Source: Candidatus Altimarinota bacterium (GTDB taxonomy: Bacteria > Patescibacteriota > Gracilibacteria > BD1-5 > UBA2023). From it: a stretch of DNA of 64,000 bases. How positions within the stretch are numbered: the first letter of the stretch is position 1; every line of letters begins with the position of its first letter. The stretch is from positions 14,130 to 78,129 of the forward strand of contig JAYVGV010000037.1 in the NCBI GenBank assembly GCA_043771825.1. Direction: 5' to 3'. Made by a program: the position numbers and the translations under genes. Below the pieces are notes generated by a model. The model ran no database searches and was not told the DNA's origin. It saw only the letters and a program-made list of their open reading frames with translations. This document shows, in pieces, positions 1-64,000 of the stretch.

Positions 1-284
1 TGGAGTATTGCCTCATCACGCATGTGAGTATACTCTTCTTCATCTCGAAAGAAGCTATCAGTGATACAGGGGATTCCTCTTTCGAAGAGAGCCGAGAAGA
101 ACCCTCTGAGGATATCCTTCACGGTGTCGATGTCTCTATCTCTATGGTATCCAGAGAGATTCCATTTGATACTATCAAATCCAATATGATAGTATCCAGG
201 GAGATATTTTTGGAGTTCTTTTCGAAGAGTCGACTTTCCAGAACAGGAGTGCCCAGTGATGATGATAATATGTGGATGATTCAT
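1..284 (-). CDS. P-loop NTPase/kinase-like protein, N-terminal part only (gene runs off the left edge)
   Basis: ATG at 284-282 on the reverse strand, 12 nt after the cysS stop. N-terminus MNHPHIIIITGHSCSGKSTLRKELQKYLPGYYHIGFD contains a Walker-A GxxxxGK[ST] loop. The frame stays open to position 1. Track ORF 24..464(+) is its antisense shadow. Confidence 0.6.
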   Translation of the reverse strand, partial: MNHPHIIIITGHSCSGKSTLRKELQKYLPGYYHIGFDSIKWNLSGYHRDRDIDTVKDILRGFFSALFERGIPCITDSFFRDEEEYTHMRDEAIL

Positions 285-296
285 ATGTATGAAAAG

Positions 297-1805
297 TTAT
301 ACTTTTTCTACTCGCCATTTGCCACCAGCTTCGTCGATCATCTTCCATCATTCACCCATCAGTTCATCACGTATCCTATCAGCCTCTCACCAATTCTTCG
401 CTATTTTTGCATCGAGTCGATCGAGGGCAAGTTTTGTGATTTCTTCTGGGATCACTTCTTTTGATTCGAGAAGATCAAAGTCGAATAGTGCTATCACTTC
501 ATTCCAGCTTCGCAGGAGATCTACGAGAGATTTCGCTTCCTCGACTGAGAATATCTCCTCATCGATCCCACTATTTATATAGCTCTGGAATTCGAATATG
601 ATGGTCATGGCAGAGTTCGTATCGAAGTCGTCTTCGAGACACTCGAGGAAATCCTGCATGAATGCTTGTTGATTATCTCGGAATTCACGAGAAATATCAT
701 GGAACTTCATCTTTCCACGAGCATTCCGTTCATCACTTGCTTCTGGAAGATTTTCTCTATATCGACCGAGACGTTTCATCATCTCATCGAGTCAAGTGAT
801 AGTATTGATAGCTCCACCGAGACGATCGTGCGTGAAATTGAAGCTTTCTACATATTTATTCTGAAGAGCCATGAGTCGAAATCATCGACAGACGAATTTT
901 TCATCTATTGGCTTTACTTTTTCGATGATATCTCGCAGTGTATAGAAGTTATTCGCACTTTTTGCCATTTTCTTATTATCCACGAGAAGATGTCCTCCAT
1001 GAAGCCAATATTTTGCGAATTGCTTTCCTGTGAAGGCTTCCGTCTGTGCTATCTCATTCTGATGATGAGGAAATATCAGATCGACTCACCCCATATGGAT
1101 ATCGATCTGATCCCCGAAAAAGTGACGATTACAAGCACTACATTCGATATGCCACCCTGGTCTTCATTCGATATTCTTCTTTTCACCATCGAGAGTGATA
1201 GCGATCGTCCACTTGTTCTCACCATCAGATTCTCTATCGTATGCCTTCCAGAGGGCGAAGTCAGCTACCCGCTCTTTATCATATTCATCATTATCGATCC
1301 TGACACTCGAGATCATCCCCTTGAAGTCGAGGTGCGCGAGATGCCCGTACTTTTTGAACTTCGCTACACTATAATATATAGATCAGTCTTCTGCGAGGTA
1401 GGCATATCACTTCTTCAAGAGTCCATCGATGATCTCGCCCATATCCTCTATGAGCTCAGAGATAGGCTTGATATTATCAGCAGGGATGATCCCGAGCTTA
1501 CGACAATCTTCGAGGAATGCTTCTGTATAGAATACGGTGAATTCTTTCAGGCTCTTTCCAGATTTCTGACTATCTCGTATCGTCTTATCATCGATATCTG
1601 TGATACACATAGTCGTCTTCGCCTTATATCCGAGGAATCGCATACTTCGAACGATGAAGTCATCCATGAGGTAGTTGCGGAGATTGCCGATATGTGCGTA
1701 GTTATAAGGCGTCGGTCCACAGTAGTAGATCTTCACTTCATCTTGTTTGAGTGGCTTGAATGGTTCAAGTGTACGAGAGAGAGTATTATAGACGTGGAGA
1801 CTCAT
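297..1805 (-). CDS. cysS: cysteine--tRNA ligase
   Basis: Track ORFs 1407..1823 and 387..782 are in one frame with no TAA/TAG between them, only in-frame TGAs. Motifs: [45 protein letters not shown]. The tail RDELMGE[TGA]WKMID aligns its TGA with the Gly of E. coli RDRLNEMGIVLED. ATG at 1805, TAA at 297-299, 502 codons. Confidence 0.93.
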
Positions 1806-1922
1806 AAAAAAGAAGTAAAGCAACTGACAAAAATAACCTTATGAATATACCCGAAACTCTTGAAAAATCCACTTTTCTAGAGGAATTGATATTTGACATT
1901 TCACTATTTTATAAAATAAGTA

Positions 1923-1951
1923 TTGACGAATGAAAATATATATGCTATAAT
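1923..1951 (+). promoter_or_regulatory. sigma70-like promoter for the 1976 gene
   Basis: TTGACG (1923-1928), 17-nt spacer, TATAAT (1946-1951), 25 nt upstream of ATG 1976, in an AT-rich divergent intergenic region. Confidence 0.5.
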
Positions 1952-1975
1952 TAATTTGCTCTTTTTGTAAAGCTT

Positions 1976-2455
1976 ATGAAACATCTCGTTCCAAGACAAA
2001 GTCAGAATGGAAAACAAGAATGGCTCAGTGCACTCTTCACTCTTTTGGTTCTCACTGGTATATATAGCTCTATGGATCACTTCTCTTCCTTTGCCAAGTC
2101 AGAATCTTCTGATACACCAAAGTCGAATTCCTGAGAAATATCTTCCGTAGCTCCACCATACTGGAATCACACTATGGGCTATGGGTTTCGATCTATCGCA
2201 TGAGATACATATACTTCTTCTGGAAATCAGAATATGGATATGGTACAAGTCCACCCTTCTGGGCTTACAAGTACAAGTCACAAAGGTGTACGAGTATCTT
2301 TTTATAAAGATACTCCTATAAACGAGATAGATCAATCCCTTATCCCAGGAAGTGCTCGTGCCTACTCACGACTTCCTCATGGAATAGCAGTGATACAGTG
2401 AGATCTCGACTCAGCGAGCGCAAAGACGATATTCTCTACCCTTCATTCCGACTAA
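1976..2455 (+). CDS. hypothetical secreted/membrane-anchored protein (159 aa)
   Basis: ATG 1976 to TAA 2453-2455 with three in-frame TGAs. Hydrophobic N-terminal segment WLSALFTLLVLTGIY. Preceded by a promoter and followed by a hairpin terminator. No family recognised. Confidence 0.55.
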
Positions 2456-2475
2456 GTCGACTTCATCTCGTGTTT

Positions 2476-2510
2476 CCTCTCCGATTATTGGTATATCGGG
2501 GAGGTTTTTT
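2476..2510 (+). terminator. rho-independent terminator
   Basis: Stem CCTCTCCGAT (2476-2485) pairs with ATCGGGGAGG (2495-2504), followed by TTTTTT (2505-2510). Confidence 0.6.
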
Positions 2511-2532
2511 GGTGAAAAATGAGTGAACTCCC

Positions 2533-2560
2533 TTGAAAAAAATAGATATTTTTCTATACT
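2533..2560 (+). promoter_or_regulatory. putative promoter of ssrA
   Basis: TTGAAA (2533-2538), 16-nt spacer, TATACT (2555-2560), about 30 nt upstream of the tmRNA 5' end. Confidence 0.45.
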
Positions 2561-2590
2561 TTAGATGCTTTTGTTTCTAAATATCTTAAT

Positions 2591-3027
2591 GGGGATGATA
2601 TAGGATTCGATAAGGAGACTCGTATGGTCTACCCGCGCTCTCTCGGGGCAGTCAGCCTCGTTATCAAATGACACACAACAGATGCAAAAACATCACCACT
2701 CGCTCGTCTTGCTGCTTCTTTCAAGAACGCAACACCCGCATTTGCTTTCGCTGCCTAACCGCTCGAAAGCGTAGCCTTGTCCTAGACATGAGTGCCGTAT
2801 GGCCTGCTACAACCTTCTTTTCTCGAAGCTTATAGAGGAGAGTCGTACTATAAGCCTCACTCTCTCAGACCCTTGTCTCTCGTAGGAGATGTGAGTATAC
2901 CAGAGACACTTCTCTCCATTTCTGTCGATCTTCTTGCAGGAGCGATAGTATCCAAGATCCACTATAGAGGGTAAACGCAAAGATAGTACCTCCTTACACG
3001 CGGGGGCGGTGCCCGCCATCTCCACCA
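2591..3027 (+). ncRNA. ssrA: tmRNA (transfer-messenger RNA)
   Basis: 5' GGGGATGATATAGGATTCGA. The 3' end CGCGGGGGCGGTGCCCGCCATCTCCACCA gives a tRNA-like acceptor (GGGGATG/CATCTCC with one G-U pair) and a T-arm. An internal tag frame ends ...PAFAFAA-TAA (TAA at 2756-2758). Track ORFs 2792..2974 and 2807..3160 overlap it and are spurious. Confidence 0.85.
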
Positions 3028-3173
3028 TACTTGATACAAAAGCCAAAATACTCTTCAGAAATTGAGAGTATTTTTTGTATTTTCTCATGTGAGCTATAAT
3101 TTTCAAAGCAAATTTGTCTTCTCTCCCTTTTTTCATACAATAATTTCGTTTTACGAGCATATTTTTTATTATT

Positions 3174-3773
3174 ATGGCTTTTGCTATCGATCGTGTCGAG
3201 GCAGCACGTCGCCTCTCAGTATCTACTCGTACCGTAGATCGTCATATATCTGCTGGTCGTATCCGTACGAAGCGTATCGGGAAGAAGATGTTCCTTCATG
3301 AGGATGATGTCGAGCTTATCCGTACCACTGATCCTGATAGGACGGATGAAGAGTATATCATCATCGATGATTCATCGAAGGAAGAGCATGAGATCATATC
3401 TCCTCGTGAGAAAATCCGAGAGATATCAACAGTACTCTATACTGAGTGACCGAACTATATCGCTCTTTATGAGACAGCACAGAAGACTATAGGCAAGAAA
3501 GATGAGATCATCCAGGATCTCGCCTATAGACTCGGAAAGACTGAGATGGAGCTTCGGAACTCCATCCCTCTGAGCGAGTACAAAAAAACGACATTCCTTC
3601 TCGAAAGTGCCAAAGCTAAGACCGACTCTGATGCGATCGTCCTCTCTGAGAAGATCGATACTCTCGAGAAAGATATCATGAAGAAAAACTCTGCCATCCT
3701 CGGTCTTGCTATCCTTTTCGTTCTCGTTCTTGCTTTTTCTGTAGTATTCTTCCTCTATACGCAATTCGTCTAA
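3174..3773 (+). CDS. excisionase/MerR-type HTH protein with C-terminal transmembrane anchor
   Basis: Track ORFs 3174..3449 and 3546..3773 share a frame and are joined by one TGA (3447-3449), with no TAA/TAG between. N-terminus RVEAARRLSVSTRTVDRHISAGRIRTKRIGKKMFLHEDDV is HTH-like. C-terminus ILGLAILFVLVLAFSVVFFLY is a TM helix. Confidence 0.7.
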
Positions 3774-3776
3774 ATT

Positions 3777-4505
3777 ATGAAAAAATATCACACACCGAAG
3801 CGTATCCTCCTGAAGCTTTCCTGAGAAGCACTCGAATGAGAGCAATGATATGGTATCGATCCGAAGTTCCTCTCATTTCTCGCCAAAAAAATAGTACACC
3901 TCGTCAAAGTACAAAAACTCGAAATAGTGATCGTCGTATGAGGAGGTAATATTTTTCGAGGTATAGAACTCGAACAAGGTGGATTCGATCGTGTGACAGG
4001 AGACTATATGGGGATGATGGGTACTATCATCAATTGACTTGCTGTCGGAGAAGCGATAGAAGATGAGTGAGTCGATGTGCGTGTGACGAGTGCTATACCG
4101 ACCCAACGAGTCGCAGAAGACTTCATCCGGCGTAGAGCTCTCAGGCATATAGAGAAGGGAAGAGTCGTGATATGTGTGGGAGGGACGGGAAATCCCTATT
4201 TTTCTACGGATTCCTGTGCCGTACTTAGAGCACTAGAACTCGACTGCGATGTCGTCGTGAAAGCTACGAAAGTCGATGGTATCTACGATAAAGATCCGAA
4301 GAAACATGCTGATGCCGTACGACATGACTCTCTCCACCTTCATGAGGTCATCCAGAAAGATATCCGTGTCATGGATCAGGCTGCTATAGCTCTTGCTCAT
4401 GACGAAAATATGCCTATCTACGTCTGTAAGATCGAAGATATCGATCAGATATGTGGAGAAGATATTATCGGGACATTCGTCCATACAAATACAAAAAGAG
4501 GGTAA
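3777..4505 (+). CDS. pyrH: UMP kinase
   Basis: ATG 3777, same frame as track ORF 4077..4505. Six in-frame TGAs, each at a conserved Gly: LKLSGEALEGEQGYGID, VVGGGNIFRG (TGA 3939-3941), MGTIINGLAV. Other motifs: [28 protein letters not shown]. Confidence 0.95.
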
Positions 4506-4515
4506 ATAGAAAAAA

Positions 4516-4539
4516 ATCGCCGTACACGGCGATTTTTTG
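4516..4539. terminator. bidirectional hairpin terminator between convergent genes
   Basis: ATCGCCG-TACA-CGGCGAT stem-loop flanked by an A-run (4511-4515) and a T-run (4534-4538). Lies between the pyrH stop (4505) and the reverse-strand stop at 4550. Confidence 0.6.
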
Positions 4540-4549
4540 AATGAGAGCT

Positions 4550-6856
4550 TTAGAGAGTTGATTTTACTTCGTATATTTTCTTCCTCGATTGCTCTGTCCC
4601 ATCGTTGTAGATGATCGTGAGTTCTATTGTATATATTCCAGCTTTATCATAAATATGAGATATACTATATCCACGTGATACAGGGCTGTTGTCACCGAAA
4701 TTCCATATATATTCTTCTACCTGTCCCGTCGTTCCATTAGCTTCGAAGTCTATAGGATTTCCGACTACTCATACCTGCATACTCGGGAAGAAGTCTATCA
4801 TTTTTACTTGATCTTTAAGGACTATAGTTTTTTTGAGTGATGTCTTCTCTCCATTTTCCGCTACGATCGTGAGAGTTATAGTCTTCTCTCCAGAAGTATT
4901 ATATGTATATTGTTGTATTGCATCTCACTCTGCTGGAGTGCGTTTTTCCCCGAAATCAAAAATAAACTTCTTGATCTCACCTTCTTCTGACTCTGAGAGC
5001 GAAGCATCTATCGTCGCAAGAGTCGGTACATAGTCAGATGTCGTCTTGATCGTCATGCGAGGCATGAGGCTTCGTCTTTCTATATCGACGATGACAGTTT
5101 CTTTGAGTGTTTCTTCCATATCTTTTTCGCCTGGTACACTTTTTTTAAATGTATAGACAGCTTCTATAGTATAACGAAGAGGCTGATTGAATTCGATAGA
5201 GATTTTTTCTCCACGGCGCTCCTCTATAGTTTTACCGTTCGATATTTTCCAGAGGACATCTTTGAGTGAATATACTGGGTTTCCAGAGACGATATCTCGT
5301 GCATCAAACGTCAGACTTTCTGGAGGGATGATCGCATTTTTGAGGATATATGCCTTGAGACTATTGTCATAAGTCGAGTCATCATTCATGAGGTTTCATG
5401 CATCATTGAGCACCTTGATAGATTTGACGATCGTAAGAGGCTCATTTGATACTACATCCGTCTCAAATGTATACCTCTCTCCATTTGCCATCTCTACAGT
5501 TGCCTTCAGATTTTTGCGTCCATAGCTTGTGAAGCTATATTTACAGGTATCGGAGTTGCCTCTGCAGATGATATTCTGGTTATCCAGAAGCCATTCGATA
5601 TTTACTATTCCATTTTGATTGAGAGTGACTCAGGAAAGTGAAAAGCGAAAATTTTTCTTATCGTTGGTATCCTGTATGGCAAGGATAGATCATTCTACTG
5701 ATTTACTATCTTTGACTTCAAGAAGGAAAAGTCGGTCACAGCCTGCTCCATCAAATATTTTGAGACAGAGTCACTGAGGTATTGGTGTCACGATCTCTGT
5801 GATAGAGGTATCGTTGACTTCTTTTTTCGTAGATTCGAATATCCATTTTGGAGTTCAGAGTTTTTTGAGTCCTGTAGCATCGAGGGTGATTATTTTTTGT
5901 CCACGACTATTTTCTTGATTTTTTATATTGATCAGTCATCGTACTTCGATATTCGGAAGTACCATAGGTATATTTTCTGCTGTTCCATCACGTGAACGCA
6001 CCGTATAGGATCATACTATATTATAGGCTTTGATCTTAGAGAATCGACATATCGTACTTTGCTCTGTCGCAGGATTTTCTCAGCGTATCACATCGGTACC
6101 ATTGCTACATTCTGCTTCATCGAAATTCATCGTAAATCCTTCTATAGTATAGAGGTTATTTTTTGTGAGGAGCTCAGCATTTCTACGTATATCGAAAAAT
6201 ACATCGATCGGTCCGATGATATTCGCAGTATCGTAGATACGAGAAGCTTCATTGAACTTTTTGCTTACATAGAGATCATGGTCATATATAAGGATAGTAC
6301 CATCAGGATTACTATAGTCAGTTGCTCCTACTTTCGTAAAAAGAAATGCCCAAAATGCAAGTATAGAGAAAAGCATGATACCTACTATAGTAGCTGTAAG
6401 CCAAGAGAGGAGTTTTTTCCTTTTGAGTTCTTTTGGCACCCAAAATGCACGAAAGAGACTCACAATCCATATGATGGAGGTGATCATCATGACGAATCAA
6501 AAGCTTCCATTTATGAGTTTTCGTAGGAGGTTTTGTACGTCGTTGGGATCTATGCCGATTGTCCTCGTGAAGAATACTGCTTGATCAGGATTGAAGGCGA
6601 TATAGGCAAGAAAACTCCCAAAGAATATGATCGATATAAATAAGAGTGATCCGATAAGACGTAAAAATAGTCCTATAGAAATAGGCTCTCTCGGGCTTCG
6701 AGGAAGTCGCTCATTCAAGGTTGTTTCTTGAGTATTTGGTGCTCAGTGGGTAGTTCCAGATGTCTTTTTTTGAGAGGCTTTCAGGATATCAGAAAGGAGT
6801 GAGTTCTGTTCTTCTTTTTTCTCTCCCGATCCAGGAGGCGTAGAGGTATCACTCAT
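4550..6856 (-). CDS. membrane-anchored PKD-domain surface protein (768 aa)
   Basis: Track ORFs 6497..6718, 6080..6490 and 4925..5389 share one frame. I found no in-frame TAA/TAG from ATG 6856 to TAA 4550-4552, only many TGAs. Two or three N-terminal TM helices. PKD-like signatures KKFIFDFGEKRTP and YIWNFGDNSPVSRGYSISHIYDKAGIYTIELTI. Confidence 0.75.
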
Positions 6857-6951
6857 AGAAAAATAAAAAATGAATATATACTGAGTATATAACAAATACA
6901 TCTTTCAGTCAAACAAAAAATCCCTCTGTGTGTGAGGAATTTTTTGTTGTT

Positions 6952-9900
6952 TTATTTTAGCCAATCTGGTATATCATGACTATTTCCTGAAGGAGTCGAG
7001 TGAGTCTGTTTTTTCGTCTCAGACTTCGGTGATACTTTTATAAGAGGAGTCTTCTCAGCTTTACGATTCTGTTTGGCTACGGGTTTCACTTTCGATTTCC
7101 GTTCGTGTGGTTTCTCTTCTTTTTCTTTTCAGTCGGGAGATTCTGTGGTATCTATGGAGTTTCTGAGCCAGTCTGGAAGCTCAGCATCGGGAGATGGAGG
7201 AGGAAGTATCGGTGCAGTCGTATCAAGAGCATCTTCATCGGGATAAGTTTCAGGTGATTCTGATCCTACCGAACTATTTGGCTTGAGCCAGTCAGGTATG
7301 AGGTCTTCTTCTCCAGAAGATGGAGGTATGATTATAGGGTTCTCTTCTGCACTTTCAGAAACTATATTCTCTGCTAAAGCCTCCTCACCTCGCACTAGAG
7401 TGGCTTTATCCATGGTAAATGGATCTTCAATAAGTAGAGATTCTCACTGTGAAGGTATAAGGGGATCATTACTTGGAGTAGGGAGCTCTACTTCACTCGT
7501 ATCTGGGTATATATCTGCTGTGGTCTGAGTTGGGATGATGATATCAGTAGGGGGGGGCTCTCATGGTGTCGCGTTTGTGTCTTCTACCTGACTTAAAGGA
7601 TCATCTTTGGATCAGGATTTTATGATAATACTATCACTATCATCTTGACTCCATTTTGGTGTATCTTTTTGTATTGGCTTGAGCCAATCAGGGATAGTAT
7701 GGGATGTATCGGGAGTAGTATCAGAAGACACTTCTACCATAGGTGCTTCTGGTAGAGAAGACGGAGAGCTTGGTTTTTCCGCAGAAGATTCATTATATAC
7801 TCCGATAGAATCGAGGGGGTCACTATTGACGACTGTTTTCTCTTGTATAGGCATGACGATACTCGGATTTACGAGAGGACTATTCATAGGAGCTCCTCTT
7901 GTGCCTGATGGTATCCCAGTTGATGATTTTATATTTGTATTGGTATGAGCGACGGAATCTATGAGAAAGTCTTGGAATCCCATATCTCCTTTTTTTCTTG
8001 TGAATCGGTAGACGATAAATCCGATAAGGAAGAGTGCTAGTATTACGCCAATCACTATGATAAATATATTTACTGTACCACTGATAAATCCGAGAATGCT
8101 TCCACTGGTTTCTTTCTCTTTTACTATCGCAGAGAGATCTCCCTCAGGGATATTTTCCTGTCCACCATTCACGATCGTAAGAAGTTGACTTTTTATGATA
8201 AGCTTATTTTCAGTAGATATAGTAGTGTCTCCTTGTATTTTTTCGAGGATTTCCTTTCCGAATACTTTATTCTCAGCGAGTTTTCCAGGGTGTGCCTTTA
8301 TTTGTTCGACCCGTTCCATGATATAGGTACGATTCGCACTATCTGAGGGTATGAGTCATTCTATGACTCTACTTGCTACACTGATTTCGTTTGTAGCTTG
8401 AGCATCTCCTACAAGGATAAGGTCGATGATACCAGAAAGCTCAGTTTTTGTTGTATCCTCAAAATTCGTATTAGCGATTACTTCTTTTTGTATCGTGAGG
8501 AGTCCTTCTGTACGATCATGAATATCAGCCCAGTTTTCTATGAGACTATTATAGTATTGAGTAAAAATAATCCTATCTTCTGGTAAGAAACCACGTATTT
8601 TTGCTTGTAGTTTTTCTAGATTCTCTTTATCAGTCTTACTGAATGCTTCACTTCAAGTTCCGCTAATATTAGAAGGTGTGTCATCGCTTACTTCAGGAAT
8701 ATAGTCAAATATTACTTGTATATTTTTTGTTTTTAGTATCTTCCCATCATCACCTTTTATAGTGATTTTCATTTCTTTCTTATGTACTTTGCTTTCAGAT
8801 ATTCTCTCTATAGAGAAGATTCCTCCATCCTTTAAAGAAGGACTATCTTTATTATCTATATCATTGTCTTCGATAGCATCGAGATCACTATCGATTTTTG
8901 TGTCCGTATCGATTGCATAGGTACTACCACCATTTCCATGCATACTGATGAGAAGCTTATCTCCTGGACTCAGGATTTTTATCGTATCTCCTTCGATTGC
9001 TGGATATGACTGTATATTGATACTATCCGGTGAGCGAGCTACCTCTTCGATCATAGCTGGTGTGATCTCGATAGTAGATACCTCATTTGCTCATGATTTT
9101 ATCGTGAGGGTTCAGAGATATCCACTAGAAGAGAGTATAGCATTCGGAACACTCGTGCCATAGAGTGATGATGACTCGATCGATCAGAGACTCCATTTCG
9201 CAGTATCATAGGTTCACTTACTGGTATTTATGAAATAGGTCATATCACCGATGCGATATCCTATAGCATTTGCTTTAAGCTCATTTTTTATATAAATTAC
9301 TTGATATTTCGTATTTGAGACACCATTGTTCACTACTTTTACCTTCATATTATACTTTCCAGACTGCTTATATACATGACTTGCTCGTGGTTCTGTCATT
9401 TTTTGGTCGATGCGACTATCTCCATCGAAATCCCAGTAGTATTCACTTTTATCGGTGACATCTATATTGAGTATTGTTTTTGCTGCTGCAGAGAATTCTA
9501 CGGTTTCATCAGCTAGGAAGAATCCTCGATCTTTGTTGAGATTTACTATACTCAGGCTTATAAGGGGCATATTGATATTTTGGTCGTCGTTGGCGACGAG
9601 GAGGGGGAGTTGTTCGCTCTGGAGCTGACTTGAATCATATCGAGCACCATCATTATCTTCCACGATCACTCAAAAATAGTATTTCTCTGTGACATTAGGA
9701 AGTACAAAATTTGTAGTAGGGGATTGAGTGATACGTACGTTTTGTTTTTCAGCATCGTTCTCAGTGGTATAAAACCAGATATAAGATCGGATGACTCCAT
9801 CATCATCACGAGCGCCATTTGCGATGACATTCGCGATGATTTTTTGTGTATCTTTTTTGGTTGGATCGATAGTCGCAGTGACGGAAGTCACCTTTGGTTC

Positions 9901-12060
9901 TATATTTTTTATTTCGATATATCGAGTACTTGTATGAGAAGCTCACGTCCTATCACTACGCACAGTCAGCTCTATAGGGAAGCAGCCAAGCTCTGTAAAT
10001 TTCTCTGATGTAGAAGGTCAAGACTTGACTCGGTCCATATACCTCCATGTATAAGAGAGCCCAGATGAGTTACCATCTATATTGATTGAGTTGCCCCCAT
10101 CGATGGTAGTGCTGTCAGCACGATTGATGACGAAGGCCCCATCAGGATTCTCACATGCGCTCCCATCTTCAAATACACTCCCATTACTGCTTTTTACATC
10201 GATGAGTGCAAAAGGACGATCAGTATCAGTGATATAAATCTTTCGAGAGATACTATTTTCCTCACTTCCATCACCATTCTTCACATTTAAAGTAGCAGTA
10301 TATATGCCAGTTCTCTTATAAATATTTTGTATAAAGTCAGTAGTTCCATTGATCGTAGGACTTCAATCACCGACATTCCATTCGTAAAAACGAGCCTGTG
10401 GAGATCGCGCCTGAAAATTAATCATAGTTCCTATAGGGGCAGCACGAGGGGTAATGTTGACTCATACAGTTAGAGTGGAAGTGACATCGAAGTTTTTTTC
10501 TACGTTCGATACTTTTCCGAAAGCATTTGTGATCGTGAGCGAGACCGTATGAGCTCATTTTTCTGAGAAACTATATGTTCAGATCGCTCCTTCTTTTGTG
10601 ATGTCATTGAGTTCTATTTTTTCTCAGTCTATGAGCCACTCATAGGAGAGTCATTTTGCATTATTATTATCAGGATCGTAGCTTCGAGAAGCATCAAAAA
10701 GCATAGTATTCGGCTTTTCACTATTCAGGGAATGAGGAGTATCAAGATTGATGATCGGAGGACGAGATTCGATACTGATGACACGACTATCTGTATCTAC
10801 ATTTCCATTGGGACTTCGAGTCGTCAAGCTTACTATATATTGTCATACTTTTGTGAATTTATAGCTAAAGGTACTTCATTTTTTCGATGTTATTGCCTTT
10901 TTTCAAGATTCTATATCTTGTATTTCCCAGTTGTACTCTATATTCGTCATATTTGCTAAATATGATTTCGCACTCATAGGTATTTCTTCTCCGATAAATG
11001 CTGTTTCTTTCTCGAGTGATATCACTGCAGCAGGATCTCGTATGAGCAGCTGCATCTGCTTTCTGAAGGTATTCCCTTGGTTTGTAGTTATCTCAAGGCT
11101 TACTTTATAGCTCTCAGGATTGACGTAGAGTTGTTTTTCGAGTATAGGAGCTCCATCATATTCCATGATGTTTCCATTTCAGAAATCCCACTTCGTTTTC
11201 ACTATAGTTCCATTGCTCACTGCTCGTGAAGCGCTCGCATCAAAAAGGAGCCCGATCTTTCCAAGACTGGGACTGACCTTCAGCGTATCAAGGTTACTGA
11301 CATTCACTCAGTTTATGAGCAGAGTGATATTACCGAGGCGAGGCTTGACCTCTATATCTTTCGAGATTGATACAGGAGTGACATCAGGCTTTCATTTTTT
11401 ATTGAGACTTTGGGATACAACATCGAGGAATACTTGGTAATTTCACTCTTTAGCAAAGGTATAAGTAAAACTTGGACTTCTTCAGAGTTCACGACGTGCA
11501 CCTCATGCTTCTTTCATCCACCAAGTATAGTTATTATCTGGAATGTTGATTCCAGAAGGATCTTTCGCGCTTGCGAGGAAAGAAGTAGTAAGTGGAGCAT
11601 TACCACTTGTAGGATTTGCCTCTATAGAGGCGATGATCTCAGTGATGACTGCTTGTCCTATAAATGCAGAAACTTGAGTTACAGCATTTTGTACATGAGT
11701 CGAACTTGATTTATTTTTGGCAGCAAGATCGAGGTAGAGGTCAGCAGCCTTTTTGAGTCATTCATTCTTTGCACCATTATCACCTGAGTCAGGAAGACGT
11801 AAATAGGCTTCTTGTATGAGACTTCGGACATTTGAGATAGTAGAATCAGTGATAGTATTATTCACTCGGAATTCTCGTTCTATATCTTGGAGCGTTGATG
11901 AGATCTTCTGCTTATAATATACAAAGCTATTGGCATCATTCTCTATAGATGCTGCTATAGTTTGATTTATTATGCCTGATATATTTATACCAAATATCAT
12001 CACAAGAAAACTTATGAGTGTAATAATGGTCTTTATATATGTATAGGAGAAAGATTTCAT
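6952..12060 (-). CDS. giant PKD-repeat membrane protein (1702 aa) with PDWLK-repeat tail
   Basis: Ten track ORFs (11758..12060 down to 7129..7413) all lie in one frame. Line-by-line reading shows only TGA between them. First TAA at 6952-6954. N-terminal signal anchor, several PKD motifs (KWDF[TGA]NGN, SYEWLID, YYWDFDGDSRID), a TM helix near 7990-8080, then a low-complexity tail with four [IL]PDWL[KR] motifs, ending ...DIPDWLK. Confidence 0.8.
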
Positions 12061-12086
12061 AGAGGGGTTTCAAGATGAATTGAATT

Positions 12087-12527
12087 TTAGTTTATGGCAG
12101 TGAGGACAACCCAAATAAACCAAGGGGCAATCCATATAAAAATAATTCAGGTAATCACATAAATAATTGTTTGGCGCGCTTTTTTAATCTTTTCTTCATC
12201 ACCTCATCAAGTCATAATCTGTACTCACGCATAAATAATATAGACGACAGCTACAAGTGTGACAAAGCCAAGAAAGTATAATACAGTATCAGTAACATAC
12301 ACGGCTATAGTTTTCTTAGTAAACGTATCTCCAACAGCATTTGAAGTTGCGAGAAGTCCTCAAGAAAGTGTGCAACTACCATTTTGACAATATTCAATCT
12401 GTCCAGGAGTAGGACAGCCAAATCAGAGTGTCCATCATCCACAAGCGGCATAAATAGAGTCCGTAAGGCTTATAAGAGAGAGAGAAGAGACTATGGCTAT
12501 GAGAAGAGAAGAGTATATTTTTTTCAT
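12087..12527 (-). CDS. TrbC/VirB2-like (T4SS-pilin family) small membrane protein
   Basis: ATG 12527 to TAA 12087-12089 (146 aa, seven in-frame TGAs). Signal peptide MKKIYSSLLIAIVSSLSLISLTDSIYA, a Cys-rich loop, then two TM helices flanking VAVVYIIYAGVQIMTGGGDEEKIKKARQTIIYVITGIIFI. That is the hallmark layout of TrbC/VirB2-type pilins common in CPR genomes. Confidence 0.65.
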
Positions 12528-12588
12528 ATAGCTTGAGTATAGCATATCCAAAAAGAATATGCAAATATTGTACAATATCGCTTAATCA

Positions 12589-14001
12589 TTATTCATTTAT
12601 GCATAATTCACTTAAAACTCCTGATAAAGTACTTTCAAGTTCACATACAACATTTTTCCCAATTACTTTAGTTAAGTTATTAATATCTATTTTTTCATTT
12701 CTGTCAATTAATTCTCGAAATATTTTTTCATATTCTCACTTGATTCAATATTGAAATACGAATATATCTTCTTGGAGATCTGGAATGAAAGCATCAAGGC
12801 GAGTCCGGGCAAATACCTGAGATAATACTGTCTCTTTCTGTCCTTCAGATCATGAACGAAGAGGAGATATCAGAAAAGGGAAGGCTTCTTGTGCTTTTGC
12901 TCAGGCAGTTTCACTCATCAAGTACGATAGGAGGTCTGCTGCTGCATCGAGATTTTGAGATTTCTTCGAGAGTGCAAGATAGCGATATCGAGCGATATTG
13001 ACTCTCTTTTTTCAGAGAGAGTCTTGGGGAAGCTTTTCAGTGAGTATGATATCATCGAGGACTTCTTTTCATCCGCGTTTCTCTGATTTCTCTATCTCAC
13101 GTATAAGACTCGGGAAGCCTATGATTATAGCGATCCGTCCTCTGATAAAAAGGTCGATAGTCGTCAGAGATCCCTCATTCATCTCTTTGTGAATATCAAG
13201 AGTGTTTTGAAAAGGAGATGCTTCGCTCTCTCATTGGAGGCCATCTGATAGTGGCATTGCTTCTGAGGGTCTTATTCCATAGGCAAGATATTCAGCCATC
13301 CCAGCATCGCCACCTCCTATCTCTTTATTCGAGCGTACGATGCCACCTTTTCCCATGAAATAAGCGATAATATCGGTCGCATATGGAGTATAGAGCGGAC
13401 TAAAACCGAGATTTGTAGCAAGTACAGAGGGCTTATCGCTTGATAGTGTGAGCGTCTCTACTTCAGGCCATGTCTTTGGTACAGAACGCAGAAGGGATTT
13501 GTGATAAAATAATCCAAGGGTCTCATATCCGAGAGGTACACCCAGGAGAGAGCGTACTGTCTCTTTTCCTGTCCCTTCAGACTGGATAAGTGGAAGAAAT
13601 ATATCTTCATACTTTTTATCAAAATTTGAGAGATCTACTATTGATCCTGGAAGAGGAAATACTTTGGATTCGAGTATAGAGTCACCCCCTCATTCCACTA
13701 TGAATATATCTGGTCCAGTTCCTTCAGAGAGAGTAGAGAGGAGACTTCGTTGGTACTTGTCGTAGTCAGGAAATACACGTACATCGATAGTAGTATCTTT
13801 ATAGGTTTTATTGAGTACAGAGAACTCTGAAAAAAGAGTTTGATATTGCTCGGAGGTATCTCAGACGACCCATACTGATATGCTCTTTACTTCTGTGTTT
13901 TCTCGTGCTTTTCGAGATTGTGAGAGATTCCATATTCCATATATAAGGAGGATTCATAGTATGCCTATGATGACAAGAAAGATAATTTTACGAGGAGACA
14001 T
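12589..14001 (-). CDS. extracellular solute-binding protein (ABC-transporter family 1 type), orphan
   Basis: ATG 14001 to TAA 12589-12591 (470 aa) with about 13 in-frame TGAs and no TAA/TAG. N-terminal TM, then VWVVGDTSEQYQTLFSEF...IDVRVFPDYDKYQRSLLSTLSEGTGPDIFIVEGGG, typical of sugar-type substrate-binding proteins. No permease or ATPase gene is adjacent. Confidence 0.7.
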
Positions 14002-14130
14002 ATATGATGGTATTATAAGATAGATTTATGGTGAATATTTCTTCTCAGAAAATATCGATACATTCAGAGAATACTCTCGAATTTGTTTATATACTGTATA
14101 TATATTTTCCATAAAATCTAGTTTTCTCTT

Positions 14131-15612
14131 TTATTTTTTTACTGCTACGAGCATCTGTATAAGCATTCCTCGTGATACGAGAGTCTTCGGGTAGAATCTT
14201 CCACCGTGAGCTCGTATCAGAAAACCATAATCCTGTACGGATTGGTAGAGAGGATTCATCGTATCTACATCAGCATAAATTTTTATCTGAGAAGGATTTT
14301 TTTCTGCAGCTGCCACTTTTTTTATGAGGTTTGCTACCTCTTCCCTTGTCATGATATGCTCTGGATAGGCATAGTTTCATTCGATGATTCCTCGACGGTA
14401 TGCCACGAGGGCATATCCCTGAAGATCATCTCCTATAGCAATATCGAGAAAATGACTTGTTCCCGTAGAGGGTGATATATCAAAATAATGCATCGTATTG
14501 ATAAGAGCTTCTCTATAGGTGATAATATCTTTTGTTCAAAATACAGATCGTTCGTGGAAGAGGCATTTTTTGTCTACTAAGGGGTAGAGTATAGCTCCAA
14601 AACTACTCTTTTCGCTTACATCGGGGAAGCGTTTTCCTATGCATTCACCCTCTTTAGTTATATATGAGGCAATAACTTTGGTAGGTGCTGCGGGGAGACT
14701 CGTAGATATTATCGATTTTGTGATAGGCGCTCTAGGAGATACTATCTGTATCTCTGGAGTTCGACTTGCGTCGATACCACTCATATACATATTGATAAAC
14801 ATCATAGGATTTATGGTATATTTCGTAGCTTTGTCTTTATTGAGCCCTATATTTATCGCATCATAAAATCCTACACCAGCTGATTTTGATTCGGAAGAGG
14901 TAAAATGCCAATACGGATGGAATGGTGCATCTGCAGTGTCAATCTGTAGATGGAGATGAGGAGTCGTAGTTATCCCTGATATACCTACACGACCGATCAT
15001 ATCTCACTTTTTTATCTTATCTCACTCTTTTACAAGAATTTCTGAGAGATGAAGGTATCATGAGTAGAGTTTTGTGACTCATCTTTCTGTTGGGACTCAA
15101 TCATGACGTATGACGATGTACTTATTTCCTGTGATATCTCATTCTGTAGTTCGTACGATCACGCCATTGGCAATAGCAAGTATAGGAGTTCCTATAGGAG
15201 CACGTATATCGACTCCGGGGTGTCATCCTACATTTTCACGGTAGTCTAGCTTGTAGTTCCCCATATAAGGAGTCGTATAGGTATAGCGTATGATAGTCGT
15301 AGATTTACTTGTATTTTTCTCATCGAGTAGAGCTATGGGGTCATAGAGTGGTATTGGGAGGAATTTACTGATATTAATATCTTCGAATCGTTTTGATTTA
15401 TCTTGATTCGCCACATCAGTCCAATCGGGTATATAGGCTATAGGAAGAGTCGTTCCATCAAAAGGATCAGAAATAATTTTGCTATAATTATCATCTACAG
15501 CATTCATATAGGGTACCCATATTTGGCGTACTGCTATAACACAGACAAGAGTGCAATTGAGTAACCAAAGGTATACGAGATAGCGCGAGAGTGAGCGAAT
15601 AAATGGATTCAT
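14131..15612 (-). CDS. M23 (LytM-type) peptidoglycan endopeptidase with three SLH-like C-terminal repeats
   Basis: Track ORFs 15223..15669, 14536..15000 and 14131..14352 are in one frame joined by TGAs. Motifs: HPGVDIRAPIGTPILAIANGVIV, VKEGDKIKKGDMIGRVGISGITTTPHLHLQID. C-terminal repeats resemble S-layer-homology units: FPDVSEKSSFGAILYPLV, FLDIAIGDDLQGYALVAYRRGIIEG, YADVDTMNPLYQSVQDYGFLI. Start taken at ATG 15612 (MNPFIRSLSRYLVYLWLL, TM). Confidence 0.85.
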
Positions 15613-15673
15613 GAGAATATGTATTTTTGTATTTTTTATTAGTGTATCATACTTTTTTGCTTCTTGCAAATAA

Positions 15674-15700
15674 TAAAAATCTCGGAATATTATCCGAGAG
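15674..15700 (-). terminator. rho-independent terminator after the pilin-like gene
   Basis: Reverse strand reads TCTCGGA-TAATAT-TCCGAGA followed by TTTTT, 23 nt after the TAG at 15723. Confidence 0.5.
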
Positions 15701-15722
15701 AGACTATCGAGAAGAATATATG

Positions 15723-16382
15723 CTAGAAATTTGACTTCCAGTTCGTCAGAGTACTATCGAGTATCACACTCTGTGCTCGACCATCTACCCATCGTACGAT
15801 ACTTCGTACCATTAAGATACCAGTCTGAGTACTTGGAGGAGGAATATCGATGAGAAGTTCACGAGTAAATATTGTTTTACAGCTTTTTTGTACAAAAGAA
15901 GTACACTGGGGTATCATCGTACCACTTTGACTATAAAAGCCGTTATTATCGAGATTGACTTGGTACATACTTTTATACGATACCCATACGAGTGGTGACA
16001 AAGTGGCTGCACCAGAGAGGAACCATGCCCCATTCTCCGCATAAAGTATGTATGATCCAGTCGAGATATATCATGGATTCGCTGGATAGGGACTCAGAGG
16101 ATTTCCTATACAAGAAGAAGAATAATCTTTCACTTTCCAGCAATTGATCTTATCACTCGAAAATCTGAGCCAGTTAGTATCCCGTATATTCGTCATACCC
16201 TCTACTCCTTCGCGAGCTATGTTTATCGCTTTTATCTTATTCTCAGTGTCTCGGGTATAGTTTATCCCTCAGCCTATCGTTTGAAGGAGTGCAGTGATAC
16301 CAAGACCAAGTATAGCAAGCACCACCATCAATTCTACGATAGTTACTCATTTTTTATTTCCGAGAATTGTGCCTATTCTCAT
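15723..16382 (-). CDS. type IV pilin-like protein (prepilin N-terminal cleavage/methylation domain)
   Basis: ATG 16382 to TAG 15723-15725 (219 aa). N-terminus MRIGTILGNKK[TGA]VTIVELMVVLAILGLGITALL is a class III signal peptide. The invariant -1 Gly is encoded by TGA at 16347-16349. Confidence 0.8.
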
Positions 16383-17761
16383 GAGAGAGTGGGAGTACCT
16401 CATTCTTTTATTATAGTAAAGAGTTGCGTAGAGAGAAGTGTGTCATTCGCTGCGTAGAATTTTATCTCATAGAGATTAAATCCTTCTTTCATAGTTCCGT
16501 AAGAGGTATTGGCATAGTAGTACCAAGCCGAACTATTCGAAGCAAATTTCTTTAATCTGAAGTTATTTACAGTGATATACTCTACAGTGTTTTTTGGTAC
16601 AGATCAGGATACAGTGATGGAGTTTAGGTTTGTCTTATAGGGATTTTCTGCTGGATTGAGTATTCGAAATATTTTATCTGATGCGGGGAAGGTCGTCGGT
16701 ATGAGTGTGTCTGTACCTTGCCTCTTCGCTTCAGAGTAGAGCGTGAGTACTCCTCTTTCGAGAAGGTTCCCTCACTCATTATAGGCTTTATATACAATGT
16801 CGAGAGTATCACTCACTATAGGCATGCCACCAAGGGAAAATGACTGGGTCTGCTTATTTATAAGGACTTCTCGATCATTGATCATCACACGAGAAACAAG
16901 GGGGTTTATTATTTTTCATTCTACTTTAAGAGAATTTCCAGATATTACAGCTCCATCTATAGGACTTGTGATAGTGATAGATTTCCCTCATGTACCATTT
17001 ATCTGAGTTATCATCTGATTTGTTCCAGAAGAGGAGATAGTAGTTCCTGTTTGATTTTTTATGACATATTGATTGAGGATTTCCTGACCATTACGAGAAA
17101 TAAAGAAGGGATTTTGCTTAATACTATCATCTATAGTGTCACTCAAGCTAGCAAGTGATGTGCCCGGGCTTATGAGATCAGATTGAGAGACCTTGATTCC
17201 TTTTCCAGCTTCGAGTATATAGTCTCTCGAGCCACTTGCACGGACTTCTATGTTTCACTTTAGGACGTATACTATACTGTATATTCTTTGTTGCTCGACG
17301 AGTATGATAGATCATTCTTTGGGGCTGAGATCGATATGTTTGAGTTTTATCAGTGAGTCTTGTCCTCCTTCTATCCAGCTGCGTCACTGCATGATAATCA
17401 GAGATCCTCCTGATCAATTGGTAGTTTCGTATGATATTTCTGCTCATTTATCTGCCCAAACATCGAGCTTATTTCCAGTGATATGTGCATTTCATGAGAG
17501 TATAGATATAAGACTATCAGATGAAGAAAATGTATCTTCTACGACGACATCACGCTTCTTTCCATTTATAGTTGTGATTATTATTTTTCCTGATCCCGAT
17601 ACAGAGAGTCAATTGAGACGGTTTTCATTTGTCTGAGTGCTTCCGATGAAGTACTGTACTATGAATATAGCAATAAGAAGAGACCCTCATAGGAGAGTCC
17701 AATTCAGGAGAGATTTGTTATTGCGAGATGGAGAACGTCCAGGGGATGAGGCGTAGCGCAT
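16373..17761 (-). CDS. hypothetical membrane-anchored protein with Ig-like beta domains (462 aa)
   Basis: ATG 17761 to TAG 16373-16375, about 20 in-frame TGAs. TM helix SLLIAIFIVQYFIG, beta-rich repeats such as KSITITSPIDGAVISGNSLKVEGKIINPLVSRVMINDREV. The stop overlaps the pilin ATG by 10 nt. Track ORFs 17178..17447 and 16624..16812 are off-frame artefacts. Confidence 0.65.
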
Positions 17762-17780
17762 AGCAAGATGAAGTGGATTA

Positions 17781-18308
17781 TTATTGTTTTGGAACAACTG
17801 ATTCAATGACGGCATACGTAGCATCTTTTCATTCTGGTATGCGTATACTCACTGTATCTCCTACGTCACAGTGATGAAATGTGACAGCTGCAAGAAGGAC
17901 ATTATAGGTCTTAGAATCGGTAGTGATCGAGTATTTCTCGCCATTTTTTGTGACGATACCGACTTTACTTTCATAGGGGATTTCTCCAATTATTTTATAG
18001 AGTATTTTTCCATTAGATTGGACTATTGCTTTGAGCTTACTTCCTTGTACGAGAAGAGACTTCGATGAGTAATTTTGAGGTACTGGGTATATATTCCCAT
18101 CGGATCCGAGCATAGAATCACCCGTAAAGACTCATTCTACTATTTTGTCATCTCATTGCTTATAGGAGGAAAGACCATCAGTAGAAAGGTCCAGATTACT
18201 CTCTCCATCTTCTCCAAGGATTCAGTTGAGTATTTTTTTAGCAGAAGAAATAGAGTTCTGTGCTGAATGTATAAGATCACGGAGTGCTTTTATTTTTTGT
18301 TCGTCCAT
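17781..18308 (-). CDS. conserved hypothetical protein (175 aa)
   Basis: Track ORFs 18222..18407 and 17829..18113 share a frame and are linked by TGAs. ATG 18308 (MDEQKIKALRDLIHSAQNSISSAKKILNG...), TAA 17781-17783. C-terminal beta-barrel-like part YPVPQNYSSKSLLVQGSKLKAIV...VGDTVSIRIPEG. No family recognised. Confidence 0.6.
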
Positions 18309-18466
18309 ATGAGGATGAGAATTAGGGTATAGGTATTGGGGATCAGAGGATATATTCCTCTTTTCTGAGTATAGTCTTCTTTTTCTATCTGTCGAGGAGA
18401 AAAACAAGAGAGAAAGAAAAAGAAATTGACAAGATTTATAAAAACAGTATTAAGCTACTATTCTTG

Positions 18467-19438
18467 TTAAGAAATGAGTATACGAGCTATGAAGTCAAGT
18501 ATATTTTTATGATAAAAAATCGCTATAATCCATCCAATTCCTAGAAATGGTCCAAAGGGAATTTGGTTTTGTAGGAGGGGAGACCTTTGTTTAAAAAGAA
18601 GGAACAGTACCCCAAATATACTGCCTATTATATAAGCAAAAGCAAAGCTCGCTATCGCATGGATTGTCCCGAGAGTCAATCATGCGAAGAGTGCAATACG
18701 CAGATCGCCTCACCCTATCCATGTGGGTATCTCCTCTGAGTCAGATATGTCTTGTTTTTCTCTCAAAAAGAAAAGGAGCGTGATAGGAAATATAAAATAA
18801 GAGGCCACGAGCTCGAAGAGATCACGGAATTTTTGCTTTCGTATGAGATACCAGCCACCAGGAAGTATGATCTGAAGATAGAAGAAAGTATAGAGTATCC
18901 ATGCTGCGAGAAGGTGATCCAATACAAAATCTGCTCCACTTCCTATATAGGTAGAGCGATCAAAAAATAGAGCTTCCAGAGGACTATAGAAGATACTTCC
19001 TACAAGAAGAGCAAGATAGGCATATATAGCTGGTACGATAATCTGATCTGGTATCTCCATATAGCGAAGATCATAGAGGATATAGACTCATGTCACGAAC
19101 CCTGCAATAAGCATAAGGATATGGGTAGGAGAGAATAGCGTTCCTCCATCTTTGATATATCCATAGGATAGGAGTGTGAATATCAGCGCCATCAGTATTT
19201 CCGCAAGAGGATAGAAAAAGGGAATATGCGTAGAACAATGTTTACATTTTCATCTCTGAAATATATAAGAAAAAAGTGGTATGAGTTCAGAAGCTCAGAG
19301 GAGATGCTGACATTTGGGACATTCACTCCGACCCATGAGTATACCTCATTTACCACTGTGCCATCTATCGACGAGTACCGTAGAGAGACTCCCGAAGAGA
19401 AGTCCCAAAATGAGTGTAAATATAAGGAGAAGTATCAT
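18467..19438 (-). CDS. pilD: prepilin peptidase (A24 family)
   Basis: ATG 19438 to TAA 18467-18469. Track ORFs 18710..19060 and 18467..18679 are in the same frame. N-terminal Cys motif GRSECPKCQHLLGASELIPLFSYIFQRGKCKHCSTHI. C-terminal IPFGPFLGIGWIIAIF. Multiple TM helices. Confidence 0.9.
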
Positions 19439-19440
19439 AA

Positions 19441-20019
19441 TTAGTTACGGTAACTGTAAGTATGGCGAGCATCGAGGATACTGGATCGTACGATAGTATA
19501 ATCTGCAAAAGGGAGAGCTACTTCTCATAACATACTTTTCATACTTCAAGAAAGAGTCGATCTATAGAACTCCGAAAGAATCGTGTTTTTAGTATAGTGA
19601 CAACTATCGAGATATCCGAGATTTTTCATCAGCCGTGCTTGCATATAAGTTATTGAACATACTTTTCATACTAAGCCATCTATAGCATTTATAAAATAAA
19701 ATATATCTCTATAAATACTTCAATGCTCTACTCCATCAGGAAGTGCGGTGTAAAGTATCTGAAATAGATAGAGATATTCAGTAATCTCCTCGTAAGACCA
19801 GCCAGAGACAGAAGGTATACGGAGTATATCTATCTTTTTGAGTTGATTCTGTCAGCGAGTCCGCTCTATCAGAGCTTCCACAGTACTTCCTATATCTCCA
19901 CCTTGATGTCACTTCTCCCAGACAGTTATCTTTCAAAAATCTTGTGAAAAAAGTACAGTACGGATCTGATTATCGCGTATAATTTGTCGATAGAGGATGA
20001 TTGCTTGAACTCTGTACAC
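19441..20019 (-). CDS. possible hypothetical protein (open frame, GTG start)
   Basis: In a region the track shows as empty, one reverse frame has no TAA/TAG for about 190 codons, from just after the upstream TAA (20026) to TAA 19441-19443, 2 nt before pilD. Only a GTG (20019) or a later GTG is available as start. The peptide includes VEALIERTRGQNQLKKIDILRIPSVSGWSYEEITEYL. Coding status uncertain. Confidence 0.3.
19529..19672. repeat. two copies of a 17-nt direct repeat AACATACTTTTCATACT
   Basis: Exact copies at 19529-19545 and 19656-19672. They fall in different phases of the candidate reverse-strand ORF. Confidence 0.8.
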
Positions 20020-20025
20020 AGTATA

Positions 20026-21891
20026 TTATTGTCGGAGAAGTATATTATTGTCGATGAACTCAAATATCACATCATAGACCGCCTTGGTGGTAAGTACGTA
20101 TATAAGACCATCTCTGGCTACAGCTATATCTCTTATTTCATCAGGAGTAGAGAGTTCTATCTGGGCTACGTAAGTCCATGATTTTATATCTTGGAATCTC
20201 TTTGCATCGGGGAGGAAGACCCATACCCGATTGCCATCGAGTACATATACATAATTAAGTTCTGGACGCACTATAATCTTCGTGGAATCAGTATTCTTTC
20301 CTATGGTGTATTCTCCGGGTATTTTATTGATGAGTATTCATGTTTGGGTACTTGTCGATGAGAGAAGTCGGATGATTTTTTGATCACTTTTGATTATATA
20401 GAAGCCCCCATCTATACCTATATCTATGATTTCTGGAGTAGGATTGCTCAGTACTGGAGATTGGGCAGAAAAACCATTCAATCCAGGTTTATGTTTATAG
20501 ATTTGCCCTTCTTTTTTATTCCACAGATAGATATTTCCATTAAATGTATTGATACCATCAGCCTGTTCCCATCATTCTTGCCCCGTGACATTGATATAGG
20601 ATATATCAGCATTCTTTCTCGAAGCTATGATTCGATTAGACTCTGTAAGGATATAGAAATTCCCATCTTCGAGTATGCTGTAGTCTCGAGCTACTTCACC
20701 TGAGGGATACGATTTTATCTTGGTAGTAGTATCACCTATAGCATAGTCAGTAATAGCTCACCGCGCTCAGATAATAAGGAGTTTTTTTTCACGTTCATAT
20801 ATTCCTACAGGGGGATTTTTTTCTGGATCAAGTGGGACCAGAGATATCTTATTGCTCAGGTCGACAGATTGTATGTCATATATTTCTCTTTTCATCGCTT
20901 CTATTTTGTTTCTGAGTTCTTGGACATCTTTTGTATAGAGTTGTTTGTTATCGAGGTCTGTGAGTATTTTTTCTGCATATTTGATGCTTGCATCGAATGC
21001 TGTAGGATTGGATGTCATTTTCTGACTTGATTCTATGAGAGTATTCGCCTCTATGATTTGGTTTTTAGCATCTTTTGTTTGGGAGCTTGTGATACTGAAA
21101 AGCGCACTGACTAAGTATGATATAAGTCAAAAAAATATGAATACTCAAATAATGAAAAATAGAGTAATAAATATGCTTTGTTTTTCTTGAAAAAATCCAA
21201 GAGAAGACTCCCGTAAATCACGAAATCTGCTATGGTGAAATATTTTTTCGATAATGTGTTTTATTTTTTCTCAAATATGACTGACTTTCTCATTTCTGAG
21301 GAGACTTCCTGCCTTTCGAATAGGTGTGGACTGATATCTCCGTATACGGATTATGTGGACGGATTCTGCTACTTCTCGTGCGAATACTTCTTTCGTTGTT
21401 TCGGTAAAAATACTACTCTCAGTCGAAGCACAATCACTATAAAAACTATCTCACAATATACCCTCGAGACACTTCGACACTATAAAAACACTACTATTGA
21501 CTGGAATATTGCCACTCGATATAAGCTCGAATCTATGATGTCCACGTGTATCTTCATGTATATTTGCAGGAAGTGCATCATGCTCTTGCAGGATCACTTC
21601 TGATTCACCGATACTTGATACCATAAGGTGTCCATCTCGCTCTATAGCGAGGATGATACACACTGTTTCCTCATCGCTTGTTGCGAGATTTCAGAGAAAG
21701 TGATTGTACTTCTCGGTGACATATGAGAAATCTGCATCTTCCTCACCGTGCTTCCATCATGTTGAGGATATCGTCTCAAGAAGATGGTCTTCTACTACAC
21801 TTGTGACGCTCTCTCGTTTCGATGCGACGATACAAATGATGGTGATATCAGACTGAGGGTGGAGTACGTGTGACCGTATCGATGCATTCAT
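20026..21891 (-). CDS. membrane protein: PP2C-like (possibly degenerate) cytoplasmic domain, TM, extracellular beta-propeller-like repeats
   Basis: Track ORFs 21757..21939, 21451..21663, 20767..21018 and 20026..20271 are in one frame with only TGAs between them. Bounded by TAG 21982 upstream and TAA 20026-20028. ATG 21891 (GTG 21939 also possible). N-terminal VCIILAIERDGHLMVSSIGESEVIL ... SSVFIVSKCLEGILGDSF resembles PP2C/SpoIIE motifs but lacks the usual Asp residues. TM helix FITLFFIIIGVFIFFGLISYLVSALF. C-terminus has repeated YxL/IYV strands. Confidence 0.65.
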
Positions 21892-21981
21892 ATCTGGATG
21901 CTGATAACGTATGATGTCCGTCGTTATGAGAGATGCCACGGAGTATAGTGTAGAGCGAGAAATAAAAGAATTCCTATTTTC

Positions 21982-22419
21982 CTATATTGAATCCAGCATA
22001 TTGATCATCGTTCCAGCTTCCTCTTTTGAAGTATCGCTTTTTTCCTTTTCTTGTACTTTATCACGAGCTTTTTGTGATTGGAGAGACTGCCACTGGATGA
22101 GATGTTTTTCATTGAGAGTTTTGATCTCTTCTTGATATTTCATATTGAGCTCTTCAAGTTGGCGACGCTCAGTCATAAGTATATTGAAGAGACGATCGAT
22201 CTGCTCATCCGTCATAGAGGGAAGTATATCGAACCAATATTGCTTCTCATTATTATCTATGGATTCACTTTGGAGTACGAGACTGATAAGTTCAGGATAT
22301 TTCACCTGTATTTCATCTAAGATGGTGAACGTGAAGTCATTTTGAGTTATCTGAGTCATAAGAAAAGAGTACGTAATAAGGATGATATTAAGATAATCTA
22401 AATTGTATAGATCTTTCAT
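21982..22419 (-). CDS. hypothetical coiled-coil protein
   Basis: Track ORF 21982..22434 ends in TAG. First ATG at 22419 (MKDLY...); ATG 22359 (MTQITQNDF) is an alternative. C-terminal half is charged and coiled-coil (ERRQLEELNMKYQEEIKTLNEKH). Confidence 0.5.
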   Translation of the reverse strand: MKDLYNLDYLNIILITYSFLMTQITQNDFTFTILDEIQVKYPELISLVLQSESIDNNEKQYWFDILPSMTDEQIDRLFNILMTERRQLEELNMKYQEEIKTLNEKHLIQWQSLQSQKARDKVQEKEKSDTSKEEAGTMINMLDSI

Positions 22420-22518
22420 TTTTATGCAAATCAAAGATCAAGAGAATAGTCTTGCCAAAGAGTGAAAATTTATATTCTCACTATTTCTTTCTATATGCAA
22501 GGGCTTTTCTCTCTAAAA

Positions 22519-24552
22519 ATGAGGTTATTGTTGGTAGTGACTCAGGAAATATGCTATGATTGTTCTATGTGATATCGATCATTTCTCATCTCGTGAGCTT
22601 TATTTCTCACGCTTTCTCCCCTTATCGTCATAGGGATTGACCCGACGACCTCATGAAGGATCATCGATAATTTTAAGCAAGAGCAATATGCTATACTCTT
22701 CGAGAATCTCCCATTTGACCAGAGTGGAGCGAGTGAAATATACGAGAAAGAGTATATCCTCAATGGCTTGGAGTGACTCCGCAAGCGACTCGAAGCTACA
22801 ACAAAGGTCTATCAGACTAGGAAATCCGCTACAACTGATAAAAAGATATCACTCGAAGAAGCAATAAATACTCTCGAGAATAGTATCGCTGATACGGTAG
22901 CAGATGCTTATAAGACTGAGAGATCTATGCAAGACAAAAATGACCGCATAGAAGAGTACCAAAATCTCTCTATCGATCTCTCGGTGCGTATAAAGAAAAA
23001 TAGAGTGACAATACTCAGCTATCTTGCTAATATTTATTCTCAGGGGGCACTCATTTTCGATGAAGAAAATAGAGTAGACATATTCCAGACACTTATCATG
23101 ACTGATACCGACAGTGATACCATATCCAATGATATCATCTATAAATCACTCGTGAGTATCCTCGGACAAAAATTCATCGAAGACTATAGAAGCCTCATGA
23201 AAGAGTATAATCTCATCCAACTCCATATACGAGATGAGGTCACTCTCCTTGAGGCAGATAGTCTTATCTTAAAAAGACAGAAGGCAACTCTCATATCACA
23301 GCGTGATTATAGAGAGCAGCTTCTCGAAGCGACTCAGTGACAAGAGCTTCTCTATGAGCGGTACATAAACGCACAAATAGATACACAGAAACAAGTAGAG
23401 ACTGCATGGAAAAATGCATCAGAGCAATATATCGTGTCGATAGAAAGTCTTCTCGAAAAAAATGGATGTAATAAGTGAAAAAAGACGGGAAAAGATATAG
23501 AAAAGTGTAGCAATATACTCTCTTTTCATAGAAATGAGCGCGCACTCAAAGATATAGAAATATCATCATGATCGACGAATATTATGTCTTGGCCTATACG
23601 TACTCCTACGAGTATATCAGCATTTTTTAAGGATACTTCTTATTTCAGAGTTGTATGATCACAGCATGATGCTATAGATATACCTATGCCTCAATGATCT
23701 GATATCTTGGCTACTATGGACGGATACGTGCACTATATACTTCCGCCAGTATCTGGAGGGTACTCCTATCTTGTTCTGAAACATCCCAATGGCTATATGA
23801 CTGTGTATGGACATCTCTCGGAGATATCAGTATTTCCCTATCAGTTTGTACGTAAGGGGGATGTCATAGCACGATCTGGAGGTGCTCCAGGTACACCTTG
23901 AGCTGGACCTATGACGACATGAGCTCACCTCCACCTCGAAGTATGGAAAGATAGAGAGTCGATCGATCCACTTCGGGTCCTCGATATTTCTATCCTCGAC
24001 TATTCGAATCTTCCATCGAGATACCAAGATAAATTCATCTCTGATATAGTAGAAAGAGTCTGAACTGGAGCTGATCTCTCAGGGTATGATCGCAAATTCA
24101 TCATCAAATGAGATACAGAAGAAGCACGCCAAAAATATCTTCTGCGTACATATGCTACTCGTGATTTCCAAAACTGGGATCTCTGGGTAGATACGGCTCT
24201 GGATGCTCGTATAGATCCGAGCTTCATCATGTGTGTATGACTTGCGGAGACGACTCTCGGTAACTATCTCAAAACTCCATATAATATAGGAAATGTCTGA
24301 AATACAGATAACGGAGATACGGCATCGTTTTCTTCGGTAAAAGAAGGTATCGCATGGATGGCATCTACATTTAATAATCGATACCTCTCGCAGTACAACT
24401 ATGTGAGTGAGCTCTCTCGATGGGGAAATCCTGACGGAGTCATATATGCTTCAAGTAATGCGAATTGGCATAATAATATTATCCGATGTATTTCTTCTCT
24501 TAAGGGAAGATTCGTAGAGGATAAATACAATTTTCGACTGAAAACTCAGTAA
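22519..24552 (+). CDS. bifunctional cell-wall hydrolase: coiled-coil + M23 peptidase + glucosaminidase/muramidase-like domain
   Basis: Track ORFs 22927..23340, 23707..23901 and 24358..24552 share a frame with only TGAs between them. M23 motifs: [68 protein letters not shown]. C-terminal CVGLAETTLGNYLKTPYNIGNVGN...YASSNANWHNN resembles the FlgJ/glucosaminidase fold. Start ATG 22519; ATG 22495 or 22567 are possible. Confidence 0.8.
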
Positions 24553-24660
24553 CAATCCATTTCTAGATGTAGACTTTTTTAAAAAATCTGTCTATGAGAT
24601 GAATACAAATCTGTACACATCTTTTATACGAGACGTCTAGTGATTTTTCTTTATCTTCCC

Positions 24661-24688
24661 TTGATAAAGCTAATACCGTCTATATAAT
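24661..24688 (+). promoter_or_regulatory. sigma70-like promoter of fibre cassette 1
   Basis: TTGATA (24661-24666), 16-nt spacer, TATAAT (24683-24688), 25 nt upstream of ATG 24713. Confidence 0.5.
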
Positions 24689-24712
24689 CTTTGTATCTTT
24701 TTCTTTATTTCC

Positions 24713-26062
24713 ATGCTGAAGGCTCGACAATTTCTGTTTCCTGCTTTTCTTCTCTTAGCACTCACTGGGATTATCTATGTCCTCTCGGCTTCTGAAGAGA
24801 CCCTGCTCTCTAAGAATTATGGTAATCCCCATGTTGTAGGCATTTTCAATACATGAGGGAATGCTGGCATGATATCTTTTGATGATGTGCCATATGGATA
24901 CTCAGGAGCTCAAGTGATATGATATGGAAGTACTGTTGTGACATTGACGGGTATATTTTGGATGGAGACGACTGGGTGGGCAACTTTCTCTGAGAGTCAA
25001 GTCACGATGATACCGCCAGTCTCATGAGATAACATCCGTGATCCCTGGTATCTCTCTGGATATGCCTGGAGTCCGAATGCTGGCTGGATCGCACTCAATC
25101 ACGGAGAGTCGTATGCATCAGGTGTAGCTTTCATGCCTGACATCAGTCAGCTCGTATGATATGGCTATAGTGAGAATCTTGGTTGGATACCCTTCTGAGA
25201 ATATTCTGGTTCTGGTATTGCTGTAAATATGAGTGATTGATTCATCTGAAAGGTATCGATCGCAGGGAGTATAGGATGATCCAAAACTTTCAATGTCCTC
25301 TATGATGTAGGAGGATCTTTTAATACTGTCTCCATGACAGCATTCGTGAATCTGGTGCGTAAAAATATCACGATACTGCTACGAAATGCAGGATCAAAGA
25401 TCAATACAAATCTCAGTGGACTCTGAGCTCAGTCATTCAATAAATCAATGATATTTCGAACGGAAAATAACCCGACATCAACATTTGTAAAATATTCAGA
25501 TATTAAAAATGCCTTCAACTTCGATCTCTCACGGAGCCTGATAGTGATAGGGGCTGACATATATATCGATGTAGATGCTCCAAATGCTATCTGATCCTCT
25601 CGAGCGATCATCGCTCTGAAAAATGAAAAAGGTGAATGAGGAAATATCTATATTGATGGATCGGTGAAGATTATAGAGTCAGTACTTTTTTCGGAGAGAT
25701 CTATCATATCTTGAGCAGAGTTTATCACGGGTTCACTCTCTTCATACTATGTCTCGAAGAAATCCGTATTTCTCGATATTCCACGGAACCAACTCTATAT
25801 CAAGTGAGCTATCTGAGGATTCAATACTATAGGCTGAAGCTCGAAAGATGATGGTGCTGTCTGTCCATATCTCAGTGATAACTCGATCTTATGTAGCTAT
25901 GATAACGCTATCAAATATGATTGGAACTATTTCCGTATATACAACTGATCTCCCGCCCGACGAGCCTACCCAAATAGCTCGAAAGATGCATTCTCCGTCA
26001 TCATAGAGTACGACCCTCGTATCGTCCAAGATCCACCTCCAGGACTGGAGACTCTCAACTAA
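24713..26062 (+). CDS. 449-aa secreted GW-motif protein, partner of fibre protein 1
   Basis: ATG 24713 to TAA 26060-26062. I checked every line in this frame: about 17 TGAs, no TAA/TAG. Signal/TM FLFPAFLLLALTGIIYVL. Repeated GWATF / AGWIAL / LGWIPF motifs. Ends ...VIIEYDPRIVQDPPPGLETLN. Paralog of 40240..41589, with identical length. Confidence 0.75.
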
Positions 26063-26117
26063 TAGCCTTCTCATCGAAGTGACAGTCCCTCTTCGTATAC
26101 TCCTTATTTTTCCTACT

Positions 26118-29100
26118 ATGTCTTTCTTTCGTATACCATTCATCGTTGTTCTACTTTCATTGAGTAATGTAGCTATGACAGGAGCTGTAAGCTATCCATC
26201 TACAGGTCCTGCAGGAAGCTATTCAGGATGAAGCTTTGGGACATACCTCCAGAACTTGATCACCAATCCTTGTCCTCTATGACAAGTGATGACAAGTTTT
26301 AGTACATGAAGTTCTGACTATGGTAGACCCAATTGTGTATTTGCTTCACTTCCACCATGAGTATTTGGCAATACCGTATACTATAATGGTAGCTCATGGG
26401 TAGCGAGTAACGTCATATATAATGATGCTGTCAATGTCGGTATCTGACTCGGGGGATTAGTGCCACAAGCAAGACTAGAAGTAGGCTGAGGAGTGAAGAT
26501 CGCTGGTGATACCGCTCTCTGCAATACCGGGAAAGCCGGTACTATACGATATAATGGTACGAATGTCGATTATTGTAATGGTACAACTTGGTGATCTCTC
26601 GGATGATCAGGAGGATGGTGACTCACGGGAAATGGGGGAACAAATTCAGGAACCAACTTCCTCGGAACGACAGATAATATCGATCTCGTATTCAGACGCA
26701 ACAATATCGAAGGGATGCGTCTCTCTGGTGCGAGTGGCAATCTCGTGACGACTGTAGATGCCACGATCAATGGAGTGATAGTAGGACGAGGAGGAGGGAA
26801 TATTGATACCAACACCGCGAATGGATCGGGTGCTCTCTTCTCCAACACCACAGGAGATAGCAATACCGCGAATGGAGTCGCTGCTCTCTATTCCAACACC
26901 ACAGGAATCTACAACACCGCAAATGGAGCCTTTACTCTCCAAAACAACATCACGGGAAGCTTTAATACCGCGAATGGAGCCTCCGCTCTCATCAGCAACA
27001 TCACAGGTAGCGACAACACCGCAAATGGACATGGCGCATTAGGAAATAATACTACTGGAAACTCCAACACCGCGAATGGACTGAGCGCATTAGTACGTAA
27101 CACCACTGGAACCAACAACACCGCGAATGGAGTCTTTGCTCTCTTCTTCCACACCACGGGAACCGGCAACACCGCGAATGGATTTCGGGCTCTCTACAAC
27201 AACATCACGGGAAACTTTAATACTGCACTTGGGAGCTCTGCAGGATCCGCTATTACCACTGGTTCATCGAATATTGCCATAGGATACAATGCTCAGGTAG
27301 CGTCTCCTACCGGATCGAATCAGCTCTCTATCGGGAACTGGATCTATGGAAGTGGTGGGAATATCGGTATCGGTACCTCTACTCCATGAGCTCGGCTCGA
27401 AGTGGCAGGACAAGTGAAGATCACAGGTGGTTCTCCATGAATTGGAAAAGCCCTAATCTCAGATGCTACAGGTCTCGCAAGCTGGCAGACTCCAAGTGGT
27501 GGCAGTGGCTGTATACCGAGTGGAACGGGTGCAGATAATACTTGTCTTTGAACAGGGGCTTTACAACTCAATACAATTGGAACACTAAATACAGCGATAG
27601 GGAATCAAACATTGAGTAAAAATACTACTGGTTTTATAAATACATCAATTGGTGATAGAGCCTTACGAGATATGACAATAGGTGATTCAAATACTGCTAT
27701 CGGATGATGATCTATGAAACTTAATGTTTCTTGAACGAATAACACAGCAGTATGAGCAAATTCTTTAGTCAACCATACTTCAGGCAATAAAAATGCTGCA
27801 TTTGGTGAATATACTCTCAACGCTCTTACGAGTGGTAATGCAAATATTGCCATCGGTAGTGCAGCTTTCTATACTCTGACTTCAGGTTCAGATAATATAG
27901 CTCTTTGAGCAAATTCTACCTTAACTGTAGGTTCCAATAATATCGCTATAGGGAATAATCTTGCTTTAGCATCTTGATCAATAAACAAACTCAATATCGG
28001 TAATTGGATCTATGGAAGTGGGTGAAATATCGGTATTGGTACTTCTACTCCATCCGAAAAACTCGAAGTGGCTGGAGGAGATGCTATCATCTATGGAGTG
28101 AGAGTAGGAAGAGGAAGTGGGGCTATTGCTACGAATACAGCAGTAGGATCTGGTGCTCTCTTCTCCAACACCACAGGATTCTATAACACCGCGAATGGAG
28201 GGAGTGCTCTCGGCTCCAACACCACAGGATTCTATAACACCGCGAATGGAGGCATTGCTCTCTACTCCAACACCACTGGGGGCTGGAATACCGCGAATGG
28301 ACTCAATGCTCTCTACTCCAACACCACGGGATGGTATAACACCGCGAATGGAGCCTCTGCTCTCCAGAACAATACCACGGGAGAATTCAACACCGCACTC
28401 GGCTCTCAGGCAGGATCAGGTATCACTACTGGATCATCGAATATTGCCATAGGATACGGTTCTCAGGTAGCATCTGCTACTGGATCGAATCAGCTCTCTA
28501 TCGGGAACTGGATCTATGGAAGTGGTGGGAATATCGGTATCGGTACTGCTACTCCATGAGCTCGGCTCGAAGTAGCAGGACAAGTGAAGATTACTTGAGG
28601 TGCACCCTGAGTGAATAAAGTCCTCATCTCAGATGCTACAGGTCTCGCGAGTTGGCAGACGGTGCCAGCATCAACGAGCTCATGGAATATCCTCGGAAAT
28701 AGTGGTACCGTCGCAGGTACCAACTTCCTCGGAACCACGGATAATATCGATCTCGTATTTAAGACGAATAATATAGAACAAGCAAGATTGTATGCTTCTA
28801 ATACCGGTGGCATATCTCTCTGAAAGTCAAATAATAGCGTGACTACTGATAGATCATATATAATCGGTGATACCAATACTCTCAGTGGTTCATTTGGCTT
28901 TATATTTTGAAGATCGAATACTCTGGTAGGCGTAGGTGCAGATATGATACTCTGATACAATAATCAGCTTACTACATCATATGGTCTAGTGAATGTCATC
29001 GGATCAAATAATGTCAAAACGGGATCATGGGGAACTGTCATATGAAGATGAAATACTGTCACGGGTGGTGATAGTACGATAGTGATGTGAGAATCAAACT

Positions 29101-32100
29101 CTATAACAGGACATAATGCTATCGTCATGGGAAACGGGAATAATGCGCCGTATAATAATGACACGATAATCTATGGAAATGCGAACTCTCTCGACACAAA
29201 TATACATTATAATGTACTGAATGGTATATCGAATAAGGCAACTACCAATGGTTGAATGGGATGACGTATAGCATATGGTATAGCCAATAGCTCCCAACAA
29301 GGCTGAGCTATAACTATAGGATCATATAATACAGGATCAGCATCCAATGCTATAGCTATAGGATCACGTATCGATAATAACATCGCAAACTCAGTACAAA
29401 TAGGTCCAAATGATGCTTCGAAAATCACTATCCTTTCTTGATGACAGATGGGTATCGGTACTTCTACTCCATCAGCTCTACTCACGGTCTCAGGTTCGGC
29501 ACTCATCACGAGTGACCTCACAGTCCAAGGGAAGGTGATCTCTGATACCTTCGTGAATCGTACCGTGAATAATGTCACGATCTCAGGATCCCTCCTGCCT
29601 GATCTCGCAGCTCCTCTCGCTTACCGTGATATCGGAAATAATACGACGCAGAGCTGGAACAATCTCTATCTCTCTGGTCAGGTGACTATCAAGGGTGGCG
29701 CTCCCTGAGTAAACAAGTTTCTCACCTCAGATGCTACTGGTCTCGCGAGTTGGCAGACAGTGCCAGCTTCTCTGAACTCATGGAATATCCTCGGAAATAG
29801 TGGTACCGTCGCAGGTACCAACTTCCTCGGAACGACAGATAATATCGATCTCGTATTCAGACGCAACAATATAGAGGGGATGCGTCTCTCTGGATCGAGT
29901 GGCAATCTCGTGACGACTGTAGATGCCACGATCAATGGTATAACCGTAGGAAGAGGAGGTGGCGCGATAGCAACCAATACTGCTGTCGGGTCTGGTGCAC
30001 TTCAGGCTAACACCACAGGAAGCAACAACACCGCGAATGGAGCTAATGCTCTCTCCTCCAACACCGATGGATCCAACAACACCGCGAATGGAGCTAGTGT
30101 CCTCGCCTTCAACACCACGGGATACTCCAACACCGCGAATGGACATTCTGCTCTCTACTCCAACACCACGGGATACTATAACACGGCGAATGGCGTCTCT
30201 GCTCTCTACTCCAACACCACTGGGGGCTGGAATACCGCGAATGGATCCCTTGCTCTCCAGTCCAACACCACAGGAAGCAACAACACCGCGAATGGAATAC
30301 AGGCTCTCCTCTCCAACACCACGGGATACTGGAATACCGCGAATGGAGAGGGTGCTCTCCTCTCCAACACCACAGGAAACAGCAATACCGCGAATGGAAG
30401 GTATGCCCTTGCTAACACCACAGGAAATAGCAACATCGCACTTGGGATTGCTGCAGGATCGACTATCACCACTGGATCATCGAATATCGCTATCGGTAAT
30501 GCTGCACAAGTAGCATCTGCTACCGGATCCAATCAGCTCTCTATCGGGAACTGGATCTACGGAACGAGTGGGAATATCGGTATCGGTACCGCGACTCCAT
30601 GAGCTCGGCTCGAAGTCGCAGGACAAGTGAAGATAACTGGTGGTACTCCTGGTCTCGGTAAGATCCTCATCTCAGATGCTACAGGTCTCGCAACATGGCA
30701 GACCCCAATGGCTTCTCTATCAGGATCGTTCTGGTCTCTCCTTGGAAATAGTGGTACGGTCGCAGGTACCAACTTCCTCGGAACGACAGATAATATCGAT
30801 CTCGTATTCAGACGCAACAATATAGAGGGTATACGTCTCTCTGGTGCGAGTGGGAACCTCGTCACTATAGTAGATGCTACGATCAATGGTGTAAGAGTGG
30901 GAAGAGGAGGAGGGAATATAGGGAGTAATACCGCGAATGGATCGGGTGCTCTCTCCTCCAACACCACGGGAACCTCCAATACTGCGAATGGAATACAGGC
31001 TCTCTGGCTCAACACCACAGGCTTCAATAACACCGCGAATGGAGCCGTTGCTCTCGCCTACAACACCACGGGAACCTCCAATACCGCGAATGGAGTGCAG
31101 GCTCTCTGGCTCAATACAACAGGCCTCAACAATACCGCGAATGGAGCGCAGGCTCTCCGGTCCAACACCACGGGAAACTGGAATACCGCGAATGGACATT
31201 CTGCTCTCTACTCCAACACCACGGGATACTATAACACGGCGAATGGCGTCTCTGCTCTCTACTCCAACACTACAGGAATCTATAACACCGCGAATGGATC
31301 CCTTGCTCTCTACTCCAACACCACAGGCTTCAATAACACCGCGAATGGAGCGCAGGCTCTCTATTTCAATACGAGTGGATCCAATAATACGGCGAATGGT
31401 CAGAGTACTCTTGCCTTCAACACCACGGGAGTCGGCAACACCGCGAATGGAATACAGGCTCTCTATTCCAATACGTCTGGAAGTGCTAATGCCGCGAATG
31501 GTGCTAGCGCTCTCTTCTCCAACACCACTGGAAGTGGTAATACAGCGAATGGAGCCAATGCCCTCTACTTCAACACCACTGGAAACTTCAATACCGCGAA
31601 TGGAGTGCAGGCTCTCCAGTCCAACACCACTGGATCGGATAATGTGGCGAATGGAGTCTCTGCTCTCCGCTTCAATACCACGGGAACCGGTAATACAGCG
31701 AATGGATCCCTTGCTCTCTACTCCAACACCACTGGGGGCTGGAATACCGCGAATGGACTCAATGCTCTCTACTCCAACACCACGGGATGGTATAACACCG
31801 CGAATGGTGGAGGTGCTCTCAATTCCAACACCACGGGAAACTTCAACACCGCACTTGGACTCTTTGCAGGCAACCTTATCACCACAGGATCATCGAATAT
31901 TGCTATAGGCTACGGTTCTCAGGTAGCGTCTCCTACCGGATCGAATCAGCTCTCTATCGGGAACTGGATCTATGGAAGTGGTGGGGATATCGGTATGGGT
32001 ACCTCTACTCCATGAGCTCGGCTCGAAGTCGCAGGACAAGTGAAAATCACAGGTGGTTCTCCATGAATTGGAAAAGCCCTAATCTCAGATGCTACAGGTC

Positions 32101-33296
32101 TCGCAAGCTGGGGAACTCCTATCAACTGTACAGCATCTGGAAGTGGGCTCAATAATATTTGTTATGGTACCTTCTCCCTACAAAATAATACTACAGGACA
32201 AAATAATGTCGCCTATGGAAACGAGGCACTCAGAAATAATAACGGAGGAAGTGCGAATGTGTCCCTCTGATATGGGTCTATGTACTACAATACGAGTGGA
32301 TCGAGCAATGTGGGAATCGGTGTATATGCTCTCAATAGTAATACTACTGGTGTTGCGAATGTCGGTATCGGTCCAGATAGTCTTGCATATGCAAGTACAG
32401 TGAGCTATAATATCGCTTTGGGAAGTTCTTCACAGAAAGAAAATAGATCTTGAAACAATAACGTAGCAGTAGGTGCAGAAGCTCTCAGGCTTAACTTCAC
32501 TGGATCCTTTAATTCAGCATTTGGAAATGCAGCAGCTACTCAGATGCAGTCCACTGCAAGTAGTTTTGTAGAATGAAATAATGCGTTTGGAGCCTATGCT
32601 CTCCAAGGAGGAAGTAGTACAGGTAGTCTCAATACTGGATATGCTAATTCGGCATTTGGTAACTATGCCCTTCTCGGAACCACAGGAACTCCGACTACAG
32701 GATTCCAGAATTCAGGATTTGGTAATACTTCTCTTCAGACAGTGACAAGTGGATCCAATAATGTCTGAGTAGGATATGGAGCAGGGAATGGACTCACTTC
32801 AGGATCCAACAATATCTTTATCGGTGCCAATATCGTTCCCGTCTCAAATACTGCTTCAGATCAGCTCTCTATTGGGAACTGGATTTATGGAAGTGGGTGA
32901 AATATAGGTATCGGAGTATCTAGTCCAACACAAAAACTCCACGTGAATGGAAATGTCCTTGCTGATGCATTCCTCTACGTATCTGATGCTCGCATGAAGC
33001 AAGACGTGACAGGTATAGAGAATGCTGATGATATACTCACGAAACTTCAGGGAGTGCGATTTGTCTGGAAAGCAGATGGTCGAGCGGATATAGGATTTAT
33101 CGCTCAGGAAGTAGAGAAGGTACTTCCTGACCTTGTCCATACTGATAGTACTGGCATGAAGAGTGTCGAATATGGGAATATCATCCCAGTTCTTGTCGAA
33201 GGATATAAGTCAGAAAAATCTCGTGCTGATCTACTCGAATCTCGAATGGACACACTTGAGGCCCGACTCCAATCCCTTGAATCTGCTAATAAATAA
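26118..33296 (+). CDS. giant modular tail-fibre-like surface protein 1 (2392 aa) with C-terminal Peptidase_S74 chaperone domain
   Basis: Track ORFs 26715, 28068, 28611, 29448, 29760, 30627 and 32943 are all in the frame of ATG 26118. I read the gaps between them codon by codon and found only TGA. TAA at 33294-33296. Signal peptide MSFFRIPFIVVLLSLSNVAMTG. About seven modules, each ending NQLSIGNWIYGSGGNIGIGTSTPGARLEVAGQVKITGG.PG.GK.LISDATGLASWQT. Four arrays of 17-aa SNTTG..NTANG..AL repeats. C-terminus VSDARMKQDV...RFVWK...IGFIAQEVEKVLPDLV...VEYGNIIPVLVEG plus a coiled coil. Confidence 0.85.
26800..27235 (+). repeat. 51-nt (17-codon) tandem coding repeats, array 1 of fibre gene 1
   Basis: TCCAACACCACAGGA recurs at 26841 and 26892 (51-nt period). 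About 8 units of SNTTGxxNTANGxxAL[YF]. Confidence 0.8.
27294..27485 (+). repeat. 192-nt module-junction repeat, copy A
   Basis: Matches 31920..32111 with 4 mismatches by my alignment. Shorter, related copies at about 28492-28590 and 30525-30645. Confidence 0.85.
28149..28402 (+). repeat. 51-nt tandem coding repeats, array 2
   Basis: About 5 units: ALFSNTTGFYNTANGGSALGSNTTGFYNTANGGIALYSNTTGGWNTANG... Confidence 0.8.
29990..30440 (+). repeat. 51-nt tandem coding repeats, array 3
   Basis: About 9 units: ALQANTTGSNNTANGANALSSNTDGSNNTANG... Confidence 0.8.
30930..31865 (+). repeat. 51-nt tandem coding repeats, array 4 (longest)
   Basis: About 18 units. Almost free of stop codons in several frames on both strands, which explains track ORFs 30937..31908(+) and 30720..31199(-). 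Confidence 0.8.
31920..32111 (+). repeat. 192-nt module-junction repeat, copy D
   Basis: Direct repeat of 27294..27485. The offset is 4626 nt (3 x 1542), so the copies are in the same reading frame. Confidence 0.85.
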
Positions 33297-33304
33297 CTAA
33301 AATT

Positions 33305-33796
33305 ATGAAAAATAGATATCATCCCATCCACTATGTACTTGTTGTATCCATCTTAGGAGTACTTGCTCATTATATTATCGCTTTTGCAATAGTTGATGAG
33401 TGAAGAACACTTCAGAGTTTTACTTTACCAGGAGGAGCAATATCAACATCATTTCAGTCACTTCAAAATGGTTGGAGGAATAATGGTATAGAGACTTTTG
33501 ATATCACTACTCCTGAAGCGTGCTATACTATAAATGTAAGTGATACACGAAACTTCTTCATACCTACGAGGACACTCCAGGAATGGACAAGGTTTAAAAT
33601 CGCAGGATTAAATACGATAACGCCTTATACTTGCTGATCAACATGTGATATCAATAGTGGTCCTGTGATGTCAGAGGTAGTATGTCCACCTAAAGAGATG
33701 TGTACATTTGGTATTAAGTGTATACAATATGCAAATGAATGTCAAATGATAGCAGCATGATGAACTGTCGGCCCAAACTGTCAGCTAGCTATTTAA
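33305..33796 (+). CDS. small Cys-rich membrane-anchored protein (163 aa)
   Basis: ATG 33305, 9 nt after the fibre-1 stop, to TAA 33794-33796, with four in-frame TGAs. TM helix YVLVVSILGVLAHYIIAFAIV. C-terminus has 8 Cys (TPYTCGSTCDINSGPVMSEVVCPPKEMCTFGIKCIQYANECQ). No family recognised. Confidence 0.55.
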
Positions 33797-33846
33797 GAAA
33801 ATTGATTCATTTTAAATTAAAATTCTATAATTTATAGGATTTTAAT

Positions 33847-33945
33847 TTATAGGAGTTCTATATTTCTATACTTCTCTTCGAGCTTCGTAAGTTCACTCTC
33901 AGCTAAGTATATCTTCTCTATCTCGATTCGTATGACTTTCTTTTC
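33847..33945 (-). pseudogene. degenerate duplicate of the valS 3' end
   Basis: The reverse strand encodes EKKVIRIEIEKIYLAESELTKLEEKYRNIELL-TAA. The true ValRS tail (34284-34385) reads [34 protein letters not shown]. About 70% nucleotide identity by eye. No upstream coding continuity. Confidence 0.45.
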
Positions 33946-33947
33946 CC

Positions 33948-34217
33948 TTATTTCTGCCAAGGTTCTTTTCCTTGGATTTCTGATATATGCTCGAAGGCTT
34001 GCATGATCAGTCTATGTGTCATATTGTGCTGGAGCTCTTCTTCATGTCGGAACTCTGCGAGGTCTCGGCGTATACTATCGAGAGAGACTTCGAAACGAGA
34101 GTTTGTTCACTCCTGCTTAGCATTAAAAGCTTCTTGCTTAGCATTCGTAGCCTCCTGCTTCTGAATAAATCCAGTAAGGAGCGAGAGTATATTATCGAGC
34201 TTTTGTTCGGTAGTCAT
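33948..34217 (-). CDS. small hypothetical coiled-coil protein (89 aa)
   Basis: ATG 34217 to TAA 33948-33950, one in-frame TGA. MTTEQKLDNILSLLTGFIQKQEATNAKQEAFNAKQEG... Lies between valS and the duplicated valS tail. Confidence 0.4.
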
Positions 34218-34283
34218 AAGTGATATTATTATGAATATGGATTCTAGTATAGCGTATTTCTTTAGGGGGGCAAATTTTTCTCC

Positions 34284-37100
34284 CTAATGTACTTCAGTAT
34301 GCCTATATTTCTCTTCGAGTTTTTTGAGTTCAGTCTCACTGATATGCATCTTCTCCATCTCTATGCGTACGACTTTCTCTGGAGCATTTGCTACGAAGGC
34401 AGTATTTTTGAGCTTTATCTGTACACTTCTTATATAGTTTTTCTTATTTTCTATTTCTTTTCCGAGTCGATCTCGCTCTTCTTCGAGTTTTTCTTTATCG
34501 AGGGAAGCATCGACATATATTTCTATACCATCAGTGATTCCATAGGCATATCCGATTCACTTGATAGATCGATCTTCGATCGTGAGAGTTGCTATACGTG
34601 CGAGGCCACTGATAAGTGGTATATTTGCTTCTAGAGAATCTCGGTAGATCGTCGGAACTATCAGGATGACGTCTCTCTGTTCACCAGGCCTGATGCCTGA
34701 TTCTGCACGCAGATTGCGGATCATGCGCACGATCCCCCATATACGTGTCATAGCAATCTCACTTTCCTTATCACTGTTGAGACTTGTTTCTGTCCAAGTA
34801 CTGGTTGCGAGGATCTTCCCACCGGTGATATGTCCATAGAGCATCTCGGTGATATGAGGAGCGTAGGGATGGAGAAGTGTCAATATATCGATGATACAGA
34901 GAGACATGACGTCTTTTCCAAGGGTACTCCGATCTTTTTCGATCTTATAAGCTTCTATGGCAAAGTCAGCGAATTCATCACGGATGAAAGATAAGAGATC
35001 TCCTCCAGAGAGAGAGAAGCTATAGTCTTCCATACCAAGGGTCATCTTCTCTATGATACCAGCAAGTCGAGAGAGTATCCATGCCTCATAGGGAAGGAGG
35101 GCTTCCTTATTTTTGGTTATTCGCTTTTCTATGACTTTTCGTTCCTCGGCGATATCTCCTACGTTCATCCAAGTGAACCTTACGATATTCCAGAATTTAT
35201 TGAGAAACAATCCATACTCAGCAACATTTTTTATAGAGAAATTCAGATTATTTCCTGGGGTATTTCCGAGTACGAGAGAGAGACGAAGTGCATCGACAGA
35301 ATATTCATCGATGATCGTGAGGGGATCGATGATCGCCCCAGAACTTTTACTCATCTTTTTGCCATCTTCATTGAGTACGAGTCCATGGAGATAGATCGTC
35401 TTAAATGGAGTCTCTCCCGTATATTCATATCCCATGAGGAGCATACGTATGACCCAGAAGAAGAGAATGTCATATCCTGTTTCGAGGACATCTGCTGGGT
35501 AATATTTCTCGAAGAATTCTCCTGGATTCTCTATTGTATAATCGAGCACAGAAAATGGCCAGAGAGCACTAGAGAACCATGTATCGAGTACGTCGTCATC
35601 CCTCTTTAGGAAAACTTCTGAAAAGCTCGTCTCTCGAATTCTATTTTCCGTTTCTTCATTCGGCGTATTTGGAGATACGCCCGATTCAGATACTCAAACC
35701 TGATCCGACGTACTTCGCTTTTGAGAGGTTTTCCATATTTTTAGAAGCTCAGCATTCGGATTTATGCTATATTTTTTACATTGTGTGAGATATATATCAG
35801 TAGGATCTCTCGTCACTCCGAGAAGTTCACGAGTCTTCGTGTCATAGTATGCTGGTATCTGGTGTCCCCACCAGAGCTGACGAGATATACACCAGTCACG
35901 AAGATTATAGATCCAATCTTCGAATGTCTTCTCGAAGCGAGAGGGGACGATCTCGAATTCATCATTTTCATAGCCTTTGATGACTTTCTCTGCGAGCATA
36001 CTTGCCCGTACAAACCACTGTGTCGATACCACAGATTCGATACGACACTTACTTCGTTCGCAGAATCCGACCTTATGTTTATAGGGTTCTATGCGTACGA
36101 GATTCCCCTTAGATCGTAGGAGTTCTACGATATTTTCTCGTGCATCTGTATCTGCTTTTTGTCCAGCGAAGGTCCCTGCCTCTTTGTTCATATAGCCATT
36201 TCTATCGATGACAGTATAGTTTCTTTTGAGATTATGTCGCTTTGCTGTCTCGAAATCAGTAGGATCATGTGCTGGAGTGATCTTCACGACCCCAGTACCG
36301 AACTCTATATCTACCATCTCATCAGCGATGATAGGGATTTCTTTATTCACTATAGGGAGTATGACAGATCGCCCTATGAGTTTTTTGTATCTCTTATCCT
36401 TTGGGTGTACTGCGACTGCTTGATCTGCGAGGAGTGTCTCAGGGCGTGTCGTCGCTATGAGGAGCTCCTTATCACTTCCAGATACGAAATAGTTCACATA
36501 GTACATCTTCTCTTCTACTTCTATATGCTCTACTTCTATATCTGAGATCACAGACTCAAGTGCAGGAGAGTAGTTCACCATATACTCACCACGGTATATG
36601 AGTCATTTATTATAGAGATCGACGAAAATATTCTCGACGAGAATATTCGAACTTTCATCAAAAGTATATCTTTCTCTCGACCAGTCCACACTTGATCACA
36701 TTTTTCGCATCTGATTCTGGATATTTCCTCCATATTCACTGACCCAATCTTCACACTCTTTCATGAATGCTACTCTTCCTATTTCTTTTCGAGACTTTCC
36801 TTTTTTCGCGATACGAGCTTCTACTTTTGCTTGAGTAGATATACCAGCATGATCTGTCCCTGGTACCCAGAGAGTCGTATCTCACTTCATCCTATGGTAT
36901 CGTATCATGATATCTTGGAGTGTGAGCATGAGTGCATGTCCAATATGGAGATTTCCTGTCACATTAGGAGGAGGTATCGGAATATAAAATGTCTTCCCCG
37001 TACGGCCTAGAGAGGGTACAGCGATATTATTTTTTTCCCAAAGATCTTGCATCTGTCATTCACAGGATTTCGGATCATATTGTTTTGAAAATTCTGACAT
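34284..37100 (-). CDS. valS: valine--tRNA ligase
   Basis: Track ORFs 37056..37304 (from internal M at 37100), 35694..36581 and 34557..35549 share a frame and are joined by TGAs. Motifs: [36 protein letters not shown]-terminal coiled coil. TAG at 34284-34286. 938 aa. Confidence 0.95.
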
Positions 37101-37281
37101 AGAGGTTTGATGAGAAAAATAATGGAATGATACGTGATATATACTGATTTTAAAAACTCCTCCCGAATAGCGAGAGGAGTGTGCTTTCATGACGATAGCG
37201 ACTATCTCTCGGTATTTAGAGACTCTGCACCACGATCGATGATAAGAACATATAATACATGAAGTAAGTATATATATATTC

Positions 37282-38724
37282 TTACTTTTGCAAAGGTTTT
37301 TCACGAAAAGCCCGTATCAGTACGACTCAGATTGTTTTGATAAGAATAAGAAGATCAAGCAATATAGAATAATTTTCTATATAGTATACATCATATCCTA
37401 CTTCTTCCTCAAAGCTATTTTGATCTCTTCCTGAGACTTGAGCCATACCAGTGATACCAGGCTTTACAGTGAGCACCTGATAGTGATGCTCACTGTAAAG
37501 ATCTACTTCTCTTGGTTGGTGCGGTCTTGGTCCTACGAGAGACATATTTCCTATGAGGACATTCCAGAGCTGAGGAAGCTCATCGAGAGATAGTTTTTCT
37601 ATGATTTTTCCTATACGAGTCTTTCGAGGATCGTTAGCTATCTTATAGAGTGGACCATTTCTCATATCTGCTTTTTGTTTGAGTTGTTCTTCGAATTTGA
37701 GGGCAGAGTCAGATGCTCATTCTATACCGTAAGCATCTTTGATACAGTACTTCCAGTACATATATCGGAACTTATATAAGAAAAATTCTTTCCCAGAAAG
37801 TCCAATCCTACGATTTTTATAGATTGCAGGTCACTCTCTATCTTCCAGTTTTATAAGTATCATGATACCCAGAAAAAGAGGGGAGAAGACTACAAGAAAT
37901 ACTCAGGATAGTATTATATCTACTATCCTTTTTGTGATACGATCCCATGGACTCATAGCAAGTGCAGAGGTTTCTACGACGGGTATTCATCAGATGAAAC
38001 TCTCAGATCTACTGATATTATATACATATTGGGGTATGCGAGGATAAGAAAATCGTATGCCATATATGGAACATATTTTGATGATCTCATAGGATTGATG
38101 CTCATTCATATGAGCGAGTGAGAGTACGATATCTATACTTCCTGAACGGATAATATCGTGGATACTATCTTGATTTTTTACATTTTCATAGATGTAGATC
38201 GATGAAGATTGATTCTCGAGAGGGTATTTCTCTGTATTCTCTCATTGGATTATCAGGATATGATTCTTAGAGATATACTTATATTTATACAGTATACTCA
38301 TAAGAGTATGTATGAATATACGGAGAAATATCGCATAGAGAGATGCGAGTATCCATACATAGCCTATGATGAGTCGAGGAATTTCTTTTTCGAAGATAAA
38401 CCCCGTACTTAAATACACAAAAGCTATATAGAATAAAAACCATACAGCACTTCTATATATCACATCACGTATCGTCTCGAGAAGAGGGCGATCTCACTCG
38501 TATCGATAGAGTCCTACTCTCATGAATATCATCCACCAAAAAAAAGCTCAAGAAACAATAAATGGAAAAAATTGATCCTGATTGATATAGGGTATTGGGA
38601 GTTGTATAAAGGGTATGCCATCAGTAATTTGACGAAGATAGAATGCTATGAAATATATGGCGATAATCCCACTAATTTCGAAAAATGGAAGAGAGAAGGA
38701 TGTGATGATCTCATGACGTTTCAT
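37282..38724 (-). CDS. polyprenyl-phosphate glycosyl-1-phosphate transferase (WbaP/bacterial sugar transferase family)
   Basis: ATG 38724 to TAA 37282-37284 (480 aa), includes track ORF 37327..37665. Four or five N-terminal TM helices. C-terminal domain: RITKRIVDIILSGVFLVVFSPLFLGIMILIKLEDREGPAIYKNRRIG, DELPQLWNVLIGNMSLVGPRP, KPGITGMAQVSGR. Confidence 0.88.
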
Positions 38725-38798
38725 ATTTTTTGATTACCAAAATTACTTTCCCGTATAATTACCCCTTTCTTCTTGAAAAAGAAGGTCCATTCCATAGA

Positions 38799-39341
38799 AT
38801 GATATTCTATAAATTTATTCTTATGGTGTTTTCTTCTCCTATAGTTCTTATTTTTCTTGTACTCTTCTCCATCTATTGTGTACTTTATATATCATTTTAT
38901 ATATTTTTTCTTCTACGAGTCAAGCAAGAGGAGCGCACAATTCTCGATATATTTCTCCATAAAATCTCGAAAGTCCCTGCCCTTATAGAGGTTATGCGAC
39001 CATTTATTGCAAAGAAAGAAGCATTCGATCCTCTGATAGAAGTCCATACTGAGACTATGATATCATCTACGGATTCACTCTATGATGTCCTTTCTCATAA
39101 TGCTCGACTGCAAAATGAATTTCTCTTTCTTATGAAGCTTTCTATGTATGCACCAGATCTTCAAAAACATGAATATTTTCTCTATATTCGAGATTTTATC
39201 ATAGAATATGAGCGTACCATGAGGGCAAGATTTGCCCATATGAATCAAGCCATAGCTGATTGGAATAGATTTGTCCACATAAAAAATATGACGGGTATAG
39301 GATATCTCCTTCCTGGAAGTGATCATTCGGAAGTACGCTAA
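38799..39341 (+). CDS. LemA-like membrane protein (tentative)
   Basis: Track ORF 38730..39341 starts at TTG; the first ATG is 38799 (MIFYKFILMVFSSPIVLIFLV, TM). The C-terminus RARFAHMNQAIADWNRFVHIKNMTGIGYLLPG resembles the LemA YN..V..YN motif. TATAAT at 38752-38757. Confidence 0.5.
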   Translation: MIFYKFILMVFSSPIVLIFLVLFSIYCVLYISFYIFFLLRVKQEERTILDIFLHKISKVPALIEVMRPFIAKKEAFDPLIEVHTETMISSTDSLYDVLSHNARLQNEFLFLMKLSMYAPDLQKHEYFLYIRDFIIEYERTMRARFAHMNQAIADWNRFVHIKNMTGIGYLLPGSDHSEVR

Positions 39342-39348
39342 ATAGAGA

Positions 39349-40116
39349 CTATCGATGATTTTTTTGCTCTCTTGCTATGAGTATCCCTCCTCAGAGAATG
39401 ATCATAGGAATACTATAGAGCATACCCAGAGTGATCCAATCTGTACTGAAGAGATATCATATACTTTCATCAGGAAGGCGGAAATTCTCAGCCAATATTC
39501 GAAGAAATGCATAGATTATAAGGAAGAATGCACTTGCATATCCAGGTATCTTCCCATTATTTTTCTCATATAGTCTATATATTTGCATGATTGTAAGGAG
39601 GACTATCCCTTCGAGAAAAGCTTGAAAGAGTGGACTCGGGAAATGTGCAACCCCATTTTTTATCATAGGTAAAGGTCCATTATAGGGGCTATATCCGAGA
39701 AGTTCGCTATTGAGATAGTTGCCGATTCTTCAGAGTCAGAGGGCCAAGGGGAGTATAGAAACGAGAGTATCTGAGAGATCATAGAGTCTATATTTGTACT
39801 TATGGGCGAAGAGTATGAGTGCTCCGATCACCCCGAGGGCTCCACCATGGAAGCTCATGCCACCCTTCCAAATCATGAATATCTCAAGAGGATGATCTAA
39901 GAAATATTCAGCCTGATACAAAAGTATATATCCGATACGTCAGCCAACAATAACTCCGATAAATATAAAAAGAAGGAAGTCATCGAGGTGTTTTTTCTCG
40001 AGAGAGCCATACTTTTTGACATAAATATAGCAGGCAAAGAACCCCAGTGCATACATAAATCCATACCAAGTGGCTGCTATATGCAGACCAAAAATTGTGA
40101 ATTCAAATAGCATCAT
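39349..40116 (-). CDS. lgt: prolipoprotein diacylglyceryl transferase
   Basis: Track ORFs 39940..40137, 39736..39921 and 39457..39666 are in one frame joined by TGAs that give G in GRIGYILLY and LGRIGNYLNSELLG. WKGGMSFHGGALG present. ATG 40116, TAG 39349-39351. Confidence 0.9.
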
Positions 40117-40239
40117 CTGTGCAAAAAAGTTATACAATAAAATAGATTTTTGTTTATGGAAGAGTTTTTTTCGTGCTTTCTTTTACCTTTCTCCTATACT
40201 ACGATTTAGTATTTATCAGGATTATCCTATCTATTTTTT

Positions 40240-41589
40240 ATGAATCGTAAACTTATATTTGCGATCATGCTTATCGTTCTTATGGGTGCAGGTATTTTTA
40301 ATACCTTCTGAGTAGGGAAATTTTTTCGTCTCCGAGGAGATTTTATACCGAGTCTCTCCTGGTCTTGAGGATATCCTGGGAGAGTATTATTTGATATTGC
40401 GACTGGAGCAACAAATAGTGGATTTGCTCCAGGGATTGATCTAGATGGTTATCTTTCGGGTTCATTCTGGCTTGGGAATGTCGGGTGGACTACCTTTAAT
40501 CATAGTACTACAGGTGTCGCTCAAGCACGAGTCCTCTGTGCGAATATCGTATTTAATGACCCAAATATTACCTGTCCTGTCGATGGATTTGCTTGGAGTC
40601 GAAATAGCGGATGGATCGCCCTATCAGGATCATTCATCGATGGAGGATCCTGAGTATACTATAATCCTGCAGCATGACGTATACAATGATTCGGGCATAG
40701 TACAGCACTCTGATGGATACCTTTCTATGCTGATACGACCACGCCAGTGACTACGACGACTCAAACGTGAGTCCTCCTTAATGGTATGGGGCTTAACTTC
40801 ATCTGAAAGATCGCTATAATAGGGAATATAGCAGGTACACGAATATTTAATGTCACGAATCAGCAGGTATGATATGTATTCACGACGATCAACCATGCAG
40901 ATATGCTCAATATTATCCGAAAAAATATCGCACTCATATCGCGAAATGCGAATCCTACAGAACTCGCAGATCCTTTTAGTACGAAGTTTAATTTTCTTCT
41001 TCAAAAAGGCTCTGACTATGATACGAGTATCCCATGATGGACTTGGCCGACTTCCAAAAAATCGATCATCATCATCGGATGAGATGTCATACTCGATCAA
41101 TCTCAAATCTGACTTATTAATACAAATAAAGCCCTCATAGTTCTCAAAGATGAGAGCGGAAGCTGAGGAAATATCATCATACGAGAAGGAGTGGGTCGTA
41201 TATATGCATTTATCTATGCTGAAGGTTCTATATATTCCTGAGATAAGACGGCTACATGACTCATAGTACCTTATGTGGCGAAGTGAGTATGGAATATACC
41301 AGGAAATCAGCTCTATATCAAGGGGGCTATCATCTCAAAAAATACTATCTGAGGATCACTCCAGTCCCCACCTACTTGTCCTGTAGTGATAGCGAACTGT
41401 GATGCACTCAATTCGCAAATCTATGATGTGAACTATTTTCGTACCTATGACTCTACAGATCTCACTCAGAGGAATATCCCCAGTATGTACTATAATGATC
41501 TACGCTTTTCTGCTGCATCTACCGTCATTGAATACAATCAATCTCTCGCGACGGATCCACCTCCAGGGATATCATCAATATTCCAATAA
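40240..41589 (+). CDS. 449-aa secreted GW-motif protein, partner of fibre protein 2
   Basis: ATG 40240 to TAA 41587-41589, read line by line (about 25 TGAs, no TAA/TAG). Shares these with 24713..26062: GWIAL, LGWIPF, FIGK[VI].I.G.I.G..[TI]FNV, IRKNI, GGNI.I, PGNQLYIKGAI, NTIGGS, and the C-terminus VIEYNQSLATDPPPGISSIFQ. Confidence 0.75.
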
Positions 41590-41610
41590 ACTTCTCTAAC
41601 CTTTCTTCCC

Positions 41611-44600
41611 ATGTCTCTTCGTTTTACTGTAGCTCTCTCCCTTCTCTTCTTCTCGTACGCTACGATATCAGTACATGCTCTTGCATATCCTACGACTACA
41701 CCATCTGGAGAAACCACAGGAGGTACATATCGTACGTACTTTGATAATATTTTCCAAGATCTTTGAAGTGACTGTAATCTCAGTGGAAGAGTGATCGGAG
41801 GATTTGATTCTGTATGAGTACCGATATGTGTCACACCAGTTTCTTCAGGATTATTCCTCTCGGGCCAGACGAGTGGTGATACGATTAGATTCGATGGGAC
41901 GCTCTGGGTAAGAAATAATCTTCTCTATAACAATGGTACAGCTATAGGCATAGGTACGACGAGCCCTGCGTATATACTCGATGTTGGTGGAACAGCGAAC
42001 TTCATAGGATTGCGTATGCCGACGGGTGCTGGATCAGGAAGGGTGCTCACTTCGAATGCTGCTGGAACTATGTACTGGGCAAGCTCCATATCTGGTGCCA
42101 CAGCATCGGGTATCACAGGGGGGACACAGAGCTATATACCAAAATTTGGAATCTGATGAAATGGACTTATCCTCTCTCAATTTTTCGATAATGGCACAAA
42201 TATCGGTATTGGTACAACTATACCAACAGCGAAGGTAGATATATCGACTGTAGGAACGGCACCATTCCAGATACGAAGTGGAAATGGAAGTGCATCTTAT
42301 GTGAATAATCAAATACTCTTCTGATGGAATGGGAGTGATGGATATAGACATGCTATCAAGACTCGACACAATGGAGGAGGACTTTCTGATAATGCTATAG
42401 ATTTTTATGTATGGGATCAATCAACAGATGTTTCTACTACTATAGGAACTCGAAGGGTGATGACTCTCGAAGGTGCGAATGGTGGGTCAGTCGGTATAGG
42501 TACCCCTACAATTTCTTCTTGAGCAAGACTCGAAGTGGCAGGGCAGATAAAAATCACAGGAGGCGATTTCTGATCATGAAAAGTACTCACGAGTGATGCC
42601 AGTGGTCTTGCCGCGTGGCAACTGCCAGGAGCAGCATCGAGTGTCAGTGCAACAGGTATTACTGGCGGCTCAGGCTACTATATTCCATTTTTTTGATCCT
42701 GATGAAATGGGCTTTACTCGTCATTCATGTATTTTACATGATGAAAACTAGGGATCAATACTACAAGTCCGACATATATGTTCGATGTACAATGAGATAA
42801 TAGCATTATCCGTGCTTGAAGTGGTTTTTGTCTGGGTATGACAGCATCAGGATGTATCACGAATTGGTCAGATCTGAATAATATGGTGAGAAGTAGTGGT
42901 ACTCCGAATTATATAGCAAAATTTGATACGGGATGACTTATCGGTAATTCGCAATTATATGAAACTGGAGGTAATCTTTATATATGAGATATTCCAGCAA
43001 TTCTTTGAGGAGCAGCTACGATATGATATGTTACTATAGAAGCAAATGGAAGTACAAATTCATCGAATCCATTTCTTACACTTTCTGAAATGTGATGACA
43101 AGAATGTCGTATGTGGATTACTTGAGCGAATAAACTCGGATCAAACTGTAGCTGGAATGCCGGAGGTGGTACATATCAGCCAAATCAAGTCATAAAAGCT
43201 GATACAGCAGGAAGCTCATTGACAGGTACGAATATGTATAATGTAGGACAGTTTGTCGGAATTTGAACTAATAATCCTACTACAACATTGACAATAGACT
43301 CTGGAGTTGATGATGATTCTGGGCTGAGGTTTTCCCGTGTTGATACATCCACACCACTTATCTCAAATGGTGTACTCGCTCTTTGAGTGAATGCTTCAGG
43401 GAAAGTAATACCGATCAGTCCTATTAGTAATATCGCAGTATACAATGGTGTCGATAGAGTAACTGTAATGAGTCCAAATCCTGATCTTAGTACATTTAAC
43501 ATTACCTATGATTTTAATCGGTTTTTTGCTATTCCAGGAAAACAATCATTCGTCGTAAGTAGTGGAGATTCTTCCTCGTATAATGGTCCATATTTTAAAG
43601 AAAACGGTACGAGTGCACTTTGTTCTGTCAATGGTACTTATGGTACAAGTCCATATGATTGTGCTGATCCTGATCCAGCTACAGGTATTTCTGCAAGTCC
43701 ATTTAATTCTTTTACTATGACAGCAAAGGGTGATACATTTGGATATCAGATCGCGCTTGGGGCACGCTGAGATGCTCCGCTTTTTGCTCGAAGTGGTCGA
43801 TATAATGGCTCACAAACAGGCTGACTCTATACCAATGACTCACCTTACCAGACTCCAGCACCATGGCAGAAAGTCCTCTCGCTTCCAGCGCATCATCCTG
43901 AGTATCTCTATATCAATACAGGACTGAGTTCTCAGCTCCAATCTCAAACATGATGATGAAATGTCGGTATCGGTACGACTACACCACAGAGTCGATTCGA
44001 AGTATGGACTGGTTCTACTACGACAGCACTCATACATTTTCGTGGAGTGAATAATGTCGGTATGGGTCTTGGAGCTTCGCGTCCTCAACAGAGTGGAAAT
44101 GCGAATAGTGCATTCGGAAATGAATCATTATTCACTCTGACATCAGGATATTCCAATACTGCTATAGGATATCGTTCTCTTCGTCTTACAGCTGCTGGAT
44201 TCAATAACTCTGCAATTGGACAAGAGGCACTCTATAATAATAATGGTTGAAGCTGGAATACAGCAGTCTGATACCAAAATCTTTATTCTGTAACATCAGG
44301 AACGAGAAATATAGGACTTGGCGCACAAGCTCTCTATAACCTCAGTACATGAAATGATAATATCGCTATCGGATATCAGGCAGCTCGTGTTCTAGCTGGA
44401 AGTGCAATATCCAATAATATTGCCATATGATATCAATCTCTCTACTCTGCTACAACATCAAATCTCCTCGCTATCGGATATCAAGCCCTTTATCATAATG
44501 CATGAGGAATAGCAAATCAATGAGTAGGATATCAAGCATTGTTTTCAAATACGTCAGGAAACTACAATACGGCTGAATGATATGAAGCACTGAGTGCAAA

Positions 44601-47493
44601 TACTACAGGAGCAAACAATACGGCTATCGGATATCAGGCACTTGATACAAACTCTACTGCTAGTAATAATACTGCTATCGGATATCAGGCACTTCTCCTC
44701 AATACAGCATCATCAAATACCGCTGTATGACAACTTGCACTCAGGTCCAATATAAGCTGATGAGCGAATACAGCACTAGGATTAGAGGCTTTATATGCGA
44801 ATACTACTGGCACGAGTAATGTCGCTATAGGACTTCAGACGATGAGCTCAAACTCTACTGGCTGGGAGAATGTCGCTGTATGAAAGTGAGCTATGAGTAG
44901 TATATGATCTGCACCACAAAACAATACAGTAATAGGTACAAATGCTGGAAGATGAGGTGGGACAAGTAGCTCGAATAGCTCGAATAATGTAATTATCGGT
45001 CATACAGCTTGATATGCAATAAATGGTGGAAATAATAATGTATTTCTCGGTACCAATGCATGAAGTGGTATCACAACAGGCTCAAATAATATCGTGATAG
45101 GAAATAATGCTTCACTCGCTTCAAATACTCTCTCGAATCAGCTTTCTATCGGAAACTGGATCTATGGAAGTGGATGAAATATCGGTATCGCGACGAATGC
45201 TCCCACGACGAATCTAGATATCAATGGAACTATACGAATCAGAGGAGGAGCACCTGGTGCTGGAAAGATACTCATGTCAGATGCTGTATGACTTGCCAGC
45301 TGGCAGACGCCGACAGGTGCGGCTGCTATACCATGGGCAATCGCGGGAAATGCTGGTACTGATCCAAATAGTAACTTTGTCGGAACTACTGATAATTTTG
45401 CTCTGACGTTCCGTACAAATAATATCGAAAATATGCGACTTCTCACGAATGGCAATCTCGGTATCGGTACGAGTACTCCTGCATCTCGACTCAGTATATC
45501 ATGAGGAGGATTCTCTGTAGGATACCCTACCAATGCAGCACCGACTGATGGAGCTATAATATCTGGAAATATGGGTATCGGGATTATTTCTCCTTCAGAA
45601 AAGCTCACTGTCAATGGTACTATAGAGAATCCTGCTGATAATAGCGCTATCGTATCCGGAAATGATCGGGCACTAGGATTTATCAAAAAAAGTGGACTTA
45701 TAGCTCAAGTATCAACGAACAATGTGAATCCAATAATTTTCTCAAAACTGAGTACTGCAACTATTACTTCAGCAAATGTAGCAGGATGAACTCTTACAGA
45801 ACTCATGCGTATACAAAATAATGGTGATGTCGGTATCGGTACAGCTGCTCCATGAGCACGACTTGATGTGGCAGGACAAGTAAGAATAACTGGTGGATCT
45901 CCTGGACTTGGGAAGATCCTCGTTTCTGATGCTACGGGTCTTGCGAGTTGGGAGACTGCTGCGACTGGATCATTTGCTGGATGGTGAGTCCTCGGAAATG
46001 CAGGAACTACTGCTACGACGAACTTCCTCGGAACCACAGATAATGTCGATCTCGTAATCCGTACGAACGCTACTGAAAAAGTGCGAATCCAAGCAGGATG
46101 AAACGTCGGTATCGGTACCAATAATCCTTGAGAGAAACTTGATGTGCTCGGTAATATCCGTGCTGGAACTGCTACTCCAAACACCATGATGGGAACACAT
46201 CCATCGTATGGAAATACCTATTCAGCTTGGTGGAAGTCTGGACTTGACTATTCTCTTCTGACGGATGCTACTCATACGTATCTCAATGCTCCACAAGCAA
46301 CATGAAATATCCATTTCCGTACAGCAAATACAGATAAGATGTTCCTGCGTGGAAGTGATGGGAATGTCGGTATCGGTAATACAGCTCCATGAGCAAGACT
46401 CGAAGTCACATGACAAGTGAAGATCACTGGTGGTGTTCCAGGGGCTGGGAAAGTCCTCACTTCCGATGCTACGGGTCTCGCGACTTGGGTACTTCCGACA
46501 CTGAGCTTCACAGGTGGTACGACGAACTATCTCACAAGATGGACATCAGCGAGTACTCTCGGTATAGGAGTGACATTTGATAATGGTACAAATGTCTGAA
46601 TTAATACTACTTCACCTGCGTCTAGACTCGATGTCAATGGTAATCTCGCAGTACGATGAGATGCAGGAGGGTCTATCTATACATGGAATGGGTGAGACAC
46701 AAGTTGGAGATGGGGAACCTCCAACGTTCCATGATATGCTCGATTTATCGCAACAGGGTACAATCAATTTGCAATTTTTGGTGCTGCAACAGGAAACGGA
46801 TTCTCAGTATGAGATGCGAGTACAGGGCTTTCCGCATTTGAAGTGACGAGTTCTTCAAATGCATATAAATCATACTTTAGATGAAATGTCGGTATCTGAG
46901 TTGATCCGACGCAGTCTCTCGATGTGACTGGGCAGATACGTATACGAGGAGGCTCTCCATGAGCTGGGAAGTATCTCGCTTCTGATGCGAGTGGAGTAGG
47001 GACATGGACGACGCCAGCAGGAAGCCAGACGGGTACGTATATCTATCGTATGGCGACACCACAAAGCTCTACCAATACGACTCTTGCATGAGTGACACAG
47101 CTTACCAGTACGCCACTCCCAGTATGACCATATCAATTCGAAGTGCTAGGAAGATTCCAGTCAGCTGCAGCGAATACTGGTCTTGGTCTTACTCTTGCTC
47201 AGACAAGTGGTGCAAGTACAAATTTCATGGGAACTATGAGTGCACAGCTGACAAATTCTACGATGTATAGCGAATCATTTATGGTCCAATGAACTGCAGT
47301 GACGACTACAGGTGTTCCTCTAGCAAATACAGATTACATAGTGATGATGAGAGGATCATTTGATATCACGGCTACTGGTACAGTAGCGGTACGGATGGCT
47401 ACAGAAAATAATGGTACTCAGGTCATCCTCGGTGTGTGAACTGCACTCATCATCAAGTCACTTGATCCAAATATAGCAGGAGGAGGTATATAA
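41611..47493 (+). CDS. giant modular tail-fibre-like surface protein 2 (1960 aa), no S74 domain
   Basis: ATG 41611, 21 nt after the partner gene. I read every line to TAA 47491-47493 and found no TAA/TAG but many TGAs, including TGATGATGA at 43951-43959. The N-terminus is paralogous to fibre 1 (AYPTTTPSGETTGGTYRTYFDNIF vs SYPSTGPAGSYSGGSFGTYLQNLI). Recurrent N[VI]GIGT..P...L[DE]V.G...I and GG.PG.GK.L.SDA.G.A.W junctions. Distinct beta-rich C-terminal domain. Confidence 0.85.
44090..45130 (+). repeat. degenerate coding repeats (NTAIGYQAL type) in fibre gene 2
   Basis: Series of SGYSNTAIGYRSL, FNNSAIGQEAL, NDNIAIGYQAA, SNNIAIGYQSL, ANNTAIGYQAL... units, many with TGA-encoded Gly. Related to, but more diverged than, the NTANG arrays of fibre 1. 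Confidence 0.7.
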
Positions 47494-47504
47494 AAGATTC
47501 TCGA

Positions 47505-47531
47505 TAAAAAAGCCTCATTGGGGCTTTTTTA
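47505..47531. terminator. bidirectional terminator between convergent fibre-2 and ABC-F genes
   Basis: AAAAAAGCCTC-ATT-GGGGCTTTTTT hairpin with A- and T-runs, between the stops at 47493 and 47542. Confidence 0.6.
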
Positions 47532-47541
47532 TCATGTACAC

Positions 47542-49347
47542 TTATCTTCATATTTTTTTCCGTGCGAATTTTTCTCTTATGCGTCTTGCTTCTGCGGCTC
47601 AAAGTTTTTCTTCGAGAACCATATTCATCTCTCATTCGGCATCGAAGAGAGACATATCTAGAGATATTCATTTCTCTTTTTTATAGCGATAGTCTTCGTA
47701 GTTTCCATAAGAGAGAGTGAGCTCACTCTCTTCTATAATCCAGAGTTTATTCGCGAGCTTATTTACGAAGTATCGATCATGAGAGATAAAAAGTATGGAT
47801 CCCTCATATACTTGTAGTGATTTTTCGAGTGCTTCGCGAGTATCATAATCAAGATGATTCGTCGGCTCATCGAGGATAAGAAGATGGTAGGGTTTTTGGC
47901 CCAGTAGAGCAAATAAAAGACGAGATCGCTCTCCTCATGAGAGTCCAGATACTTTTCTCTCACCGTCATGATATCAGAACCCATATGACTTGAGTATAGA
48001 GCCAATCCGCTCTTTCGAATAGATGAGTCCATGAGAGATGAAGTTCTCTTCTATGGAGCTTCAAGGAGAGAGGGATTCATGCATTTGAGAGTAGTATCAT
48101 ATCCGTATCGTTTTTGCTATACTCAGATATCATTCGAGGATTTTGAGCTTCGGTGTCATCATTGGATGTGGGAAATCTTGCTTATCTTTTTCGTCTAGTA
48201 TGTCCCTTTTCATCGACATGACAGGAATTTCATCATCTGGGAGGCTTGAGAGGATTGTTTTGATAAAAGTACTTTTTCACACACCATTTTCTCCTATGAT
48301 ACCGATCCGCTCATGATTCCCGAGAGTAGCATTTCGAATATAAAAAAGGGGATCATCCCGGCCGATAAAAGCATCCTCAATTTTTATGAGTGTCTCAGGT
48401 GATCTCTCTTTTGGGAGATCAAATGAGAACTTGATTTCATCAGGAATGAGAGGTTTTTCTATGAGTTCTATACGTTCTAGCATTTTTTCTCGACTTTTCG
48501 CGAATCCTGCACGTGATCCTGCACGAAATCGGTTGATAAGACTTTTTTCACATTCCATCATCGTCTGCTGTTCCTCATAGTCCTTAGCTGATATGCTTCT
48601 CTTATGGAGCTTATCTTCCACAGAATCAGAATAATCACCTACAAAAATGTCTATCCCATTTGGACCATTGATTTCTATCACTTTCGATACAGTCTGATCG
48701 AGAAACTCTCTGTCATGTGATACGATCATGTAGCCTCATTTCCATGTTTCTTTTAGGTACTTTTCGAGCCATTCTACACTTGATAGATCTATAAAATTTG
48801 TCGGTTCATCAAGGAGGAGAAATTCTGGTTTTGAGAGCAGTGTTTTTGCAAGCGCTATCTTCGTCCTCTCTCATCCAGATACTGCTTCAAGAGTACGATC
48901 AAGGAGATGGAATATGCCTATACCCCGAGCAACTTTCTCTATCTCACCATTATAGGTATATCCTCCTATCATTTTATATTTTTCTATTGCTTCTGTGTAT
49001 GCCTCATACTCTCATGTTTCTTCGAGGATTTTCTCTTCTTTCTGGATTATTTGTTCCAGGATGCGTATATCGATATAAGCATCTTGAAGCTCATTTTGTA
49101 CGCTTTTTTCTTCATCCATGAAGTGTATCTGTTCGAGATACCCGAGAGTCATATTTCCGATATTCTCGATAGTTCCAGTATATTCAGTGATACGTCCTGA
49201 TACTACTCGGAGAAATGTCGATTTTCCCACACCGTTGGGTCATACGATAGCTATACGGTCAGTTGCATTGATGATCGTATGGATATTACCTATGATAGCT
49301 TCACCGTCGACTTCATAGGTATCGATATTGATATTGAGATGTTTCAT
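47542..49347 (-). CDS. ABC-F family ATPase (translation-factor type, two ABC domains)
   Basis: ATG 49347 (internal M of track ORF 49240..49482). Track ORFs 49012..49230 and 48277..48729 are in the same frame. Walker A IV[TGA]PNGVGKST, signature LSG[TGA]ERTKIALA, LLLDEPTN. Second domain GIIGENGVGKST..., LSGGERSRLLFA, LILDEPTNHLD. TAA 47542-47544. Confidence 0.9.
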
Positions 49348-49498
49348 AGAAGTATTGAGAGAGTTCTTACATGCTATTCTAGGGAGAAATAAGAAAAAAT
49401 GAAAAAATTTTTGACTTTCCCCCATACTTTCATAATATGCTCTTCGTTCTTCGATGAGTATTCTTCTAAAAACACTCATCACGAGTACATGTATATAT

Positions 49499-49573
49499 TC
49501 CCCGATAGCTCAGCGGTAGAGCAACCGGCTGTTAACCGGTAGGTCGTAGGTTCGAATCCCACTCGGGGAGCCA
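49499..49573 (+). tRNA. tRNA-Asn (GTT anticodon), CCA encoded
   Basis: Cloverleaf: acceptor TCCCCGA/TCGGGGA, D-arm GCTC-AGCGGTA-GAGC, anticodon arm ACCGG-CTGTTAA-CCGGT, T-loop TTCGAAT, 3' GCCA. A TTGACT element at 49411-49416 may be its promoter. Confidence 0.9.
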
Positions 49574-49590
49574 TTTTCAACTTTCAGCAC

Positions 49591-49624
49591 AAAAGAGCAG
49601 TTCACTGAACGGCTCTTTTGTTTT
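49591..49624. terminator. bidirectional terminator shared by tRNA-Asn and hsdR
   Basis: AAAAGAGC-AGTTCACTGAACG-GCTCTTTTGTTTT hairpin. Overlaps the hsdR stop codon (49623-49625). Confidence 0.55.
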
Positions 49625-52574
49625 ATAGTTTTTCCTTGAGTTTCTCAGTTACCATCTTATCGAGATACCTGATGAGGTGATCTTGGAAGTCACCATTGTC
49701 ATGATAGTTATTATAAAATTCCAGATGATCATCGACATTGATAGTGAGCTTTTCATCGAGGAGTTTCTTGAATTCGAGTTTCCTATTCGCCCTATCTGTC
49801 TGAAGTGAGTCGATCATTCGCGGATCTCATACGATCTCATCAGAAATATCAGAAATCATTTTTTTGACACTATCCTCACTACTGAAGTTGGTTCCAAATC
49901 GGGTATTGAACTCAGTGACGATATGTTCGAGAATATCTGAGGGAGCATCACCTCCAGAGCCTTTCAGAGTTGTCGGCATAGGCTCTATCTCACTATCTTC
50001 AGCAAGACTGATCCGAGCGTTTGAGGTCAATTTCTCATTGCGATAGGATCCAACCTCTATGGCACCCAGTACATCTTGACTTATCATGGTCTCTTTTGAC
50101 CCGAGTTCGATGATTTTCTTGTTCAGGATCTTCAGAAATTGATGCAACTCTTCGAATTCAACTACTTCATAGTTCACTATTTGTGATATAAAACTATAAA
50201 ACTTCGTATATGATTTTGCTTTATCCTTGAAGTCATCGATTTGGTCGACTGGGAGCTTGCGGAGATTTTCGACGACACTATCGAGTAGGGCGTGGAGCCT
50301 CTCGACTGGCACTCAGCTGAGTATATCTGTGGCAAATTTGTTCACGACATAGGTATCGTATACGCCGAAGGCATCGAGAGTATCCTTGAGATCGTGGAGC
50401 TTGTTTGGATCACTTGCTTTGGAGAGTATCGTAGTCTTGTAGTACGGCTCAAATGAAGACTGAATATCATCCTCAGTATTATAGAAATCCAATACAAAAG
50501 TACTCTCCTTATCCTTGTGAATACGATTGAGTCGTGAGAGTGTCTGTACGGCATTGACTCATCCGAGCTTCTTATCGACATACATCGTCTGGAGGAGTGG
50601 CTGATCGAATCCTGTTTGGAATTTGTTGGCACATATGAGTATCTGATAACTGCCATTTTCGAACTCATCAGGGATCTTACTGGAGCTGAATTTATTGATA
50701 TTTGACTCATTCCAATCAGTGCCATCGAGATTCACATCTCCAGAAAAAGCCACGATGACAGCGAGCGGGAGATCTTTTTGCTTGATAATCTGCTTGAATG
50801 CGAATCCATACTTCACCGCACTCTTGCGACTTCCACATACGACCATCGCCTTTGCTTTGCCTCCCACAAGTCACTTGAGATATACCTGATGATAAAAATG
50901 ATCGAGCATCACCTCAGCCTTGATCTCTATCGTTGCACTATGTGTCTCTACGAACCCTTTGATTTGCCTATTCGCTCTTTTTTTATCATATTCTCGATCC
51001 TTATCTCCTGTGATAGCGAGCTCATAGTAGCTCTTGTAGGTGGTGTAATTGCGTAGGACATCGAGGATGAATCCTTCTTCTATAGCCTGTTTCATTGTAT
51101 AGTTGTGGTAGGCTCGATATTTGCCGTCTTCTCATCTCACTCCGAATATCTCCAAGGTTTTGTTCTTTGGAGTCGCTGTGAAGGCAAAATAACTCGCATT
51201 CGGGAGCATCTTGCATGCCTGAAGAGTATCGAGAACTATATCTTCATCCGTCATCGGATCTGTAGTATCATCATCAGTTGTACTCATCGTCTCATTCATC
51301 TTCCCTATGGTCTCTCAGCTCGTACTGGAGTGAGCCTCATCGATGATGATGGCGAATTTCTGTCCAGAGAGTTCACCTATAGTATCGACTATCATCGGGA
51401 ATTTTTGTATCGTGGTGATGATGATCCTCTTGCCACTTTCGAGAGCTTCTTTGAGTTGTTTGCTCCCATCGGTGATCGCCTCTACGAGTCCACGAGTATG
51501 ATCGAATCCGCTCACTGTATCTCGGAGCTGTTTATCGAGTACCTGACGATCCGTGATGATGAGGATACTATCGAACACATTGGTCTTGCCATCTTCCCGA
51601 TAGAGTCCTGCGAGAGAGTGAGCGAGCCATCCGATAGAGTTACTCTTGCCACTTCCTGCACTATGTTGGATGAGATATTTTTGACCTGTTCCTTTTTCTC
51701 TGGAGTCTTGCAACAACTGATTCACGACAGTGAGCTGATGATAGCGAGGGAATATCAGCTTCCTGACTTTTTTATCTCACTTTTTCTCTACGATGACCTG
51801 AGCAAAGTCTCGGATCAGTTTCGAGAGATTCGACTTGGTGAGGATCTCTTGCCACATATAACTCGTACGCATCCCATCTGCGACAGGGGGATTCCCCGCT
51901 CACTCATCGAATCATCGATTGAACGGGAGAAACCAAGTCTTGTCATCCTCAAGACGAGTCGTCATATAGACGAGCTCTGTATCCATAGCAAAGTGAACCA
52001 GGCATCTCTCGAATCTGAAGAGTTCCTCTCGACTACTACGATCCGTCTTGTATTGGTCGATAGCATCCTTCACTGTCTGTCCTGTGAGGAGATTTTTGAG
52101 CTCCAGAGTGACGATAGGGAGTCCATTGATGAGGAGTACCATATCGACAGACTTGTTATTCTGAAGGCTAAAAAATAACTGACGAGTGACAGTGAAACTA
52201 TTGGCTTCCCAGAGAGTCGCAAGATCCGCATTGAGGGATGAGTTCGGCTCAAAGCAAAAGAGCATAATATGCGAATCACGATCCTTGACTCACTTTCGCA
52301 TCACATTGATGATTCCTTTTTCTGTGATCTCTTTCTGCACTCGCTGGAGGAATCGGATCTGATAATCCTCTCCATAGTTGACTCGGAGTTTCTCGACTTC
52401 TCGTGGCTGTGTCCGCTCGATGAAGTCCCAAAATGCTACGAGATCGATACACTCCTTGCGATCATAGTGACCCAAGTGATCTCCACTATAGAACTTCTGG
52501 ACGAATCCGTTGCTCTCTATGAGCGTGTCTGTAAAAAGTTGTTCGAATCCTGATTCGCGAATATTGGTAGACAT
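49623..52574 (-). CDS. hsdR: type I restriction enzyme, R (helicase/nuclease) subunit
   Basis: Seven track ORFs (52290..52574 down to 49623..49817) are in one frame joined by TGAs; I checked the gaps. Motifs: QHSAGSGKSNSIGWLA, IIIDEAHSSTSG (DEAH box), FAFTATP, ANKFQTGFDQPLL. 983 aa, TAA 49623-49625. Confidence 0.92.
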
Positions 52575-52591
52575 AAGTTTGAATAATTAGT

Positions 52592-53017
52592 TTATTGGAG
52601 TAGGTCAATAATCTTGAGTTGAAGACTTTCGTTATAGGAATCTTCATAAATAATTGAAGTGATTATTTCCAATAGATTATCTTGATTTATTTTATTATCT
52701 GCTACTGCTACGGCTATATTTTCCATTTCACAGATGAATTTTTCTACACAATAATCATAGCCATTTATCTCCAGAAAATATGCACCAAGAACAATCGATG
52801 ATCTTTTATTTGCATCTTCAAAGGCGTGGTTTTTATTTACAGAAAAAACAAGCTTGGTAAGCTTCTCCTCAAAACTAGGGTAGTAGTCATCATTTTGTAG
52901 CGTAGATAATGCAGATTCCAGATTTCAAATTTCTTTTACTCCTGGTAGTCATCAGCTTATCTCAAGAATCTTATCGTGTTCCCTGATTGCGTGAGTAATG
53001 TCGAAATAAATAGTCAT
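52592..53017 (-). CDS. doc: Doc-type Fic-domain toxin (death-on-curing family)
   Basis: ATG 53017 to TAA 52592-52594 (141 aa). ILEISGGLPGVKEIGNLESALSTLQ followed by NKNHAFEDANKRSS, which fits the Doc motif HxFx[DN][AG]NKR. Three in-frame TGAs, all plausible Gly. Confidence 0.8.
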
Positions 53018-53020
53018 ATT

Positions 53021-54025
53021 TTATCTATCTTTAAGGCGAATAAATACATCTTTATGTTCTTCTATTCTTTCTTCTAAGGTTTTACTCCTTTCTCAGAGAA
53101 ACTTCTCAAAGTCATCTCTTGGTATCGCTCGTATATATTCAGCAAGCTTCTCGTGTAGAGCATCACGGAAATGTATGTCTCTACTTGCCATTTTCATCCT
53201 TGCAGTTTCCAAGTAAGGCATTTGTGACGGATGATTTGAAAATTCTTCAAATATTCTATCTACTTCTTTTGGGGTAAGTCTTCTCTTTTGCTTCTCTGAC
53301 TCTTTTTTGAGTTCATACGCAAGACCAGTCTCATAAGATGATATTGTTGTGAGAACTTCACTATACATAGTTTCTCTCAGATTTTCTTTTTCAGAAAGTC
53401 GCAAGATAGCTTTATATTCACTGGCATCTTCCCGAAAAATACTTTCATAAATTCGATTTGTATAGATCGCATATTTTATGTTACCCATAGCCACATAATG
53501 ATCGAGAGCATCTGTAAATTCTTTTCTACACGAATGATCTCTTACGGCTGCTATGAGATAATCCTCCTCTCTTTGATTTATATACTTTGTGTTTCATCCT
53601 ACCTTTTCATAAATTGTATCGAGGACAATATCCAGCATTATCTTTCTCATCTCTCTTGCTCTTTCGCTTTCTACGAGGAGCATTCAGATATTGAGAAATG
53701 ATCGAAAATCAAACAATCATAGTACTGTGGTTTTGGTAGCGACATCAATGTCGGGACCAAACAGGTTTTTCGCATCAGAAAGCCTTTTCCCCGTAAGGAT
53801 TTCATACCCATTTTTGCGAAGTTCACCATCGTTTTGCTCCAGGTATCGCTCCAATGTTCGCTCATCTACTTCATAGAAGTCAGCGACTTGTTTTTTGGTA
53901 AATCGGTATGATCCTTCAAAGAGAATACCCATAATACCTATATGTTCTTGGATTTTTTCCAGAGCATAAGTATTATTGAGGATATTTGCACGGTCGATGC
54001 GGGAGTTCGTAAGATCTCGGTTCAT
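53021..54025 (-). CDS. HTH-containing protein upstream of doc (334 aa; antitoxin position, function unknown)
   Basis: Track ORFs 53717..54025 and 53093..53494 share a frame joined by TGAs. TAA 53021-53023, 3 nt before the doc ATG. N-terminal FTKKQVADFYEVDERTLERYLEQNDGELRKNGYEIL is HTH-like. Family not recognised with confidence. Confidence 0.6.
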
Positions 54026-54041
54026 ATAAATAATGCAAAGG

Positions 54042-55337
54042 TTATGAGATAGAGAGCTTGCCTGTCACTGCCTGATAGATGAGGCTGGTACGATATTCTT
54101 CGATGAGAGTGATTTCTTGTTCTATTTTATATATGGCAGAATCAATTTGAAAGGCTTCCTTTTTAATATATTCCACAATCGATTCTTGAGTTATGATAGA
54201 GGGAAGAATAAAGTAAGAGTTTTCAAATTCAGTTGTTGATAATTCTTGGAAAGTTGTTCATTTTCATAAACTTTGCAAGTATTCGTTATATGCAATAAAA
54301 TGAAAATATACATATTGATATATCACTCTTGAATTAACAATAAAAGCTTTGCATCCTTGATTTGTACACATATCTTTGGTAGTTATACCAAGCGATCATA
54401 TAGGTGCCCTACAACTCAAAATGATTGAATTCTTAGGTACAATAGTAGTACCACAATTTTCTAATCAAAGTTTTGTAATTTTTCGTCCTGATTGATACAA
54501 ATTTGGATCATCTGAATTTCCTAAATCCGTTGGAGTTATCCAATCAATATCTCAATCCCAATAATCTTTTTCTGAACTTGAAGGAGTGGATCAATTGATA
54601 ATTTTCCCAGTATATTTTAGTTTTAAAATTTCCCAATCCTCAGGAATCTCTCAGATCCACGGGATTTCACTATCTTTCATCTTCGCATTCTTATCTATTC
54701 CTTTCGTGACAGCTTGGTGGATGATAGATTGTTTTTGCTCTTTGAGGAGGTCGATGAGCTTTTTCTTGTTCGATATGAGAGTCGATATTTTCTCAGTTTT
54801 TGCGTCGAGGAAGTGGGCGATGGTGGATTGGATGAGGAGAGGTGGAGAAATAATCAGTCCGTTATCGATACTGAATTGATTGAAAATTTTTGCACCATAT
54901 ATATTCTCATTTGCATTGCTGTCAAAATAAGATTGCAGTGCGTAGTACCAAAAATCAAGATTGAGTCAATCTCTTGGTAATATTGCGAGTATTGCCTCAT
55001 TGGTGTAGGTATCCTCTGAGACGAATGCAAGTTGTCAGACTGATAGTTTGAAACTATAGAGAAGACTTCATCTTGGAACTATTCGCATATTTTTCTCCTT
55101 GATAGCAAGAGCAGATATTTTATTCTTTGATTCTCCTGTATATCTTCCACTCATATCAGAAATAGTGATCCAGTTGTATCCATTTTCATCATAGTACGAT
55201 CCCTTTCAGCTATCTGGAGTTCCTCCAGTTACATACTTGAAAACAAATTTCAATTTCTTCACTTCCCAATCCTCAGGTATCTCTCAGATCCAAGGAATAT
55301 TTGTTTTTTTGAGGGATGTTTTAGGAGAGTGGGTCAT
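54042..55337 (-). CDS. hsdS: type I restriction-modification specificity subunit
   Basis: ATG 55337 to TAA 54042-54044 (431 aa). I read every line: about 17 TGAs and no TAA/TAG, which is why the track shows nothing here. Duplicated IPWIGEIPEDWE[VI] at the start of each target-recognition half. TNQGCKAF. C-terminal EEYRTSLIYQAVTGKL. Confidence 0.88.
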
Positions 55338-55342
55338 AGTGA

Positions 55343-56194
55343 TTATTGAGCAAGTTGTTTGATATGTTGTATAGAGAGATTTTTTTCGAGTGTGATTTTT
55401 TGCTGTTCTGCGATTTCCGAGAGGATACCTGCGCGTTCTTCTTTTGTTTTCCCTTCATCGATAAATCGAGCATTGAGCGTCTCCATATTCGAGAGGATGA
55501 TGAGATCAGTGATGTCTGCTATATCTCGCATATTGAGTCATTGTTTTGCCTCTGTTTCATTTTCCTCCTCCCATTGTTTAGCAGTTTTCCCCCAGAGTAT
55601 CATATTGAGCATATCTGCTTCGTTCGCATATATGAGACCCTCTTGCCATTGTTTGAGATTTTTCCCTTCGAGTTTCTTTGCTATCGCATGAGTATGGATA
55701 CGATAATTTGTTTTGGAGAGGCTTCTTTTTATCTGCCATTCGAGAGATTGAGTCGTGGTTTTTTCGAGCTCTTTGAGTCTCTGAAATTCTTTGATGAGAT
55801 AGAGCTTGAACTGTGGAGAGAGCCATGTAGCAAACTCCATTGCGATATCCTTGTGAGCAAAAGTACCACCGTATCTTCCTGCACTCGATCGAATACCGAT
55901 AGCATTGACAGCATTGATCCATCGTGACGATGATACGACAAAACCATTGGTTCCAACTTCATTTTTAATCTTACTGAATTCCGTAAGATTAAAATCGGGA
56001 TTATATATTTCTTCCCAAGTTCATAAAAACTCAACAGTATACTTGGTTGTGAGCCAATGAGCGATAATGAGACCAGTATCTTCTCATTTGAATCGAGCCA
56101 TATCAGTGAGACAAATGAAATCGTCGTCATTCTTTCCGATATTTATATGTATCGAAATATCTTTCACTTGTACGATTTTTATTGCTTTTGTCAT
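55343..56194 (-). CDS. KilA-N domain-containing protein
   Basis: ATG 56194 to TAA 55343-55345, includes track ORFs 55538..55840 and 55343..55531. DDFICLTDMARFKGEDTGLIIAHWL...AGRYGGTFAHKDIAMEFATWLSPQFKLYLIKEFQRLKE is a typical KilA-N signature. Confidence 0.75.
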
Positions 56195-56208
56195 ATATCA
56201 TGGAAAAA

Positions 56209-57951
56209 TTAAGAGATAATATCTCGGAGAACTCCCTCTGTTTCTTCTTCGAGAGCGAGTATATCTTTCGTGATGTCTTCGAGACTTCGGGGTGGAGTAT
56301 ATTCGTAGAAGTATTTATTGAAGTTGATCTCATATCATACCTTCGCTTCCTTGTCACTGATCCACGCATCGGGGGCAAATGGGAGGACTTCTCGTGCGAA
56401 GTATGTCCCTATATCTTCTTTGAGTGGGATATTTTCCTTGTCTCGGAGATCTGCATCTGGTTCTGGTTTTCACTTTTTGCTGATGACATTGCCTCCCTCA
56501 TCTCGACGAGGTCGTTCGACAACGACCTGAGTGTATCCGAAGTCTTCATTATCGAATACCATAGAGTATTCTGAATCAGTGAATGTATCAAATAGTGAGT
56601 ATATCTCTTGGATATGTTTATCTCGTATTTCACTTCTCTTCTTTCCGAGGCTCTTCGTCATCCGCGAATAGAACTCGCTACTTGTTGCATTGATGAGCTG
56701 GATTTTTCATTTTTTGTGAGCGGGTTTGCGGTTGGTCAGTATCCAGATATATGTCCCGATACCTGTATTGTAGAAGAGCTCTTTCGGAAGTGCGATGATG
56801 GCTTCGAGATAGTCATTCTCGATGATATGACGACGGATCTCACTCTCACCACTTCCTGCATCTCCAGTAAAGAGAGCAGAGCCATTGTGCACTGAAGCAA
56901 TACGAGTTCCGAGAGGTGTATCGTGCTTCATCTTCGAGAGCATATGGAGGACAAAGAGGAGTTGTCCATCATTGATACGAGGAGTTCCGACTGAGAATCG
57001 TGGATCGAGGATTTCTTTTTTCTTCCCATTGGCGAGCTTGTCTTCATCGGTTTTCCAGGACTTACCGTAGGGAGGATTGGTCAGGATGAAGTCGAACCTA
57101 TCATCAGGGAATCCGTCGTTCGAGAGTGTAGAGCCAAATGCAACCTGATTATCTCGTTCTCACTTGAGGAGCATATCTGCCTTACAGAGAGCATATGTCT
57201 CAGGATTGATCTCTTGTCCAAATGTGAATATATTGGCAGTTGAGTGGATCATACTCTCATCTCATTGGATGAATTCTTTGGCAACGGAGAGCATACCCCC
57301 ACTTCCGACACACGGGTCATAGATAGAGAGTGGCTTATTTTTTATCTGATCTTGCACTGGGAGGAATAGGAGATTGGTCATTAGTCGGATCACTTCACGA
57401 GGTGTGAAGTGCTCTCAGGCTTCTTCGTTGTTTTGTTCATTGAACTTGCGTATTAGCTCTTCGAATACATATCCCATATCGTGATTGGAGAGATTTTTCG
57501 GAGAGAGCTTATCGCTGGCATCAGAGAACTTCTGGATCAATGCGAAAAGAATATCTGACTCTTCGAGCGTCTGGATCTGATTTTCGAATTTGAATTTCTG
57601 GAGTATATCTTGGATATTGGAGCTATATCCATTCAGATACTGCTTGAAATTGGATCTCAGATTGGGTGCATCCAAGAGAAGAGTCTTGAGTGTGAATGGG
57701 GAAGTATTATAAAAAGCATATCCCGTAGCTCGTTCGAGAATCGGCTCGATATTGGTGATCTTATTTTTGAACTTCTCATTTTCAGCAAGTACCTTGTCTT
57801 TGGTATCGATGAGCTCACTATCGATGCGAGTGAGGACAGTCATCGGGAGTATGACATCACGATACTTTCATTTTACATATATATCTCTGAGAATATCATC
57901 AGCCACTTGCCAGATGAAATTCACTATAGTCGAATTGTTCTGAGAGGTCAT
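56209..57951 (-). CDS. hsdM: type I restriction-modification N6-adenine DNA methyltransferase subunit
   Basis: ATG 57951. Track ORFs 57415..57843, 56707..56943 and 56470..56661 are in one frame joined by TGAs. Motifs: NFIWQVADDILRD, GEHFTPREVIRLM, YDPVCGSGGML, FILTNPPYG. TAA 56209-56211. Confidence 0.92.
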
Positions 57952-58254
57952 AAAAAACAGGTAATAGAGATAGTGGATGAGAATTAAAGTATTGAACATC
58001 TCCTTACTTACAATTTTATCATCTGAAATTTGTGAAAGTATATAGATATTACGATTTTCTCCAAGCTCTATTTTGGCTATAGAGAGATATACGAGAGTTC
58101 TTTTCCTTGAAATCGATACCCTTCTTTATATACTACATTTTGTAAAAGCTCCTTCACTCATCGATGAGTCTCGAATAATCTTCCAAGATTCGTGATGTCA
58201 TCCCTATATTTCGTTCGAAATAGATCTGCAAGGGGGTGCCATAGGTTTTAAGCC

Positions 58255-58281
58255 AAAAAACGCATAAAGATGCGTTTTTTT
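58255..58281. terminator. strong hairpin with flanking A/T runs in the hsdM-metG divergent spacer
   Basis: AAAAAA-CGCAT-AAAG-ATGCG-TTTTTTT. Confidence 0.5.
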
Positions 58282-58366
58282 AATACGAGTCCAGAATTCA
58301 AATAAATTTATCTCCATAAGTACATTTGTTTTTCTTATAAGTCCAGCTATACTAGCTCAAATATAT

Positions 58367-59869
58367 ATGCTTATGTCATCACAATTTTTCATCACTACAC
58401 CCATCTATTATTCGAATGGTATACCCCATATTGGACATGCCTATTCTTCTCTTCTTGCTGATATTCTTGCGGCTTATAATCGCTTAGAAGGCAAAGAAAT
58501 CAAATTTTCTACAGGAGTCGATGAGAATTCTCAGAAAGTCGTGGAGTCTGCACAGACACAAGGTATGGAGACGATGGTGTATGCGGATATGATGGCAGAG
58601 AAGCACAGAGCTGTCTGGGATGGTATAGGTATACGGTATACTGACTTTATCCGTACTACAGAGTCACGTCATCAGACATTGGTCCAGCAAGTCTTACAGA
58701 AATCATTCGATGCGGGAGATATATATGAAGGAGTATACGAGGGGATGTATTGTGTGGGATGTGAAGCTTTTAAGAAAGCGACAGATCTGATAGAAAAAGA
58801 TGGAACAATGATATGTTTAGATCATCCAAATAAGTCACTTGAGCATTTGAAAGAGAAGAATTATTTTTTCAAACTCTCGAAATATCGAGATCGACTTCTC
58901 GAATTTTATGAGACTCATCCTGATTTTATCACCCCACATAGCCGCTATGCTGAAGTCCGAGAATTTGTGAAAGCAGGACTCGATGATTTTTCTATATCTC
59001 GGGAGACTAATAAGTTTGGTATACCACTCCCATTTGATCCAGCTCAGGTGACCTATGTCTGGTATGATGCGCTTTTTAATTATATCACGGTCTGTCTTGG
59101 TGAGGAGGAAAAATGGTGGCCAGCTGATCTTCATGTGATTGGAAAAGATATCGTGCGCTTTCATGCTATTTATTGGCCAGCCATGCTCTGGAGTGCTGGA
59201 TATGAAGCTCCAAAACAACTTCTCGTGACGGGACACTTTACTGTCGATGGACAGAAAATGTCGAAGACTATAGGGAATGTCATAGATCCAGTAGAATATA
59301 TAGAGACATATAGTCGGGATATGCTGATACTCTACCTCTTTAGTGCTTTTCCTATCGGTGAAGATGGAGACTTCGATCGGAGTGAGGCAATCCTCCAGTA
59401 CAATGCAAAACTCTCGAATAATCTCTGAAATCTACTAAATCGCTCTCTCACTCTCGCACTGAAGCTTGAGGGAGGAAAAGTATGATCGTATGAGGAATCT
59501 ACTATATCAGGGAAGCGAGATGACTATATATCGAAGTATATGTGGTATATGAAGATGTATGATCTCAAATGAGCACTTGATTCGAGCTTTGCTTTCGCCA
59601 CAGAGCTCAATCAATATATCGATATGATAAAACCATGGAAACTTGATCCATCTCTTCCTGAAGAACGTATCATCCTCGATCAAACACTCTCGACCATCAT
59701 GATATGACTTGCTTATATCGGGTATAATCTCTCTCCATTTTTCGAGACAAAAATGAAAGAAATGCTCGATCGTATCGGAGTAGGGAAGTGATGGGAGGTT
59801 GCTTATGGATTCATCGTGAGTGAGAAATGAGAGCCACTCTATATGAGGCTTGATATAAAAAAAGAATAA
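58367..59869 (+). CDS. metG: methionine--tRNA ligase (short form)
   Basis: Track ORF 58367..59428 continues through a TGA (59426-59428, giving LSNNLGNLLNR) and five more TGAs to TAA 59867-59869. Motifs: TTPIYYSNGIPHIGHAY, KMSKTIGN. Confidence 0.93.
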
Positions 59870-59916
59870 TTTTCGGTCACTTGGAGAGCCTTATAATCAA
59901 CCAACCTCTTTCCTTT

Positions 59917-60501
59917 ATGTCGCACTCTGTACCAAAAAATGCGAAAAAAGTATTCTCTTGAATCCGTATGGATGTCTATCAGTGGGATCAAGAACTCTAC
60001 GATGGATCTATAAAGTGTTTTGAGCGAGCTCAATTCCTCGATGGAGCATTCGTCATCTGAATCCTTCCAAATGGGAAAATACTCATGACAGAGCAAGAGC
60101 AACCATCACGGGATGAACCTTTTTTTTCCCTCCCAGGATGAGCCTTCGATACTCCAGATGAAAATCCTCTCGAATGTGCTCAGCGTGAATTTCTGGAAGA
60201 GACGGGATATGAGAGCGATACATGGGAGCTCTGGTTTGTCTTCGAAGGTACGAGTAATATACTCGGGAAGACATACTTCTATGTTGCACATAACTGTAAG
60301 AAAATACAGGATATCGTCCCAGATGGAGGAGAAAAAATAAATGAAATATTCGAGCTTGAGTTCGATGAATTTTTGGCTTTTGCAGAAAATCCATATTTTG
60401 TACATTGGCCACTTTTGAGATATCTTTTCAGTGCGTTGCTTCATAGAGAAAAATACGATGAACTCAGAATGGCATTCCATCTAAATTCGAATAATTCCTA
60501 A
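59917..60501 (+). CDS. NUDIX hydrolase
   Basis: ATG 59917 to TAA 60499-60501. Nudix box LPG[TGA]AFDTPDENPLECAQREFLEETGY (TGA 60139-60141). Confidence 0.85.
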
Positions 60502-60547
60502 AACAGGGTAAGTATGAATTTCCATACTTACCCTGTTTTATTTTTTA
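60502..60547. terminator. strong bidirectional terminator
   Basis: ACAGGGTAAGTATG-AATTTC-CATACTTACCCTGT (14-bp stem) followed by TTTTATTTTTT. Lies between convergent stops at 60501 and 60574. Confidence 0.7.
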
Positions 60548-60573
60548 AAGAATCGAGATAATTTTTTCTCAGT

Positions 60574-62271
60574 TTAGAGTTCGAGTATTTTCCAGCCTGA
60601 GCTATCTTGTGCTGCAGTCAAGATATGACTATCATAGCCAAATGCTACTTCTGTACTGACATCTTTCCATGTTCACGATAGGAGAATTCCATTTTTTCTA
60701 TATGTATAGAATCATGTAGATGGATCTCGCTCTATAAAAAGATAACTGCGAGGGTTTGTCGTATCAAAAAATACATAATCATATCCCACTCTACTGGCGG
60801 TATATCCAGTATTTTTTATGATTTCATCAGTATTACGGTATATCTTCCATATTCCATCTTTTTTTCATGCAAATACGATCGATCCTCCATCAGCTCATAG
60901 GGTCGGATTCATGTAGCCCTGAAGTCCACAGAGATTGCCTTTGTATCGCGTGAATAGGCAGTAGCGATCTTCTCCTATCGGTCTCCCGAAGTATGCGTAT
61001 GATCCTCCATCTTCTTCGAGGAATATCTCACGAACTTCAGTAAGATCACGAGAGACCACTTCCATATCATGGATTATTTTTTTGATCCCATTTTTCTCTG
61101 TGACATAGAGAAAGTGAGAACCATTGGATATGTAGGATCAAGAAATATATTCTTGAGGGAGTATTCCTACTAAAACACCATTTTTTATGATTGATTTTTC
61201 TGATCCTGAAGATACGAGTGCTACTATACTCTGTCAGTTTGAAGAGAGAGTAAGGTTCTCTATTTTTGTATACGATGGTTCAAGAGATACTCCATTTTTT
61301 ACAAGATATCTTTCTCCTATTTTCCCTGTAGTCCAGATCAGAGTACTTCTATCTTTTGAGAGTACAAGAGGATTTCCCAATATTCCTTTATACTCGATAT
61401 TTCTTGATCCATTTTCGTATATGATATGTATCTTGCCTCCTTCTTTATATACGATAGATTTTTCTCATTCTGATATTCGAGATCCGAGCAGGAGTCGCCC
61501 ACCAGAATATACAGAGTTATGAGTATCTCTACTATAGATACTCCCTTCCATGAGAAAAGGAGTCTGTCCAAGCTTCAGTGTTCCGGTGGAGATCATACCT
61601 TTTTGGACGAGCTTCCAGCTCACCCCAGATCATGAAGATATACTGGTGAGTAGACTATCATCACCTCGATCATAGAGAAGTGATGGAAGTGTCTCAGAGA
61701 GAGCTACAGAGCGTACTCCACCTGAGAGTGTATAGATCTCTCCACTTATATACATCCGAGAGAGTATATCATGGCTCTGTCCACGAGTGAAAAATGAGAG
61801 TGATGAAAGTATCAGTATGCCAGCTATACATGCCAGTGCAAATCCTCAGACCATCCCGATGATCGTGTCTACTGCATCAGAAAATTGGGTCTCTTCTTGT
61901 ATGAGGTCACCCCGTCTATAGCTCAGAAGTAGTAGTATAGAACCGATAATGAGAAATATCCATCACCAGCTCATACCAGATGCCATCTCTCCAGTCTTCA
62001 TATTGGATATCCGACCCATCAAAGTTATAATCCCGAGTGCGATAATGCCGATGATCGTCAGGCTGACACTGATCCTATATGATGACCATTTCCGTGTCGA
62101 TGCAAGTGTAAAGGCGAGGATCAATGCGATCAAGATAGCATAAGCGATCCACCGCATATCCGTCATGAGATACGAGAGGAGGATATCCCCTGAACGTGTC
62201 CCTGGTCCGACGAGACCAGTGAACACACTGATAATCCCGAGAAACGCTATATGTGTGCGTGTAAGCGACAT
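60574..62271 (-). CDS. polytopic membrane protein with C-terminal beta-propeller-like repeats (565 aa)
   Basis: Track ORF 61963..62271 extended through about 12 TGAs to TAA 60574-60576 (every line checked). Five or six N-terminal TM helices, then repeated strands with KNG/DGG turns (SIVYKEGGKIHIIYENG, YLVKNGVSLEP, SIIKNGVLVG, GIWKIYRNTDEI, FYTYRKNGILLSG). Confidence 0.7.
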
Positions 62272-62381
62272 AGAAGTATATTATACGATATACTACACAT
62301 GATATAGTTTTTCTGTAAAATGCAAGGAAAAATCCTTTCCAACATACAAGGACGATATTTTTAGTATATTCTTGAGACATA

Positions 62382-64000
62382 TTATATCTTCTCTGGAGTT
62401 TTTTGAGAAGGTGACTTCATGAGGTATGTAAAATTATCTTTATTTAATATTGATCATCCATTATTTTCTATGCTATATTTCCTGAGAGAGTTGATTATTT
62501 TTGGGACACCATTTGATTCGGATCGCATAAGATCCATGCTTTTCTCAATGCTTGTAAGCTTATCGATCTCTGTTCACGAGATGGTATCTTGGATAACACC
62601 GAGATTTTTTAGCATTTTTTCCCATTGCTGTCATTCGATTTTTTCTTTTCCGAGAGAGCTATTGATATCTTCTGGGGTTAGCCATCTATTACCGATCTCT
62701 GGACCATTTTGACTCATAAGAAATGCATATACTTCATCGATACTTCGAAATTGGGTAATTCAGAGTCATGCTAACCCATTGAGATTTTGTCTGGTATTTG
62801 CCTCGAAATTTTCAGAGCTTGTTTCGATTTTTGGATTGGGATTATATATCTTTTCTAATCGGGACTGTTCGGTATATTTTTTCTGTAGTTCGATGATATT
62901 CACTTTTTCTCCAGAAAAATAGTCAGTCAAACCTTCAGCGATCTTTATCTCCTCTCATTCCATACGTGTCTGAGGTCGAAAAATATCACTGTATGCTGCT
63001 TTTTCATAGAGAGGAACGAGCCTTTCGCAAGCTTCTTTCTTTTGATCGAGATTCGCATCTTTTGATCGAAGTGTAGTCATGTATTCATCGATTGTAACTA
63101 GAGATAATTCTTGTTGATTGATCGCAGAGAGATTTGGGCGTATTGATTTATACAGATCAGTAATCTCTCGCTCTTTATTTGTATTAAAAAATTTTACTGA
63201 TTCGAGATCTCACTTGATTTTTGCTTGTCGCTCTTGCTCTGCCGTATCAGGGATATCTTGGGTGACTGATAAGATACCACGTATTTTCATCACTCGCGGA
63301 GGACGTCTCTCCATATCGATCGTATGTGTCACTTCTTTACCATCGAGACTCTTGAATATGAGAGTCTCTCCACGACGTTCTACGGGGATATCTCATCTCC
63401 CACCAGTGATCGCTTTCGAGGCATCGAGTACCATTCGCTGAGTCTTATCTGGCTTATCTGCGATATATTGCTCGATATCTCTCGAGCGAAAAGGAGCAAG
63501 CACTCATCATTCTCTCGCACTGGCGCGAAGGTCACTGAAAGCTCTTTCGGCATCTGAGAGTTTTCACTCTGGAAGTCGAGTTTTGATCGCTGTCTCCGTC
63601 CGAGAATCCGTAAGGTAAAATGTATCGACAAGATTCGTGACCTGGGGATTCGATCCACTCGCTATCACTGCATCGAGATTTTCTGGTGTGATACCAATAT
63701 TCTTCGCGATATTTGCTTTGATATTTTCAGGAAGAGGAGTACTCGCTTTTGCTTTTGCAAGTTCTTCACTCACTACGGTCGTATCGAGGGATTTTACTTG
63801 TTCGAGTCTTTCACGGAGTAATTTATTTTCTTTATTTTTGTTCTCATTTTCTACATTTGTAGAGTTGTTATTACGTCATACTTCCTTGATACTAATTCCA
63901 TATTCACCCGCAAGGGTTTCTTGTATTTTTTTATCTCTATCGGCATTTCCTATATTTTTTTCTTTTGCCTCTTTTGCTATATCCTCCAAACTGATAATAC
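62382..64000 (-). CDS. hypothetical protein, C-terminal 539 codons (start lies beyond the right edge)
   Basis: One reverse frame is free of TAA/TAG from 64000 to TAA 62382-62384, with about 12 TGAs. Contains track ORF 63564..63773. Charged and helical (KEAKEKNIGNADRDKKIQETL...). No family recognised. Confidence 0.55.

Follow-up and report, generated by a model that had tools for sequence, protein, structure and literature searches.

Which genetic code should be used to read the 64-kb stretch of DNA analysed here (the window), and what does TGA stand for in its genes? The initial annotation had proposed that TGA is a sense codon that fits glycine. We conclude that the window almost certainly belongs to the chromosome of an uncultured member of the Gracilibacteria (BD1-5) whose genetic code is NCBI translation table 25, with UGA as an ordinary glycine codon and UAA and UAG as the sole terminators.

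TGA as a sense codon

The status of TGA as a sense codon was borne out by coding density, ORF lengths and a shuffle control. Once TGA is taken as sense, the coding density of the 64-kb window is ~94% and the longest ORF has 2,392 codons. Counted from stop to stop with TAA and TAG as sole stops, 39 ORFs reach 300 codons or more, with 2,429 in the longest; 200 base shuffles of the window gave a mean of 0.01 such ORFs and a maximum of 349 codons. When TAG or TAA is taken as sense instead, the longest ORF stays below 500 codons. The three giant ORFs proposed earlier are indeed present, at 6952-12135 (5.2 kb), 41611-47493 (5.9 kb) and 26118-33296 (7.2 kb), and the description of the DNA as AT-rich holds in a moderate sense only, because the G+C content is 40.6%.

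The 32 curated genes contain 385 in-frame TGAs, or 20 per 1,000 codons, and TGA makes up ~22% of the glycine codons of the window. These genes end with TAA (28) or TAG (4) and never with TGA, as had been claimed for the reconstructed genes. Homology runs through the TGAs in PyrH, CysRS, ABC-F, MetRS, ValRS, Lgt, Nudix and HsdM, and the lengths of PyrH, MetRS and ABC-F (Table 1) agree with those of their homologues (566-612 aa for the ABC-F orthologues). Outside the protein-coding genes, the window holds one tRNA and a full-length tmRNA, whose tag frame, derived from the alignment together with the list of ORFs, reads AKTSPLARLAASFKNATPAFAFAA and terminates with TAA. Ahead of the 1,960-aa repeat protein, for which no Pfam match was found, lies a 449-aa paralogue of another gene of the window (24713-26062).

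Table 1. Features of the window, with in-frame TGAs and supporting matches
Feature	Coordinates	Strand	Length	In-frame TGAs	Evidence or remark
Whole window	1..64000	.			Chromosomal DNA, translation table 25, stops TAA and TAG
cysS, cysteinyl-tRNA synthetase	297..1805	-	502 aa	8	PDB CysRS E=7e-80
tmRNA	2591..3027	+			Rfam RF00023, 49.9 bits (gathering score 47)
pyrH, uridylate kinase	3777..4505	+	242 aa	6 (3822, 3837, 3846, 3939, 4035, 4068)	PDB UMP kinases E=3.5e-73
PKD-domain membrane protein	6952..12060	-	1,702 aa	30 (longer model, 6952-12135)	Pfam PKD_4 E=2.5e-43, PKD E=1.1e-41
Type IV pilin-like protein	15723..16403	-			Pfam N_methyl E=5e-6
Prepilin peptidase (A24 family)	18467..19438	-		6	Pfam A24_N_bact E=1.4e-23
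M23 peptidase	22495..24552	+		15	Pfam Peptidase_M23 E=1.7e-21
Gly/Asn-rich repeat protein	26118..33296	+	2,392 aa	42	C-terminal Peptidase_S74 chaperone domain, Pfam E=4.6e-14
valS, valyl-tRNA synthetase	34284..37100	-		6	PDB T. thermophilus ValRS E=6.5e-176
lgt, prolipoprotein diacylglyceryl transferase	39349..40116	-		5	PDB E. coli Lgt E=1.6e-39
Gly-rich repeat protein	41611..47493	+	1,960 aa	68	ORF call
ABC-F ATPase	47542..49347	-	601 aa	14	PDB YheS and YbiT E=3e-61
tRNA-Asn(GUU)	49499..49573	+			ARAGORN; Rfam tRNA 69.9 bits
Type I restriction-modification locus	49623..57951	-		in every gene
hsdR	49623-52574	-			Pfam HSDR_N, SWI2_SNF2
Fic/DOC	52592-53017	-			Pfam Fic
Gene of the same locus, no assigned function	53021-54025	-
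hsdS	54042-55337	-			Pfam Methylase_S
KilA-N	55343-56194	-			Pfam KilA-N
hsdM	56209-57951	-			PDB type I M subunits E=4e-30
metG, methionyl-tRNA synthetase	58367..59869	+	500 aa	6	PDB MetRS E=4.6e-127
Nudix hydrolase	59917..60501	+			Pfam NUDIX E=4e-12

Residues found opposite TGA

The proposal that TGA fits glycine rather than tryptophan was evaluated by tabulating the homologous residues for each TGA column. For eight proteins (PyrH, CysRS, ABC-F, MetRS, Nudix, Lgt, ValRS and HsdM) the comparison was made with PDB homologues from standard-code organisms. By hand tally, Gly occupies ~70 of 112 cells (~63%) across 44 aligned TGA columns. Trp was found in none of the ~112 aligned cells and Cys at no TGA column of these alignments. 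In PyrH, four TGA columns carry Gly in four or five of the five homologues, one carries Ala in all five and one is variable. Half or more of the aligned homologues have Gly at five of the eight TGA columns of CysRS. Gly is also present in ValRS and IleRS alike at three of the five aligned columns of ValRS, at three of the four of Lgt, and in every homologue at two of the four of MetRS. The glycines covered by TGA include those of Walker A, the ABC signature, the HxGH-region, the Nudix box and the UMP-kinase GGG.

Nearly all motifs listed in the initial annotation were recovered with TGA in frame (x): pyrH VVxGGNIFRG (3939-3941, +) and LKLSxEALEx (3822-3824 and 3837-3839, +), the ABC-F Walker A motif IVxPNGVGKST (49240-49242, -), the MetRS motif NNLxNLLNR (59426-59428, +), CysRS HMGxVDLIFPHH (1086-1088, -), M23 TTxAHLHLE (23920-23922, +) and PKD WDFxNG (11179-11181, -). 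In the Nudix-box motif LPGxAFD (60139-60141, +) the TGA falls on the Nudix-box glycine, and all three PDB ADP-ribose pyrophosphatases have PAG opposite the PGx of the window. The prepilin motif KKxVTIVELMVV has its TGA (16347-16349, -) at the -1 residue preceding VTIVELMVV, with Glu at +5; Gly is the established residue at -1 of class III signal peptides. The ABC-F signature was the exception: the literal LSGxE is absent, but TGA does lie within both actual signature motifs, AVSGxERT (48871-48873) and GLSxGERS (47935-47937). In addition, both Walker A glycines of this protein are encoded by TGA, the one at 49240-49242 being the first.

A codon alignment of the ABC-F gene, comprising the window, 26 other full-length Gracilibacteria orthologues and four standard-code outgroups, provided a direct comparison with the regular glycine codons. 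In-frame TGAs occur in all 26 orthologues, each of which has the expected length and a TAA or TAG stop, and the TGA columns of the window hold TGA or GGN in these other Gracilibacteria. Per gene, the sum of TGA and GGN is steady at 40-53, with TGA alone ranging from 1 to 40. At the 86 columns that are invariant among the four outgroups, the 126 TGAs stand opposite Gly (94%) or Ala (6%), and the figures for GGA are equal. In this alignment, TGA is thus interchangeable with GGN among the Gracilibacteria orthologues. The same exchange of TGA and GGN is seen at equivalent repeat positions within the giant repeat proteins (26118..33296 and 41611..47493). About one third of the TGA columns are at variable positions, where the homologues have D, S, K, N, Q, P or A. 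Any glycine codon behaves in this way: Gly makes up 59% of the partners of GGA and 54% of those of TGA in the ABC-F orthologue comparison.

Alternative codes and the lineage of the organism

Reading TGA as tryptophan (translation table 4) has in its favour that TGA clearly is a sense codon, and that a public protein collection has W at the TGA positions of the organism's PyrH and Lgt; the latter is the model choice of a gene caller and not biology. As outlined above, however, no TGA column of any solved-structure homologue holds Trp. In ABC-F, a Trp codon is the partner of TGA in ~1 in 10,000 pairings among the Gracilibacteria orthologues, and Trp accounts for 0.6% of the partners in the standard-code outgroups. 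Moreover, with TGA counted as Gly the residue composition has 9.0% Gly and 1.1% Trp, whereas counting it as Trp would raise Trp to 3.1% and place it in Walker A and other invariant glycine positions. Conserved tryptophans are in fact encoded by TGG, for instance in CysRS RPGWHIEC and ValRS QLWWGHQIP; UGG still stands for tryptophan. The table 4 reading is thus extremely improbable and, going by the column tallies, already refuted. Even less credit, practically none, can be given to the standard code with TGAs as true stops, to be explained by pseudogenes, sequencing errors, programmed readthrough or selenocysteine. Table 11 still gives short ORFs in the window, and a standard-code gene caller ends the MetRS at its first TGA (59426-59428), yielding a 353-aa product that is on record in Logan SRR23617232. 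Nevertheless, every one of the 32 genes contains in-frame TGAs, past each of which homology continues, independent genomes have TGA in the same columns, and an independent ENA assembly contains the identical contig: the window sequence recurs unchanged within the metagenome scaffold BUSI22-1_SAMN19433711_METAG-scaffold_28 of ERZ28573557 (100% over the 14.5 kb overlap). Housekeeping genes, four aminoacyl-tRNA synthetases among them, cannot all be pseudogenes. Selenocysteine sites usually align with Cys, yet Cys is absent from the TGA columns of the solved structures and makes up 0.2-1.5% of the partners among the ABC-F orthologues; selenocysteine was rejected on this basis and because 385 UGA sites, present in all genes, are not rare. 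The standard-code reading is therefore already refuted as well.

With UGA as glycine, the organism could still belong to the Absconditabacteria (SR1), since the recoding is common to both clades (PMC8629427) and database labels of MAGs do not equal phylogeny. The initial annotation had left the choice between the two lineages open, and its proposal agrees with the labels of the closest ABC-F relatives. A search for ABC-F loci in GTDB contigs, with one genome per species, yielded 29 close loci, whose best segments are 44-87% identical. Their record titles name Candidatus Gracilibacteria in 22 cases and Peribacteria, Patescibacteria group or Candidatus Altimarinus in the other seven; none of the 29 is titled Absconditabacteria. 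The arginine codons point the same way. CGA and CGG are reported to be read as Trp, on top of UGA as Gly, in the Absconditabacteria and by prediction also in some Gracilibacteria (Shulgina and Eddy 2021, PMC8629427), whereas no second reassignment was seen in the window. In the window CGA outnumbers every other Arg codon (10.5 per 1,000 codons; CGG 2.7 per 1,000), the two codons lie on conserved arginines (PyrH GGNIFRG and DFIRRR, ABC-F SHDR, MetRS SISR), and CGA falls for 100% on outgroup-invariant Arg columns in the ABC-F alignment. The reading of CGA/CGG as Trp was rejected given the abundance of CGA and these positions. Record titles and similarity, together with the placement of CGA/CGG on Arg, thus favour the Gracilibacteria, and an Absconditabacteria origin seems very unlikely.

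Decoding of UGA and relation to the known code

Published work on the clade suggests how UGA may be decoded as glycine. A dedicated tRNA-Gly with anticodon UCA would read the codon, and this tRNA would retain the glycine identity elements G1:C72, C2:G71, G3:C70 and U73, so that the normal glycyl-tRNA synthetase could charge it. Release factor 2, the recogniser of UGA, would have been lost, with RF1 serving UAA and UAG. No tRNA(UCA) was found in the window (ARAGORN), in a further 6 kb of the scaffold or among 30 related loci, which is uninformative because there is one such gene per genome; a release-factor gene is absent from the 64-kb window as well. An unrelated contig with TGA as Gly (L122) does carry a tRNA(UCA) with Gly identity elements, next to a sigma-70 gene that has TGA on invariant Gly positions. 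It has been reported that Gracilibacteria and Absconditabacteria read UGA as Gly and have the expected tRNA-UCA-Gly, and that the two Gracilibacteria-labelled genomes without this tRNA encode RF2 instead and retain UGA as stop (PMC8629427).

Among the known codes, table 4 resembles that of the window in that UGA is sense and UAA the preferred stop, but differs in the meaning of UGA, for no TGA column stands opposite Trp. Its users are the Mycoplasmatales, the Entomoplasmatales and several insect endosymbionts. Table 25 shares with the window the in-frame UGA on glycine positions of conserved genes, UAA and UAG as sole stops and UGG as Trp, and the nearest relatives of the window are Gracilibacteria MAGs that likewise have in-frame TGAs. 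No difference from this code was found, and the G+C content of 41% is inside the published range of 21-53%. The code, listed as the Candidate Division SR1 and Gracilibacteria code, was established in 2013 (Rinke et al. 2013; Campbell et al. 2013; as cited in PMC8629427), and the recoding of UGA to glycine in a BD1-5 bacterium is the subject of PMC4032931. The assignment of UGA to glycine in this organism is thus correct, already known and not new; its main value lies in the proper annotation of the window, for which its practical value is high.

Reading frames and the amino acid at UGA

UGA encodes glycine in the organism from which the window derives, and translation stops at UAA and UAG. The longest stop-to-stop ORF in the 64,000 bases (40.6% G+C) measures 471 codons under the standard code and about 2,430 codons when TGA is taken as sense; if TAG or TAA is given that role, no ORF reaches 500 codons. 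When TGA-sense ORFs are chosen so that none overlap, they span 94% of the window. With TAA and TAG as the only stops, 39 ORFs reach 300 codons or more, compared to a mean of 0.01 in 200 base shuffles, where the longest ORF reached 349 codons. The 32 genes that were curated after antisense ORFs had been dropped, and identified on the basis of Pfam and solved-structure matches, hold 385 in-frame TGAs in 19,228 codons (20 per 1,000) and end in TAA (28) or TAG (4), never in TGA. Counted as Gly, these TGAs give 9.0% Gly and 1.1% Trp among the residues; counted as Trp, they give 3.1% Trp.

The initial annotation had listed TGAs at invariant glycines of familiar motifs. All five that were quoted with coordinates proved to be coding-strand TGAs whose peptide context is precisely as described, and the motifs quoted without coordinates could be located as well, except that a literal LSGxE (x denoting the TGA residue) is absent: the signatures of the ABC-F protein read AVSGxERT and GLSxGERS.

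Eight proteins, with X at each TGA, were aligned to PDB chains from standard-code organisms and the residues were counted by hand. For PyrH, four of the six aligned TGA columns carry Gly in 4-5 of 5 homologues, one carries Ala in 5/5 and one is variable. At five of the eight CysRS columns, including those of HxGGxDLxFPHH and GRPGWH, half or more of the aligned homologues carry Gly (the other three are variable). Seven of the ten ABC-F columns correspond to Gly, among them those of the two Walker A and the two signature motifs (three variable). The remaining proteins show the same residue at two of four columns in MetRS (two variable), two of three in the Nudix hydrolase (the Nudix-box glycine among them, one variable), three of four in Lgt and three of five in ValRS, and three of the four HsdM columns have Gly in 1/2 homologues. 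Over the 112 aligned TGA cells in total, Gly occurs about 70 times, Ala about 10 times and Trp never.

A scan of the ABC-F protein against one-genome-per-species contigs yielded 29 close loci, 22 of which are titled Candidatus Gracilibacteria and the rest Peribacteria, Patescibacteria group or Candidatus Altimarinus. Each of the 26 full-length orthologues contains between 1 and 40 in-frame TGAs and has the expected length, with TAA or TAG as its stop. In the codon alignment, 10 of the 14 TGA columns of the window's gene are filled in the other genomes almost only by TGA or GGN, and the remaining four are variable or mixed. When the Gracilibacteria sequences are all taken together, the partner of a TGA is a Gly codon in 52% of pairings, another TGA in 27% and a Trp codon in about 1 in 10,000. 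The sum of TGA and GGN per gene stays between 40 and 53, with TGA alone ranging from 1 to 40, and the TGA share of the Gly codons drops with rising G+C of the locus (Spearman -0.78 for 27 Gracilibacteria among the orthologue loci L002-L033), from about 90% at 24-25% G+C to 3% at 47%. TGA behaves as an AT-rich synonym of GGN, and in the giant repeat proteins of the window the two swap at the same repeat position. At the 86 columns that are identical among four standard-code outgroup proteins, 94% of the 126 TGA occurrences fall on Gly and 6% on Ala, a profile shared by GGA; the other codons with enough data follow the standard code, save for conservative hydrophobic swaps.

Rival readings, origin and decoder

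These column tallies refute a table 4 code, in which UGA would specify Trp. Real stops, pseudogenes, readthrough or selenocysteine are refuted likewise, as the TGAs are too numerous and too widespread, homology continues across them and they are conserved in independent genomes; for selenocysteine in particular, Cys occurs at no TGA column of the solved-structure alignments. A second reassignment was considered because, according to the Codetta paper (PMC8629427), Absconditabacteria translate CGA and CGG as Trp and some Gracilibacteria do so with CGG. It was rejected for the window, since the two codons occupy conserved Arg positions (GGNIFRG and DFIRRR of PyrH, SHDR of ABC-F, SISR of MetRS). 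CGA, the commonest Arg codon (10.5 per 1,000 in the curated genes; CGG 2.7 per 1,000), falls for 100% on Arg among the invariant columns of the outgroup alignment. The window thus differs from the Absconditabacteria code in that CGA and CGG encode Arg, and this normal usage, together with the titles of the closest relatives, makes it unlikely that the organism belongs to Absconditabacteria rather than Gracilibacteria. The window is 100% identical over a 14.5 kb overlap to scaffold BUSI22-1_SAMN19433711_METAG-scaffold_28 (144,826 bp) of ENA ERZ28573557. The closest ABC-F protein in the species-level genome set has 78% identity over its full length, with a partial match at 87%, and therefore the species is probably absent from the representatives.

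Following the literature on the clade (PMC8629427), UGA would be read by a tRNA-Gly(UCA) that carries the standard glycine identity elements, and RF2 would be lost; recoding of UGA to glycine has been described for a BD1-5 bacterium (PMC4032931). A tRNA(UCA) was found neither in the window nor in 30 related Gracilibacteria loci, where ARAGORN called only tRNA-Asn, Phe, Gly(UCC), Ile and Pro, and 6 kb of extra scaffold beyond the window contained no tRNA genes. A pattern scan of IMG/VR for Gly-type tRNA(UCA) returned 34 matches, most of which are not tRNAs according to ARAGORN and many of which resemble 3' tRNA fragments; three are real tRNA(UCA) genes. The latter, on viral contigs L051, L060 and L065, combine the UCA anticodon with a glycine-type acceptor stem (GCG...CGC, U73, CCA), and their carriers may be phages that either infect code-25 hosts or recode UGA themselves. 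The same scan of metagenome contigs gave 101 matches. Many are tRNA-Gly(UCC)-like with a 6-nt CTTCAA anticodon loop in which one C is missing, present on dozens of contigs among L072-L151 (records beginning with VOF, BNJ or SCP); these loops are probably homopolymer errors in the assemblies and could pass wrongly for UCA anticodons.

A few genuine tRNA(UCA) genes were found on TGA-sense metagenome contigs, such as L122 and L126. On L122 (Ga0228670_1000016, 25% G+C) a 74-nt tRNA(UCA) with glycine identity (G1-C2-G3, C70-G71-C72, U73) at 1552-1622 (-) adjoins a sigma-70 gene in which seven TGAs lie in frame, two of them on invariant Gly within the two stretches best conserved relative to solved sigma-70 factors, LIQEGSLGLI and LEEIG. 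The contig is an example of a table 25 decoder beside a gene that needs one; as the scanned tRNA genes are not tied to the window's genome, they support the mechanism in general only. It is highly improbable that decoding departs from textbook table 25, be it through context-dependent dual use of UGA (mostly Gly, some termination) or through a decoder other than tRNA-Gly(UCA) with RF2 retained: the window shows no sign of either, its genes ending in TAA or TAG and its TGA profile being indistinguishable from that of GGA.

Gene content of the window

The genes related to translation and core metabolism encode CysRS, PyrH, ValRS, MetRS, the ABC-F ATPase, Lgt, a bacterial sugar transferase and a Nudix hydrolase. 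The envelope and pilus are represented by a pilin-like protein, a prepilin peptidase and two M23 peptidases. The window further contains PKD-domain proteins, two giant repeat proteins rich in Gly, a type I restriction-modification locus into which Fic and KilA-N genes are inserted, a tmRNA and one tRNA-Asn.

Features of the window with their coordinates
Feature	Coordinates	Strand	Details
tmRNA	2591-3027	+	Tag peptide AKTSPLARLAASFKNATPAFAFAA
pyrH	3777-4505		
Envelope/pilus cluster	12087-19438	-	T4SS_pilin-like protein, solute-binding protein, M23 peptidase, pilin with N-methylation motif, two unknowns, prepilin peptidase
TGA-sense ORF, putative gene	19441-20025	-	194 codons, six TGAs, no Pfam match; fills gap between prepilin peptidase gene and gene 20026-21891
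Two paralogous cassettes	24713-33296 and 40240-47493	+	449-aa protein without Pfam match, then giant Gly/Asn-rich repeat protein (2,392 and 1,960 aa)
lgt	39349-40116		
Type I restriction-modification locus	49623-57951	-	Fic/DOC protein and 334-aa unknown between hsdR and hsdS; KilA-N domain protein between hsdS and hsdM
MetRS fragment on record	58367-59428		353 aa
Dropped antisense ORFs	1904-2446, 2994-4148, 4233-4484, 21911-22396, 34003-34287, 55729-56130, 59839-60480, 63637-63999		Real features there: tmRNA, HTH gene, pyrH, KilA-N gene, Nudix gene

The tmRNA is detected by Rfam at 49.9 bits, little above the gathering score of 47, and is not called by ARAGORN; its tag is long (24 aa) and the frame terminates in TAA. 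At its end the first giant protein carries a Peptidase_S74 intramolecular-chaperone domain, a type of domain that occurs in phage tail spikes, and the cassette products may serve an episymbiont as surface or attachment fibres. In CPR bacteria, type IV pili are believed to be important for attachment to the host.

Public records and use of the result

In a public collection of 15 billion proteins, PyrH and Lgt of the window are stored as exact TGA-to-Trp (code 4) translations, so that the invariant GGG of UMP kinase appears as WGG; the Gly translations of both are absent from it. The MetRS on record is cut at the first TGA. This collection therefore mis-translates code-25 organisms in a systematic way.

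That Gracilibacteria read UGA as glycine has been known since 2013, and the code has an official NCBI translation table; for the window the finding is correct but already known, and adds one more Gracilibacteria genome to those with this code. The value of the result is practical: ORF tracks, gene calls and flags of an 'unusual non-coding region' that rest on the standard code are artefacts in the window, and re-translation with table 25 is needed before other findings in it are judged. At the same time, the ABC-F comparison provides a clean illustration of how TGA and GGN exchange with genomic G+C while total glycine remains constant.

Follow-up and report, generated by a model that had tools for sequence, protein, structure and literature searches.

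The window, a stretch of 64,000 nucleotides from a Candidatus Altimarinota bacterium, contains two gene cassettes that each pair a gene for a ~450-aa protein, termed here the partner, with a gene for a very long fibre protein. When read with translation table 11, the region is a scatter of short ORFs; with UGA as a sense codon, long ORFs appear at exactly the coordinates given below. The UGA codons align with invariant Gly positions of solved CysRS structures, which identifies the code as code 25 (UGA=Gly). This code, together with the taxonomy of homologues, supports the assignment to Gracilibacteria. All five ORFs of the two cassettes proposed in the original prediction are present under code 25, and all five lie on the + strand. 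The features of the locus are as follows.

24661-24688, + strand: sigma-70-like promoter candidate of cassette 1 (TTGATA-16-TATAAT, 11/12 matches)
24713-26062, + strand: Partner 1, 449 aa, class A, code-25 ORF
26118-33296, + strand: Fibre 1, 2392 aa, S74-type MAT-like fibre precursor, probably trimeric
26118-26342, + strand: fibre 1 Sec signal peptide and N-module (aa 1-75), conserved and Cys-bracketed
26790-31937, + strand: fibre 1 shaft (TRF period 51, motif map, PHROG and PDB matches)
26790-27317, 28110-28487, 29955-30527 and 30903-31937, + strand: four arrays of 17-aa repeats in fibre 1
32982-33296, + strand: Peptidase_S74 chaperone/autoprotease and coiled-coil tail of fibre 1 (aa 2289-2392; Pfam PF13884)
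33305-33796, + strand: small Cys-rich protein, 163 aa, 8 Cys
33957-33975, + strand: weak terminator-like hairpin 3' of cassette 1 (6-bp stem, 4 GC pairs, T-rich tail)
40240-41589, + strand: Partner 2, 449 aa, class B
41611-47493, + strand: Fibre 2, 1960 aa, non-S74 MAT-like fibre
41611-41835, + strand: fibre 2 signal peptide and N-module (N-module HMM, E 1.1e-24)
47008-47490, + strand: fibre 2 C-terminal tip (about aa 1800-1960), distinct from the fibre 1 tip
47502-47534, no strand: hairpin after fibre 2 (13-bp stem, A and T runs on the flanks)

The genes of cassette 1 are tightly spaced: the predicted gap of 55 nt between partner and fibre is exact, and the second gap measures 8 nt rather than 9 nt. 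A second partner-fibre pair is indeed present, at a distance other than the 14 kb first given; the two cassettes start 15.5 kb apart and 6.4 kb lies between them. The consensus promoter said to drive cassette 1 is a real site, located within a 160-nt intergenic gap, 25 nt 5' of the ATG, and it is the top-scoring site within 10 kb (24400-34400). That it drives the cassette is plausible but not proven, as promoter-like sites in the region number 26 against 23.4 in shuffled sequence, a count not above chance. No comparable consensus promoter was found for cassette 2. The hairpin that follows fibre 2 is a candidate bidirectional terminator, serving both this gene and the convergent ABC-F gene.

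Fibre 1 begins with a Sec signal peptide that leads into the N-module, with the pattern ...GA↓VS-YPSTGPAG..GGSFGTYLQNL..C..GQV..SF...P.C. Inspection of 15 fibre N-termini showed a Sec signal in each, in which a basic n-region is followed by a hydrophobic core and then by a small-x-small site, and these signal peptides end 0-3 residues ahead of the conserved module. Fibre 1 contains a 17-aa (51-nt) unit, NTANGxxALxSNTTGxx, that is repeated about 48 times, and its arrays of this repeat have a foreign composition. Between the arrays lie units of three types: GTTDN..L.F.TNN; NQLSIGNWIYG..IGIGT..P...L; and GQVKITGG..G.GK.L.SDA.G.A.W. With six module terminators, these repeats and one divergent block (aa 880-1150), the earlier description of about seven modules is a fair one. 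Against PHROGs, the shaft matches tail-spike and virion proteins with E values of 1e-47 to 1e-65, and its repeat blocks share 39-49% identity with the tail fibres of marine phages.

The C-terminus of fibre 1 carries a Peptidase_S74 domain (PF13884; aa 2289-2341, E 4.6e-14, score 52.9 bits, cutoff 22). The catalytic motif S2289-D-A-R-M-K2294 conforms to SDxxxK, and self-cleavage is predicted to occur before Ser2289. This region matches 37 tail-fibre PHROGs and, in the PDB, the long tail fibre 6f45. The presence of the S74 domain also suggests that the fibre is trimeric. Fibre 2 has no S74 domain and no Pfam match, and its tip has no meaningful PHROG match; its sole PDB match is the Bdellovibrio protein Bd3182 (8OJN, E 4.8e-4). 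When a profile of the shaft units was compared with 177,635 PDB sequences, the only matches were Bdellovibrio MAT structures: Bd2133 (E 1e-6), Bd3182 (1e-5), Bd1334 (1.5e-5) and Bd2439 (2e-3). Taken together, these findings give good support to the view that the fibres belong to the cell, are exported by Sec and are related to the MAT fibre adhesins of Bdellovibrio. The likeness to phage tail fibres and predator fibre adhesins, put forward as an analogy in the original prediction, thus proves to be homology, through the Peptidase_S74 domain of fibre 1 and the MAT-only matches of the shaft.

An alignment of the two partners over 396 aa gives 35% identity (E=8e-55), and partner 2 is 70% identical to its counterpart (P0072) at a syntenic locus (L002). 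The family comprises 79 clusters at a 90% identity level and 7,638 representatives at the 50% level. From the N-terminus, partner 1 comprises a basic stretch, a hydrophobic helix, a beta-rich GW-repeat domain and a long helix; its C-terminal half is beta-solenoid-like, with two invariant Cys and a terminal DPPPGL motif. The GW motifs noted earlier are TGWATF, AGWIAL and LGWIPF in partner 1 and are conserved across the family. Partner N-termini are basic and continue into 16-25 hydrophobic residues, with no consistent cleavage site as judged by eye. This arrangement suggests that the partner is probably held in the membrane by an N-terminal signal anchor and displays an ectodomain with the two invariant Cys. 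The description of the partner as secreted and of the small protein as membrane-anchored therefore probably has the two labels swapped, as it is the small protein that contains an AxA site.

AlphaFold models of the partners are confident, both for class A (pLDDT 82.5, pTM 0.80) and for the class B protein P0072 (pLDDT 78.8, pTM 0.75). Neither model has a PDB match at E<=1e-3 in two fold searches or a significant match in BFVD, and the sequences of partners 1 and 2 have no match in Pfam, NCBIfam or PHROGs. Consistent with the original prediction, no housekeeping identity for the partner emerged from any of these five resources. The C-terminal half belongs to a large superfamily, that of the 7,638 representatives, and also occurs in proteins of 750-1240 aa in other contexts, and for this reason the role of the partner is possibly broader than fibre docking.

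The third gene of cassette 1 encodes a protein that looks secreted, with a signal peptide ending in an AFA↓IV cleavage site and a core of the form ...C..NFFIPTRTLQEWTRF...C. It has no match in Pfam, NCBIfam or PHROGs. Homologues of this gene are found after or near S74-type fibres at other loci (L003/L004, L027, L022 and L034), and the Cys-rich tail of the small protein at L004 is homologous to the C-terminal region of the short fibre at L024.

Conservation of the pair was assessed at 27 loci, comprising the two cassettes of the window and 25 others from Gracilibacteria MAGs. Partner and fibre are neighbours at 25 of these, with partner identity falling to about 30%, in agreement with the proposal that they form a conserved two-gene unit. 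The fibre lies directly downstream in 23 loci, usually after a gap of about 10-60 nt, although two ~420-aa examples have a gap of about 330 nt. The order is reversed at L015 and L023, and the partners at L018 and L020 have no adjacent fibre. The related assembly at L034 retains an intact fibre in the order M23 peptidase, partner (449 aa), S74 fibre (2516 aa) and small protein (177 aa); its partner is 83% identical.

The ~50-aa N-module is conserved in fibre genes that adjoin a partner gene, and every ORF matched by its HMM either adjoins a partner gene or occupies the upstream-cassette position. Identities of partners and N-modules co-diverge (Mantel r=0.78, a value reached in 0/5000 permutations). 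Cassette paralogues within one genome are ~40% identical, as compared to 58-70% for orthologues between genomes; it follows that the two genes have been passed on together ever since an ancient duplication. Adjacency and co-divergence would be equally expected of a dedicated assembly factor.

In aggregate, these observations suggest that each cassette is a chromosomal operon that builds a surface fibre for binding a host or prey cell, with the partner docking or assembling the N-module; a probability of roughly 0.55 is assigned to this reading. The fibre precursor would be exported by Sec and would trimerise into a beta-helical shaft of the MAT and phage-tail-fibre type. In cassette 1, the C-terminal S74 domain would act as an intramolecular chaperone that matures the fibre and then cuts itself off before Ser2289, exposing the distal tip, and the small secreted Cys-rich protein may serve as an accessory to fibres of this S74 subtype. 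For cassette 2, the distinct non-S74 tip domain would form the distal end. The cell-proximal end of the fibre is likely the Cys-bracketed module with which the mature protein begins. Here, the partner, held in the membrane via its N-terminal helix, could contact this module through its beta-rich ectodomain, such that each fibre class would have its own matched socket. The fibre is presumably displayed at the cell surface, and binding of a host cell is suggested by analogy with MATs and phage fibres.

The partner is the best candidate for the cell-surface anchor of the fibre. The more specific proposal, that it is a membrane-anchored, class-specific, lock-and-key socket of previously unseen fold for MAT-type fibres, is tentative and less likely than not. 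Alternatively, the partner could serve solely in the export, folding or assembly of its fibre, for example as a periplasm-like chaperone or usher, acting transiently while something else anchors the fibre. The tight operon coupling and class-specific co-divergence would be expected of cognate chaperones, such as those of phage tail fibres, and fibres of the non-S74 type, having no intramolecular chaperone, may need help in trans. This role is nonetheless unlikely: the partner also accompanies S74 fibres, which bring their own chaperone; it shows no similarity to the phage tail-fibre chaperone families of PHROGs; and its ectodomain, which is large (~430 aa), beta-rich and disulfide-containing and carries lectin-like repeats, does not resemble the known small fibre chaperones. 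If instead the partner itself acted on the host as an effector, be it a lectin, a co-adhesin or a surface-polysaccharide enzyme, the pairing would reflect shared target specificity rather than docking. The fold of the GW-repeat region does weakly resemble that of fucose-binding beta-propeller lectins (E 0.024), extracellular proteins with TSP3 or PKD domains contain multiple copies of the GW repeat, and a beta-solenoid-like C-terminal half is found in many depolymerases. However, the fold searches returned 0 matches at the threshold given above, the partner co-varies with the invariant proximal module of the fibre, and a ~450-aa protein tethered to the membrane would remain far from a target that a fibre of about 2,000 aa holds at its end, all of which make an effector function rather improbable.

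The partner could also be a distant relative of pilus-tip proteins or minor pilins that couples the fibre to a type IV pilus. Thermus ComZ, a beta-solenoid competence pilin, ranked second in both PDB fold searches of the partner models (prob 0.57 and 0.23), but its E values of 0.03-0.3 are far from significant. Cassette 1 is preceded, at a distance of 5-9 kb, by pilin-like genes and a prepilin peptidase; in a CPR genome that uses the standard code, a longer partner relative adjoins a PilC-like gene; and interplay between MATs and type IV pili has been raised as a possibility (PMC10769870). Most partner loci, though, have no nearby pilus genes, and the partner itself has neither the class III (prepilin) signal motif G↓FxxxE nor an N_methyl match, so a pilin of the ComZ type was rejected and a coupling role of this kind appears very improbable. 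The notion that the cassettes are prophage tail-fibre remnants with no cellular function is largely refuted and is scarcely credible, even though numerous phage tail-fibre and tailspike families show matches to the S74 domain and to the 17-aa repeats, which in fibre 1 form arrays of foreign composition. The fibres carry Sec signal peptides; intact ORFs of up to 2,737 aa are found in many MAGs; partner relatives are absent from PHROGs and from 2.9 M viral contigs; and no other phage genes, including baseplate or virion genes, surround the cassettes. The neighbours across cassette loci are instead housekeeping genes (M23 peptidase, ValRS, Lgt, ABC-F, RpoBC and UvrC), with chromosomal synteny kept across genomes down to ~35% partner identity.

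A chromosomally encoded surface fibre, docked or assembled by its partner, is the reading carried into comparison with known systems. Fibre 1 has in common with the S74 phage fibres and tailspikes (K1F endosialidase, T5 pb1 and the distal subunit of the T4-like long tail fibre) the Ser-Lys S74 domain. In contrast to these, the cassette fibres are Sec-exported and chromosomal, in the setting described above, and their N-terminus is not a phage tail-attachment domain. In cassette 1, the small gene directly downstream of the fibre gene recalls the T-even gp37/gp38 arrangement, but the small protein has no sequence relationship to the gp38/Tfa families and has its own signal peptide. Assignment of either the partner or the small protein to a chaperone family of the Tfa/gp38/gp57 type was rejected, as neither has such a match in PHROGs, Pfam or NCBIfam.

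Trimeric autotransporter adhesins (YadA/Hep_Hag) are alike in concept, being long, repetitive adhesins with short Asn/Thr/Gly-rich repeats. This identity was rejected, as the Pfam scan of both fibres returned Peptidase_S74 only, with no YadA_anchor, Hep_Hag or TAA domain. An outer membrane is not expected in CPR bacteria. Within this group, the predator Vampirococcus lugosii encodes very large membrane or surface proteins that are proposed to function in host recognition (PMC8080830), as suggested for the fibres here. Those giants are of the WD40/TPR/PKD type, and S74/MAT-like fibres with a partner gene are not described in that work.

The closest architecture is that of the MAT (mosaic adhesive trimer) fibres with which Bdellovibrio bacteriovorus seizes its prey (Caulton et al. 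2024, PMC10769870) and which are likewise cellular, very long and led by a signal peptide. This fibre type has thus already been described, and only the partner and the pairing are new. MATs comprise a signal peptide, a conserved N-domain, a shaft and an S74 or non-S74 (NS74) tip (PMC10769870). In both systems, the shaft is built of beta-helix units and several paralogues occur per genome. The N-module of the cassette fibres follows the signal peptide, the position taken in MATs by an invariant, beta-rich domain that all members share. The capping-loop motif of these units, V-G-G/N-pi-x-x-P-x-x-x-L in MATs, is matched here by ...G-[IV]-G-T-x-x-P-x-x-x-L, with 6 copies in fibre 1 and 8 in fibre 2. 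The S74 C-terminus of fibre 1, with SDxxxK, and the other tip of fibre 2 mirror the division of MATs into S74 and non-S74 forms. Here, however, the fibres reach 2,392-2,737 aa, as compared to about 1,000 aa in MATs, and contain long 17-aa repeat arrays that MATs do not; the N-terminal module is ~50 aa with two Cys rather than ~130 aa; and the organism is a code-25 CPR bacterium, a group absent from the MAT-bearing lineages listed in PMC10769870. The fibre gene is also coupled to a conserved partner gene, whereas the surface anchor of MATs was left open in the Bdellovibrio work (PMC10769870). If the partner is the socket, it would be the first anchoring mechanism to be identified for predatory or episymbiotic adhesins of this class, and the paired genes would provide a genomic marker of host-recognition repertoires in uncultivated CPR bacteria.

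Under the standard bacterial code, table-11 ORF calling leaves the region from 24.7 to 47.5 kb with short overlapping ORFs only, and this table was rejected because it yields fragments; a sense reading of TAG or TAA was discarded as well. Reading UGA as sense nearly triples the total ORF length of the window, and the longest ORFs then reach 2,430 codons. To assign the residue, UGA positions were masked in the window's CysRS, which was then aligned to solved CysRS structures; they fall at conserved glycine positions ([20 protein letters not shown]-xDL). Because UGA aligns with these glycines, the sequence assigns the genome to code 25, the code of Gracilibacteria and Absconditabacteria. Once UGA is read as sense, first-ATG ORFs reproduce the gene coordinates of the original prediction exactly.

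Features of cassette 1 (partner 1, fibre 1, small Cys-rich protein) and cassette 2 (partner 2, fibre 2)
24661-24688: promoter-like site, TTGATA-16-TATAAT, 11/12, intergenic, top-scoring site in 10 kb
24713-26062, + strand: partner 1, 449 aa
26118-33296, + strand: fibre 1, 2392 aa
33305-33796, + strand: small protein, 163 aa, 8 Cys
40240-41589, + strand: partner 2, 449 aa
41611-47493, + strand: fibre 2, 1960 aa
47502-47534: strong bidirectional hairpin that ends cassette 2

The intergenic gaps of cassette 1 measure 55 and 8 nt; the original prediction had the first right and gave the second as 9 nt. Its consensus promoter stands as an intergenic site and the best one in 10 kb, but the density of promoter-like sites overall is at chance level. 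A site comparable to this candidate was not found for cassette 2.

Both fibres carry Sec signal peptides. The C-terminus of fibre 1 is a Pfam Peptidase_S74 domain ('chaperone of endosialidase'; aa 2289-2341, E 4.6e-14; bit score 52.9, cutoff 22) with the catalytic pattern S2289-D-A-R-M-K2294, and it also matches 37 phage tail-fibre PHROGs and the solved tip of a T4-like long tail fibre. In the body of this protein, a 17-aa repeat (51-nt period) occurs about 48 times, mainly in four arrays. The body also has six module terminators (NQLSIGNWIYG...IGIGT..P...L), four knots of the form GQVKITGG..G.GK.L.SDA.G.A.W, four GTTDN..L.F.TNN units and one divergent block. No Pfam match was obtained for fibre 2, and its sole PDB match is 8OJN (E 4.8e-4). 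The Bdellovibrio study (PMC10769870) assigns this structure to Bd3182, a member of the S74 group of mosaic adhesive trimer (MAT) fibres. A profile built from the shaft unit common to both fibres and their relatives, searched against the whole PDB, matches MAT structures only: Bd2133 (1e-6), Bd3182 (1e-5), Bd1334 (1.5e-5 and 0.018) and Bd2439 (2e-3). These matches establish the proteins as fibres.

As published, the MAT definition comprises: a signal peptide followed directly by a conserved domain; a long, trimeric shaft with the capping loop V-G-G/N-x-x-x-P-x-x-x-L; and a C-terminal S74 domain (SDxxxK) or alternative tip (Caulton et al. 2024, PMC10769870). The window fibres agree with this architecture in their signal peptide, their capping-loop shaft and their S74 or alternative tip; a conserved module also follows the signal peptide, of ~50 aa against ~130 aa in MATs, and trimerisation is predicted. 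Since the shaft unit matches MAT structures and the architecture fits the definition in these respects, the fibres are classified, at the level of sequence, as cellular MAT-like adhesins, with cassette 1 of the S74 type and cassette 2 of the non-S74 type. Identity as trimeric autotransporters was rejected or down-weighted.

The repeat arrays of fibre 1 (26790-27317, 28110-28487, 29955-30527 and 30903-31937) use UGA for 0 of 133 Gly codons against a window background of 23.4%, have a GC3 of 0.48-0.56 versus 0.37, and are shifted in their choice of Thr, Ser and Asn codons. UGA usage is normal in the stretches between the arrays and in the equivalent repeats of fibre 2. For the arrays, this pattern suggests either a relatively recent gain from a standard-code donor or expansion of a UGA-free founder unit. 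Their closest phage relatives, in Pelagibacter, Roseobacter and Prochlorococcus phages, are 39-49% identical.

The two partners share 35% identity (E 8e-55), and neither has a match in Pfam, NCBIfam or PHROG. Homologues of partner 1 form 79 clusters at 90% identity, all of about 420-510 aa and all unnamed or 'hypothetical'; organism names, where given, are only Gracilibacteria (Altimarinota). An exhaustive partner profile search returned 7,638 representatives, 230 of them at E<=1e-30. The C-terminal half of the partner also terminates many proteins of 750-1240 aa, and its GW-repeat region is found in multiple copies in proteins that also carry TSP3 or PKD domains. Because the partner N-termini combine at least two basic residues with 16-25 hydrophobic residues and lack a consistent cleavage site, they suggest a signal anchor; the predicted ectodomain has two invariant Cys.

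Partner structures were modelled with AlphaFold on database proxies: P0015, a class-A member 65% identical to partner 1 (pLDDT 82.5, pTM 0.80), and P0072, a class-B member 70% identical to partner 2 (pLDDT 78.8, pTM 0.75). Both models run from an N-terminal helix through a beta-rich GW-repeat domain and a low-confidence linker to a long helix, a beta-solenoid-like C-terminal half and a C-terminal DPPPGL motif. Neither has a match at E<=1e-3 in the PDB or among viral structures (BFVD). The weak fold matches that recur are to propellers of fucose lectins and to ComZ, a competence pilin of Thermus; ComZ ranks second against the PDB with each model. Identification as a pilin or as a tail-fibre chaperone was rejected or down-weighted.

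Pairing was assessed at loci of distant partner homologues together with a survey at one genome per species, whose 29 loci comprise 24 labelled Gracilibacteria or 'Peribacteria', 4 labelled 'Patescibacteria group' and 1 weak Sedimentisphaerales match. The ORFs of all these loci were read stop-to-stop in six frames under code 25 and HMM-scanned. In every partner-adjoining fibre, the signal peptide is directly followed by a conserved Cys-bracketed module of ~50 aa, the N-module (P...P.G...GG.[FY]..YF[QD]N...C..G.V..GF...P.C). Among 27 assessable loci, which contain a ~450-aa partner and include the two window cassettes, an N-module ORF lies directly downstream of the partner in 23 and directly upstream in 2, and is absent beside it in the remaining 2. 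This establishes the genetic coupling and bears out the conserved two-gene unit originally proposed. Fibres in these loci range from about 420 to 2,737 aa, and about half of the complete ones end in S74.

N-module ORFs also follow longer partner relatives of 874 and 907 aa (loci L025 and L036); none follows in a subgroup of ~800-aa partners or after a standard-code relative beside a PilC-like gene. At L036 7923-11570, the 907-aa relative (code 25) directly precedes an ORF of 308 aa that matches the N-module weakly. At L035 5414-11561, the standard-code relative is a 1186-aa partner-superfamily protein of a CPR genome, located after the PilC-like (T2SSF_N) gene with no fibre nearby. Together with the rank of ComZ in the fold searches, these longer members hint at a possible ancestral tie to type IV pilus machinery. 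A cluster look-up of long partner relatives returned neither names nor taxonomy.

Partner and N-module identities correlate (Mantel r=0.78), a value reached in none of 5000 permutations. Because the cassette classes cut across genomes, with partner orthologues 58-70% identical and two paralogues of one genome only ~40%, the partner/N-module pair reads as having been passed on together ever since an ancient duplication. Relatives show two cassettes in this arrangement too, the S74 one upstream of the non-S74 one, at L022/L005 (one contig), L007 and L006.

Public records represent these proteins poorly. Most public partner copies (P0001-P0078) are code 4 translations, in which UGA is Trp, and show Trp wrongly at ~15-25 Gly positions; P0001 contains 22 W, the correct code-25 protein 7. 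Code-11 gene calls shatter the fibres into fragments. Pipelines that build protein families will consequently distort these proteins or overlook them. Searched as a profile, the 55-aa N-module recovered only five tiny fragments, a yield limited by the word index.

We favour, at a probability of roughly 55%, a model in which each operon would yield a Sec-exported fibre that trimerises and is displayed at the cell surface. Its distal tip, which in the S74 type would be matured by autoproteolysis, would bind another cell, host or prey. The conserved N-module would contact the cognate membrane-anchored partner and be docked or assembled by it. The role of the partner is where the main alternatives differ. 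It could act transiently, as an assembly factor, which we regard as unlikely; that it is itself a co-adhesin or an enzyme seems less likely again. A partner serving as a pilus-linked adaptor is improbable.

Least probable is that the cassettes are a prophage remnant. Against this, the window cassettes have housekeeping neighbours (M23 peptidase, ValRS, sugar transferase, Lgt and ABC-F), as do partner loci in other genomes (RpoBC, UvrC and TsaD); the fibres bear signal peptides for Sec; and the partner was found neither among PHROGs nor, within the sensitivity of a pattern scan, in 2.9 million viral contigs. The cassettes are not taken for a prophage.

In the stretch 24553-34283, cassette 1 sits between ValRS and the gene for the M23 peptidase. 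The Gracilibacteria genome HHAS10 has these two genes adjacent and the slot empty (L002 4176-4235), and the context of cassette 2 is fully syntenic; in a closer relative (L034), the slot holds cassette 1. Because the slot is empty in one genome and occupied in the other, cassette 1 is polymorphic among Gracilibacteria, by insertion or deletion.

Upstream of cassette 1 lies an envelope and pilus-like gene cluster (12087-19438, - strand) with a T4SS_pilin-like protein (152 aa), a solute-binding protein, an M23 peptidase, an N_methyl pilin-like protein (226 aa) and a prepilin peptidase (A24_N_bact). Its prepilin-peptidase/M23 part recurs upstream of the L034 cassette and was not found beside partner genes of other genomes. 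Two more large surface-type proteins are encoded at 4550-12135 (- strand): one of 783 aa with Pfam PKD domains, and one of 1727 aa that, judged by eye, combines a repetitive, PKD-like body with a TM segment at the C-terminal end and a long tail, acidic and rich in Pro, in which 'IPDWLK' motifs repeat. Downstream of cassette 2 are a tRNA-Asn (49499-49573) and, also by eye, a putative type I restriction-modification operon (49623-57999, - strand; HsdR-like 983 aa, HsdS-like 510 aa, HsdM-like 596 aa, and small inserted genes).

The small Cys-rich protein has no match in Pfam, NCBIfam or PHROG. Its homologues lie after or near S74-type fibres (L003/L004, L027, L022 and L034) and have in common a signal peptide, which has an AxA site, and the core ...C...[FM][FI][VI]P[ST]xT..EW..F...C, C-terminal to which are variable, Cys- or Gly-rich tails. 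Rather than membrane-anchored, as originally proposed, the protein is probably secreted and an accessory of the S74 subtype. One tail has a homologue in the C-terminal region of a short fibre of the non-S74 type (L004 versus L024). A 'Rosetta-stone' reading, with the small protein as a tip in trans that non-S74 fibres carry in cis, was set aside because it draws on this one pair and the variable Cys-rich tail, not on the conserved core.

To our knowledge, how ultrasmall CPR bacteria locate their hosts and keep hold of them is little understood, apart from the type IV pili of Saccharibacteria. These data suggest that Gracilibacteria have a fibre type in common with Bdellovibrio and other predators, by which the MAT family would reach the CPR and a code-25 lineage. 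The varied fibre lengths and tips, and the several cassette classes per genome, offer a route to inferring host-range diversity from metagenomes. The MAT-bearing lineages reported include no CPR member (PMC10769870), and our literature search found no paper tying CPR predators to S74 or tail-fibre proteins. For MATs, the surface element that binds the invariant N-terminal domain 'awaits further study' (PMC10769870); the partner, with which every fibre gene examined here is coupled, is a testable candidate for fibre attachment or assembly on the producing cell, at least in Gracilibacteria. The kind of fibre is already known, from the MAT family and from S74 phage fibres. What is new is the presence of MAT-like fibres in a code-25 CPR lineage, their very large repeat-expanded forms and, above all, a conserved, co-diverging partner of unrecognised fold.

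What the first reader, a model, noticed from the sequence alone, without database searches (positions are those of the whole stretch)
27294..32111. Near-identical 192-nt in-frame direct repeats 4626 nt apart, plus shorter copies: built-in recombination sites for module gain and loss
27294-27485 and 31920-32111 differ at only 4 positions by my alignment, and the offset is a multiple of three. Copies of about 100 nt of the same junction lie at about 28492-28590 and 30525-30645. A second roughly 120-nt family (ACCAACTTCCTCGGAACGACAGATAATATCGATCTCGTATTCAGACGCAACAAT...) recurs at about 26651, 29817 and 30767.

Homologous recombination between any pair would delete or duplicate whole fibre modules without breaking the frame. 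That would give length or antigenic variation. The same repeats are a hazard for short-read assembly, so the true module number could differ from what is shown here.
Basis: seen in the sequence. Interest (0 to 1): 0.7.

Follow-up and report, generated by a model that had tools for sequence, protein, structure and literature searches.

The report
Recombining repeats in a bacterial fibre gene
The near-identical in-frame repeats are real: they are module boundaries inside one 2,392-residue surface-fibre gene of a Gracilibacteria bacterium that reads TGA as glycine, they show signs of recent DNA exchange between modules, and one natural five-repeat length variant exists, but this is a familiar kind of repeat behaviour, not a new system.

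Summary
Observation confirmed. 27294-27485 and 31920-32111 are 188/192 identical, offset 4626 = 3 x 1542. Full copies also lie at 28464 (88.5%) and 30507 (87%). The second family is at 26651, 29816 and 30767 (90-96% over 120 nt), with a fourth partial copy at 28683.

All of it lies in one gene (26118-33296, +). The gene is open only if TGA is a sense codon (Gly, code 25), and its relatives are Candidatus Gracilibacteria MAGs. The protein has a signal-like N-terminus, arrays of 17-aa repeats, conserved junctions and a C-terminal Peptidase_S74 chaperone domain. It resembles the Bdellovibrio MAT fibres.

The DNA identity far exceeds protein constraint: a synonymous-codon null gives 143+/-5 of 192 against 188 observed, and the longest exact repeat is 97 nt against at most 33. 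Different tracts pair different modules, which points to gene conversion.

Independent assemblies of the same species reproduce the module order at 98-100% identity. One carries a 255-nt (5 x 51) in-frame deletion between 33-nt perfect repeats. Orthologues swap modules at the junction motif. No c1 x c4 recombinant was seen. "Built-in" design and antigenic variation remain untested.

Verdict: new member of a known kind, moderate interest.

The parts
26118..33296 (+). g19: one 2,392-codon gene (stop TAA) with 42 in-frame TGA (= Gly). It encodes a giant modular fibre protein and contains every repeat in the finding.
   Evidence: Open frame under TGA-sense translation. The start at Met 26118 is inferred from a hydrophobic signal-like segment that aligns with the orthologue N-termini.
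26118..26657 (+). Signal-like peptide (aa 1-23) plus N-terminal domain (aa 24-180).
   Evidence: 80% aa identity to the L003 orthologue, 63% to L001, and 33% to the in-window paralogue g27.
26651..26770 (+). N-junction copy of module A (GTNFLGTTDNIDLVFRRNNIEGMRLSG...).
   Evidence: 115/120 identical to 29816 and 108/120 to 30767.
26811..27284 (+). Array A: 10 units of 51 nt (17 aa, NTANGxxALxSNTTGxx).
27294..27485 (+). Junction copy c1 (end of module A): SIGNWIYG, the capping-loop motif GNIGIGTSTPGARLEV, then SDATGLASW.
   Evidence: 188/192 identical to c4. Motif map.
27486..28070 (+). Cap-type module B (GCIPSGTG...). It is internal here.
   Evidence: 72% aa identity to the terminal module of the L003 orthologue, which lies directly before that protein's S74 domain.
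28134..28454 (+). Array C: 7 units of 51 nt.
   Evidence: It contains one arm of the 97-nt exact repeat 28255-28351 = 31711-31807.
28464..28655 (+). Junction copy c2 (end of module C).
   Evidence: 88.5% to c1. A 65-nt exact tract is shared with c1: 27312-27376 = 28482-28546.
28656..29753 (+). Module D: N-junction copy at 28683-28777, then a different, AT-rich beta-helix-like region ending in a capping-loop motif and an SDATGLASW motif.
   Evidence: Weak Pfam LbR_Ice_bind hit. GC 37-41%.
29816..29935 (+). N-junction copy of module E.
29976..30497 (+). Array E: 11 units of 51 nt. Polymorphic in nature.
   Evidence: polymorphism.
30042..30296 (+). 255-nt (5 x 51) segment absent from the same-species contig L009. 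It is bounded by the 33-nt perfect direct repeat 30009-30041 = 30264-30296.
   Evidence: L009 (ENA ERZ27315200) is otherwise identical apart from 2 SNPs. The long allele is 100% identical in L018 (ERZ27315170) and L022 (ERZ28573521).
30507..30698 (+). Junction copy c3 (end of module E).
   Evidence: 87.2% to c1. It has GGT where the other copies have TGA at junction codon 49.
30767..30886 (+). N-junction copy of module F.
   Evidence: 71-nt exact tract 29808 = 30759.
30927..31910 (+). Array F: 20 units of 51 nt.
   Evidence: 86-nt exact tract 30132 = 31185 and 97-nt tract 31711-31807. A 267-residue AF2 single-sequence model (30630-31430) that includes the first ~10 units predicts a beta-solenoid there, pLDDT 70-90.
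31920..32111 (+). Junction copy c4 (end of module F).
   Evidence: Its positional orthologue in L001 is only 82.6% identical. The c4 of a second strain (L011) is 189/192 to window c4 and 187/192 to window c1.
32112..32945 (+). Cap-type module G (INCTASG...), the terminal module before S74.
   Evidence: 83% aa identity to the L001 terminal module and 40% to L003. It is the most strain-variable part: 13 synonymous and 10 non-synonymous codon differences against L011.
32946..33293 (+). Peptidase_S74 intramolecular chaperone / autoprotease domain; SDARMK motif at 32982-32999.
   Evidence: Pfam PF13884, E = 2.3e-14. PDB sequence hits to 6f45 and MyRF 7dc3.
24713..26062 (+). g18: conserved 449-aa upstream partner gene with no known domain.
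   Evidence: Syntenic in L001/L002 (83% aa) and L003 (76%). No Pfam or NCBIfam hit.
40240..47493 (+). Paralogous cassette: g26 (449 aa) plus g27 (1,960-aa fibre without S74). It carries the same junction motifs.
   Evidence: The junction matches 46350-46481 at 79.5% and 45133-45190 at 91%.

Best explanation
The repeats are the paralogous boundaries of structural modules in a single giant secreted fibre gene of a Candidatus Gracilibacteria bacterium that decodes TGA as glycine.

Each array-type module runs: N-junction (FLGTTDN...VGRGGG), then an array of 17-aa beta-solenoid repeats, then a C-junction (SIGNWIYG, a capping loop GNIGIGTxxPxxKLEV, then SDATGLASW). The protein ends in a cap module and a Peptidase_S74 chaperone domain. 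That domain presumably drives trimer folding and then cuts itself off (inferred).

The near-identity of particular copies at the DNA level, synonymous sites included, is best explained by recent intragenic homologous recombination. Short gene-conversion tracts (about 65-200 nt) and unequal exchange between modules homogenise patches of sequence. Different patches pair different modules.

The same substrate allows in-frame gain or loss of repeat units or whole modules. One 5-unit change in array E is seen between natural populations. Over longer times, orthologues have swapped, inserted or lost whole modules with breakpoints at the capping-loop motif.

Shown: the anatomy, the genetic code, the excess of DNA identity, the mosaic pattern, the 255-nt polymorphism and the orthologue mosaicism. 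Inferred: that RecA-type recombination is the mechanism, that the protein is a trimeric host-attachment or prey-attachment fibre, and that length or module variation has any functional or adaptive value.
For: Gene and code:
- Table 11 gives 8.7k aa of ORFs against 41k aa with TGA as sense.
- Opposite a TGA codon, g18 orthologues have Gly 88 times, Ser 16 times, and Trp is not among the eight most frequent residues listed. TGA and GGT alternate at junction codons 45 and 49.
- The closest relatives are Gracilibacteria MAGs.

Protein family:
- Peptidase_S74, E = 2.3e-14.
- The capping-loop motif aligns to the Bdellovibrio MAT structures 8ond, 8on4 and 8oml, and to MyRF.
- MAT features are taken from PMC10769870.
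- The array is predicted to be a beta-solenoid.

Gene conversion:
- c1-c4 has 4/192 mismatches against 50/195 immediately upstream (Fisher p = 2e-12).
- Synonymous-difference codons are 2/62 for c1-c4, against 11-13 of 54-58 for the other junction pairs and 13/45 upstream (p = 3e-4).
- Upstream of the junction c4 is closest to c2 (165/195). Inside the junction it is closest to c1 (188/192). That is incongruent.
- Further exact tracts of 97, 86, 71 and 65 nt link other module pairs.
- The positional orthologues of c4 and c1 in other genomes are only 78-83% identical.
- L003 repeats reach at most 78%.

Variation:
- L009 has the 255-nt in-frame deletion between 33-nt repeats.
- The long allele is present in three assemblies.

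Module shuffling:
- The N-terminus and cap B are L003-like; cap G and S74 are L001-like.
- Homology blocks start and end at capping-loop motifs, and L001 has an extra 97-aa module between two such motifs.

Reality of the repeats:
- Independent contigs L023, L018, L022, L011 and L010 reproduce the sequence at 98-100% identity.
Against: - No read-level data, so conversion or crossover frequency is unknown.
- No c1 x c4 recombinant was seen. A second strain (L011, 98% identity) is colinear through F-c4-G with no indel.
- The 255-nt deletion rests on a single MEGAHIT contig.
- The array modules are 50-55% GC against 40.6% for the window, and their 46 in-register repeat units examined contain no TGA codon. 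This could mean a recent foreign origin followed by amplification rather than continuing conversion.
- No independent contig spans c1 from end to end (27366-27431 is not bridged). The A-c1-B order therefore rests partly on elimination.
- Trimer formation, S74 cleavage, surface location and function are all untested.
Confidence: 0.68

Rival explanations
1. The junction repeats are selected, 'built-in' recombination sites that frequently delete or duplicate whole fibre modules and so give length or antigenic variation within populations.
For: - In-frame spacing of all copies.
- Exact tracts of 65-68 nt in the junctions.
- Orthologue module swaps with breakpoints at the junction motif.
- Contig L019 joins the end of module C through the c2/c1 shared 65-mer to cap B. 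That is the join expected from a B-C duplication.
- The 5-repeat indel shows that the gene does vary.
Against: - No c1 x c4 product was found.
- L019 also contains a second 102-nt back-jump at another short repeat. Its joins lie at repeats comparable with SPAdes k-mer sizes, so it may be a graph cycle.
- Two strains are colinear through F-c4-G.
- No recombinase or reverse-transcriptase domain in the neighbouring genes screened (g11-g15, g17, g18, g20, g23-g28).
- Selection for recombinogenicity cannot be told apart from a by-product of conversion.
Confidence: 0.2
2. Recent one-off origin. A GC-rich array module, possibly acquired from a standard-code donor or a different lineage, was amplified inside the gene a short time ago. 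The near-identical tracts are leftovers of that amplification, not signs of continuing exchange.
For: - Array modules A, C, E and F are 50-55% GC, against 35-44% for the caps and module D and 40.6% for the window.
- The arrays contain no TGA codon although the gene has 42.
- Orthologue genes are 37-49% GC throughout, and the L003 arrays use TGA-Gly.
Against: - Most of the array sequence is only 60-78% identical between units and modules, so the amplification is not recent overall.
- Identity is confined to sharp-edged tracts that pair different modules incongruently. Simple duplication does not predict this.
- The junctions themselves do contain TGA codons.
Confidence: 0.15
3. Assembly or polishing artefact. 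Repeat copies were homogenised or mis-joined by the assembler, so the near-identity or the module order is not real.
For: - Short-read assemblies of this species break at these repeats.
- L019 shows that graph mis-traversal can occur.
- c1 is not bridged end to end by any independent contig.
Against: - MEGAHIT, metaSPAdes-style and Logan contigs from at least eight samples match the window at 98-100% across c2, c3, c4 and both ends of c1.
- The k-1 overlaps at contig ends show that the repeat has two continuations in those samples too.
- The four c1/c4 differences are retained.
- The frame stays open for 2,392 codons.
Confidence: 0.05
4. Constraint at the nucleotide level (mRNA structure, translational pausing or codon optimisation) keeps the junction copies identical.
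For: A Gracilibacteria repeat gene with unusual nucleotide-level behaviour has been described (10.1101/595074).
Against: - The same codons differ synonymously in c2, c3 and the orthologues (11-13 of 54-58 codons).
- Constraint would not produce identity tracts that pair different modules in different places.
Confidence: 0.02

Closest known systems
MAT (mosaic adhesive trimer) fibre superfamily of Bdellovibrio bacteriovorus (Caulton et al. 2024, PMC10769870)
   Same: - Signal peptide followed by a shared N-terminal domain.
- Long beta-helical stalk punctuated by the capping-loop motif (VGIGTxxPxxxL). That motif aligns g19 to the PDB entries 8ond, 8on4 and 8oml.
- An S74-terminated member (g19) and a non-S74 member (g27) in the same genome.
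- Mosaic tips ('tip swapping').
- Type IV pilus genes next to the locus, a link those authors raise as a possibility.
   Different: - A different phylum (CPR / Gracilibacteria) and genetic code 25.
- Much longer (2,392 aa), with arrays of a 17-aa repeat.
- Homology of the N-terminal domain to the Bdellovibrio one was not tested.
- Trimerisation, surface location and a prey or host role are untested.
- Intragenic near-identical DNA repeats and a conserved 449-aa partner gene are not among the MAT features I saw in the passages read.
Peptidase_S74 / intramolecular-chaperone tail fibres and tailspikes (phage K1F endosialidase, T5 L-shaped fibre), and the bacterial 'tail fiber domain-containing proteins'
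   Same: - C-terminal PF13884 domain with the S-D-x-x-x-K motif.
- Thousands of bacterial homologues carry the same 17-aa arrays and an S74 domain.
   Different: - A chromosomal gene in a cellular genome among housekeeping genes, not a phage.
- No phage structural genes nearby.
Intragenic repeat variation in surface proteins (variable tandem repeats, PMC3899988) and intragenic homogenisation of spidroin repeats (PMC3933166)
   Same: - In-frame repeats.
- Patches of concerted evolution.
- Copy-number change by recombination between repeats.
- Assembly difficulty.
   Different: - Here the repeats are hierarchical: 51-nt units inside modules of roughly 0.6-1.4 kb.
- Most units are only 60-78% identical.
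- Only one natural copy-number change has been documented.
Trimeric autotransporter adhesins (the JGI label on several homologues)
   Same: Fibrous repetitive adhesin-like architecture. The solenoid-type repeats are loosely reminiscent of YadA-like heads (Foldseek 3s6l, E = 4, not significant).
   Different: No YadA anchor and no Hep_Hag repeats by Pfam. An S74 domain sits where the membrane anchor would be. Not a member.
Hypervariable PTD-repeat surface gene of a Gracilibacteria genome (Sieber et al., 10.1101/595074)
   Same: A Gracilibacteria extracellular repeat protein whose repeats fragmented the assembly and vary within the population.
   Different: That locus has 9-nt units encoding PTD, with synonymous hypervariation. 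Here there are 51-nt units and 192-nt junctions, and the pattern is homogenisation rather than synonymous diversification.

Membership tests
Peptidase_S74-terminated fibre ('tail fiber domain-containing protein') | C-terminal match to Pfam PF13884 above the gathering score | tested here: met
   53.9 bits against a cut-off of 22, E = 2.3e-14, residues 2277-2392 region.
Peptidase_S74-terminated fibre ('tail fiber domain-containing protein') | Catalytic Ser...Lys motif S-D-x-x-x-K at the cleavage site | tested here: met
   SDARMK at aa 2289-2294. It aligns to SDRRIK of 6f45 and to the MyRF ICA domain.
Peptidase_S74-terminated fibre ('tail fiber domain-containing protein') | Autoproteolytic release of the chaperone and trimeric beta-helix upstream | not testable with these tools
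   Only a monomer AF2 model was made. The array is a beta-solenoid at pLDDT 70-90 and the junction is below 50.
MAT superfamily (Bdellovibrio) | Capping-loop motif V-G-(x)-G/N-small-x-x-P-x-x-x-L recurring along the fibre | tested here: met
   Eight copies in g19. phmmer aligns this motif to Bd2133 (8ond, E = 7e-4), 8on4 (0.024) and 8oml (0.15). The motif definition comes from PMC10769870.
MAT superfamily (Bdellovibrio) | Signal peptide followed by a conserved ~130-aa N-terminal domain shared by all members | tested here: inconclusive
   g19 and g27 share an N-terminal domain (33% identity over 159 aligned columns), and both start with a hydrophobic signal-like segment. No full-length Bdellovibrio MAT sequence was available for comparison, and no signal-peptide predictor was run.
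MAT superfamily (Bdellovibrio) | S74 and non-S74 subfamilies with interchangeable tips | tested here: met
   g19 has S74 and g27 has none. Terminal modules differ between orthologues.
MAT superfamily (Bdellovibrio) | Intertwined trimer on the cell surface that binds prey or host glycans | not testable with these tools
   Needs a multimer model or an experiment.
Trimeric autotransporter adhesin | C-terminal YadA-type beta-barrel anchor and Hep_Hag/HIM head repeats | tested here: not met
   No such Pfam hits at E <= 0.01, and the C-terminus is S74. The Foldseek YadA-like head match has E = 4.
Recombination-driven variable-repeat (size-variable) surface gene | In-frame repeats with long tracts of DNA identity beyond protein constraint | tested here: met
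   Spacings are multiples of 3. 188/192 against a null of 143+/-5, and a 97-nt exact tract against a null maximum of 33.
Recombination-driven variable-repeat (size-variable) surface gene | Copy-number differences between isolates or populations, with breakpoints in the repeats | tested here: met
   Array E has 11 or 6 units, a 255-nt deletion between 33-nt perfect repeats, seen in L009 against the window, L018 and L022. Caveat: one contig and no reads. Not seen for the c1-c4 pair.
Programmed cassette or diversity-generating systems (pilE/pilS-type silent cassettes, DGR, invertases) | Dedicated donor cassettes, reverse transcriptase or site-specific recombinase at the locus | tested here: not met
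   The neighbours screened (g11-g15, g17, g18, g20, g23-g28) are a pilin, a prepilin peptidase, an M23 peptidase, a sugar transferase, Lgt, an ABC-F protein and several proteins with no Pfam hit. g16, g21 and g22 were not scanned. The paralogue g27 shares only 77-91% over at most 132 nt. The rest of the genome is unseen.
Genetic code 25 lineage (Gracilibacteria / Absconditabacteria) | TGA in frame in nearly all genes, aligned with Gly in homologues | tested here: met
   All 38 genes stop at TAA or TAG (g1 is cut by the window end), and 35 contain in-frame TGA. Opposite TGA: Gly 88, Ser 16, and Trp is not among the eight most frequent residues. Relatives are titled Candidatus Gracilibacteria. 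No tRNA-Gly(UCA) lies in the window.

The most novel reading that the evidence does not exclude
Gracilibacteria carry MAT-like attachment fibres whose conserved junction sequences act as a shared recombination 'grammar'. RecA-type exchange within the gene, between the two fibre cassettes of the genome, and between strains would reshuffle arrays and tip modules and change fibre length. That would let an obligate episymbiont or predator track changes on its host's surface. The GC-rich, TGA-free state of the homogenised arrays would then be a footprint of GC-biased gene conversion in a recoded genome.
Probability: 0.2. Interest if true: 0.6.

Novelty: new member of a known kind. Interest (0 to 1): 0.4.

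Why it matters
Gracilibacteria are uncultivated, recoded, host-dependent bacteria, and how they attach to their hosts is unknown. This locus is a concrete candidate attachment fibre. It has S74 chaperone chemistry and MAT-type capping loops, sits next to type IV pilus genes, and is paired with a conserved 449-aa gene.

The gene shows real sequence exchange between its modules and at least one natural length variant. For genome work, it shows that reading with the wrong genetic code shatters the gene. It also shows that its 30-97 nt exact repeats break short-read assemblies at predictable points.

As a mechanism, repeat-mediated in-frame variation and concerted evolution of surface proteins are well known. 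The value is therefore as a well-documented example in a poorly known lineage, not as a new principle.

Tried and rejected
- An exact 41-nt junction pattern in metagenome contigs gave 0 hits.
- g18 against metagenome contigs gave only one distant 1.6-kb contig. The genome scan gave 5 loci, none from the same species.
- Whole-protein and cap-module homologue searches were swamped by the huge repeat family and returned no same-species protein. The N-terminal search succeeded only indirectly, through fragment P0125.
- Table-11 ORF look-ups were not on record for 26715-27389, 28068-28559, 27344-27571(-) and 29760-30602.
- Pfam and NCBIfam gave nothing for the arrays, g18, g20, g26 or g27. PF26696, listed for many homologues, is not in the Pfam copy available.
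- PDB sequence search with the whole protein hit only the S74 region.
- Foldseek on the array model gave no significant match (best E = 1.7).
- I first read L019 as a 96%-identity divergent strain. Closer inspection showed it is 100% window sequence with two anomalous joins at short exact repeats, so I treat it as ambiguous.
- A blastp dot-plot of the orthologues failed because of repeat-driven gapped alignments. I replaced it with per-module local alignments.
- Rejected: a phage origin (housekeeping context), trimeric autotransporter membership, and a DGR or invertase mechanism.

Full report
**1.

Windows 27294-27485 and 31920-32111 differ at four positions: 27360, 27371, 27404 and 27419. Two changes are non-synonymous and two are synonymous. 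The copies are 4626 nt (3 x 1542) apart. Identity collapses to about 25% right after 27485 and drops to about 74% upstream of 27291.

The two 'shorter' copies are really full in-register copies. They lie at 28464-28655 (88.5%) and 30507-30693 (87.2%), with 87-nt cores at 97% and 92%. I call the four copies c1 to c4. Their spacings (1170, 2043, 1413) are all multiples of three.

The second family is exact over 56 nt at 26652, 29817 and 30768. It is 90-96% identical over 120 nt. A fourth partial copy lies at 28683-28777.

**2. What the sequence is**

Under the standard bacterial code the region is a litter of short ORFs. If TGA is read as sense, coding capacity in the window rises from 8.7k to 41k residues. 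One 2,429-codon frame (26007-33296) then covers the whole finding.

All 38 genes I called stop at TAA or TAG, and 35 contain in-frame TGA. Opposite TGA codons, orthologues of the neighbouring gene g18 carry Gly 88 times and Ser 16 times; Trp is not among the eight most frequent residues listed. Within the junction copies, TGA and GGT alternate at the same codon.

The nearest relatives of g18 are MAGs titled Candidatus Gracilibacteria. The window is therefore a chromosome segment of a code-25 bacterium. It carries aminoacyl-tRNA synthetases, Lgt, an ABC-F protein, a pilin and a prepilin peptidase. It is not a phage.

**3. Anatomy of the gene**

The gene is g19, 26118-33296, 2,392 aa. The start codon is inferred. 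The parts are listed below.

| Part | Residues | Content |
|---|---|---|
| Signal-like peptide | 1-23 | hydrophobic N-terminus |
| N-terminal domain | 24-180 | shared with g27 at 33% identity |
| Module A | 181-456 | N-junction, 10 x 17-aa units, junction c1 |
| Cap module B | 457-651 | cap-type module, internal here |
| Module C | 652-846 | 7 units, junction c2 |
| Module D | 847-1212 | a different beta-helix-like region |
| Module E | 1213-1527 | 11 units, junction c3 |
| Module F | 1528-1998 | 20 units, junction c4 |
| Cap module G | 1999-2276 | terminal cap module |
| Peptidase_S74 domain | 2277-2392 | SDARMK motif; E = 2.3e-14 |

Each C-junction encodes SIGNWIYG, then GNIGIGTSTPGARLEV, then SDATGLASW.

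The GNIGIGTxxPxxKLEV element is the only part, apart from S74, that finds solved structures. It aligns to the 'capping loops' of the Bdellovibrio MAT fibres Bd2133 (8ond), 8on4 and 8oml, and to MyRF. Caulton et al. define the MAT fibres by a signal peptide, a shared N-terminal domain, an intertwined trimeric beta-helix with capping loops, and S74 or non-S74 ends with swappable tips (PMC10769870).

The window also holds a non-S74 paralogue, g27 (41611-47493). It has the same motifs and a related N-terminus. Both fibre genes are preceded by a paralogous 449-aa gene of unknown function, g18 and g26.

A single-sequence AF2 model gives a two-strand-per-unit beta-solenoid for the array (pLDDT 70-90). 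It gives no confident fold for the junction. Foldseek finds nothing significant.

Homologues with the same 17-aa arrays number in the thousands across phyla. They are variously labelled 'tail fiber domain-containing protein' or, wrongly, 'trimeric autotransporter adhesin'. No YadA anchor or Hep_Hag repeat is present.

**4. Why the copies are so alike**

Protein constraint cannot explain the identity. Resampling synonymous codons while keeping the protein gives c1-c4 identity of 143+/-5 (max 156) against 188 observed. It gives a longest exact repeat of at most 33 nt against 97 observed.

Among codons that encode the same residue, c1 and c4 differ at 2 of 62. The other junction pairs differ at 11-13 of 54-58. 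The 195 nt just upstream differ at 13 of 45 (Fisher p = 3e-4 and 7e-3).

The pattern is mosaic. Upstream of the junction c4 is closest to c2 (165/195, including a 97-nt exact tract). Inside the junction it is closest to c1 (188/192). Other exact tracts link E with F and c1 with c2.

The positional orthologue of c4 in L001 is only 82.6% identical, and that of c1 in L003 only 78%. Repeats in the L003 orthologue never exceed 78%.

Sharp-edged, incongruent tracts of identity in a 60-78% background are what short gene-conversion tracts between paralogous modules produce. I take this as the best explanation. The mechanism itself (RecA-type homologous exchange) is inferred.

**5. Evidence for gain and loss**

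a. *Between genomes.* The orthologues in L001 (2,516 aa) and L003 (about 2,450 aa) keep the flanking genes, the N-terminus and the same module grammar, but their interiors are not colinear.
   - g19 is a mosaic. Its N-terminus (80%) and cap B (72%) are L003-like. In L003 the cap-B-type module is the terminal module, directly before S74.
   - Cap G and S74 (83%) are L001-like and only about 41% identical to L003.
   - DNA homology blocks begin and end at capping-loop motifs (27348-28069; 31980-32918).
   - L001 carries an extra 97-aa module between two such motifs.

b. *Within the species.* Table-11 ORF fragments from the window retrieved contigs of the same organism from other assemblies.
   - L018 (ENA ERZ27315170) equals 27444-31320 and L022 (ERZ28573521) equals 28297-31239, both at 100%.
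   - L023 equals the region up to 27366 at 100% over the 400 nt checked.
   - L011 (NCBI GCA_043751175.1) equals 30709-33462 at 98.1% with no indel. L010 (Logan SRR23617302) equals 32082-36591 at 99.9%.
   - Together these confirm the module order. The exception is that c1 is not bridged between 27366 and 27431.
   - L009 (ERZ27315200) is identical to 28428-31873 except for two SNPs and a clean 255-nt (5 x 51) in-frame deletion. Its ends lie in a 33-nt perfect repeat, 30009-30041 = 30264-30296. Array E therefore has 11 or 6 units.
   - A 33-nt repeat is far below the k = 141 suggested by the contig's 'k141' name, so I consider the join probably real. It still rests on one contig.

c. *Ambiguous.* L019 (ERZ28573510) joins the end of module C through the 65-nt c1/c2 exact tract to cap B. 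That is the join expected from a B-C duplication. It also jumps back 102 nt at another short repeat, so it may be a cycle in the assembly graph.

d. No c1 x c4 recombinant was found.

**6. Assembly hazard**

Contig ends from other assemblies fall at the exact repeats. The terminal repeat lengths are 30 (Logan contigs; this would be k-1 if k = 31), 55 (BUSI22 scaffolds; this would equal k if k = 55), 42 and 97 nt. The tiling in section 5b argues that the structure shown in the window is nevertheless right.

**7. An unexplained extra**

The homogenised array modules are 50-55% GC. Cap B and module D are 35-41%, cap G and S74 are 42-44%, and the window as a whole is 40.6%. The orthologous genes are 37-49% GC throughout.

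The arrays contain no TGA codon at all, although they are Gly-rich and the gene has 42 TGA codons. The L003 arrays do use TGA.

GC-biased gene conversion, or a recent foreign origin of the array module, would each explain this. I could not discriminate between them.

**8. Comparison and verdict**

By function and architecture, the closest described system is the Bdellovibrio MAT fibre family. The capping-loop, S74 / non-S74 and mosaic-tip features are met. N-domain homology and trimerisation are untested.

As a genetic phenomenon this is intragenic repeat homogenisation and repeat-mediated size variation. That is well known from surface adhesins and from spidroins (PMC3899988, PMC3933166). A different repeat-bearing hypervariable surface gene has been described in a Gracilibacteria genome (10.1101/595074).

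The finding is therefore real and correctly located. Its interpretation is partly right, and it is a new member of a known kind. Interest is moderate, mainly for CPR biology and for assembly practice.

Noticed in passing
window 1-64000: The whole window is recoded. TGA is a sense codon (Gly, code 25) in 35 of the 38 genes called, and every complete gene stops at TAA or TAG. Standard-code ORF calling shatters every gene, and public protein sets hold these genes either as fragments or with Trp at TGA (for example P0001).
   Followed up: yes
window 40240-47493 (g26, g27) and 24713-33296 (g18, g19): There are two paralogous two-gene cassettes. Each has a 449-aa protein with no known domain, followed by a giant fibre gene. 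One fibre has S74 (g19) and one does not (g27). The g18-g19 pairing is syntenic in two other Gracilibacteria MAGs, so the 449-aa protein may be a dedicated partner for anchoring, export or assembly.
   Followed up: partly
window 26811-27284, 28134-28454, 29976-30497, 30927-31910: The four 17-aa repeat arrays are 50-55% GC in a 40.6% GC window and contain no TGA codon, although the gene has 42. Orthologous arrays in L003 are AT-rich and do use TGA for Gly. This could reflect GC-biased gene conversion or a recent foreign origin. It is unexplained.
   Followed up: partly
L019 (ENA ERZ28573510), matching window 28297-28546 then 27377-28276: A 1,193-nt contig of the same species joins the end of module C to cap B through the 65-nt c1/c2 exact repeat, then jumps back 102 nt (2 units) in array C. 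It is either a real tandem duplication of modules B-C or an assembly-graph cycle.
   Followed up: partly
window 32112-32945 against L011: Between two strains (98% identity), the terminal cap module G carries 23 codon differences, 10 of them non-synonymous. The adjacent S74 domain carries none in 116 codons, and array F only 19 in 403. The putative binding tip is the fastest-changing part.
   Followed up: partly
window 15723-24552 (g11-g17): A pilin-like protein (N_methyl motif), a prepilin peptidase (A24_N_bact) and an M23 peptidase lie directly upstream of the fibre cassette. The same order (prepilin peptidase, M23 peptidase, 449-aa gene, fibre) is present in L001.
   Followed up: partly
window 6952-12135 (-), g7: Another giant gene (1,727 aa, 30 in-frame TGA). 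It has a repeated Ig/PKD-like N-terminal half, a transmembrane segment, and a low-complexity tail with recurring 'IPDWLK' motifs. It was not analysed.
   Followed up: no
L003 18762-21347: In the related MAG JAYVIJ010000006.1, a second fibre gene with the same module grammar starts 20 nt after the orthologue's stop, so the fibre genes are in tandem. The window has only a 163-aa gene at that position.
   Followed up: no
L008 (ENA ERZ27315211, k141_745458): A different Gracilibacteria species has the g22-g27-like context (tRNA synthetase, Lgt, then a fibre gene). Its 29-kb contig ends 2.5 kb into the fibre gene, which is another example of these genes terminating short-read contigs.
   Followed up: partly
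window 49499-49573 (+): tRNA-Asn (GTT) is the only tRNA in the window. No tRNA-Gly(UCA), which would decode TGA, is present here.
   Followed up: no

What the first reader, a model, noticed from the sequence alone, without database searches (positions are those of the whole stretch)
32982..33296. Phage-type intramolecular chaperone (Peptidase_S74) domain at the C-terminus of a cellular 2392-aa protein
The sequence is ...LYV-S|DARMKQDV-TGIENADDILTKLQGVRFVWKADGRADIGFIAQEVEKVLPDLVHTDSTGMKSVEYGNIIPVLVEGYK followed by a coiled coil. It matches the S-D-x-R-x-K autocleavage site and core of the chaperone domain. That domain trimerises endosialidase tailspikes and several phage tail fibres and then cleaves itself off. 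This implies that fibre 1 is a homotrimer released from its chaperone after folding. Fibre 2 lacks the domain, so the two fibres must fold by different routes.
Basis: partly seen in the sequence, partly recalled or inferred. Interest (0 to 1): 0.75.

Follow-up and report, generated by a model that had tools for sequence, protein, structure and literature searches.

The report
Self-cleaving chaperone cap on Gracilibacteria fibre
A 2392-residue surface-fibre protein of a tiny, uncultured Gracilibacteria bacterium ends in the same self-cleaving trimerisation chaperone used by phage tail fibres, a design already shown in the prey-recognition fibres of the predator Bdellovibrio, so this is a real but not unprecedented find.

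Summary
Read with genetic code 25 (TGA = Gly), ORF 26118-33296 (+) encodes a 2392-aa protein. Its only Pfam match is Peptidase_S74 (PF13884) at residues 2289-2341 (E 4.6e-14; 1.3e-15 on the C-terminal piece; full-length profile match).

- Ser2289, Asp2290 and Lys2294 (SDxxxK) are invariant in 79 relatives.
- A confident AlphaFold model matches the solved MyRF, endosialidase and GA-1 chaperone domains.
- The locus is chromosomal (CysS, ValS, MetG, Lgt, type IV pilus genes) and syntenic in other Candidatus Gracilibacteria MAGs.
- Fibre 2 (41611-47493) has no S74 module, and there is no other copy in the window.

Cleavage is expected before Ser2289 (V2288|S2289), not after it. A phage-type S74 cap on cellular fibres is also already known: Bdellovibrio MAT fibres come in S74 and non-S74 forms, and their self-cleavage has been shown experimentally.

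What is new here is the host lineage (CPR, code 25), a lineage-specific N-terminal domain, and a conserved 449-aa partner gene upstream of each fibre. Public databases hold these genes as fragments cut at TGA or as translations with Trp at conserved Gly positions.

Verdict: new member of a known kind, moderate interest.

The parts
26118..33296 (+). Fibre 1 gene (g22): 2392-aa precursor of about 239 kDa with 42 in-frame TGA = Gly codons
   Evidence: ORF under code 25; its only Pfam family is PF13884 at the C-terminus; an orthologous 2534-codon ORF lies in Gracilibacteria MAG locus L009
26118..26186 (+). Predicted Sec signal peptide (residues 1-23, MSFFRIPFIVVLLSLSNVAMTGA|VS)
   Evidence: Read from the sequence only (n-h-c pattern, small residues at -3/-1). 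It aligns with fibre 2 (VHA|LA) and with the L009 N-terminus. No predictor was available, so this is inferred.
26187..26441 (+). Lineage-specific N-terminal domain (residues 24-108, YPSTGPAG...GG.F.TY, Cys52/Cys73), shared with fibre 2
   Evidence: Fibre 1 vs fibre 2: 30% identity over 137 aa, E 3e-14. Also shared with L009 (58%) and L013. No BLAST similarity to the Bdellovibrio fibre N-termini (Cys positions).
26442..32903 (+). Modular stalk: four blocks of 17-aa (51-nt) NTANGxxALxSNTTGxx repeats (39 copies), 4 'NFLGTTDN' entry motifs, and SIGNWIYG + capping-loop + GGxPGxGKxLxSDAxG junction modules
   Evidence: Motif map; DNA repeat families D1-D6 with junction copies up to 97% identical; capping loops counted; these loops align to solved Bdellovibrio MAT fibre structures 8ond, 8ojn, 8oml, 8ol4, 8on4
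32904..32945 (+). Last capping loop (IGIGVSSPTQKLHV, residues 2263-2276) just upstream of the chaperone
   Evidence: Motif search. It aligns to the MyRF stalk (GRVGINTDRPDEALVV) and to the Bd2133 loops.
32979..32984 (+). Predicted scissile bond V2288|S2289; Ser2289 (32982-32984) is the predicted nucleophile
   Evidence: Ser is invariant in 39 and 79 aligned relatives. The bond position follows MyRF P586|S587 and Bd3182 A781|S782. Cleavage itself is inferred.
32997..32999 (+). Lys2294, predicted general base of the Ser-Lys dyad (SDARMK)
   Evidence: Invariant column K72 in A1 and A2. Equivalent to MyRF K592 and endoNF K916.
32982..33140 (+). Peptidase_S74 / ICA core (residues 2289-2341), including F2315 and W2317
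   Evidence: Pfam PF13884. PDB profile hits 6f45, 7dc3, 8jov, 3gud. Model pLDDT 94-98; Foldseek hits 7dc3, 3gw6, 3gud. In the alignment F2315 and W2317 align with MyRF Y615 and Y617, which that paper shows are needed for cleavage.
33171..33290 (+). C-terminal long helix (residues 2352-2391), the predicted trimeric coiled coil of the chaperone
   Evidence: Helix 130-169 of the 170-aa model, pLDDT 97-98. It aligns to the MyRF and S16 gp37 C-terminal helices. In MyRF this coiled coil drives trimerisation. The trimer state was not tested here.
24713..26062 (+). g21: 449-aa partner protein directly upstream of fibre 1 (N-terminal hydrophobic segment, no known family)
   Evidence: Paralogue of g29 (35% identity, E 8e-55). 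Homologues lie directly upstream of the fibre N-terminal domains in L009, L008 and L083. No Pfam, PHROG or NCBIfam hit.
33305..33796 (+). g23: 163-aa protein starting 9 nt after the fibre 1 stop (hydrophobic N-terminus, Cys-rich C-terminus)
   Evidence: Conserved after the S74 fibre in L008 (80%) and L009 (47%). No family hit. Its role is unknown.
22495..24552 (+). g20: M23 peptidase upstream of g21 on the same strand
   Evidence: Pfam PF01551, E 1.7e-21. 91% identical homologue in the same position in L009.
40240..41589 (+). g29: 449-aa partner protein upstream of fibre 2
   Evidence: Paralogue of g21. 84% identical homologue lies upstream of the fibre 2 orthologue in L008.
41611..47493 (+). 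Fibre 2 gene (g30): 1960 aa, 68 TGA codons, same N-terminal domain and 12 capping loops, but ending in an orphan beta-rich tip of about 150 aa instead of S74
   Evidence: No Pfam hit. No S74 by a dedicated profile. Stalk 33-50% identical to fibre 1. The tip has one full-length homologue only, P0117.

Best explanation
Fibre 1 is a secreted, cell-surface, homotrimeric fibre of a Candidatus Gracilibacteria bacterium (CPR, genetic code 25).

Proposed maturation:
1. The precursor (239 kDa) is exported by its signal peptide.
2. The three C-terminal S74 / intramolecular-chaperone-autocleavage domains associate through their terminal coiled coil. They template the interdigitated beta-helical stalk from the C-terminus backwards.
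3. Once the trimer is correctly formed, the Ser2289-Lys2294 dyad of each chain cuts the V2288|S2289 bond of a neighbouring chain.
4. This releases a 104-aa (11.6 kDa) chaperone and exposes the distal tip (...NGNVLADAFLYV) of a mature fibre of about 3 x 225 kDa.

By analogy with Bdellovibrio MAT fibres and phage receptor-binding proteins, the exposed tip and stalk clefts most likely bind a surface glycan or other epitope of the bacterium that this episymbiont or predator lives on. Fibre 2 is a paralogous fibre of the non-S74 type, whose own globular tip takes the place of the chaperone.

Shown here: the domain identity, the intact catalytic motif, the fold, the chromosomal context, the synteny, and the absence of S74 in fibre 2.
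Inferred: trimerisation, cleavage, surface display and host binding.
For: - Domain: PF13884 at E 1.3e-15 and 4.6e-14 with full profile coverage. Tail-fibre PHROGs match the C-terminus down to 2e-30.
- Catalytic residues: S2289, D2290 and K2294 are invariant across 39 and 79 relatives, including Bdellovibrio fibres. F2315 and W2317 align with MyRF Y615 and Y617.
- Solved relatives by profile: S16 gp37 6f45 (4e-22), MyRF 7dc3 (8e-17), 8jov, GA-1 3gud, and five Bdellovibrio MAT structures.
- Fold: AF2 model pLDDT 94-98 over the module. Foldseek finds MyRF ICA (E 1.7e-7, TM 0.69), the endoNF chaperone 3gw6 and 3gud. There are 413 viral S74/ICA models at E <= 1e-3.
- Mechanism precedent: Ser-Lys dyad, trimer-dependent cleavage and a coiled-coil driver in MyRF (PMC8326128). 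Self-cleavage of a cellular fibre's S74 domain is abolished by S782A in Bd3182 (PMC10769870).
- Cellular context: CysS, ValS, MetG, Lgt, prepilin peptidase, a pilin and ABC-F flank the genes. The same M23 - g21 - fibre - g23 - ValS order occurs in other Gracilibacteria MAGs.
- Fibre character: 8 capping loops that align to MAT and MyRF stalks.
Against: - No experiment or multimer model was available, so trimerisation and cleavage rest on homology.
- The signal peptide is read by eye only.
- Similarity to Bdellovibrio fibres is limited to the last 130-175 residues.
- The biological role (host or prey binding) has no direct evidence here. The host of this organism is unknown.
- The fold of the fibre 2 tip could not be obtained.
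Confidence: 0.8

Rival explanations
1. The gene is a phage or prophage tail-fibre gene (or part of a tailocin or phage-like particle) that happens to sit in the assembly, and not a cellular surface protein.
For: The module is typical of phage distal tail fibres. 544 phage records carry it at up to about 42% identity. PHROG tail-fibre families match it. One relative, P0020 in locus L006, lies on a 175-kb contig of unknown genes that looks viral.
Against: - No phage structural, packaging or integration gene was seen among the neighbours examined. The flanks are CysS, type IV pilus genes, M23 peptidase, ValS, Bac_transf, Lgt, ABC-F and MetG.
- g21 and g23 match no PHROG.
- The order fibre - g23 - ValS - Bac_transf - Lgt is conserved in other Gracilibacteria MAGs.
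- The protein has an N-terminal signal-peptide-like segment, which virion fibres lack.
- The gene uses the host's code 25 at the same density as housekeeping genes.
Confidence: 0.04
2. The S74 domain is retained as a permanent C-terminal trimerisation knob and does not cleave (a degenerate peptidase).
For: Cleavage was not tested. In MyRF some mutants trimerise without cleaving, so trimerisation and cleavage can be separated.
Against: Ser, Asp and Lys of SDxxxK are strictly invariant in 79 relatives. The aromatic positions needed for cleavage in MyRF are kept as F2315 and W2317. The closest characterised cellular homologue family (Bd3182) does cleave.
Confidence: 0.1
3. The fibre is correctly processed but serves self-adhesion, an envelope scaffold or biofilm attachment rather than recognition of a host or prey cell.
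For: Related CPR bacteria (Vampirococcus, Absconditabacteria) have a thick fibrous coat between their own stacked cells, and giant surface proteins are thought to build it (PMC8080830). Nothing here identifies a ligand.
Against: Every characterised S74-capped fibre is a receptor-binding device: phage fibres and tailspikes, and Bdellovibrio MATs. The genome keeps two fibres with different tips, which is the pattern of diversified recognition described for MATs. Two M23 cell-wall peptidases and type IV pilus genes lie nearby.
Confidence: 0.2

Closest known systems
Bdellovibrio bacteriovorus MAT (mosaic adhesive trimer) fibres, S74 subgroup, e.g. Bd3182 (Caulton et al. 2024, PMC10769870)
   Same: - A cellular, secreted, roughly 1000+ aa fibre that ends in an S74 domain with SDxxxK.
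- Repeated capping loops of the V/I-G-x-G/N-xxx-P-xxx-L type; fibre 1 loops align to the solved Bd2133, Bd1334, Bd2439 and Bd3182 structures.
- S74 and non-S74 paralogues coexist in one genome.
- After other Gracilibacteria, the best genome matches to the module are Bdellovibrio and Bacteriovoracaceae fibres at 41-48% identity.
   Different: - The N-terminal domain is unrelated at BLAST level.
- The stalk is about twice as long and is built from 17-residue NTANG repeats.
- The host is a CPR bacterium using code 25; relatives of this group are described as having a single membrane.
- Each fibre gene has a 449-aa partner gene upstream, which is not mentioned in the passages of the MAT paper that I read.
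- Similarity is limited to the last 130-175 residues.
Phage C-terminal intramolecular chaperone domains: K1F endosialidase (3GW6), GA-1 neck appendage (3GUD), T5 L-shaped fibre pb1 (4UW8), S16 gp37 (6F45)
   Same: Same Pfam family, same Ser-Lys dyad, same position at the extreme C-terminus after a beta-helical stalk, and the same fold.
   Different: Those are virion proteins without signal peptides, encoded in phage structural modules. Identity is 42% or less. 4UW8 and 3GW6 were not reached by the sequence profile at E <= 0.01; 3GW6 was reached only by fold.
Eukaryotic MyRF ICA domain (7DC3)
   Same: Best structural match (Foldseek E 1.7e-7, TM 0.69). Shares the upstream capping loop, SDxxxK, the aromatic pair and the C-terminal coiled coil.
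   Different: MyRF is an ER-membrane transcription factor. Cleavage there releases a DNA-binding trimer, not an adhesive fibre.
Giant surface proteins of Absconditabacteria and Gracilibacteria (Vampirococcus lugosii, PMC8080830; PTD-repeat protein of a BD1-5 genome, PMC6851277)
   Same: Very large, secreted, repeat-rich proteins in code-25 CPR bacteria, proposed to mediate attachment. Repeats break assemblies.
   Different: Those papers report WD40, PKD, integrin, fibronectin or PTD-repeat proteins. In searches of their main text for 'S74', 'endosialidase', 'tail' and 'fiber/fibr', no S74, endosialidase-chaperone or tail-fibre-like protein turned up, nor in a third Gracilibacteria paper.

Membership tests
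Peptidase_S74 / intramolecular chaperone autocleavage (ICA) domain (Pfam PF13884, MEROPS S74) | Profile match above the curated threshold | tested here: met
   57.9 bits (C-terminal piece) and 52.9 bits (full protein) against a gathering score of 22; profile positions 1-58 of 58
Peptidase_S74 / intramolecular chaperone autocleavage (ICA) domain (Pfam PF13884, MEROPS S74) | Ser-Lys catalytic dyad in an S-D-x-x-x-K motif | tested here: met
   S2289-D-A-R-M-K2294. S, D and K are invariant in alignments of 39 and 79 relatives. They are equivalent to MyRF S587/K592 and endoNF S911/K916.
Peptidase_S74 / intramolecular chaperone autocleavage (ICA) domain (Pfam PF13884, MEROPS S74) | Fold of the chaperone domain (small beta 'donut' plus long C-terminal helix) | tested here: met
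   AF2 model pLDDT 94-98 over the module. Foldseek finds 7dc3 (E 1.7e-7, TM 0.69), 3gw6 and 3gud at probability 1.0, and 413 viral models. The model is a monomer only.
Peptidase_S74 / intramolecular chaperone autocleavage (ICA) domain (Pfam PF13884, MEROPS S74) | Location at the extreme C-terminus, directly after a beta-helical or fibrous stalk | tested here: met
   The domain starts 13 residues after the last capping loop and runs to the stop codon
Peptidase_S74 / intramolecular chaperone autocleavage (ICA) domain (Pfam PF13884, MEROPS S74) | Trimer-dependent autoproteolysis that releases the chaperone | not testable with these tools
   Needs expression of the recoded fragment with S2289A and K2294A controls, or at least a multimer model
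Bdellovibrio-type MAT fibre family (Caulton et al. 2024) | Conserved beta-rich N-terminal domain of about 130 aa immediately after the signal peptide | tested here: not met
   BLASTP of the first 200 residues of fibres 1 and 2 against three Bdellovibrionota fibres matches only internal capping-loop segments, not their N-termini. The Gracilibacteria fibres have their own shared N-terminal domain. Fold-level similarity was not tested.
Bdellovibrio-type MAT fibre family (Caulton et al. 2024) | Repeated capping-loop motif on a trimeric beta-helical stalk | tested here: met
   8 motif copies in fibre 1 and 12 in fibre 2. They align to the solved MAT structures 8ond, 8ojn, 8oml, 8ol4 and 8on4. The trimeric state was not tested.
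Bdellovibrio-type MAT fibre family (Caulton et al. 2024) | C-terminus is either an S74 domain or an alternative tip domain; both kinds occur in one genome | tested here: met
   Fibre 1 has S74. Fibre 2 has none and ends in an orphan beta-rich tip.
Bdellovibrio-type MAT fibre family (Caulton et al. 2024) | Secretion and display on the cell surface | tested here: inconclusive
   An N-terminal signal-peptide-like segment is visible in both fibres and in L009. No predictor or localisation data were available.
Phage tail fibre or tailspike (virion receptor-binding protein) | Encoded within a phage or prophage structural gene module | tested here: not met
   The neighbours are housekeeping and envelope genes. 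g21 and g23 match no PHROG. Synteny with ValS and Lgt is kept in other MAGs.

The most novel reading that the evidence does not exclude
Gracilibacteria, and possibly many other CPR lineages, may recognise their bacterial hosts with a repertoire of phage-receptor-binding-protein-like trimeric fibres. These would be organised as two-gene cassettes: a dedicated 449-aa membrane-anchored partner plus a giant fibre. They come in S74-capped and non-S74 versions whose distal modules are exchanged with predatory bacteria and phages. Such a system would have stayed unnoticed because public gene calls cut the code-25 genes at every TGA or translate TGA as Trp. If this is right, the 449-aa partner would be a new anchoring or assembly factor with no counterpart in the MAT or phage systems.
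Probability: 0.4. Interest if true: 0.6.

Novelty: new member of a known kind. Interest (0 to 1): 0.4.

Why it matters
How CPR/Patescibacteria episymbionts find and hold their specific hosts is largely open. Type IV pili are the only well-supported device. A pair of phage-like fibres with interchangeable tips gives concrete, clonable candidates for host-specificity determinants in an uncultured, recoded lineage. The S74 cap also gives a simple biochemical readout: an 11.6-kDa fragment that should be lost in S2289A.

The finding extends the Bdellovibrio MAT idea, that predators borrow phage receptor-binding architecture, to a phylogenetically remote group described as single-membraned.

It also flags a practical problem. 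In public protein sets these genes appear as 100-300-aa fragments or carry Trp at conserved Gly positions. Domain surveys therefore under-count and mis-size them.

Tried and rejected
- **Fibre 2 tip fold.** The model of the only full-length homologue, P0117 (which has Trp where fibre 2 has Gly), had pLDDT 39 and was discarded. A PDB profile search gave only noise. Pfam and PHROGs gave nothing. So I cannot say which fold replaces S74.
- **Function of g21, g29 and g23.** No hit in Pfam, PHROGs or NCBIfam.
- **Strict membership of the MAT family.** Rejected, because the defining N-terminal domain is not detectable.
- **Prophage origin.** Considered and rejected on context and synteny.
- **Code 4 (TGA = Trp).** Rejected.
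- **Literature.** Searches for S74 together with CPR, Patescibacteria or Gracilibacteria found nothing. Term searches of three Gracilibacteria/Absconditabacteria papers found no such fibres. Caulton et al.'s supplementary table of MAT-like proteins lists Micavibrio, Ca. Uabimicrobium, Omnitrophica and Dokdonia but no CPR.
- **First structure job.** It was repeated with A2.
Full report
**1. The observation**

Under the standard bacterial code the region is a litter of short ORFs. With TGA read as a sense codon, a single frame is open from 26007 to 33296. It starts at ATG 26118 and gives 2392 aa with 42 in-frame TGA codons.

TGA encodes glycine, as shown by three independent checks:
- At paralogous positions of the internal repeats, TGA aligns with Gly 40 times, TGA 28 times, Ser 9 times and never Trp.
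- DNA repeat copies alternate AGT-GGT-GGG-AAT with AGT-GGG-TGA-AAT.
- In the window's cysteinyl-tRNA synthetase, TGA falls on invariant glycines of solved CysS structures.

This is genetic code 25, known from Gracilibacteria and Absconditabacteria.

**2. Is it a Peptidase_S74 domain?**

Yes, on four lines of evidence.
- Pfam PF13884 matches the last 170 residues at E 1.3e-15 (57.9 bits against a threshold of 22, all 58 profile positions). It matches the full protein at residues 2289-2341 at E 4.6e-14, and it is the only Pfam family found in the protein.
- Phage tail-fibre PHROGs match the same end, down to 2e-30.
- In alignments with 38 and 78 relatives, Ser2289, Asp2290 and Lys2294 are invariant. 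Phe2315 and Trp2317 align with the two MyRF tyrosines whose joint mutation abolishes normal cleavage.
- A profile of the module reaches solved chaperone domains: S16 gp37, MyRF, a tail fibre and the GA-1 appendage. An AlphaFold model with pLDDT 94-98 over the module matches the MyRF ICA domain (E 1.7e-7, TM 0.69), the K1F endosialidase chaperone and the GA-1 chaperone by Foldseek. It also matches 413 viral S74/ICA models.

The last 40 residues form one long, confident helix. This corresponds to the coiled coil that drives trimerisation in MyRF.

**3. Cellular or viral?**

Cellular.
- The window carries CysS, ValS, MetG, Lgt, a prepilin peptidase, a pilin, an ABC-F protein, a sugar transferase, two M23 peptidases and PKD-repeat surface proteins.
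- Nothing phage-like was found next to the fibre.
- A scan of one genome per species found the closest relatives of the module in Candidatus Gracilibacteria MAGs at 81% and 76% identity. In those MAGs the module also ends giant TGA-rich ORFs: 2534 codons with 82 TGA in L009.
- The order M23 peptidase - 449-aa protein - fibre - small protein (L009) and fibre - small protein - ValS - sugar transferase - Lgt (L005, L008) is the same as in the window.

So this is a conserved chromosomal locus of the lineage.

**4. Anatomy of the fibre**

- After a signal-peptide-like N-terminus comes an ~85-residue domain with a Cys pair. It is shared with fibre 2 (30% identity, E 3e-14) and with other Gracilibacteria fibres, but not with Bdellovibrio fibres.
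- The stalk is modular. It has four blocks of a 17-residue NTANGxxALxSNTTGxx repeat (39 copies, 51-nt period). It has four 'NFLGTTDN...' entry motifs. It has junction modules (SIGNWIYGSGGNIGIGTxTPGARLEV-AGQVKITGGxPGxGKxLISDATGLASWQTP) whose DNA copies are up to 97% identical.
- The IGIGTxxPxxxLxV loops are the 'capping loops' described for Bdellovibrio MAT fibres and MyRF. They align to five solved MAT structures.
- The last loop (residues 2263-2276) is followed by ...NGNVLADAFLYV and then the S74 module.

**5. Mechanism**

In every characterised S74 protein, three chaperone domains assemble and help the upstream triple beta-helix fold. A Ser-Lys dyad then cuts the chain once the trimer is right.

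The cut is N-terminal to the serine. In MyRF it is P586|S587. In Bdellovibrio Bd3182 the mature fibre ends at A781, before catalytic S782, and S782A blocks processing.

Transferred here, cleavage at V2288|S2289 would release a 104-residue, 11.55-kDa chaperone. It would leave a mature chain of 2265 residues (225 kDa) that ends in ...AFLYV.

The domain identity, motif, fold and context are shown. Trimerisation, cleavage, surface display and ligand binding are inferred. The Arg in its 'S-D-x-R-x-K' is also not a conserved position.

**6. Fibre 2**

Fibre 2 (41611-47493, 1960 aa, 68 TGA codons) shares the N-terminal domain with fibre 1, has 12 capping loops, and has stalk segments 33-50% identical to fibre 1. 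It has no Pfam hit.

A dedicated profile of the S74 module finds only the fibre 1 copy in all six frames of the window (E 4.9e-41; the next best is about 2). Its last ~150 residues are a beta-rich orphan with one full-length homologue in 5.8 billion proteins. I could not determine its fold.

That the tip replaces the chaperone is an analogy to the non-S74 MATs, where for example the Bd2133 beta-sandwich 'substitutes for the S74 chaperone'. It is not a result obtained here.

**7. Comparison with the known**

Caulton et al. (2024) described 21 MAT fibres in B. bacteriovorus. Thirteen end in S74 (SDxxxK) and eight end in other tips. The fibres are displayed on the predator and involved in prey handling. 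Their supplement lists S74-like MAT relatives in other predators.

The window reproduces that S74 / non-S74 pairing in a different phylum. After Gracilibacteria, the best genome matches of the module are Bdellovibrio and Bacteriovoracaceae fibres at 41-48% identity. This is slightly above the best phage matches at 38-42%.

Strict membership of the MAT family fails on the N-terminal domain. Similarity to Bdellovibrio fibres is limited to the last 130-175 residues. I therefore file fibre 1 as a genuine S74-domain protein and as a MAT-like fibre, not as a MAT orthologue.

I found no paper that links S74 fibres to CPR bacteria. Term searches of three Gracilibacteria/Absconditabacteria genome papers turned up no S74 or tail-fibre-like protein.

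**8. Novelty and score**

An S74 chaperone on a cellular fibre is published biology. The domain is also widespread in cellular genomes: 266 of the first 600 candidate stretches in the species-level genome scan encoded a relative, across many phyla. That lowers the surprise.

What is new is the lineage, the lineage-specific N-terminal domain, and the conserved 449-aa partner gene upstream of both the S74 and the non-S74 fibres (five of five cases). Also new is that public predictions hide these genes as fragments or carry Trp at conserved Gly positions.

This gives CPR biology a testable candidate for host recognition. Verdict: new member of a known kind, interest about 0.4.

Noticed in passing
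window 24713-26062 (+) and 40240-41589 (+): Each giant fibre gene is preceded by a 449-aa ORF (g21, g29) with an N-terminal hydrophobic segment, GW-rich repeats and a C-terminal DPPPG motif. The two are paralogues (35% identity, E 8e-55). A homologue sits directly upstream of a fibre N-terminal domain in L009, L008 and L083 as well, so five of five cases. No Pfam, PHROG or NCBIfam match. Because it accompanies both the S74 and the non-S74 fibre, it may be an anchor or assembly partner.
   Followed up: partly
window 33305-33796 (+): A 163-aa ORF (g23) with a hydrophobic N-terminus and a Cys-rich C-terminus starts 9 nt after the fibre 1 stop. It is conserved after the S74 fibre in L008 (80%) and L009 (47%). 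No g23-like gene is called downstream of fibre 2. No family match.
   Followed up: partly
window 22495-24552 (+) and 14131-15612 (-): Two M23 peptidases (cell-wall endopeptidase family). One is directly upstream of the g21-fibre 1 pair and is conserved there in L009 (91%). This could be relevant to attacking a host cell wall.
   Followed up: partly
window 32943-33296; proteins P0002, P0009-P0012, P0049, P0117: Public gene calls mis-handle these genes. The window's own fibre appears in NCBI, ENA and Logan as a 117-aa table-11 ORF (P0002). All 116 hits in the homologue search are under 300 aa. Several carry W exactly where Gly is conserved (DIWFIAQ, WNVWIWTTTP), as if TGA had been translated as Trp (code 4).
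   Followed up: partly
window 26810-31900: The fibre 1 gene contains 31+ register-shifted copies of a 51-nt unit and junction modules up to 97% identical at the DNA level. Local GC rises to 0.52 against about 0.40 for the window. Such repeats may explain why relatives sit at contig ends (L005, L010, L029), and they could allow recombinational length or module variation.
   Followed up: partly
window 6952-12135 (-); also 15723-16403 (-) and 18467-19438 (-): Another giant surface protein (g08, 1727 aa) has at least 4 PKD domains, a C-terminal membrane span and a tail with repeated IPDWLK motifs. It lies next to a pilin (N_methyl motif) and a prepilin peptidase, so the window is rich in envelope and attachment genes.
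   Followed up: partly
L071, L080, L065 (MAGs labelled Candidatus Peribacteria): The ORFs ending in the S74 module in these loci contain 5-14 in-frame TGA codons; in L071, for example, 1098 codons are open with TGA as sense against 126 under table 11. Either these MAGs use a recoded TGA or the frames are broken.
   Followed up: no
L006 (ENA contig k127_85472, 174,924 bp): A relative of the module (P0020, 53% identity) is a separate 279-aa ORF directly after a 1405-aa ORF and before a Laminin_G_3 protein. The contig's other genes have no Pfam hits and it looks like a large phage. Here the chaperone may be encoded apart from its fibre.
   Followed up: no
window 47020-47490 (+): The ~150-residue C-terminal tip of fibre 2 is an orphan. 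It has one full-length homologue among 5.8 billion proteins and no Pfam, PHROG or PDB match. Its fold and ligand are unknown.
   Followed up: partly

What the first reader, a model, noticed from the sequence alone, without database searches (positions are those of the whole stretch)
40240..47493. Fibre cassette 2: paralogous partner (identical 449-aa length) plus 1960-aa fibre with a different tip
The partner proteins share many collinear motifs: GWIAL, LGWIPF, FIGK.xIxGxIxG, IRKNI, GGNIxI, PGNQLYIKGAI, NTIGGS and VIEY..DPPPG. The fibres share the N-terminal 60 aa and the junction modules.

The central region of fibre 2 (about 42100-43800) and its last roughly 160 aa differ from fibre 1. The tail reads ...YQFEVLGRFQSAAANTGLGLTL...IVMMRGSFDITATGTVAVRMATENNGTQVILGVGTALIIKSL and is unrelated to fibre 1. 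A conserved base with a swapped distal domain is the pattern seen in receptor-binding proteins that diversify host range. The beta-rich tail may be a jelly-roll or C1q-like tip, but that is a guess.
Basis: partly seen in the sequence, partly recalled or inferred. Interest (0 to 1): 0.8.

Follow-up and report, generated by a model that had tools for sequence, protein, structure and literature searches.

The report
Phage-like surface fibre with partner gene
An uncultured, host-dependent bacterium (Gracilibacteria, which reads TGA as glycine) carries a conserved gene pair: a membrane-anchored protein of unknown fold and a roughly 2,000-residue surface fibre built from phage tail-fibre parts, here ending in a C1q/TNF-like tip that probably grips other cells.

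Summary
Under the standard code no ORF exceeds 470 aa. Both partners are 449 aa and are true paralogs (35% identity, E = 8e-55). The two fibres share a signal peptide, an N-terminal domain of about 125 aa and junction modules, but end differently: fibre 1 in a Peptidase_S74 chaperone (SDARMK motif), fibre 2 in a 155-aa beta-sandwich.

The context is a Gracilibacteria chromosome (tRNA synthetases, Lgt), not a phage. The partner-then-fibre pair recurs in 29 of 30 Gracilibacteria loci. Seventeen complete fibres carry at least five tip classes on one conserved N-terminal domain.

The fibre-2 tip models as a TNF/C1q-like jelly roll. It belongs to a family of 5,623 representatives, sitting at the C-terminus in all 150 listed, often in phage tail fibres. 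The tip is not hypervariable: it shows zero SNPs across samples and 90-93% identity to an ortholog.

The closest known system is the Bdellovibrio MAT (mosaic adhesive trimeric) fibres. The partner has no Pfam, PDB or viral relative. I infer, without testing, that it anchors or assembles the fibre base. Verdict: a new variant of a known kind.

The parts
40240..41589 (+). Partner 2 (449 aa). N-terminal transmembrane helix followed by an extracytoplasmic two-domain body with conserved Cys pairs and a C-terminal DPPPG motif. Member of a Gracilibacteria-restricted family with no annotation.
   Evidence: ORF under code 25; hydrophobic N-terminus; 87 homologs, none with Pfam or a functional name; no Pfam, NCBIfam or PHROG hit; no PDB sequence hit; AF2 model of ortholog P0010 has pLDDT 77.8 with helix 2-24; no significant PDB fold match.
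41611..47493 (+). Fibre 2 (1960 aa), a secreted mosaic fibre. It starts 21 nt after the partner's stop codon with no terminator in between, which is consistent with an operon.
   Evidence: PHROG hits to tail spike, tail fibre and virion structural proteins over aa 921-1530.
41611..41991 (+). Signal peptide (about aa 1-23, ...SVHA|LAYP) plus the conserved N-terminal base domain (to about aa 127). Signature: YP..TP.GE..GG.Y.TYFDNMF...C...G.V..GF...G.P.C, with two invariant Cys.
   Evidence: Conserved at 30-69% identity in nearly all fibres downstream of partner homologs. Absent from viral contigs.
43183..43980 (+). Central conserved globular domain (fibre 2 aa 525-790) of unknown fold. It is the best-conserved part among orthologs and recurs at different positions in at least 11 other fibres.
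   Evidence: No PDB or Pfam match.
44038..45180 (+). Block of NTAxG-type short repeats (about aa 810-1190), ending in the SIGNWIYGSGGNIGI junction.
   Evidence: PHROG hits to phage virion structural and tail spike proteins.
45382..45564 (+). NFVGTTDN... module (aa 1258-1318) with sequence similarity to the beta-helix of Bdellovibrio MAT fibre Bd3182.
   Evidence: phmmer vs PDB: 8ojn/8onb/8onc, E = 4.8e-4. The entries are identified in PMC10769870.
45511..45810 (+). Internal module (aa 1301-1400) that is swapped relative to orthologs: about 20% identity, against 70-90% in the flanking regions.
46891..47025 (+). Last junction module (aa 1761-1805): GIGVDPTQSLDVTGQIRIRGGSPGAGKYLASDASGVGTWTTP.
47026..47493 (+). 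C-terminal tip domain (aa 1806-1960): an all-beta TNF/C1q-like jelly roll and the probable ligand-binding end.
   Evidence: AF2 model of the 66%-identical ortholog (pLDDT 71.7, pTM 0.68). Foldseek vs PDB and BFVD. Family of 5,623 representatives, C-terminal in all 150 listed. Relatives on phage contigs.
47502..47534 (.). 13-bp hairpin between the convergent fibre 2 and ABC-F genes; a likely bidirectional terminator.
   Evidence: a consensus scan only.
24713..26062 (+). Partner 1 (449 aa), a paralog of partner 2.
26118..33296 (+). Fibre 1 (2392 aa). It has the same base domain and junctions, with large NTANG repeat arrays.
32982..33140 (+). Peptidase_S74 intramolecular chaperone / autoprotease domain of fibre 1 (aa 2289-2341), with an SDARMK motif at S2289.
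   Evidence: Pfam PF13884, 52.9 bits against a cut-off of 22. Motif found.

Best explanation
Cassette 2 is a two-gene operon in a Gracilibacteria chromosome (genetic code 25).

The second gene encodes a Sec-secreted, 1960-residue, probably trimeric surface fibre built like phage tail fibres and like the Bdellovibrio MAT adhesins. Its parts, in order, are:
- a signal peptide;
- a lineage-conserved N-terminal base domain of about 105 aa;
- a long shaft made of shuffled junction, repeat and insert modules;
- a C-terminal TNF/C1q-like jelly-roll tip.

I infer that the tip binds a surface ligand, most likely a glycan, on the cells this host-dependent bacterium attaches to. Its paralog, fibre 1, uses the same base but ends in a self-cleaving S74 chaperone, which would expose a different binding end. 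The two cassettes would therefore give the cell two different specificities.

The first gene encodes a 449-residue protein with one N-terminal membrane helix and an extracytoplasmic body of unassigned fold. I propose that it holds or assembles the fibre's conserved base domain at the membrane of this single-membrane cell.

Shown: gene structure, code, paralogy, conserved pairing, module mosaicism, tip fold class, and cellular rather than viral context.

Inferred: trimer state, surface display, ligand binding, and the partner's anchoring role.
For: Code 25 and gene models.

Cellular context (CysRS, ValRS, Lgt, sugar transferase, ABC-F, type I R-M, M23, PKD, prepilin peptidase). Synteny Lgt-partner-fibre is kept in a relative at about 70% nt identity.

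Partner followed by a giant ORF in 29 of 30 Gracilibacteria loci; the other contig ends inside the partner gene. One of the 29 downstream ORFs (L034) is not a fibre. The window has exactly two partners and two fibres.

The N-terminal domain is conserved in nearly all of these fibres. Partner and N-domain identities co-vary, r = 0.82.

Tips: at least 5 classes. Fibre 1 has S74 with SDARMK. The fibre 2 tip model matches 2WQ4 (BC2L-C), PLTL, TNF ligands and C1q, and phage collagen/tail-fibre proteins at TM 0.7-0.8. The tip family has 5,623 representatives and includes collagen-repeat and phage-encoded members.

The shaft matches phage tail-fibre PHROGs and Bdellovibrio MAT Bd3182.

The MAT paper defines the same architecture, with S74 and TNF-like tips. 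Bd2734's best structural match is also 2WQ4. The paper states that the surface element binding the N-domain is unknown (PMC10769870).

The sister lineage Vampirococcus has a fibrous surface attributed to giant proteins (PMC8080830).
Against: - There are no expression, localisation or binding data.
- Trimerisation was not modelled.
- The tip model has only moderate confidence (pLDDT 72). It was built on an ortholog whose database sequence has Trp at its TGA (Gly) positions. PDB matches are at E of about 4e-4 with high RMSD.
- Homology of the N-terminal domain to the Bdellovibrio MAT N-domain could not be tested.
- The partner's role rests only on adjacency, topology and co-inheritance. The r = 0.82 is confounded by shared phylogeny.
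- One partner-like gene (L034) is not followed by a fibre.
- The lack of tip variation within the population argues against rapid arms-race diversification at this locus.
Confidence: 0.6

Rival explanations
1. The partner is not an anchor. It is a dedicated export, folding or assembly factor for the fibre, or a co-displayed accessory adhesin or lectin that works beside it.
For: The same adjacency and co-inheritance data fit this reading. The partner's N-terminal half has repeated W..N.GW motifs and faint resemblance to lectin folds (fucose lectin AAL, MBHA) at non-significant scores. Fibre 2 lacks the S74 chaperone, so it might need help to fold.
Against: Fibre 1 has its own S74 chaperone yet keeps a partner. 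Phage tail-fibre assembly proteins are usually small, soluble and encoded downstream (established knowledge), whereas this protein is 449 aa, membrane-anchored and upstream. It has no PHROG hit.
Confidence: 0.25
2. The cassette is phage or prophage cargo: a tail fibre or receptor-binding protein with its accessory protein.
For: The shaft and tip modules are shared with phage tail fibres. Fibre 1 has an S74 domain.
Against: No phage structural, packaging or lysis genes are nearby. The flanks are housekeeping genes with conserved synteny. Both proteins carry export signals. The partner and N-domain have no relatives in IMG/VR. The pair is present in essentially every Gracilibacteria locus examined.
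Confidence: 0.04
3. The fibres are structural envelope or cell-cell cohesion elements (a fibrous coat, or stalk formation among sister cells) rather than host or prey recognition devices.
For: Vampirococcus shows fibrous material between its own stacked cells as well as toward the host (PMC8080830). The cassette is invariant within the population.
Against: Tip-class turnover on a constant base and lectin/TNF-type or S74-type ends are hallmarks of ligand-recognition fibres. A purely structural coat would not need five or more tip types.
Confidence: 0.1

Closest known systems
Bdellovibrio bacteriovorus MAT (mosaic adhesive trimeric) fibres (Caulton et al. 2024, Nat Microbiol, PMC10769870)
   Same: - A cellular, not viral, phage-tail-fibre-like surface fibre in a bacterium that lives on other bacteria.
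- A signal peptide followed by a conserved N-terminal domain of about 130 aa.
- A long mosaic shaft.
- Two subtypes, one ending in S74 (SDxxxK) and one in other tips, including TNF-like domains. Bd2734's best match, 2WQ4, is also the top PDB hit of the fibre 2 tip model.
- Direct sequence similarity of one shaft module to Bd3182 (E = 4.8e-4).
   Different: - The host is a single-membrane CPR bacterium with code 25, a lineage not in the paper's selection of MAT homologs.
- The fibres are about twice as long (1960-2392 aa against about 1000 aa).
- Each fibre gene is preceded by a conserved membrane-anchored partner gene; no partner is described for MATs.
- N-domain homology to MATs is untested.
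- The Bdellovibrio tip structures themselves were not among the top 50 Foldseek hits.
Phage tail fibres and tailspikes with a C-terminal Peptidase_S74 intramolecular chaperone (e.g. K1F endosialidase, T5 L-shaped tail fibre), and phage collagen-like fibres with C1q/TNF-like ends
   Same: Fibre 1 has a bona fide S74 domain with the catalytic SDxxxK motif. The fibre 2 tip is a sequence-family and fold relative of phage fibre C-termini. The junction and repeat modules hit tail-fibre PHROGs.
   Different: The genes are chromosomal housekeeping-flanked genes with Sec signals and no virion genes nearby. The N-terminal domain is not a phage baseplate or tail attachment domain and is absent from viral contigs.
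Trimeric TNF-like lectins (BC2L-C N-terminal domain of Burkholderia cenocepacia, 2WQ4; PLTL of Photorhabdus, 9IB7) and C1q domains
   Same: These are the best PDB fold matches of the tip model (E of about 4e-4, TM up to 0.66 on the target). They suggest a trimeric sugar-binding end.
   Different: Sequence identity is only 7-14% and there is no sequence-level homology. Binding-site residues and oligomeric state were not assessed.
Two-partner secretion systems and trimeric autotransporter adhesins
   Same: A giant repetitive adhesin-like protein encoded next to a smaller dedicated partner (as in TPS). The NTAxG repeats resemble YadA-like head repeats by eye.
   Different: The partner shows no POTRA or beta-barrel transporter domain, and the fibre shows no TPS domain, Hep_Hag repeat or YadA anchor, by Pfam. 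Both systems need an outer membrane, which this lineage is not thought to have.

Membership tests
MAT (mosaic adhesive trimeric) fibres, as defined in PMC10769870 | A signal peptide immediately followed by a conserved beta-rich N-terminal domain of about 130 aa shared by all family members | tested here: inconclusive
   A conserved domain of about 105-125 aa directly follows the signal peptide in both window fibres and in nearly all fibres of the related loci. Homology to the Bdellovibrio N-domain could not be tested: no Bd N-domain sequence is available in the PDB or in the paper's supplement.
MAT (mosaic adhesive trimeric) fibres, as defined in PMC10769870 | C-terminus is either an S74 chaperone/protease with SDxxxK or an alternative adhesive tip (TNF-like, C-type lectin, novel beta-sandwich) | tested here: met
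   Fibre 1: PF13884 at 52.9 bits and SDARMK at S2289. Fibre 2: TNF/C1q-like model whose top PDB hit is 2WQ4. Five or more tip classes across the family.
MAT (mosaic adhesive trimeric) fibres, as defined in PMC10769870 | Shaft homologous to MAT or phage beta-helical fibre modules | tested here: met
   Fibre 2 aa 1258-1318 vs Bd3182 (8ojn), E = 4.8e-4. PHROG tail fibre and tail spike hits from 1e-19 to 1e-44. The Bd3182 match covers only about 60 aa.
MAT (mosaic adhesive trimeric) fibres, as defined in PMC10769870 | Homotrimeric fibre displayed on the cell surface and engaged in prey or host contact | not testable with these tools
   No multimer prediction, proteomics or imaging is available. 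Only export signals and analogy support it.
Peptidase_S74 intramolecular-chaperone fibres | C-terminal PF13884 domain above the gathering score, with a catalytic Ser-Lys (SDxxxK) motif | tested here: not met
   Not met for fibre 2, the subject of the finding: no Pfam hit and a different C-terminus. Met for the paralogous fibre 1.
TNF / C1q-like jelly-roll domain superfamily (fold level) | Compact beta-sandwich of about 10 strands with jelly-roll topology, superposable on TNF/C1q domains | tested here: met
   The model has 12 strand elements, pLDDT 71.7 and pTM 0.68. Foldseek probability is 1.00 to BC2L-C-Nt, PLTL, 4-1BBL, RANKL, TNF, TL1A and Caprin-2 C1q, and to C1q-like and collagen-fibre phage proteins at TM 0.7-0.8. 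The model is of the 66%-identical ortholog P0088, not the window sequence itself.
TNF / C1q-like jelly-roll domain superfamily (fold level) | Trimeric assembly with a ligand site at protomer interfaces | not testable with these tools
   Only a monomer was modelled. Indirect support: family members are fused to collagen triple-helix repeats (P0102, P0104).
Phage tail fibre plus tail-fibre assembly/chaperone gene pair | Encoded in a phage or prophage genome, with an accessory protein related to known Tfa or chaperone families | tested here: not met
   The context is cellular. The partner has no PHROG or Pfam hit and no relative in IMG/VR.
Two-partner secretion (TpsA/TpsB) | A TpsB Omp85-type transporter (POTRA plus beta-barrel) and a TPS secretion domain at the TpsA N-terminus | tested here: not met
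   No such Pfam domains in the partner or the fibre. The partner model is a single-pass membrane protein, not a barrel.
Trimeric autotransporter adhesins | A C-terminal YadA-type membrane anchor and Hep_Hag/HIM head repeats | tested here: not met
   No PF03895 or PF05658 hits at E <= 0.01. The C-terminus is the TNF-like tip.
DGR-diversified receptor-binding tips | A template repeat nearly identical to the variable tip region, a nearby reverse transcriptase, and adenine-specific variation | tested here: not met
   No second copy of the tip DNA in the window. Zero SNPs in the tip across samples. No RT domain in the window proteins scanned with Pfam; some smaller window ORFs were not scanned.

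The most novel reading that the evidence does not exclude
The 449-aa partner is the dedicated membrane dock for the conserved N-terminal base of MAT-type fibres. That would make this a two-component 'dock plus interchangeable fibre' adhesin system specific to Gracilibacteria. It would also be the first identified surface element that retains a MAT-like fibre on a cell, a component explicitly described as unknown for the Bdellovibrio MATs. The partner's ectodomain would then be a new fold, and partner/N-domain pairs (p1-f1, p2-f2) would be cognate.
Probability: 0.3. Interest if true: 0.72.

Novelty: new variant of a known kind. Interest (0 to 1): 0.6.

Why it matters
Gracilibacteria have not been cultured. 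How they find and hold on to their hosts is unknown, and published genome studies point mainly to pili. This cassette offers concrete and widely conserved candidates for host recognition: fibres with exchangeable, phage-type binding tips.

It also extends the recently defined MAT-fibre concept from Gram-negative predators to a single-membrane CPR lineage with a recoded genome.

The tips are small, independent domains that could be expressed and screened on glycan arrays or used to fish for host cells. The strictly co-inherited partner gene is a testable candidate for the missing piece that fixes such fibres to the cell.

A practical point: public protein databases translate these genes with TGA as Trp or as stop. 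That hides or corrupts them.

Tried and rejected
- **Standard-code ORF calling** gave nothing above 470 aa. Code 4 (TGA = Trp) was rejected in favour of code 25.
I therefore modelled database orthologs instead: P0088 for the tip (it carries Trp at TGA sites) and P0010 for the partner.
- **Family and sequence searches:** Pfam, NCBIfam, PHROGs and PDB-sequence searches of the partner and the tip all came back empty.
- **Partner fold search** against the PDB found nothing significant.
- **Strain differences upstream:** the apparent differences in L002-L004 were gene-calling artefacts, because the DNA is 99.7-99.9% identical.
- **Hypervariable-tip idea:** rejected. A DGR was rejected locally.
- **Prophage reading:** rejected.
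- **Published 'hypervariable' Gracilibacteria gene:** it is a PTD-repeat protein and unrelated.
- **Literature:** the full-text searches I ran found no description of this cassette.
- **N-domain and tip profiles:** the first, broader alignments were too diverse for the viral-contig pattern scan. A tighter N-domain set worked and found nothing.
- **MAT paper supplement:** it holds no N-domain sequences, so direct comparison was impossible.


Full report
**Observation**

With the standard bacterial code the window has no ORF longer than 470 aa.

TGA encodes glycine, not tryptophan. In the partner-vs-partner alignment, TGA lies opposite TGA or Gly codons and never opposite Trp. At the conserved glycine positions of the repeated junction and GIGT motifs the codons are GGN 62 times, TGA 16 times and TGG 0 times. 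This is genetic code 25, the code of Gracilibacteria and Absconditabacteria.

Under that code the coordinates are exact:

| Gene | Window position | Length |
|---|---|---|
| Partner 1 | 24713-26062 | 449 aa |
| Fibre 1 | 26118-33296 | 2392 aa |
| Partner 2 | 40240-41589 | 449 aa |
| Fibre 2 | 41611-47493 | 1960 aa |

The partners are 35% identical over 396 aa (E = 8e-55). The fibres share their first 125 aa or so (30.5% identity, E = 9e-12), junction modules (60-66%) and repeat blocks (36-52%). Fibre 2 aa 128-290, aa 345-781 and the last 155 aa have no counterpart in fibre 1.

**Context**

The genes are chromosomal, not viral.

- Flanking genes encode CysRS, ValRS, Lgt, a sugar transferase, an ABC-F protein, a type I restriction system, two M23 peptidases, PKD-domain proteins and a prepilin peptidase.
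- Four metagenome contigs carry the same strain at 99.7-99.9% nt identity.
- A relative at about 70% nt identity keeps the order Lgt, partner, fibre.
- Only 21 nt separate the partner's stop from the fibre's start, with no terminator between them. A 13-bp hairpin follows fibre 2.

**The cassette is a lineage-wide unit**

- The partner has 87 homologs among 5.8 billion proteins. None has a Pfam domain or a functional name, and every source name that exists says Gracilibacteria or Altimarinota.
- A scan of one genome per prokaryotic species found 30 loci. All are in MAGs labelled Gracilibacteria, Patescibacteria group or Peribacteria, and they include human-oral GN02.
- In 29 of the 30 loci a large ORF (144 to more than 3,300 aa, many cut off by a contig end) starts right after the partner. 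The remaining contig ends inside the partner gene. One of the 29 downstream ORFs (L034) is not a fibre.
- Nearly all of these proteins begin with a signal peptide and the same N-terminal domain, with signature YP..TP.GE..GG.Y.TYFDNMF...C...GF...G.P.C.
- The window holds exactly two partners and two such fibres.
- Partner identity and N-domain identity co-vary across 367 locus pairs (r = 0.82). This shows they are inherited as a unit. It does not prove binding, because shared phylogeny contributes.
- Neither the partner nor the N-domain has any relative in 2.9 million viral contigs.

**The fibre**

Both fibres are mosaics of GIGTxxP...L.V.G junctions, NTAxG-type repeats and inserted domains.

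- Fibre 2's shaft matches phage tail-fibre, tail-spike and virion-structural PHROGs, with E from 1e-19 to 1e-44.
- Its only solved-structure relative by sequence is Bd3182 (8OJN/8ONB/8ONC), a Bdellovibrio MAT fibre (E = 4.8e-4).
- Modules occupy different positions in different fibres.
- Against its orthologs, fibre 2 is collinear. One internal module (aa 1301-1400) is swapped, at about 20% identity. A 265-aa central domain (aa 525-790) is the best-conserved part. It recurs in at least 11 other fibres and has no Pfam or PDB match.

**The tips**

Fibre 1 ends in a Peptidase_S74 intramolecular chaperone (52.9 bits against a cut-off of 22), with the catalytic-type motif SDARMK at S2289.

Fibre 2's last 155 aa have no Pfam, NCBIfam, PHROG or PDB-sequence match. 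Even so, they belong to a large unannotated family.

- A profile search found members fused to collagen triple-helix repeats, to phage-fibre N-termini and to coiled-coil-like stalks. One lies on a clear phage contig with terminase, portal and capsid genes.
- A full HMMER scan of 1.84 billion cluster representatives found 5,623 members (1,960 at E <= 1e-10). In the 150 listed, the domain is always at the extreme C-terminus of proteins of 155-1983 aa.
- Only the window's own fibre among those 150 has the Gracilibacteria N-domain.

An AlphaFold2 model of the 66%-identical ortholog has pLDDT 71.7 and pTM 0.68 and is an all-beta sandwich.

- Its best PDB matches are the trimeric TNF-like lectins BC2L-C-Nt (2WQ4) and PLTL, followed by TNF-family ligands and C1q domains.
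- Against predicted viral structures it has 246 matches at E <= 1e-3. The best reach TM 0.70-0.80 and RMSD 2-4 Å, to phage collagen-repeat proteins, tail-fibre proteins and 'lambda Stf' proteins, and to C1q-like proteins of giant viruses.

**Diversification**

Across 17 complete Gracilibacteria fibres there are at least five tip classes on the same base:

| Tip class | Fibres |
|---|---|
| TNF/C1q-like | 5 |
| S74 | 5 |
| Cys-rich short tips | 4 |
| Oral-GN02 type | 2 |
| L035 type | 1 |

So 'conserved base, exchangeable tip' holds at the family scale. At short range the tip is stable. Partner 2 and fibre 2 show zero differences in three other samples, and the tip is 90-93% identical to the L006 ortholog and 67-69% to L005, at or above the fibre average. 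No template copy of the tip exists in the window, so there is no sign of a diversity-generating retroelement. The only polymorphic stretch nearby is fibre 1's NTANG repeat array.

**The partner**

The AlphaFold2 model of the correctly translated ortholog P0010 (67% identical) has pLDDT 77.8 and pTM 0.71. It shows an N-terminal membrane helix (aa 2-24), a beta-rich N-terminal half and a well-predicted C-terminal half (pLDDT 85-95). It has no significant PDB fold match (best E = 0.14). Conserved cysteine pairs fit an extracytoplasmic location.

**Comparison with what is known**

The architecture matches the MAT fibres of Bdellovibrio bacteriovorus (PMC10769870):

- a signal peptide plus a conserved N-terminal domain of about 130 aa;
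- a long trimeric mosaic shaft;
- either S74 (SDxxxK) or non-S74 tips, including TNF-like domains.

Bd2734's best structural match is 2WQ4, which is also my tip model's top hit. That paper lists MAT homologs in several predator-associated phyla but none in CPR bacteria. It states that the surface element bound by the N-domain is unknown, and it describes no partner gene.

I could not test whether the Gracilibacteria N-domain is homologous to the Bdellovibrio one. I therefore call these fibres MAT-like, not proven MAT members. Two-partner secretion, trimeric autotransporters, phage fibre-plus-chaperone pairs and DGR targets all fail defining features tested here.

**Mechanism, best estimate**

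The fibre is exported by Sec and probably trimerises. For fibre 1 the S74 chaperone would assist trimerisation and then cleave itself off. The fibre projects from the cell with its N-terminal base held at the membrane and its C-terminal tip outward.

- The fibre 2 tip, a TNF/C1q-like domain, would bind a surface glycan or protein on the cells this host-dependent bacterium attaches to.
- The two paralogous cassettes would give two specificities.
- The partner, a single-pass membrane protein with a large outer domain that is always co-encoded, is my best candidate for the dock or assembly platform of the base domain.

The first part, a MAT-like adhesin fibre, I hold at about 0.7. The partner-as-dock idea I hold at about 0.3. 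The overall statement I put at 0.6. The sister lineage Vampirococcus has a visibly fibrous surface attributed to giant proteins (PMC8080830), which fits this picture.

**Verdict**

The phage host-range framing and the expectation of hypervariability were wrong. This is a new variant of a known kind: phage-derived mosaic adhesin fibres in a recoded CPR lineage, coupled to a previously undescribed partner family.

Noticed in passing
window 49499-52574 (tRNA-Asn 49499-49573; HsdR 49623-52574); L001 19293-21350; L004 18787-20844: A strain-variable island starts right after tRNA-Asn. The window, L002 and L003 carry a type I restriction-modification system there. L001 and L004, which are otherwise 99.7-99.9% identical, carry a serine recombinase; L001 also shows an R.HinP1I-like gene next to it. 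Identity to L001 and L004 stops at window position 49593.
   Followed up: partly
window 30800-32010 (fibre 1 NTANG repeat array); L003 1-1110: All local between-sample variation is concentrated in fibre 1's repeat array (up to 41 differences in L004, 13 per kb), and L003 has a repeat-block length difference. This could be real repeat turnover or gene conversion, or an assembly ambiguity in repeats.
   Followed up: partly
window 43183-43980 (fibre 2 aa 525-790): A 265-aa domain with two invariant cysteines and many invariant residues is the most conserved part of fibre 2 among orthologs (97-98% to L006). It recurs at different positions in at least 11 other Gracilibacteria fibres. It has no Pfam or PDB match, and its fold and function are unknown.
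   Followed up: partly
window 4550-24552: The region upstream of cassette 1 is rich in surface and host-interaction genes: two PKD-domain proteins (6952-12135, 1727 aa; 4550-6901), two M23 peptidases (14131-15612; 22495-24552), a prepilin peptidase (18467-19438) and a pilin-like gene (15723-16403).
   Followed up: partly
database proteins P0001, P0088, P0143 and most of P0002-P0087: Public protein collections translate these Gracilibacteria genes with TGA as Trp (code 4). This gives about 4% wrong residues: P0001 looks 96% identical to partner 2 although the DNA is identical. Trp content of 4-6% flags the affected entries. Structure and homology work on this lineage should re-translate from DNA.
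   Followed up: yes
window 33305-33796: A 163-aa Cys-rich protein with an N-terminal hydrophobic segment sits immediately after fibre 1 (it overlaps the fibre's stop region) and is conserved in the same place in L001-L004. It has no Pfam hit. No equivalent follows fibre 2.
   Followed up: no
L034 76-3732: One distant partner-like gene (31% identity) is followed not by a fibre but by a protein whose N-terminus looks to me, by eye, like the start of a ribonucleotide reductase (ATP-cone). So the pairing is not absolute for the most divergent family members.
   Followed up: no
L036/L037 8001-8627; L038 324-1178: Short (208-aa) and collagen-repeat proteins carrying the same TNF/C1q-like tip are encoded in phage or phage-like contigs. 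L038 has terminase, portal and capsid genes. L036 and L037 are long blocks of unannotated small ORFs with a phage metallopeptidase.
   Followed up: partly
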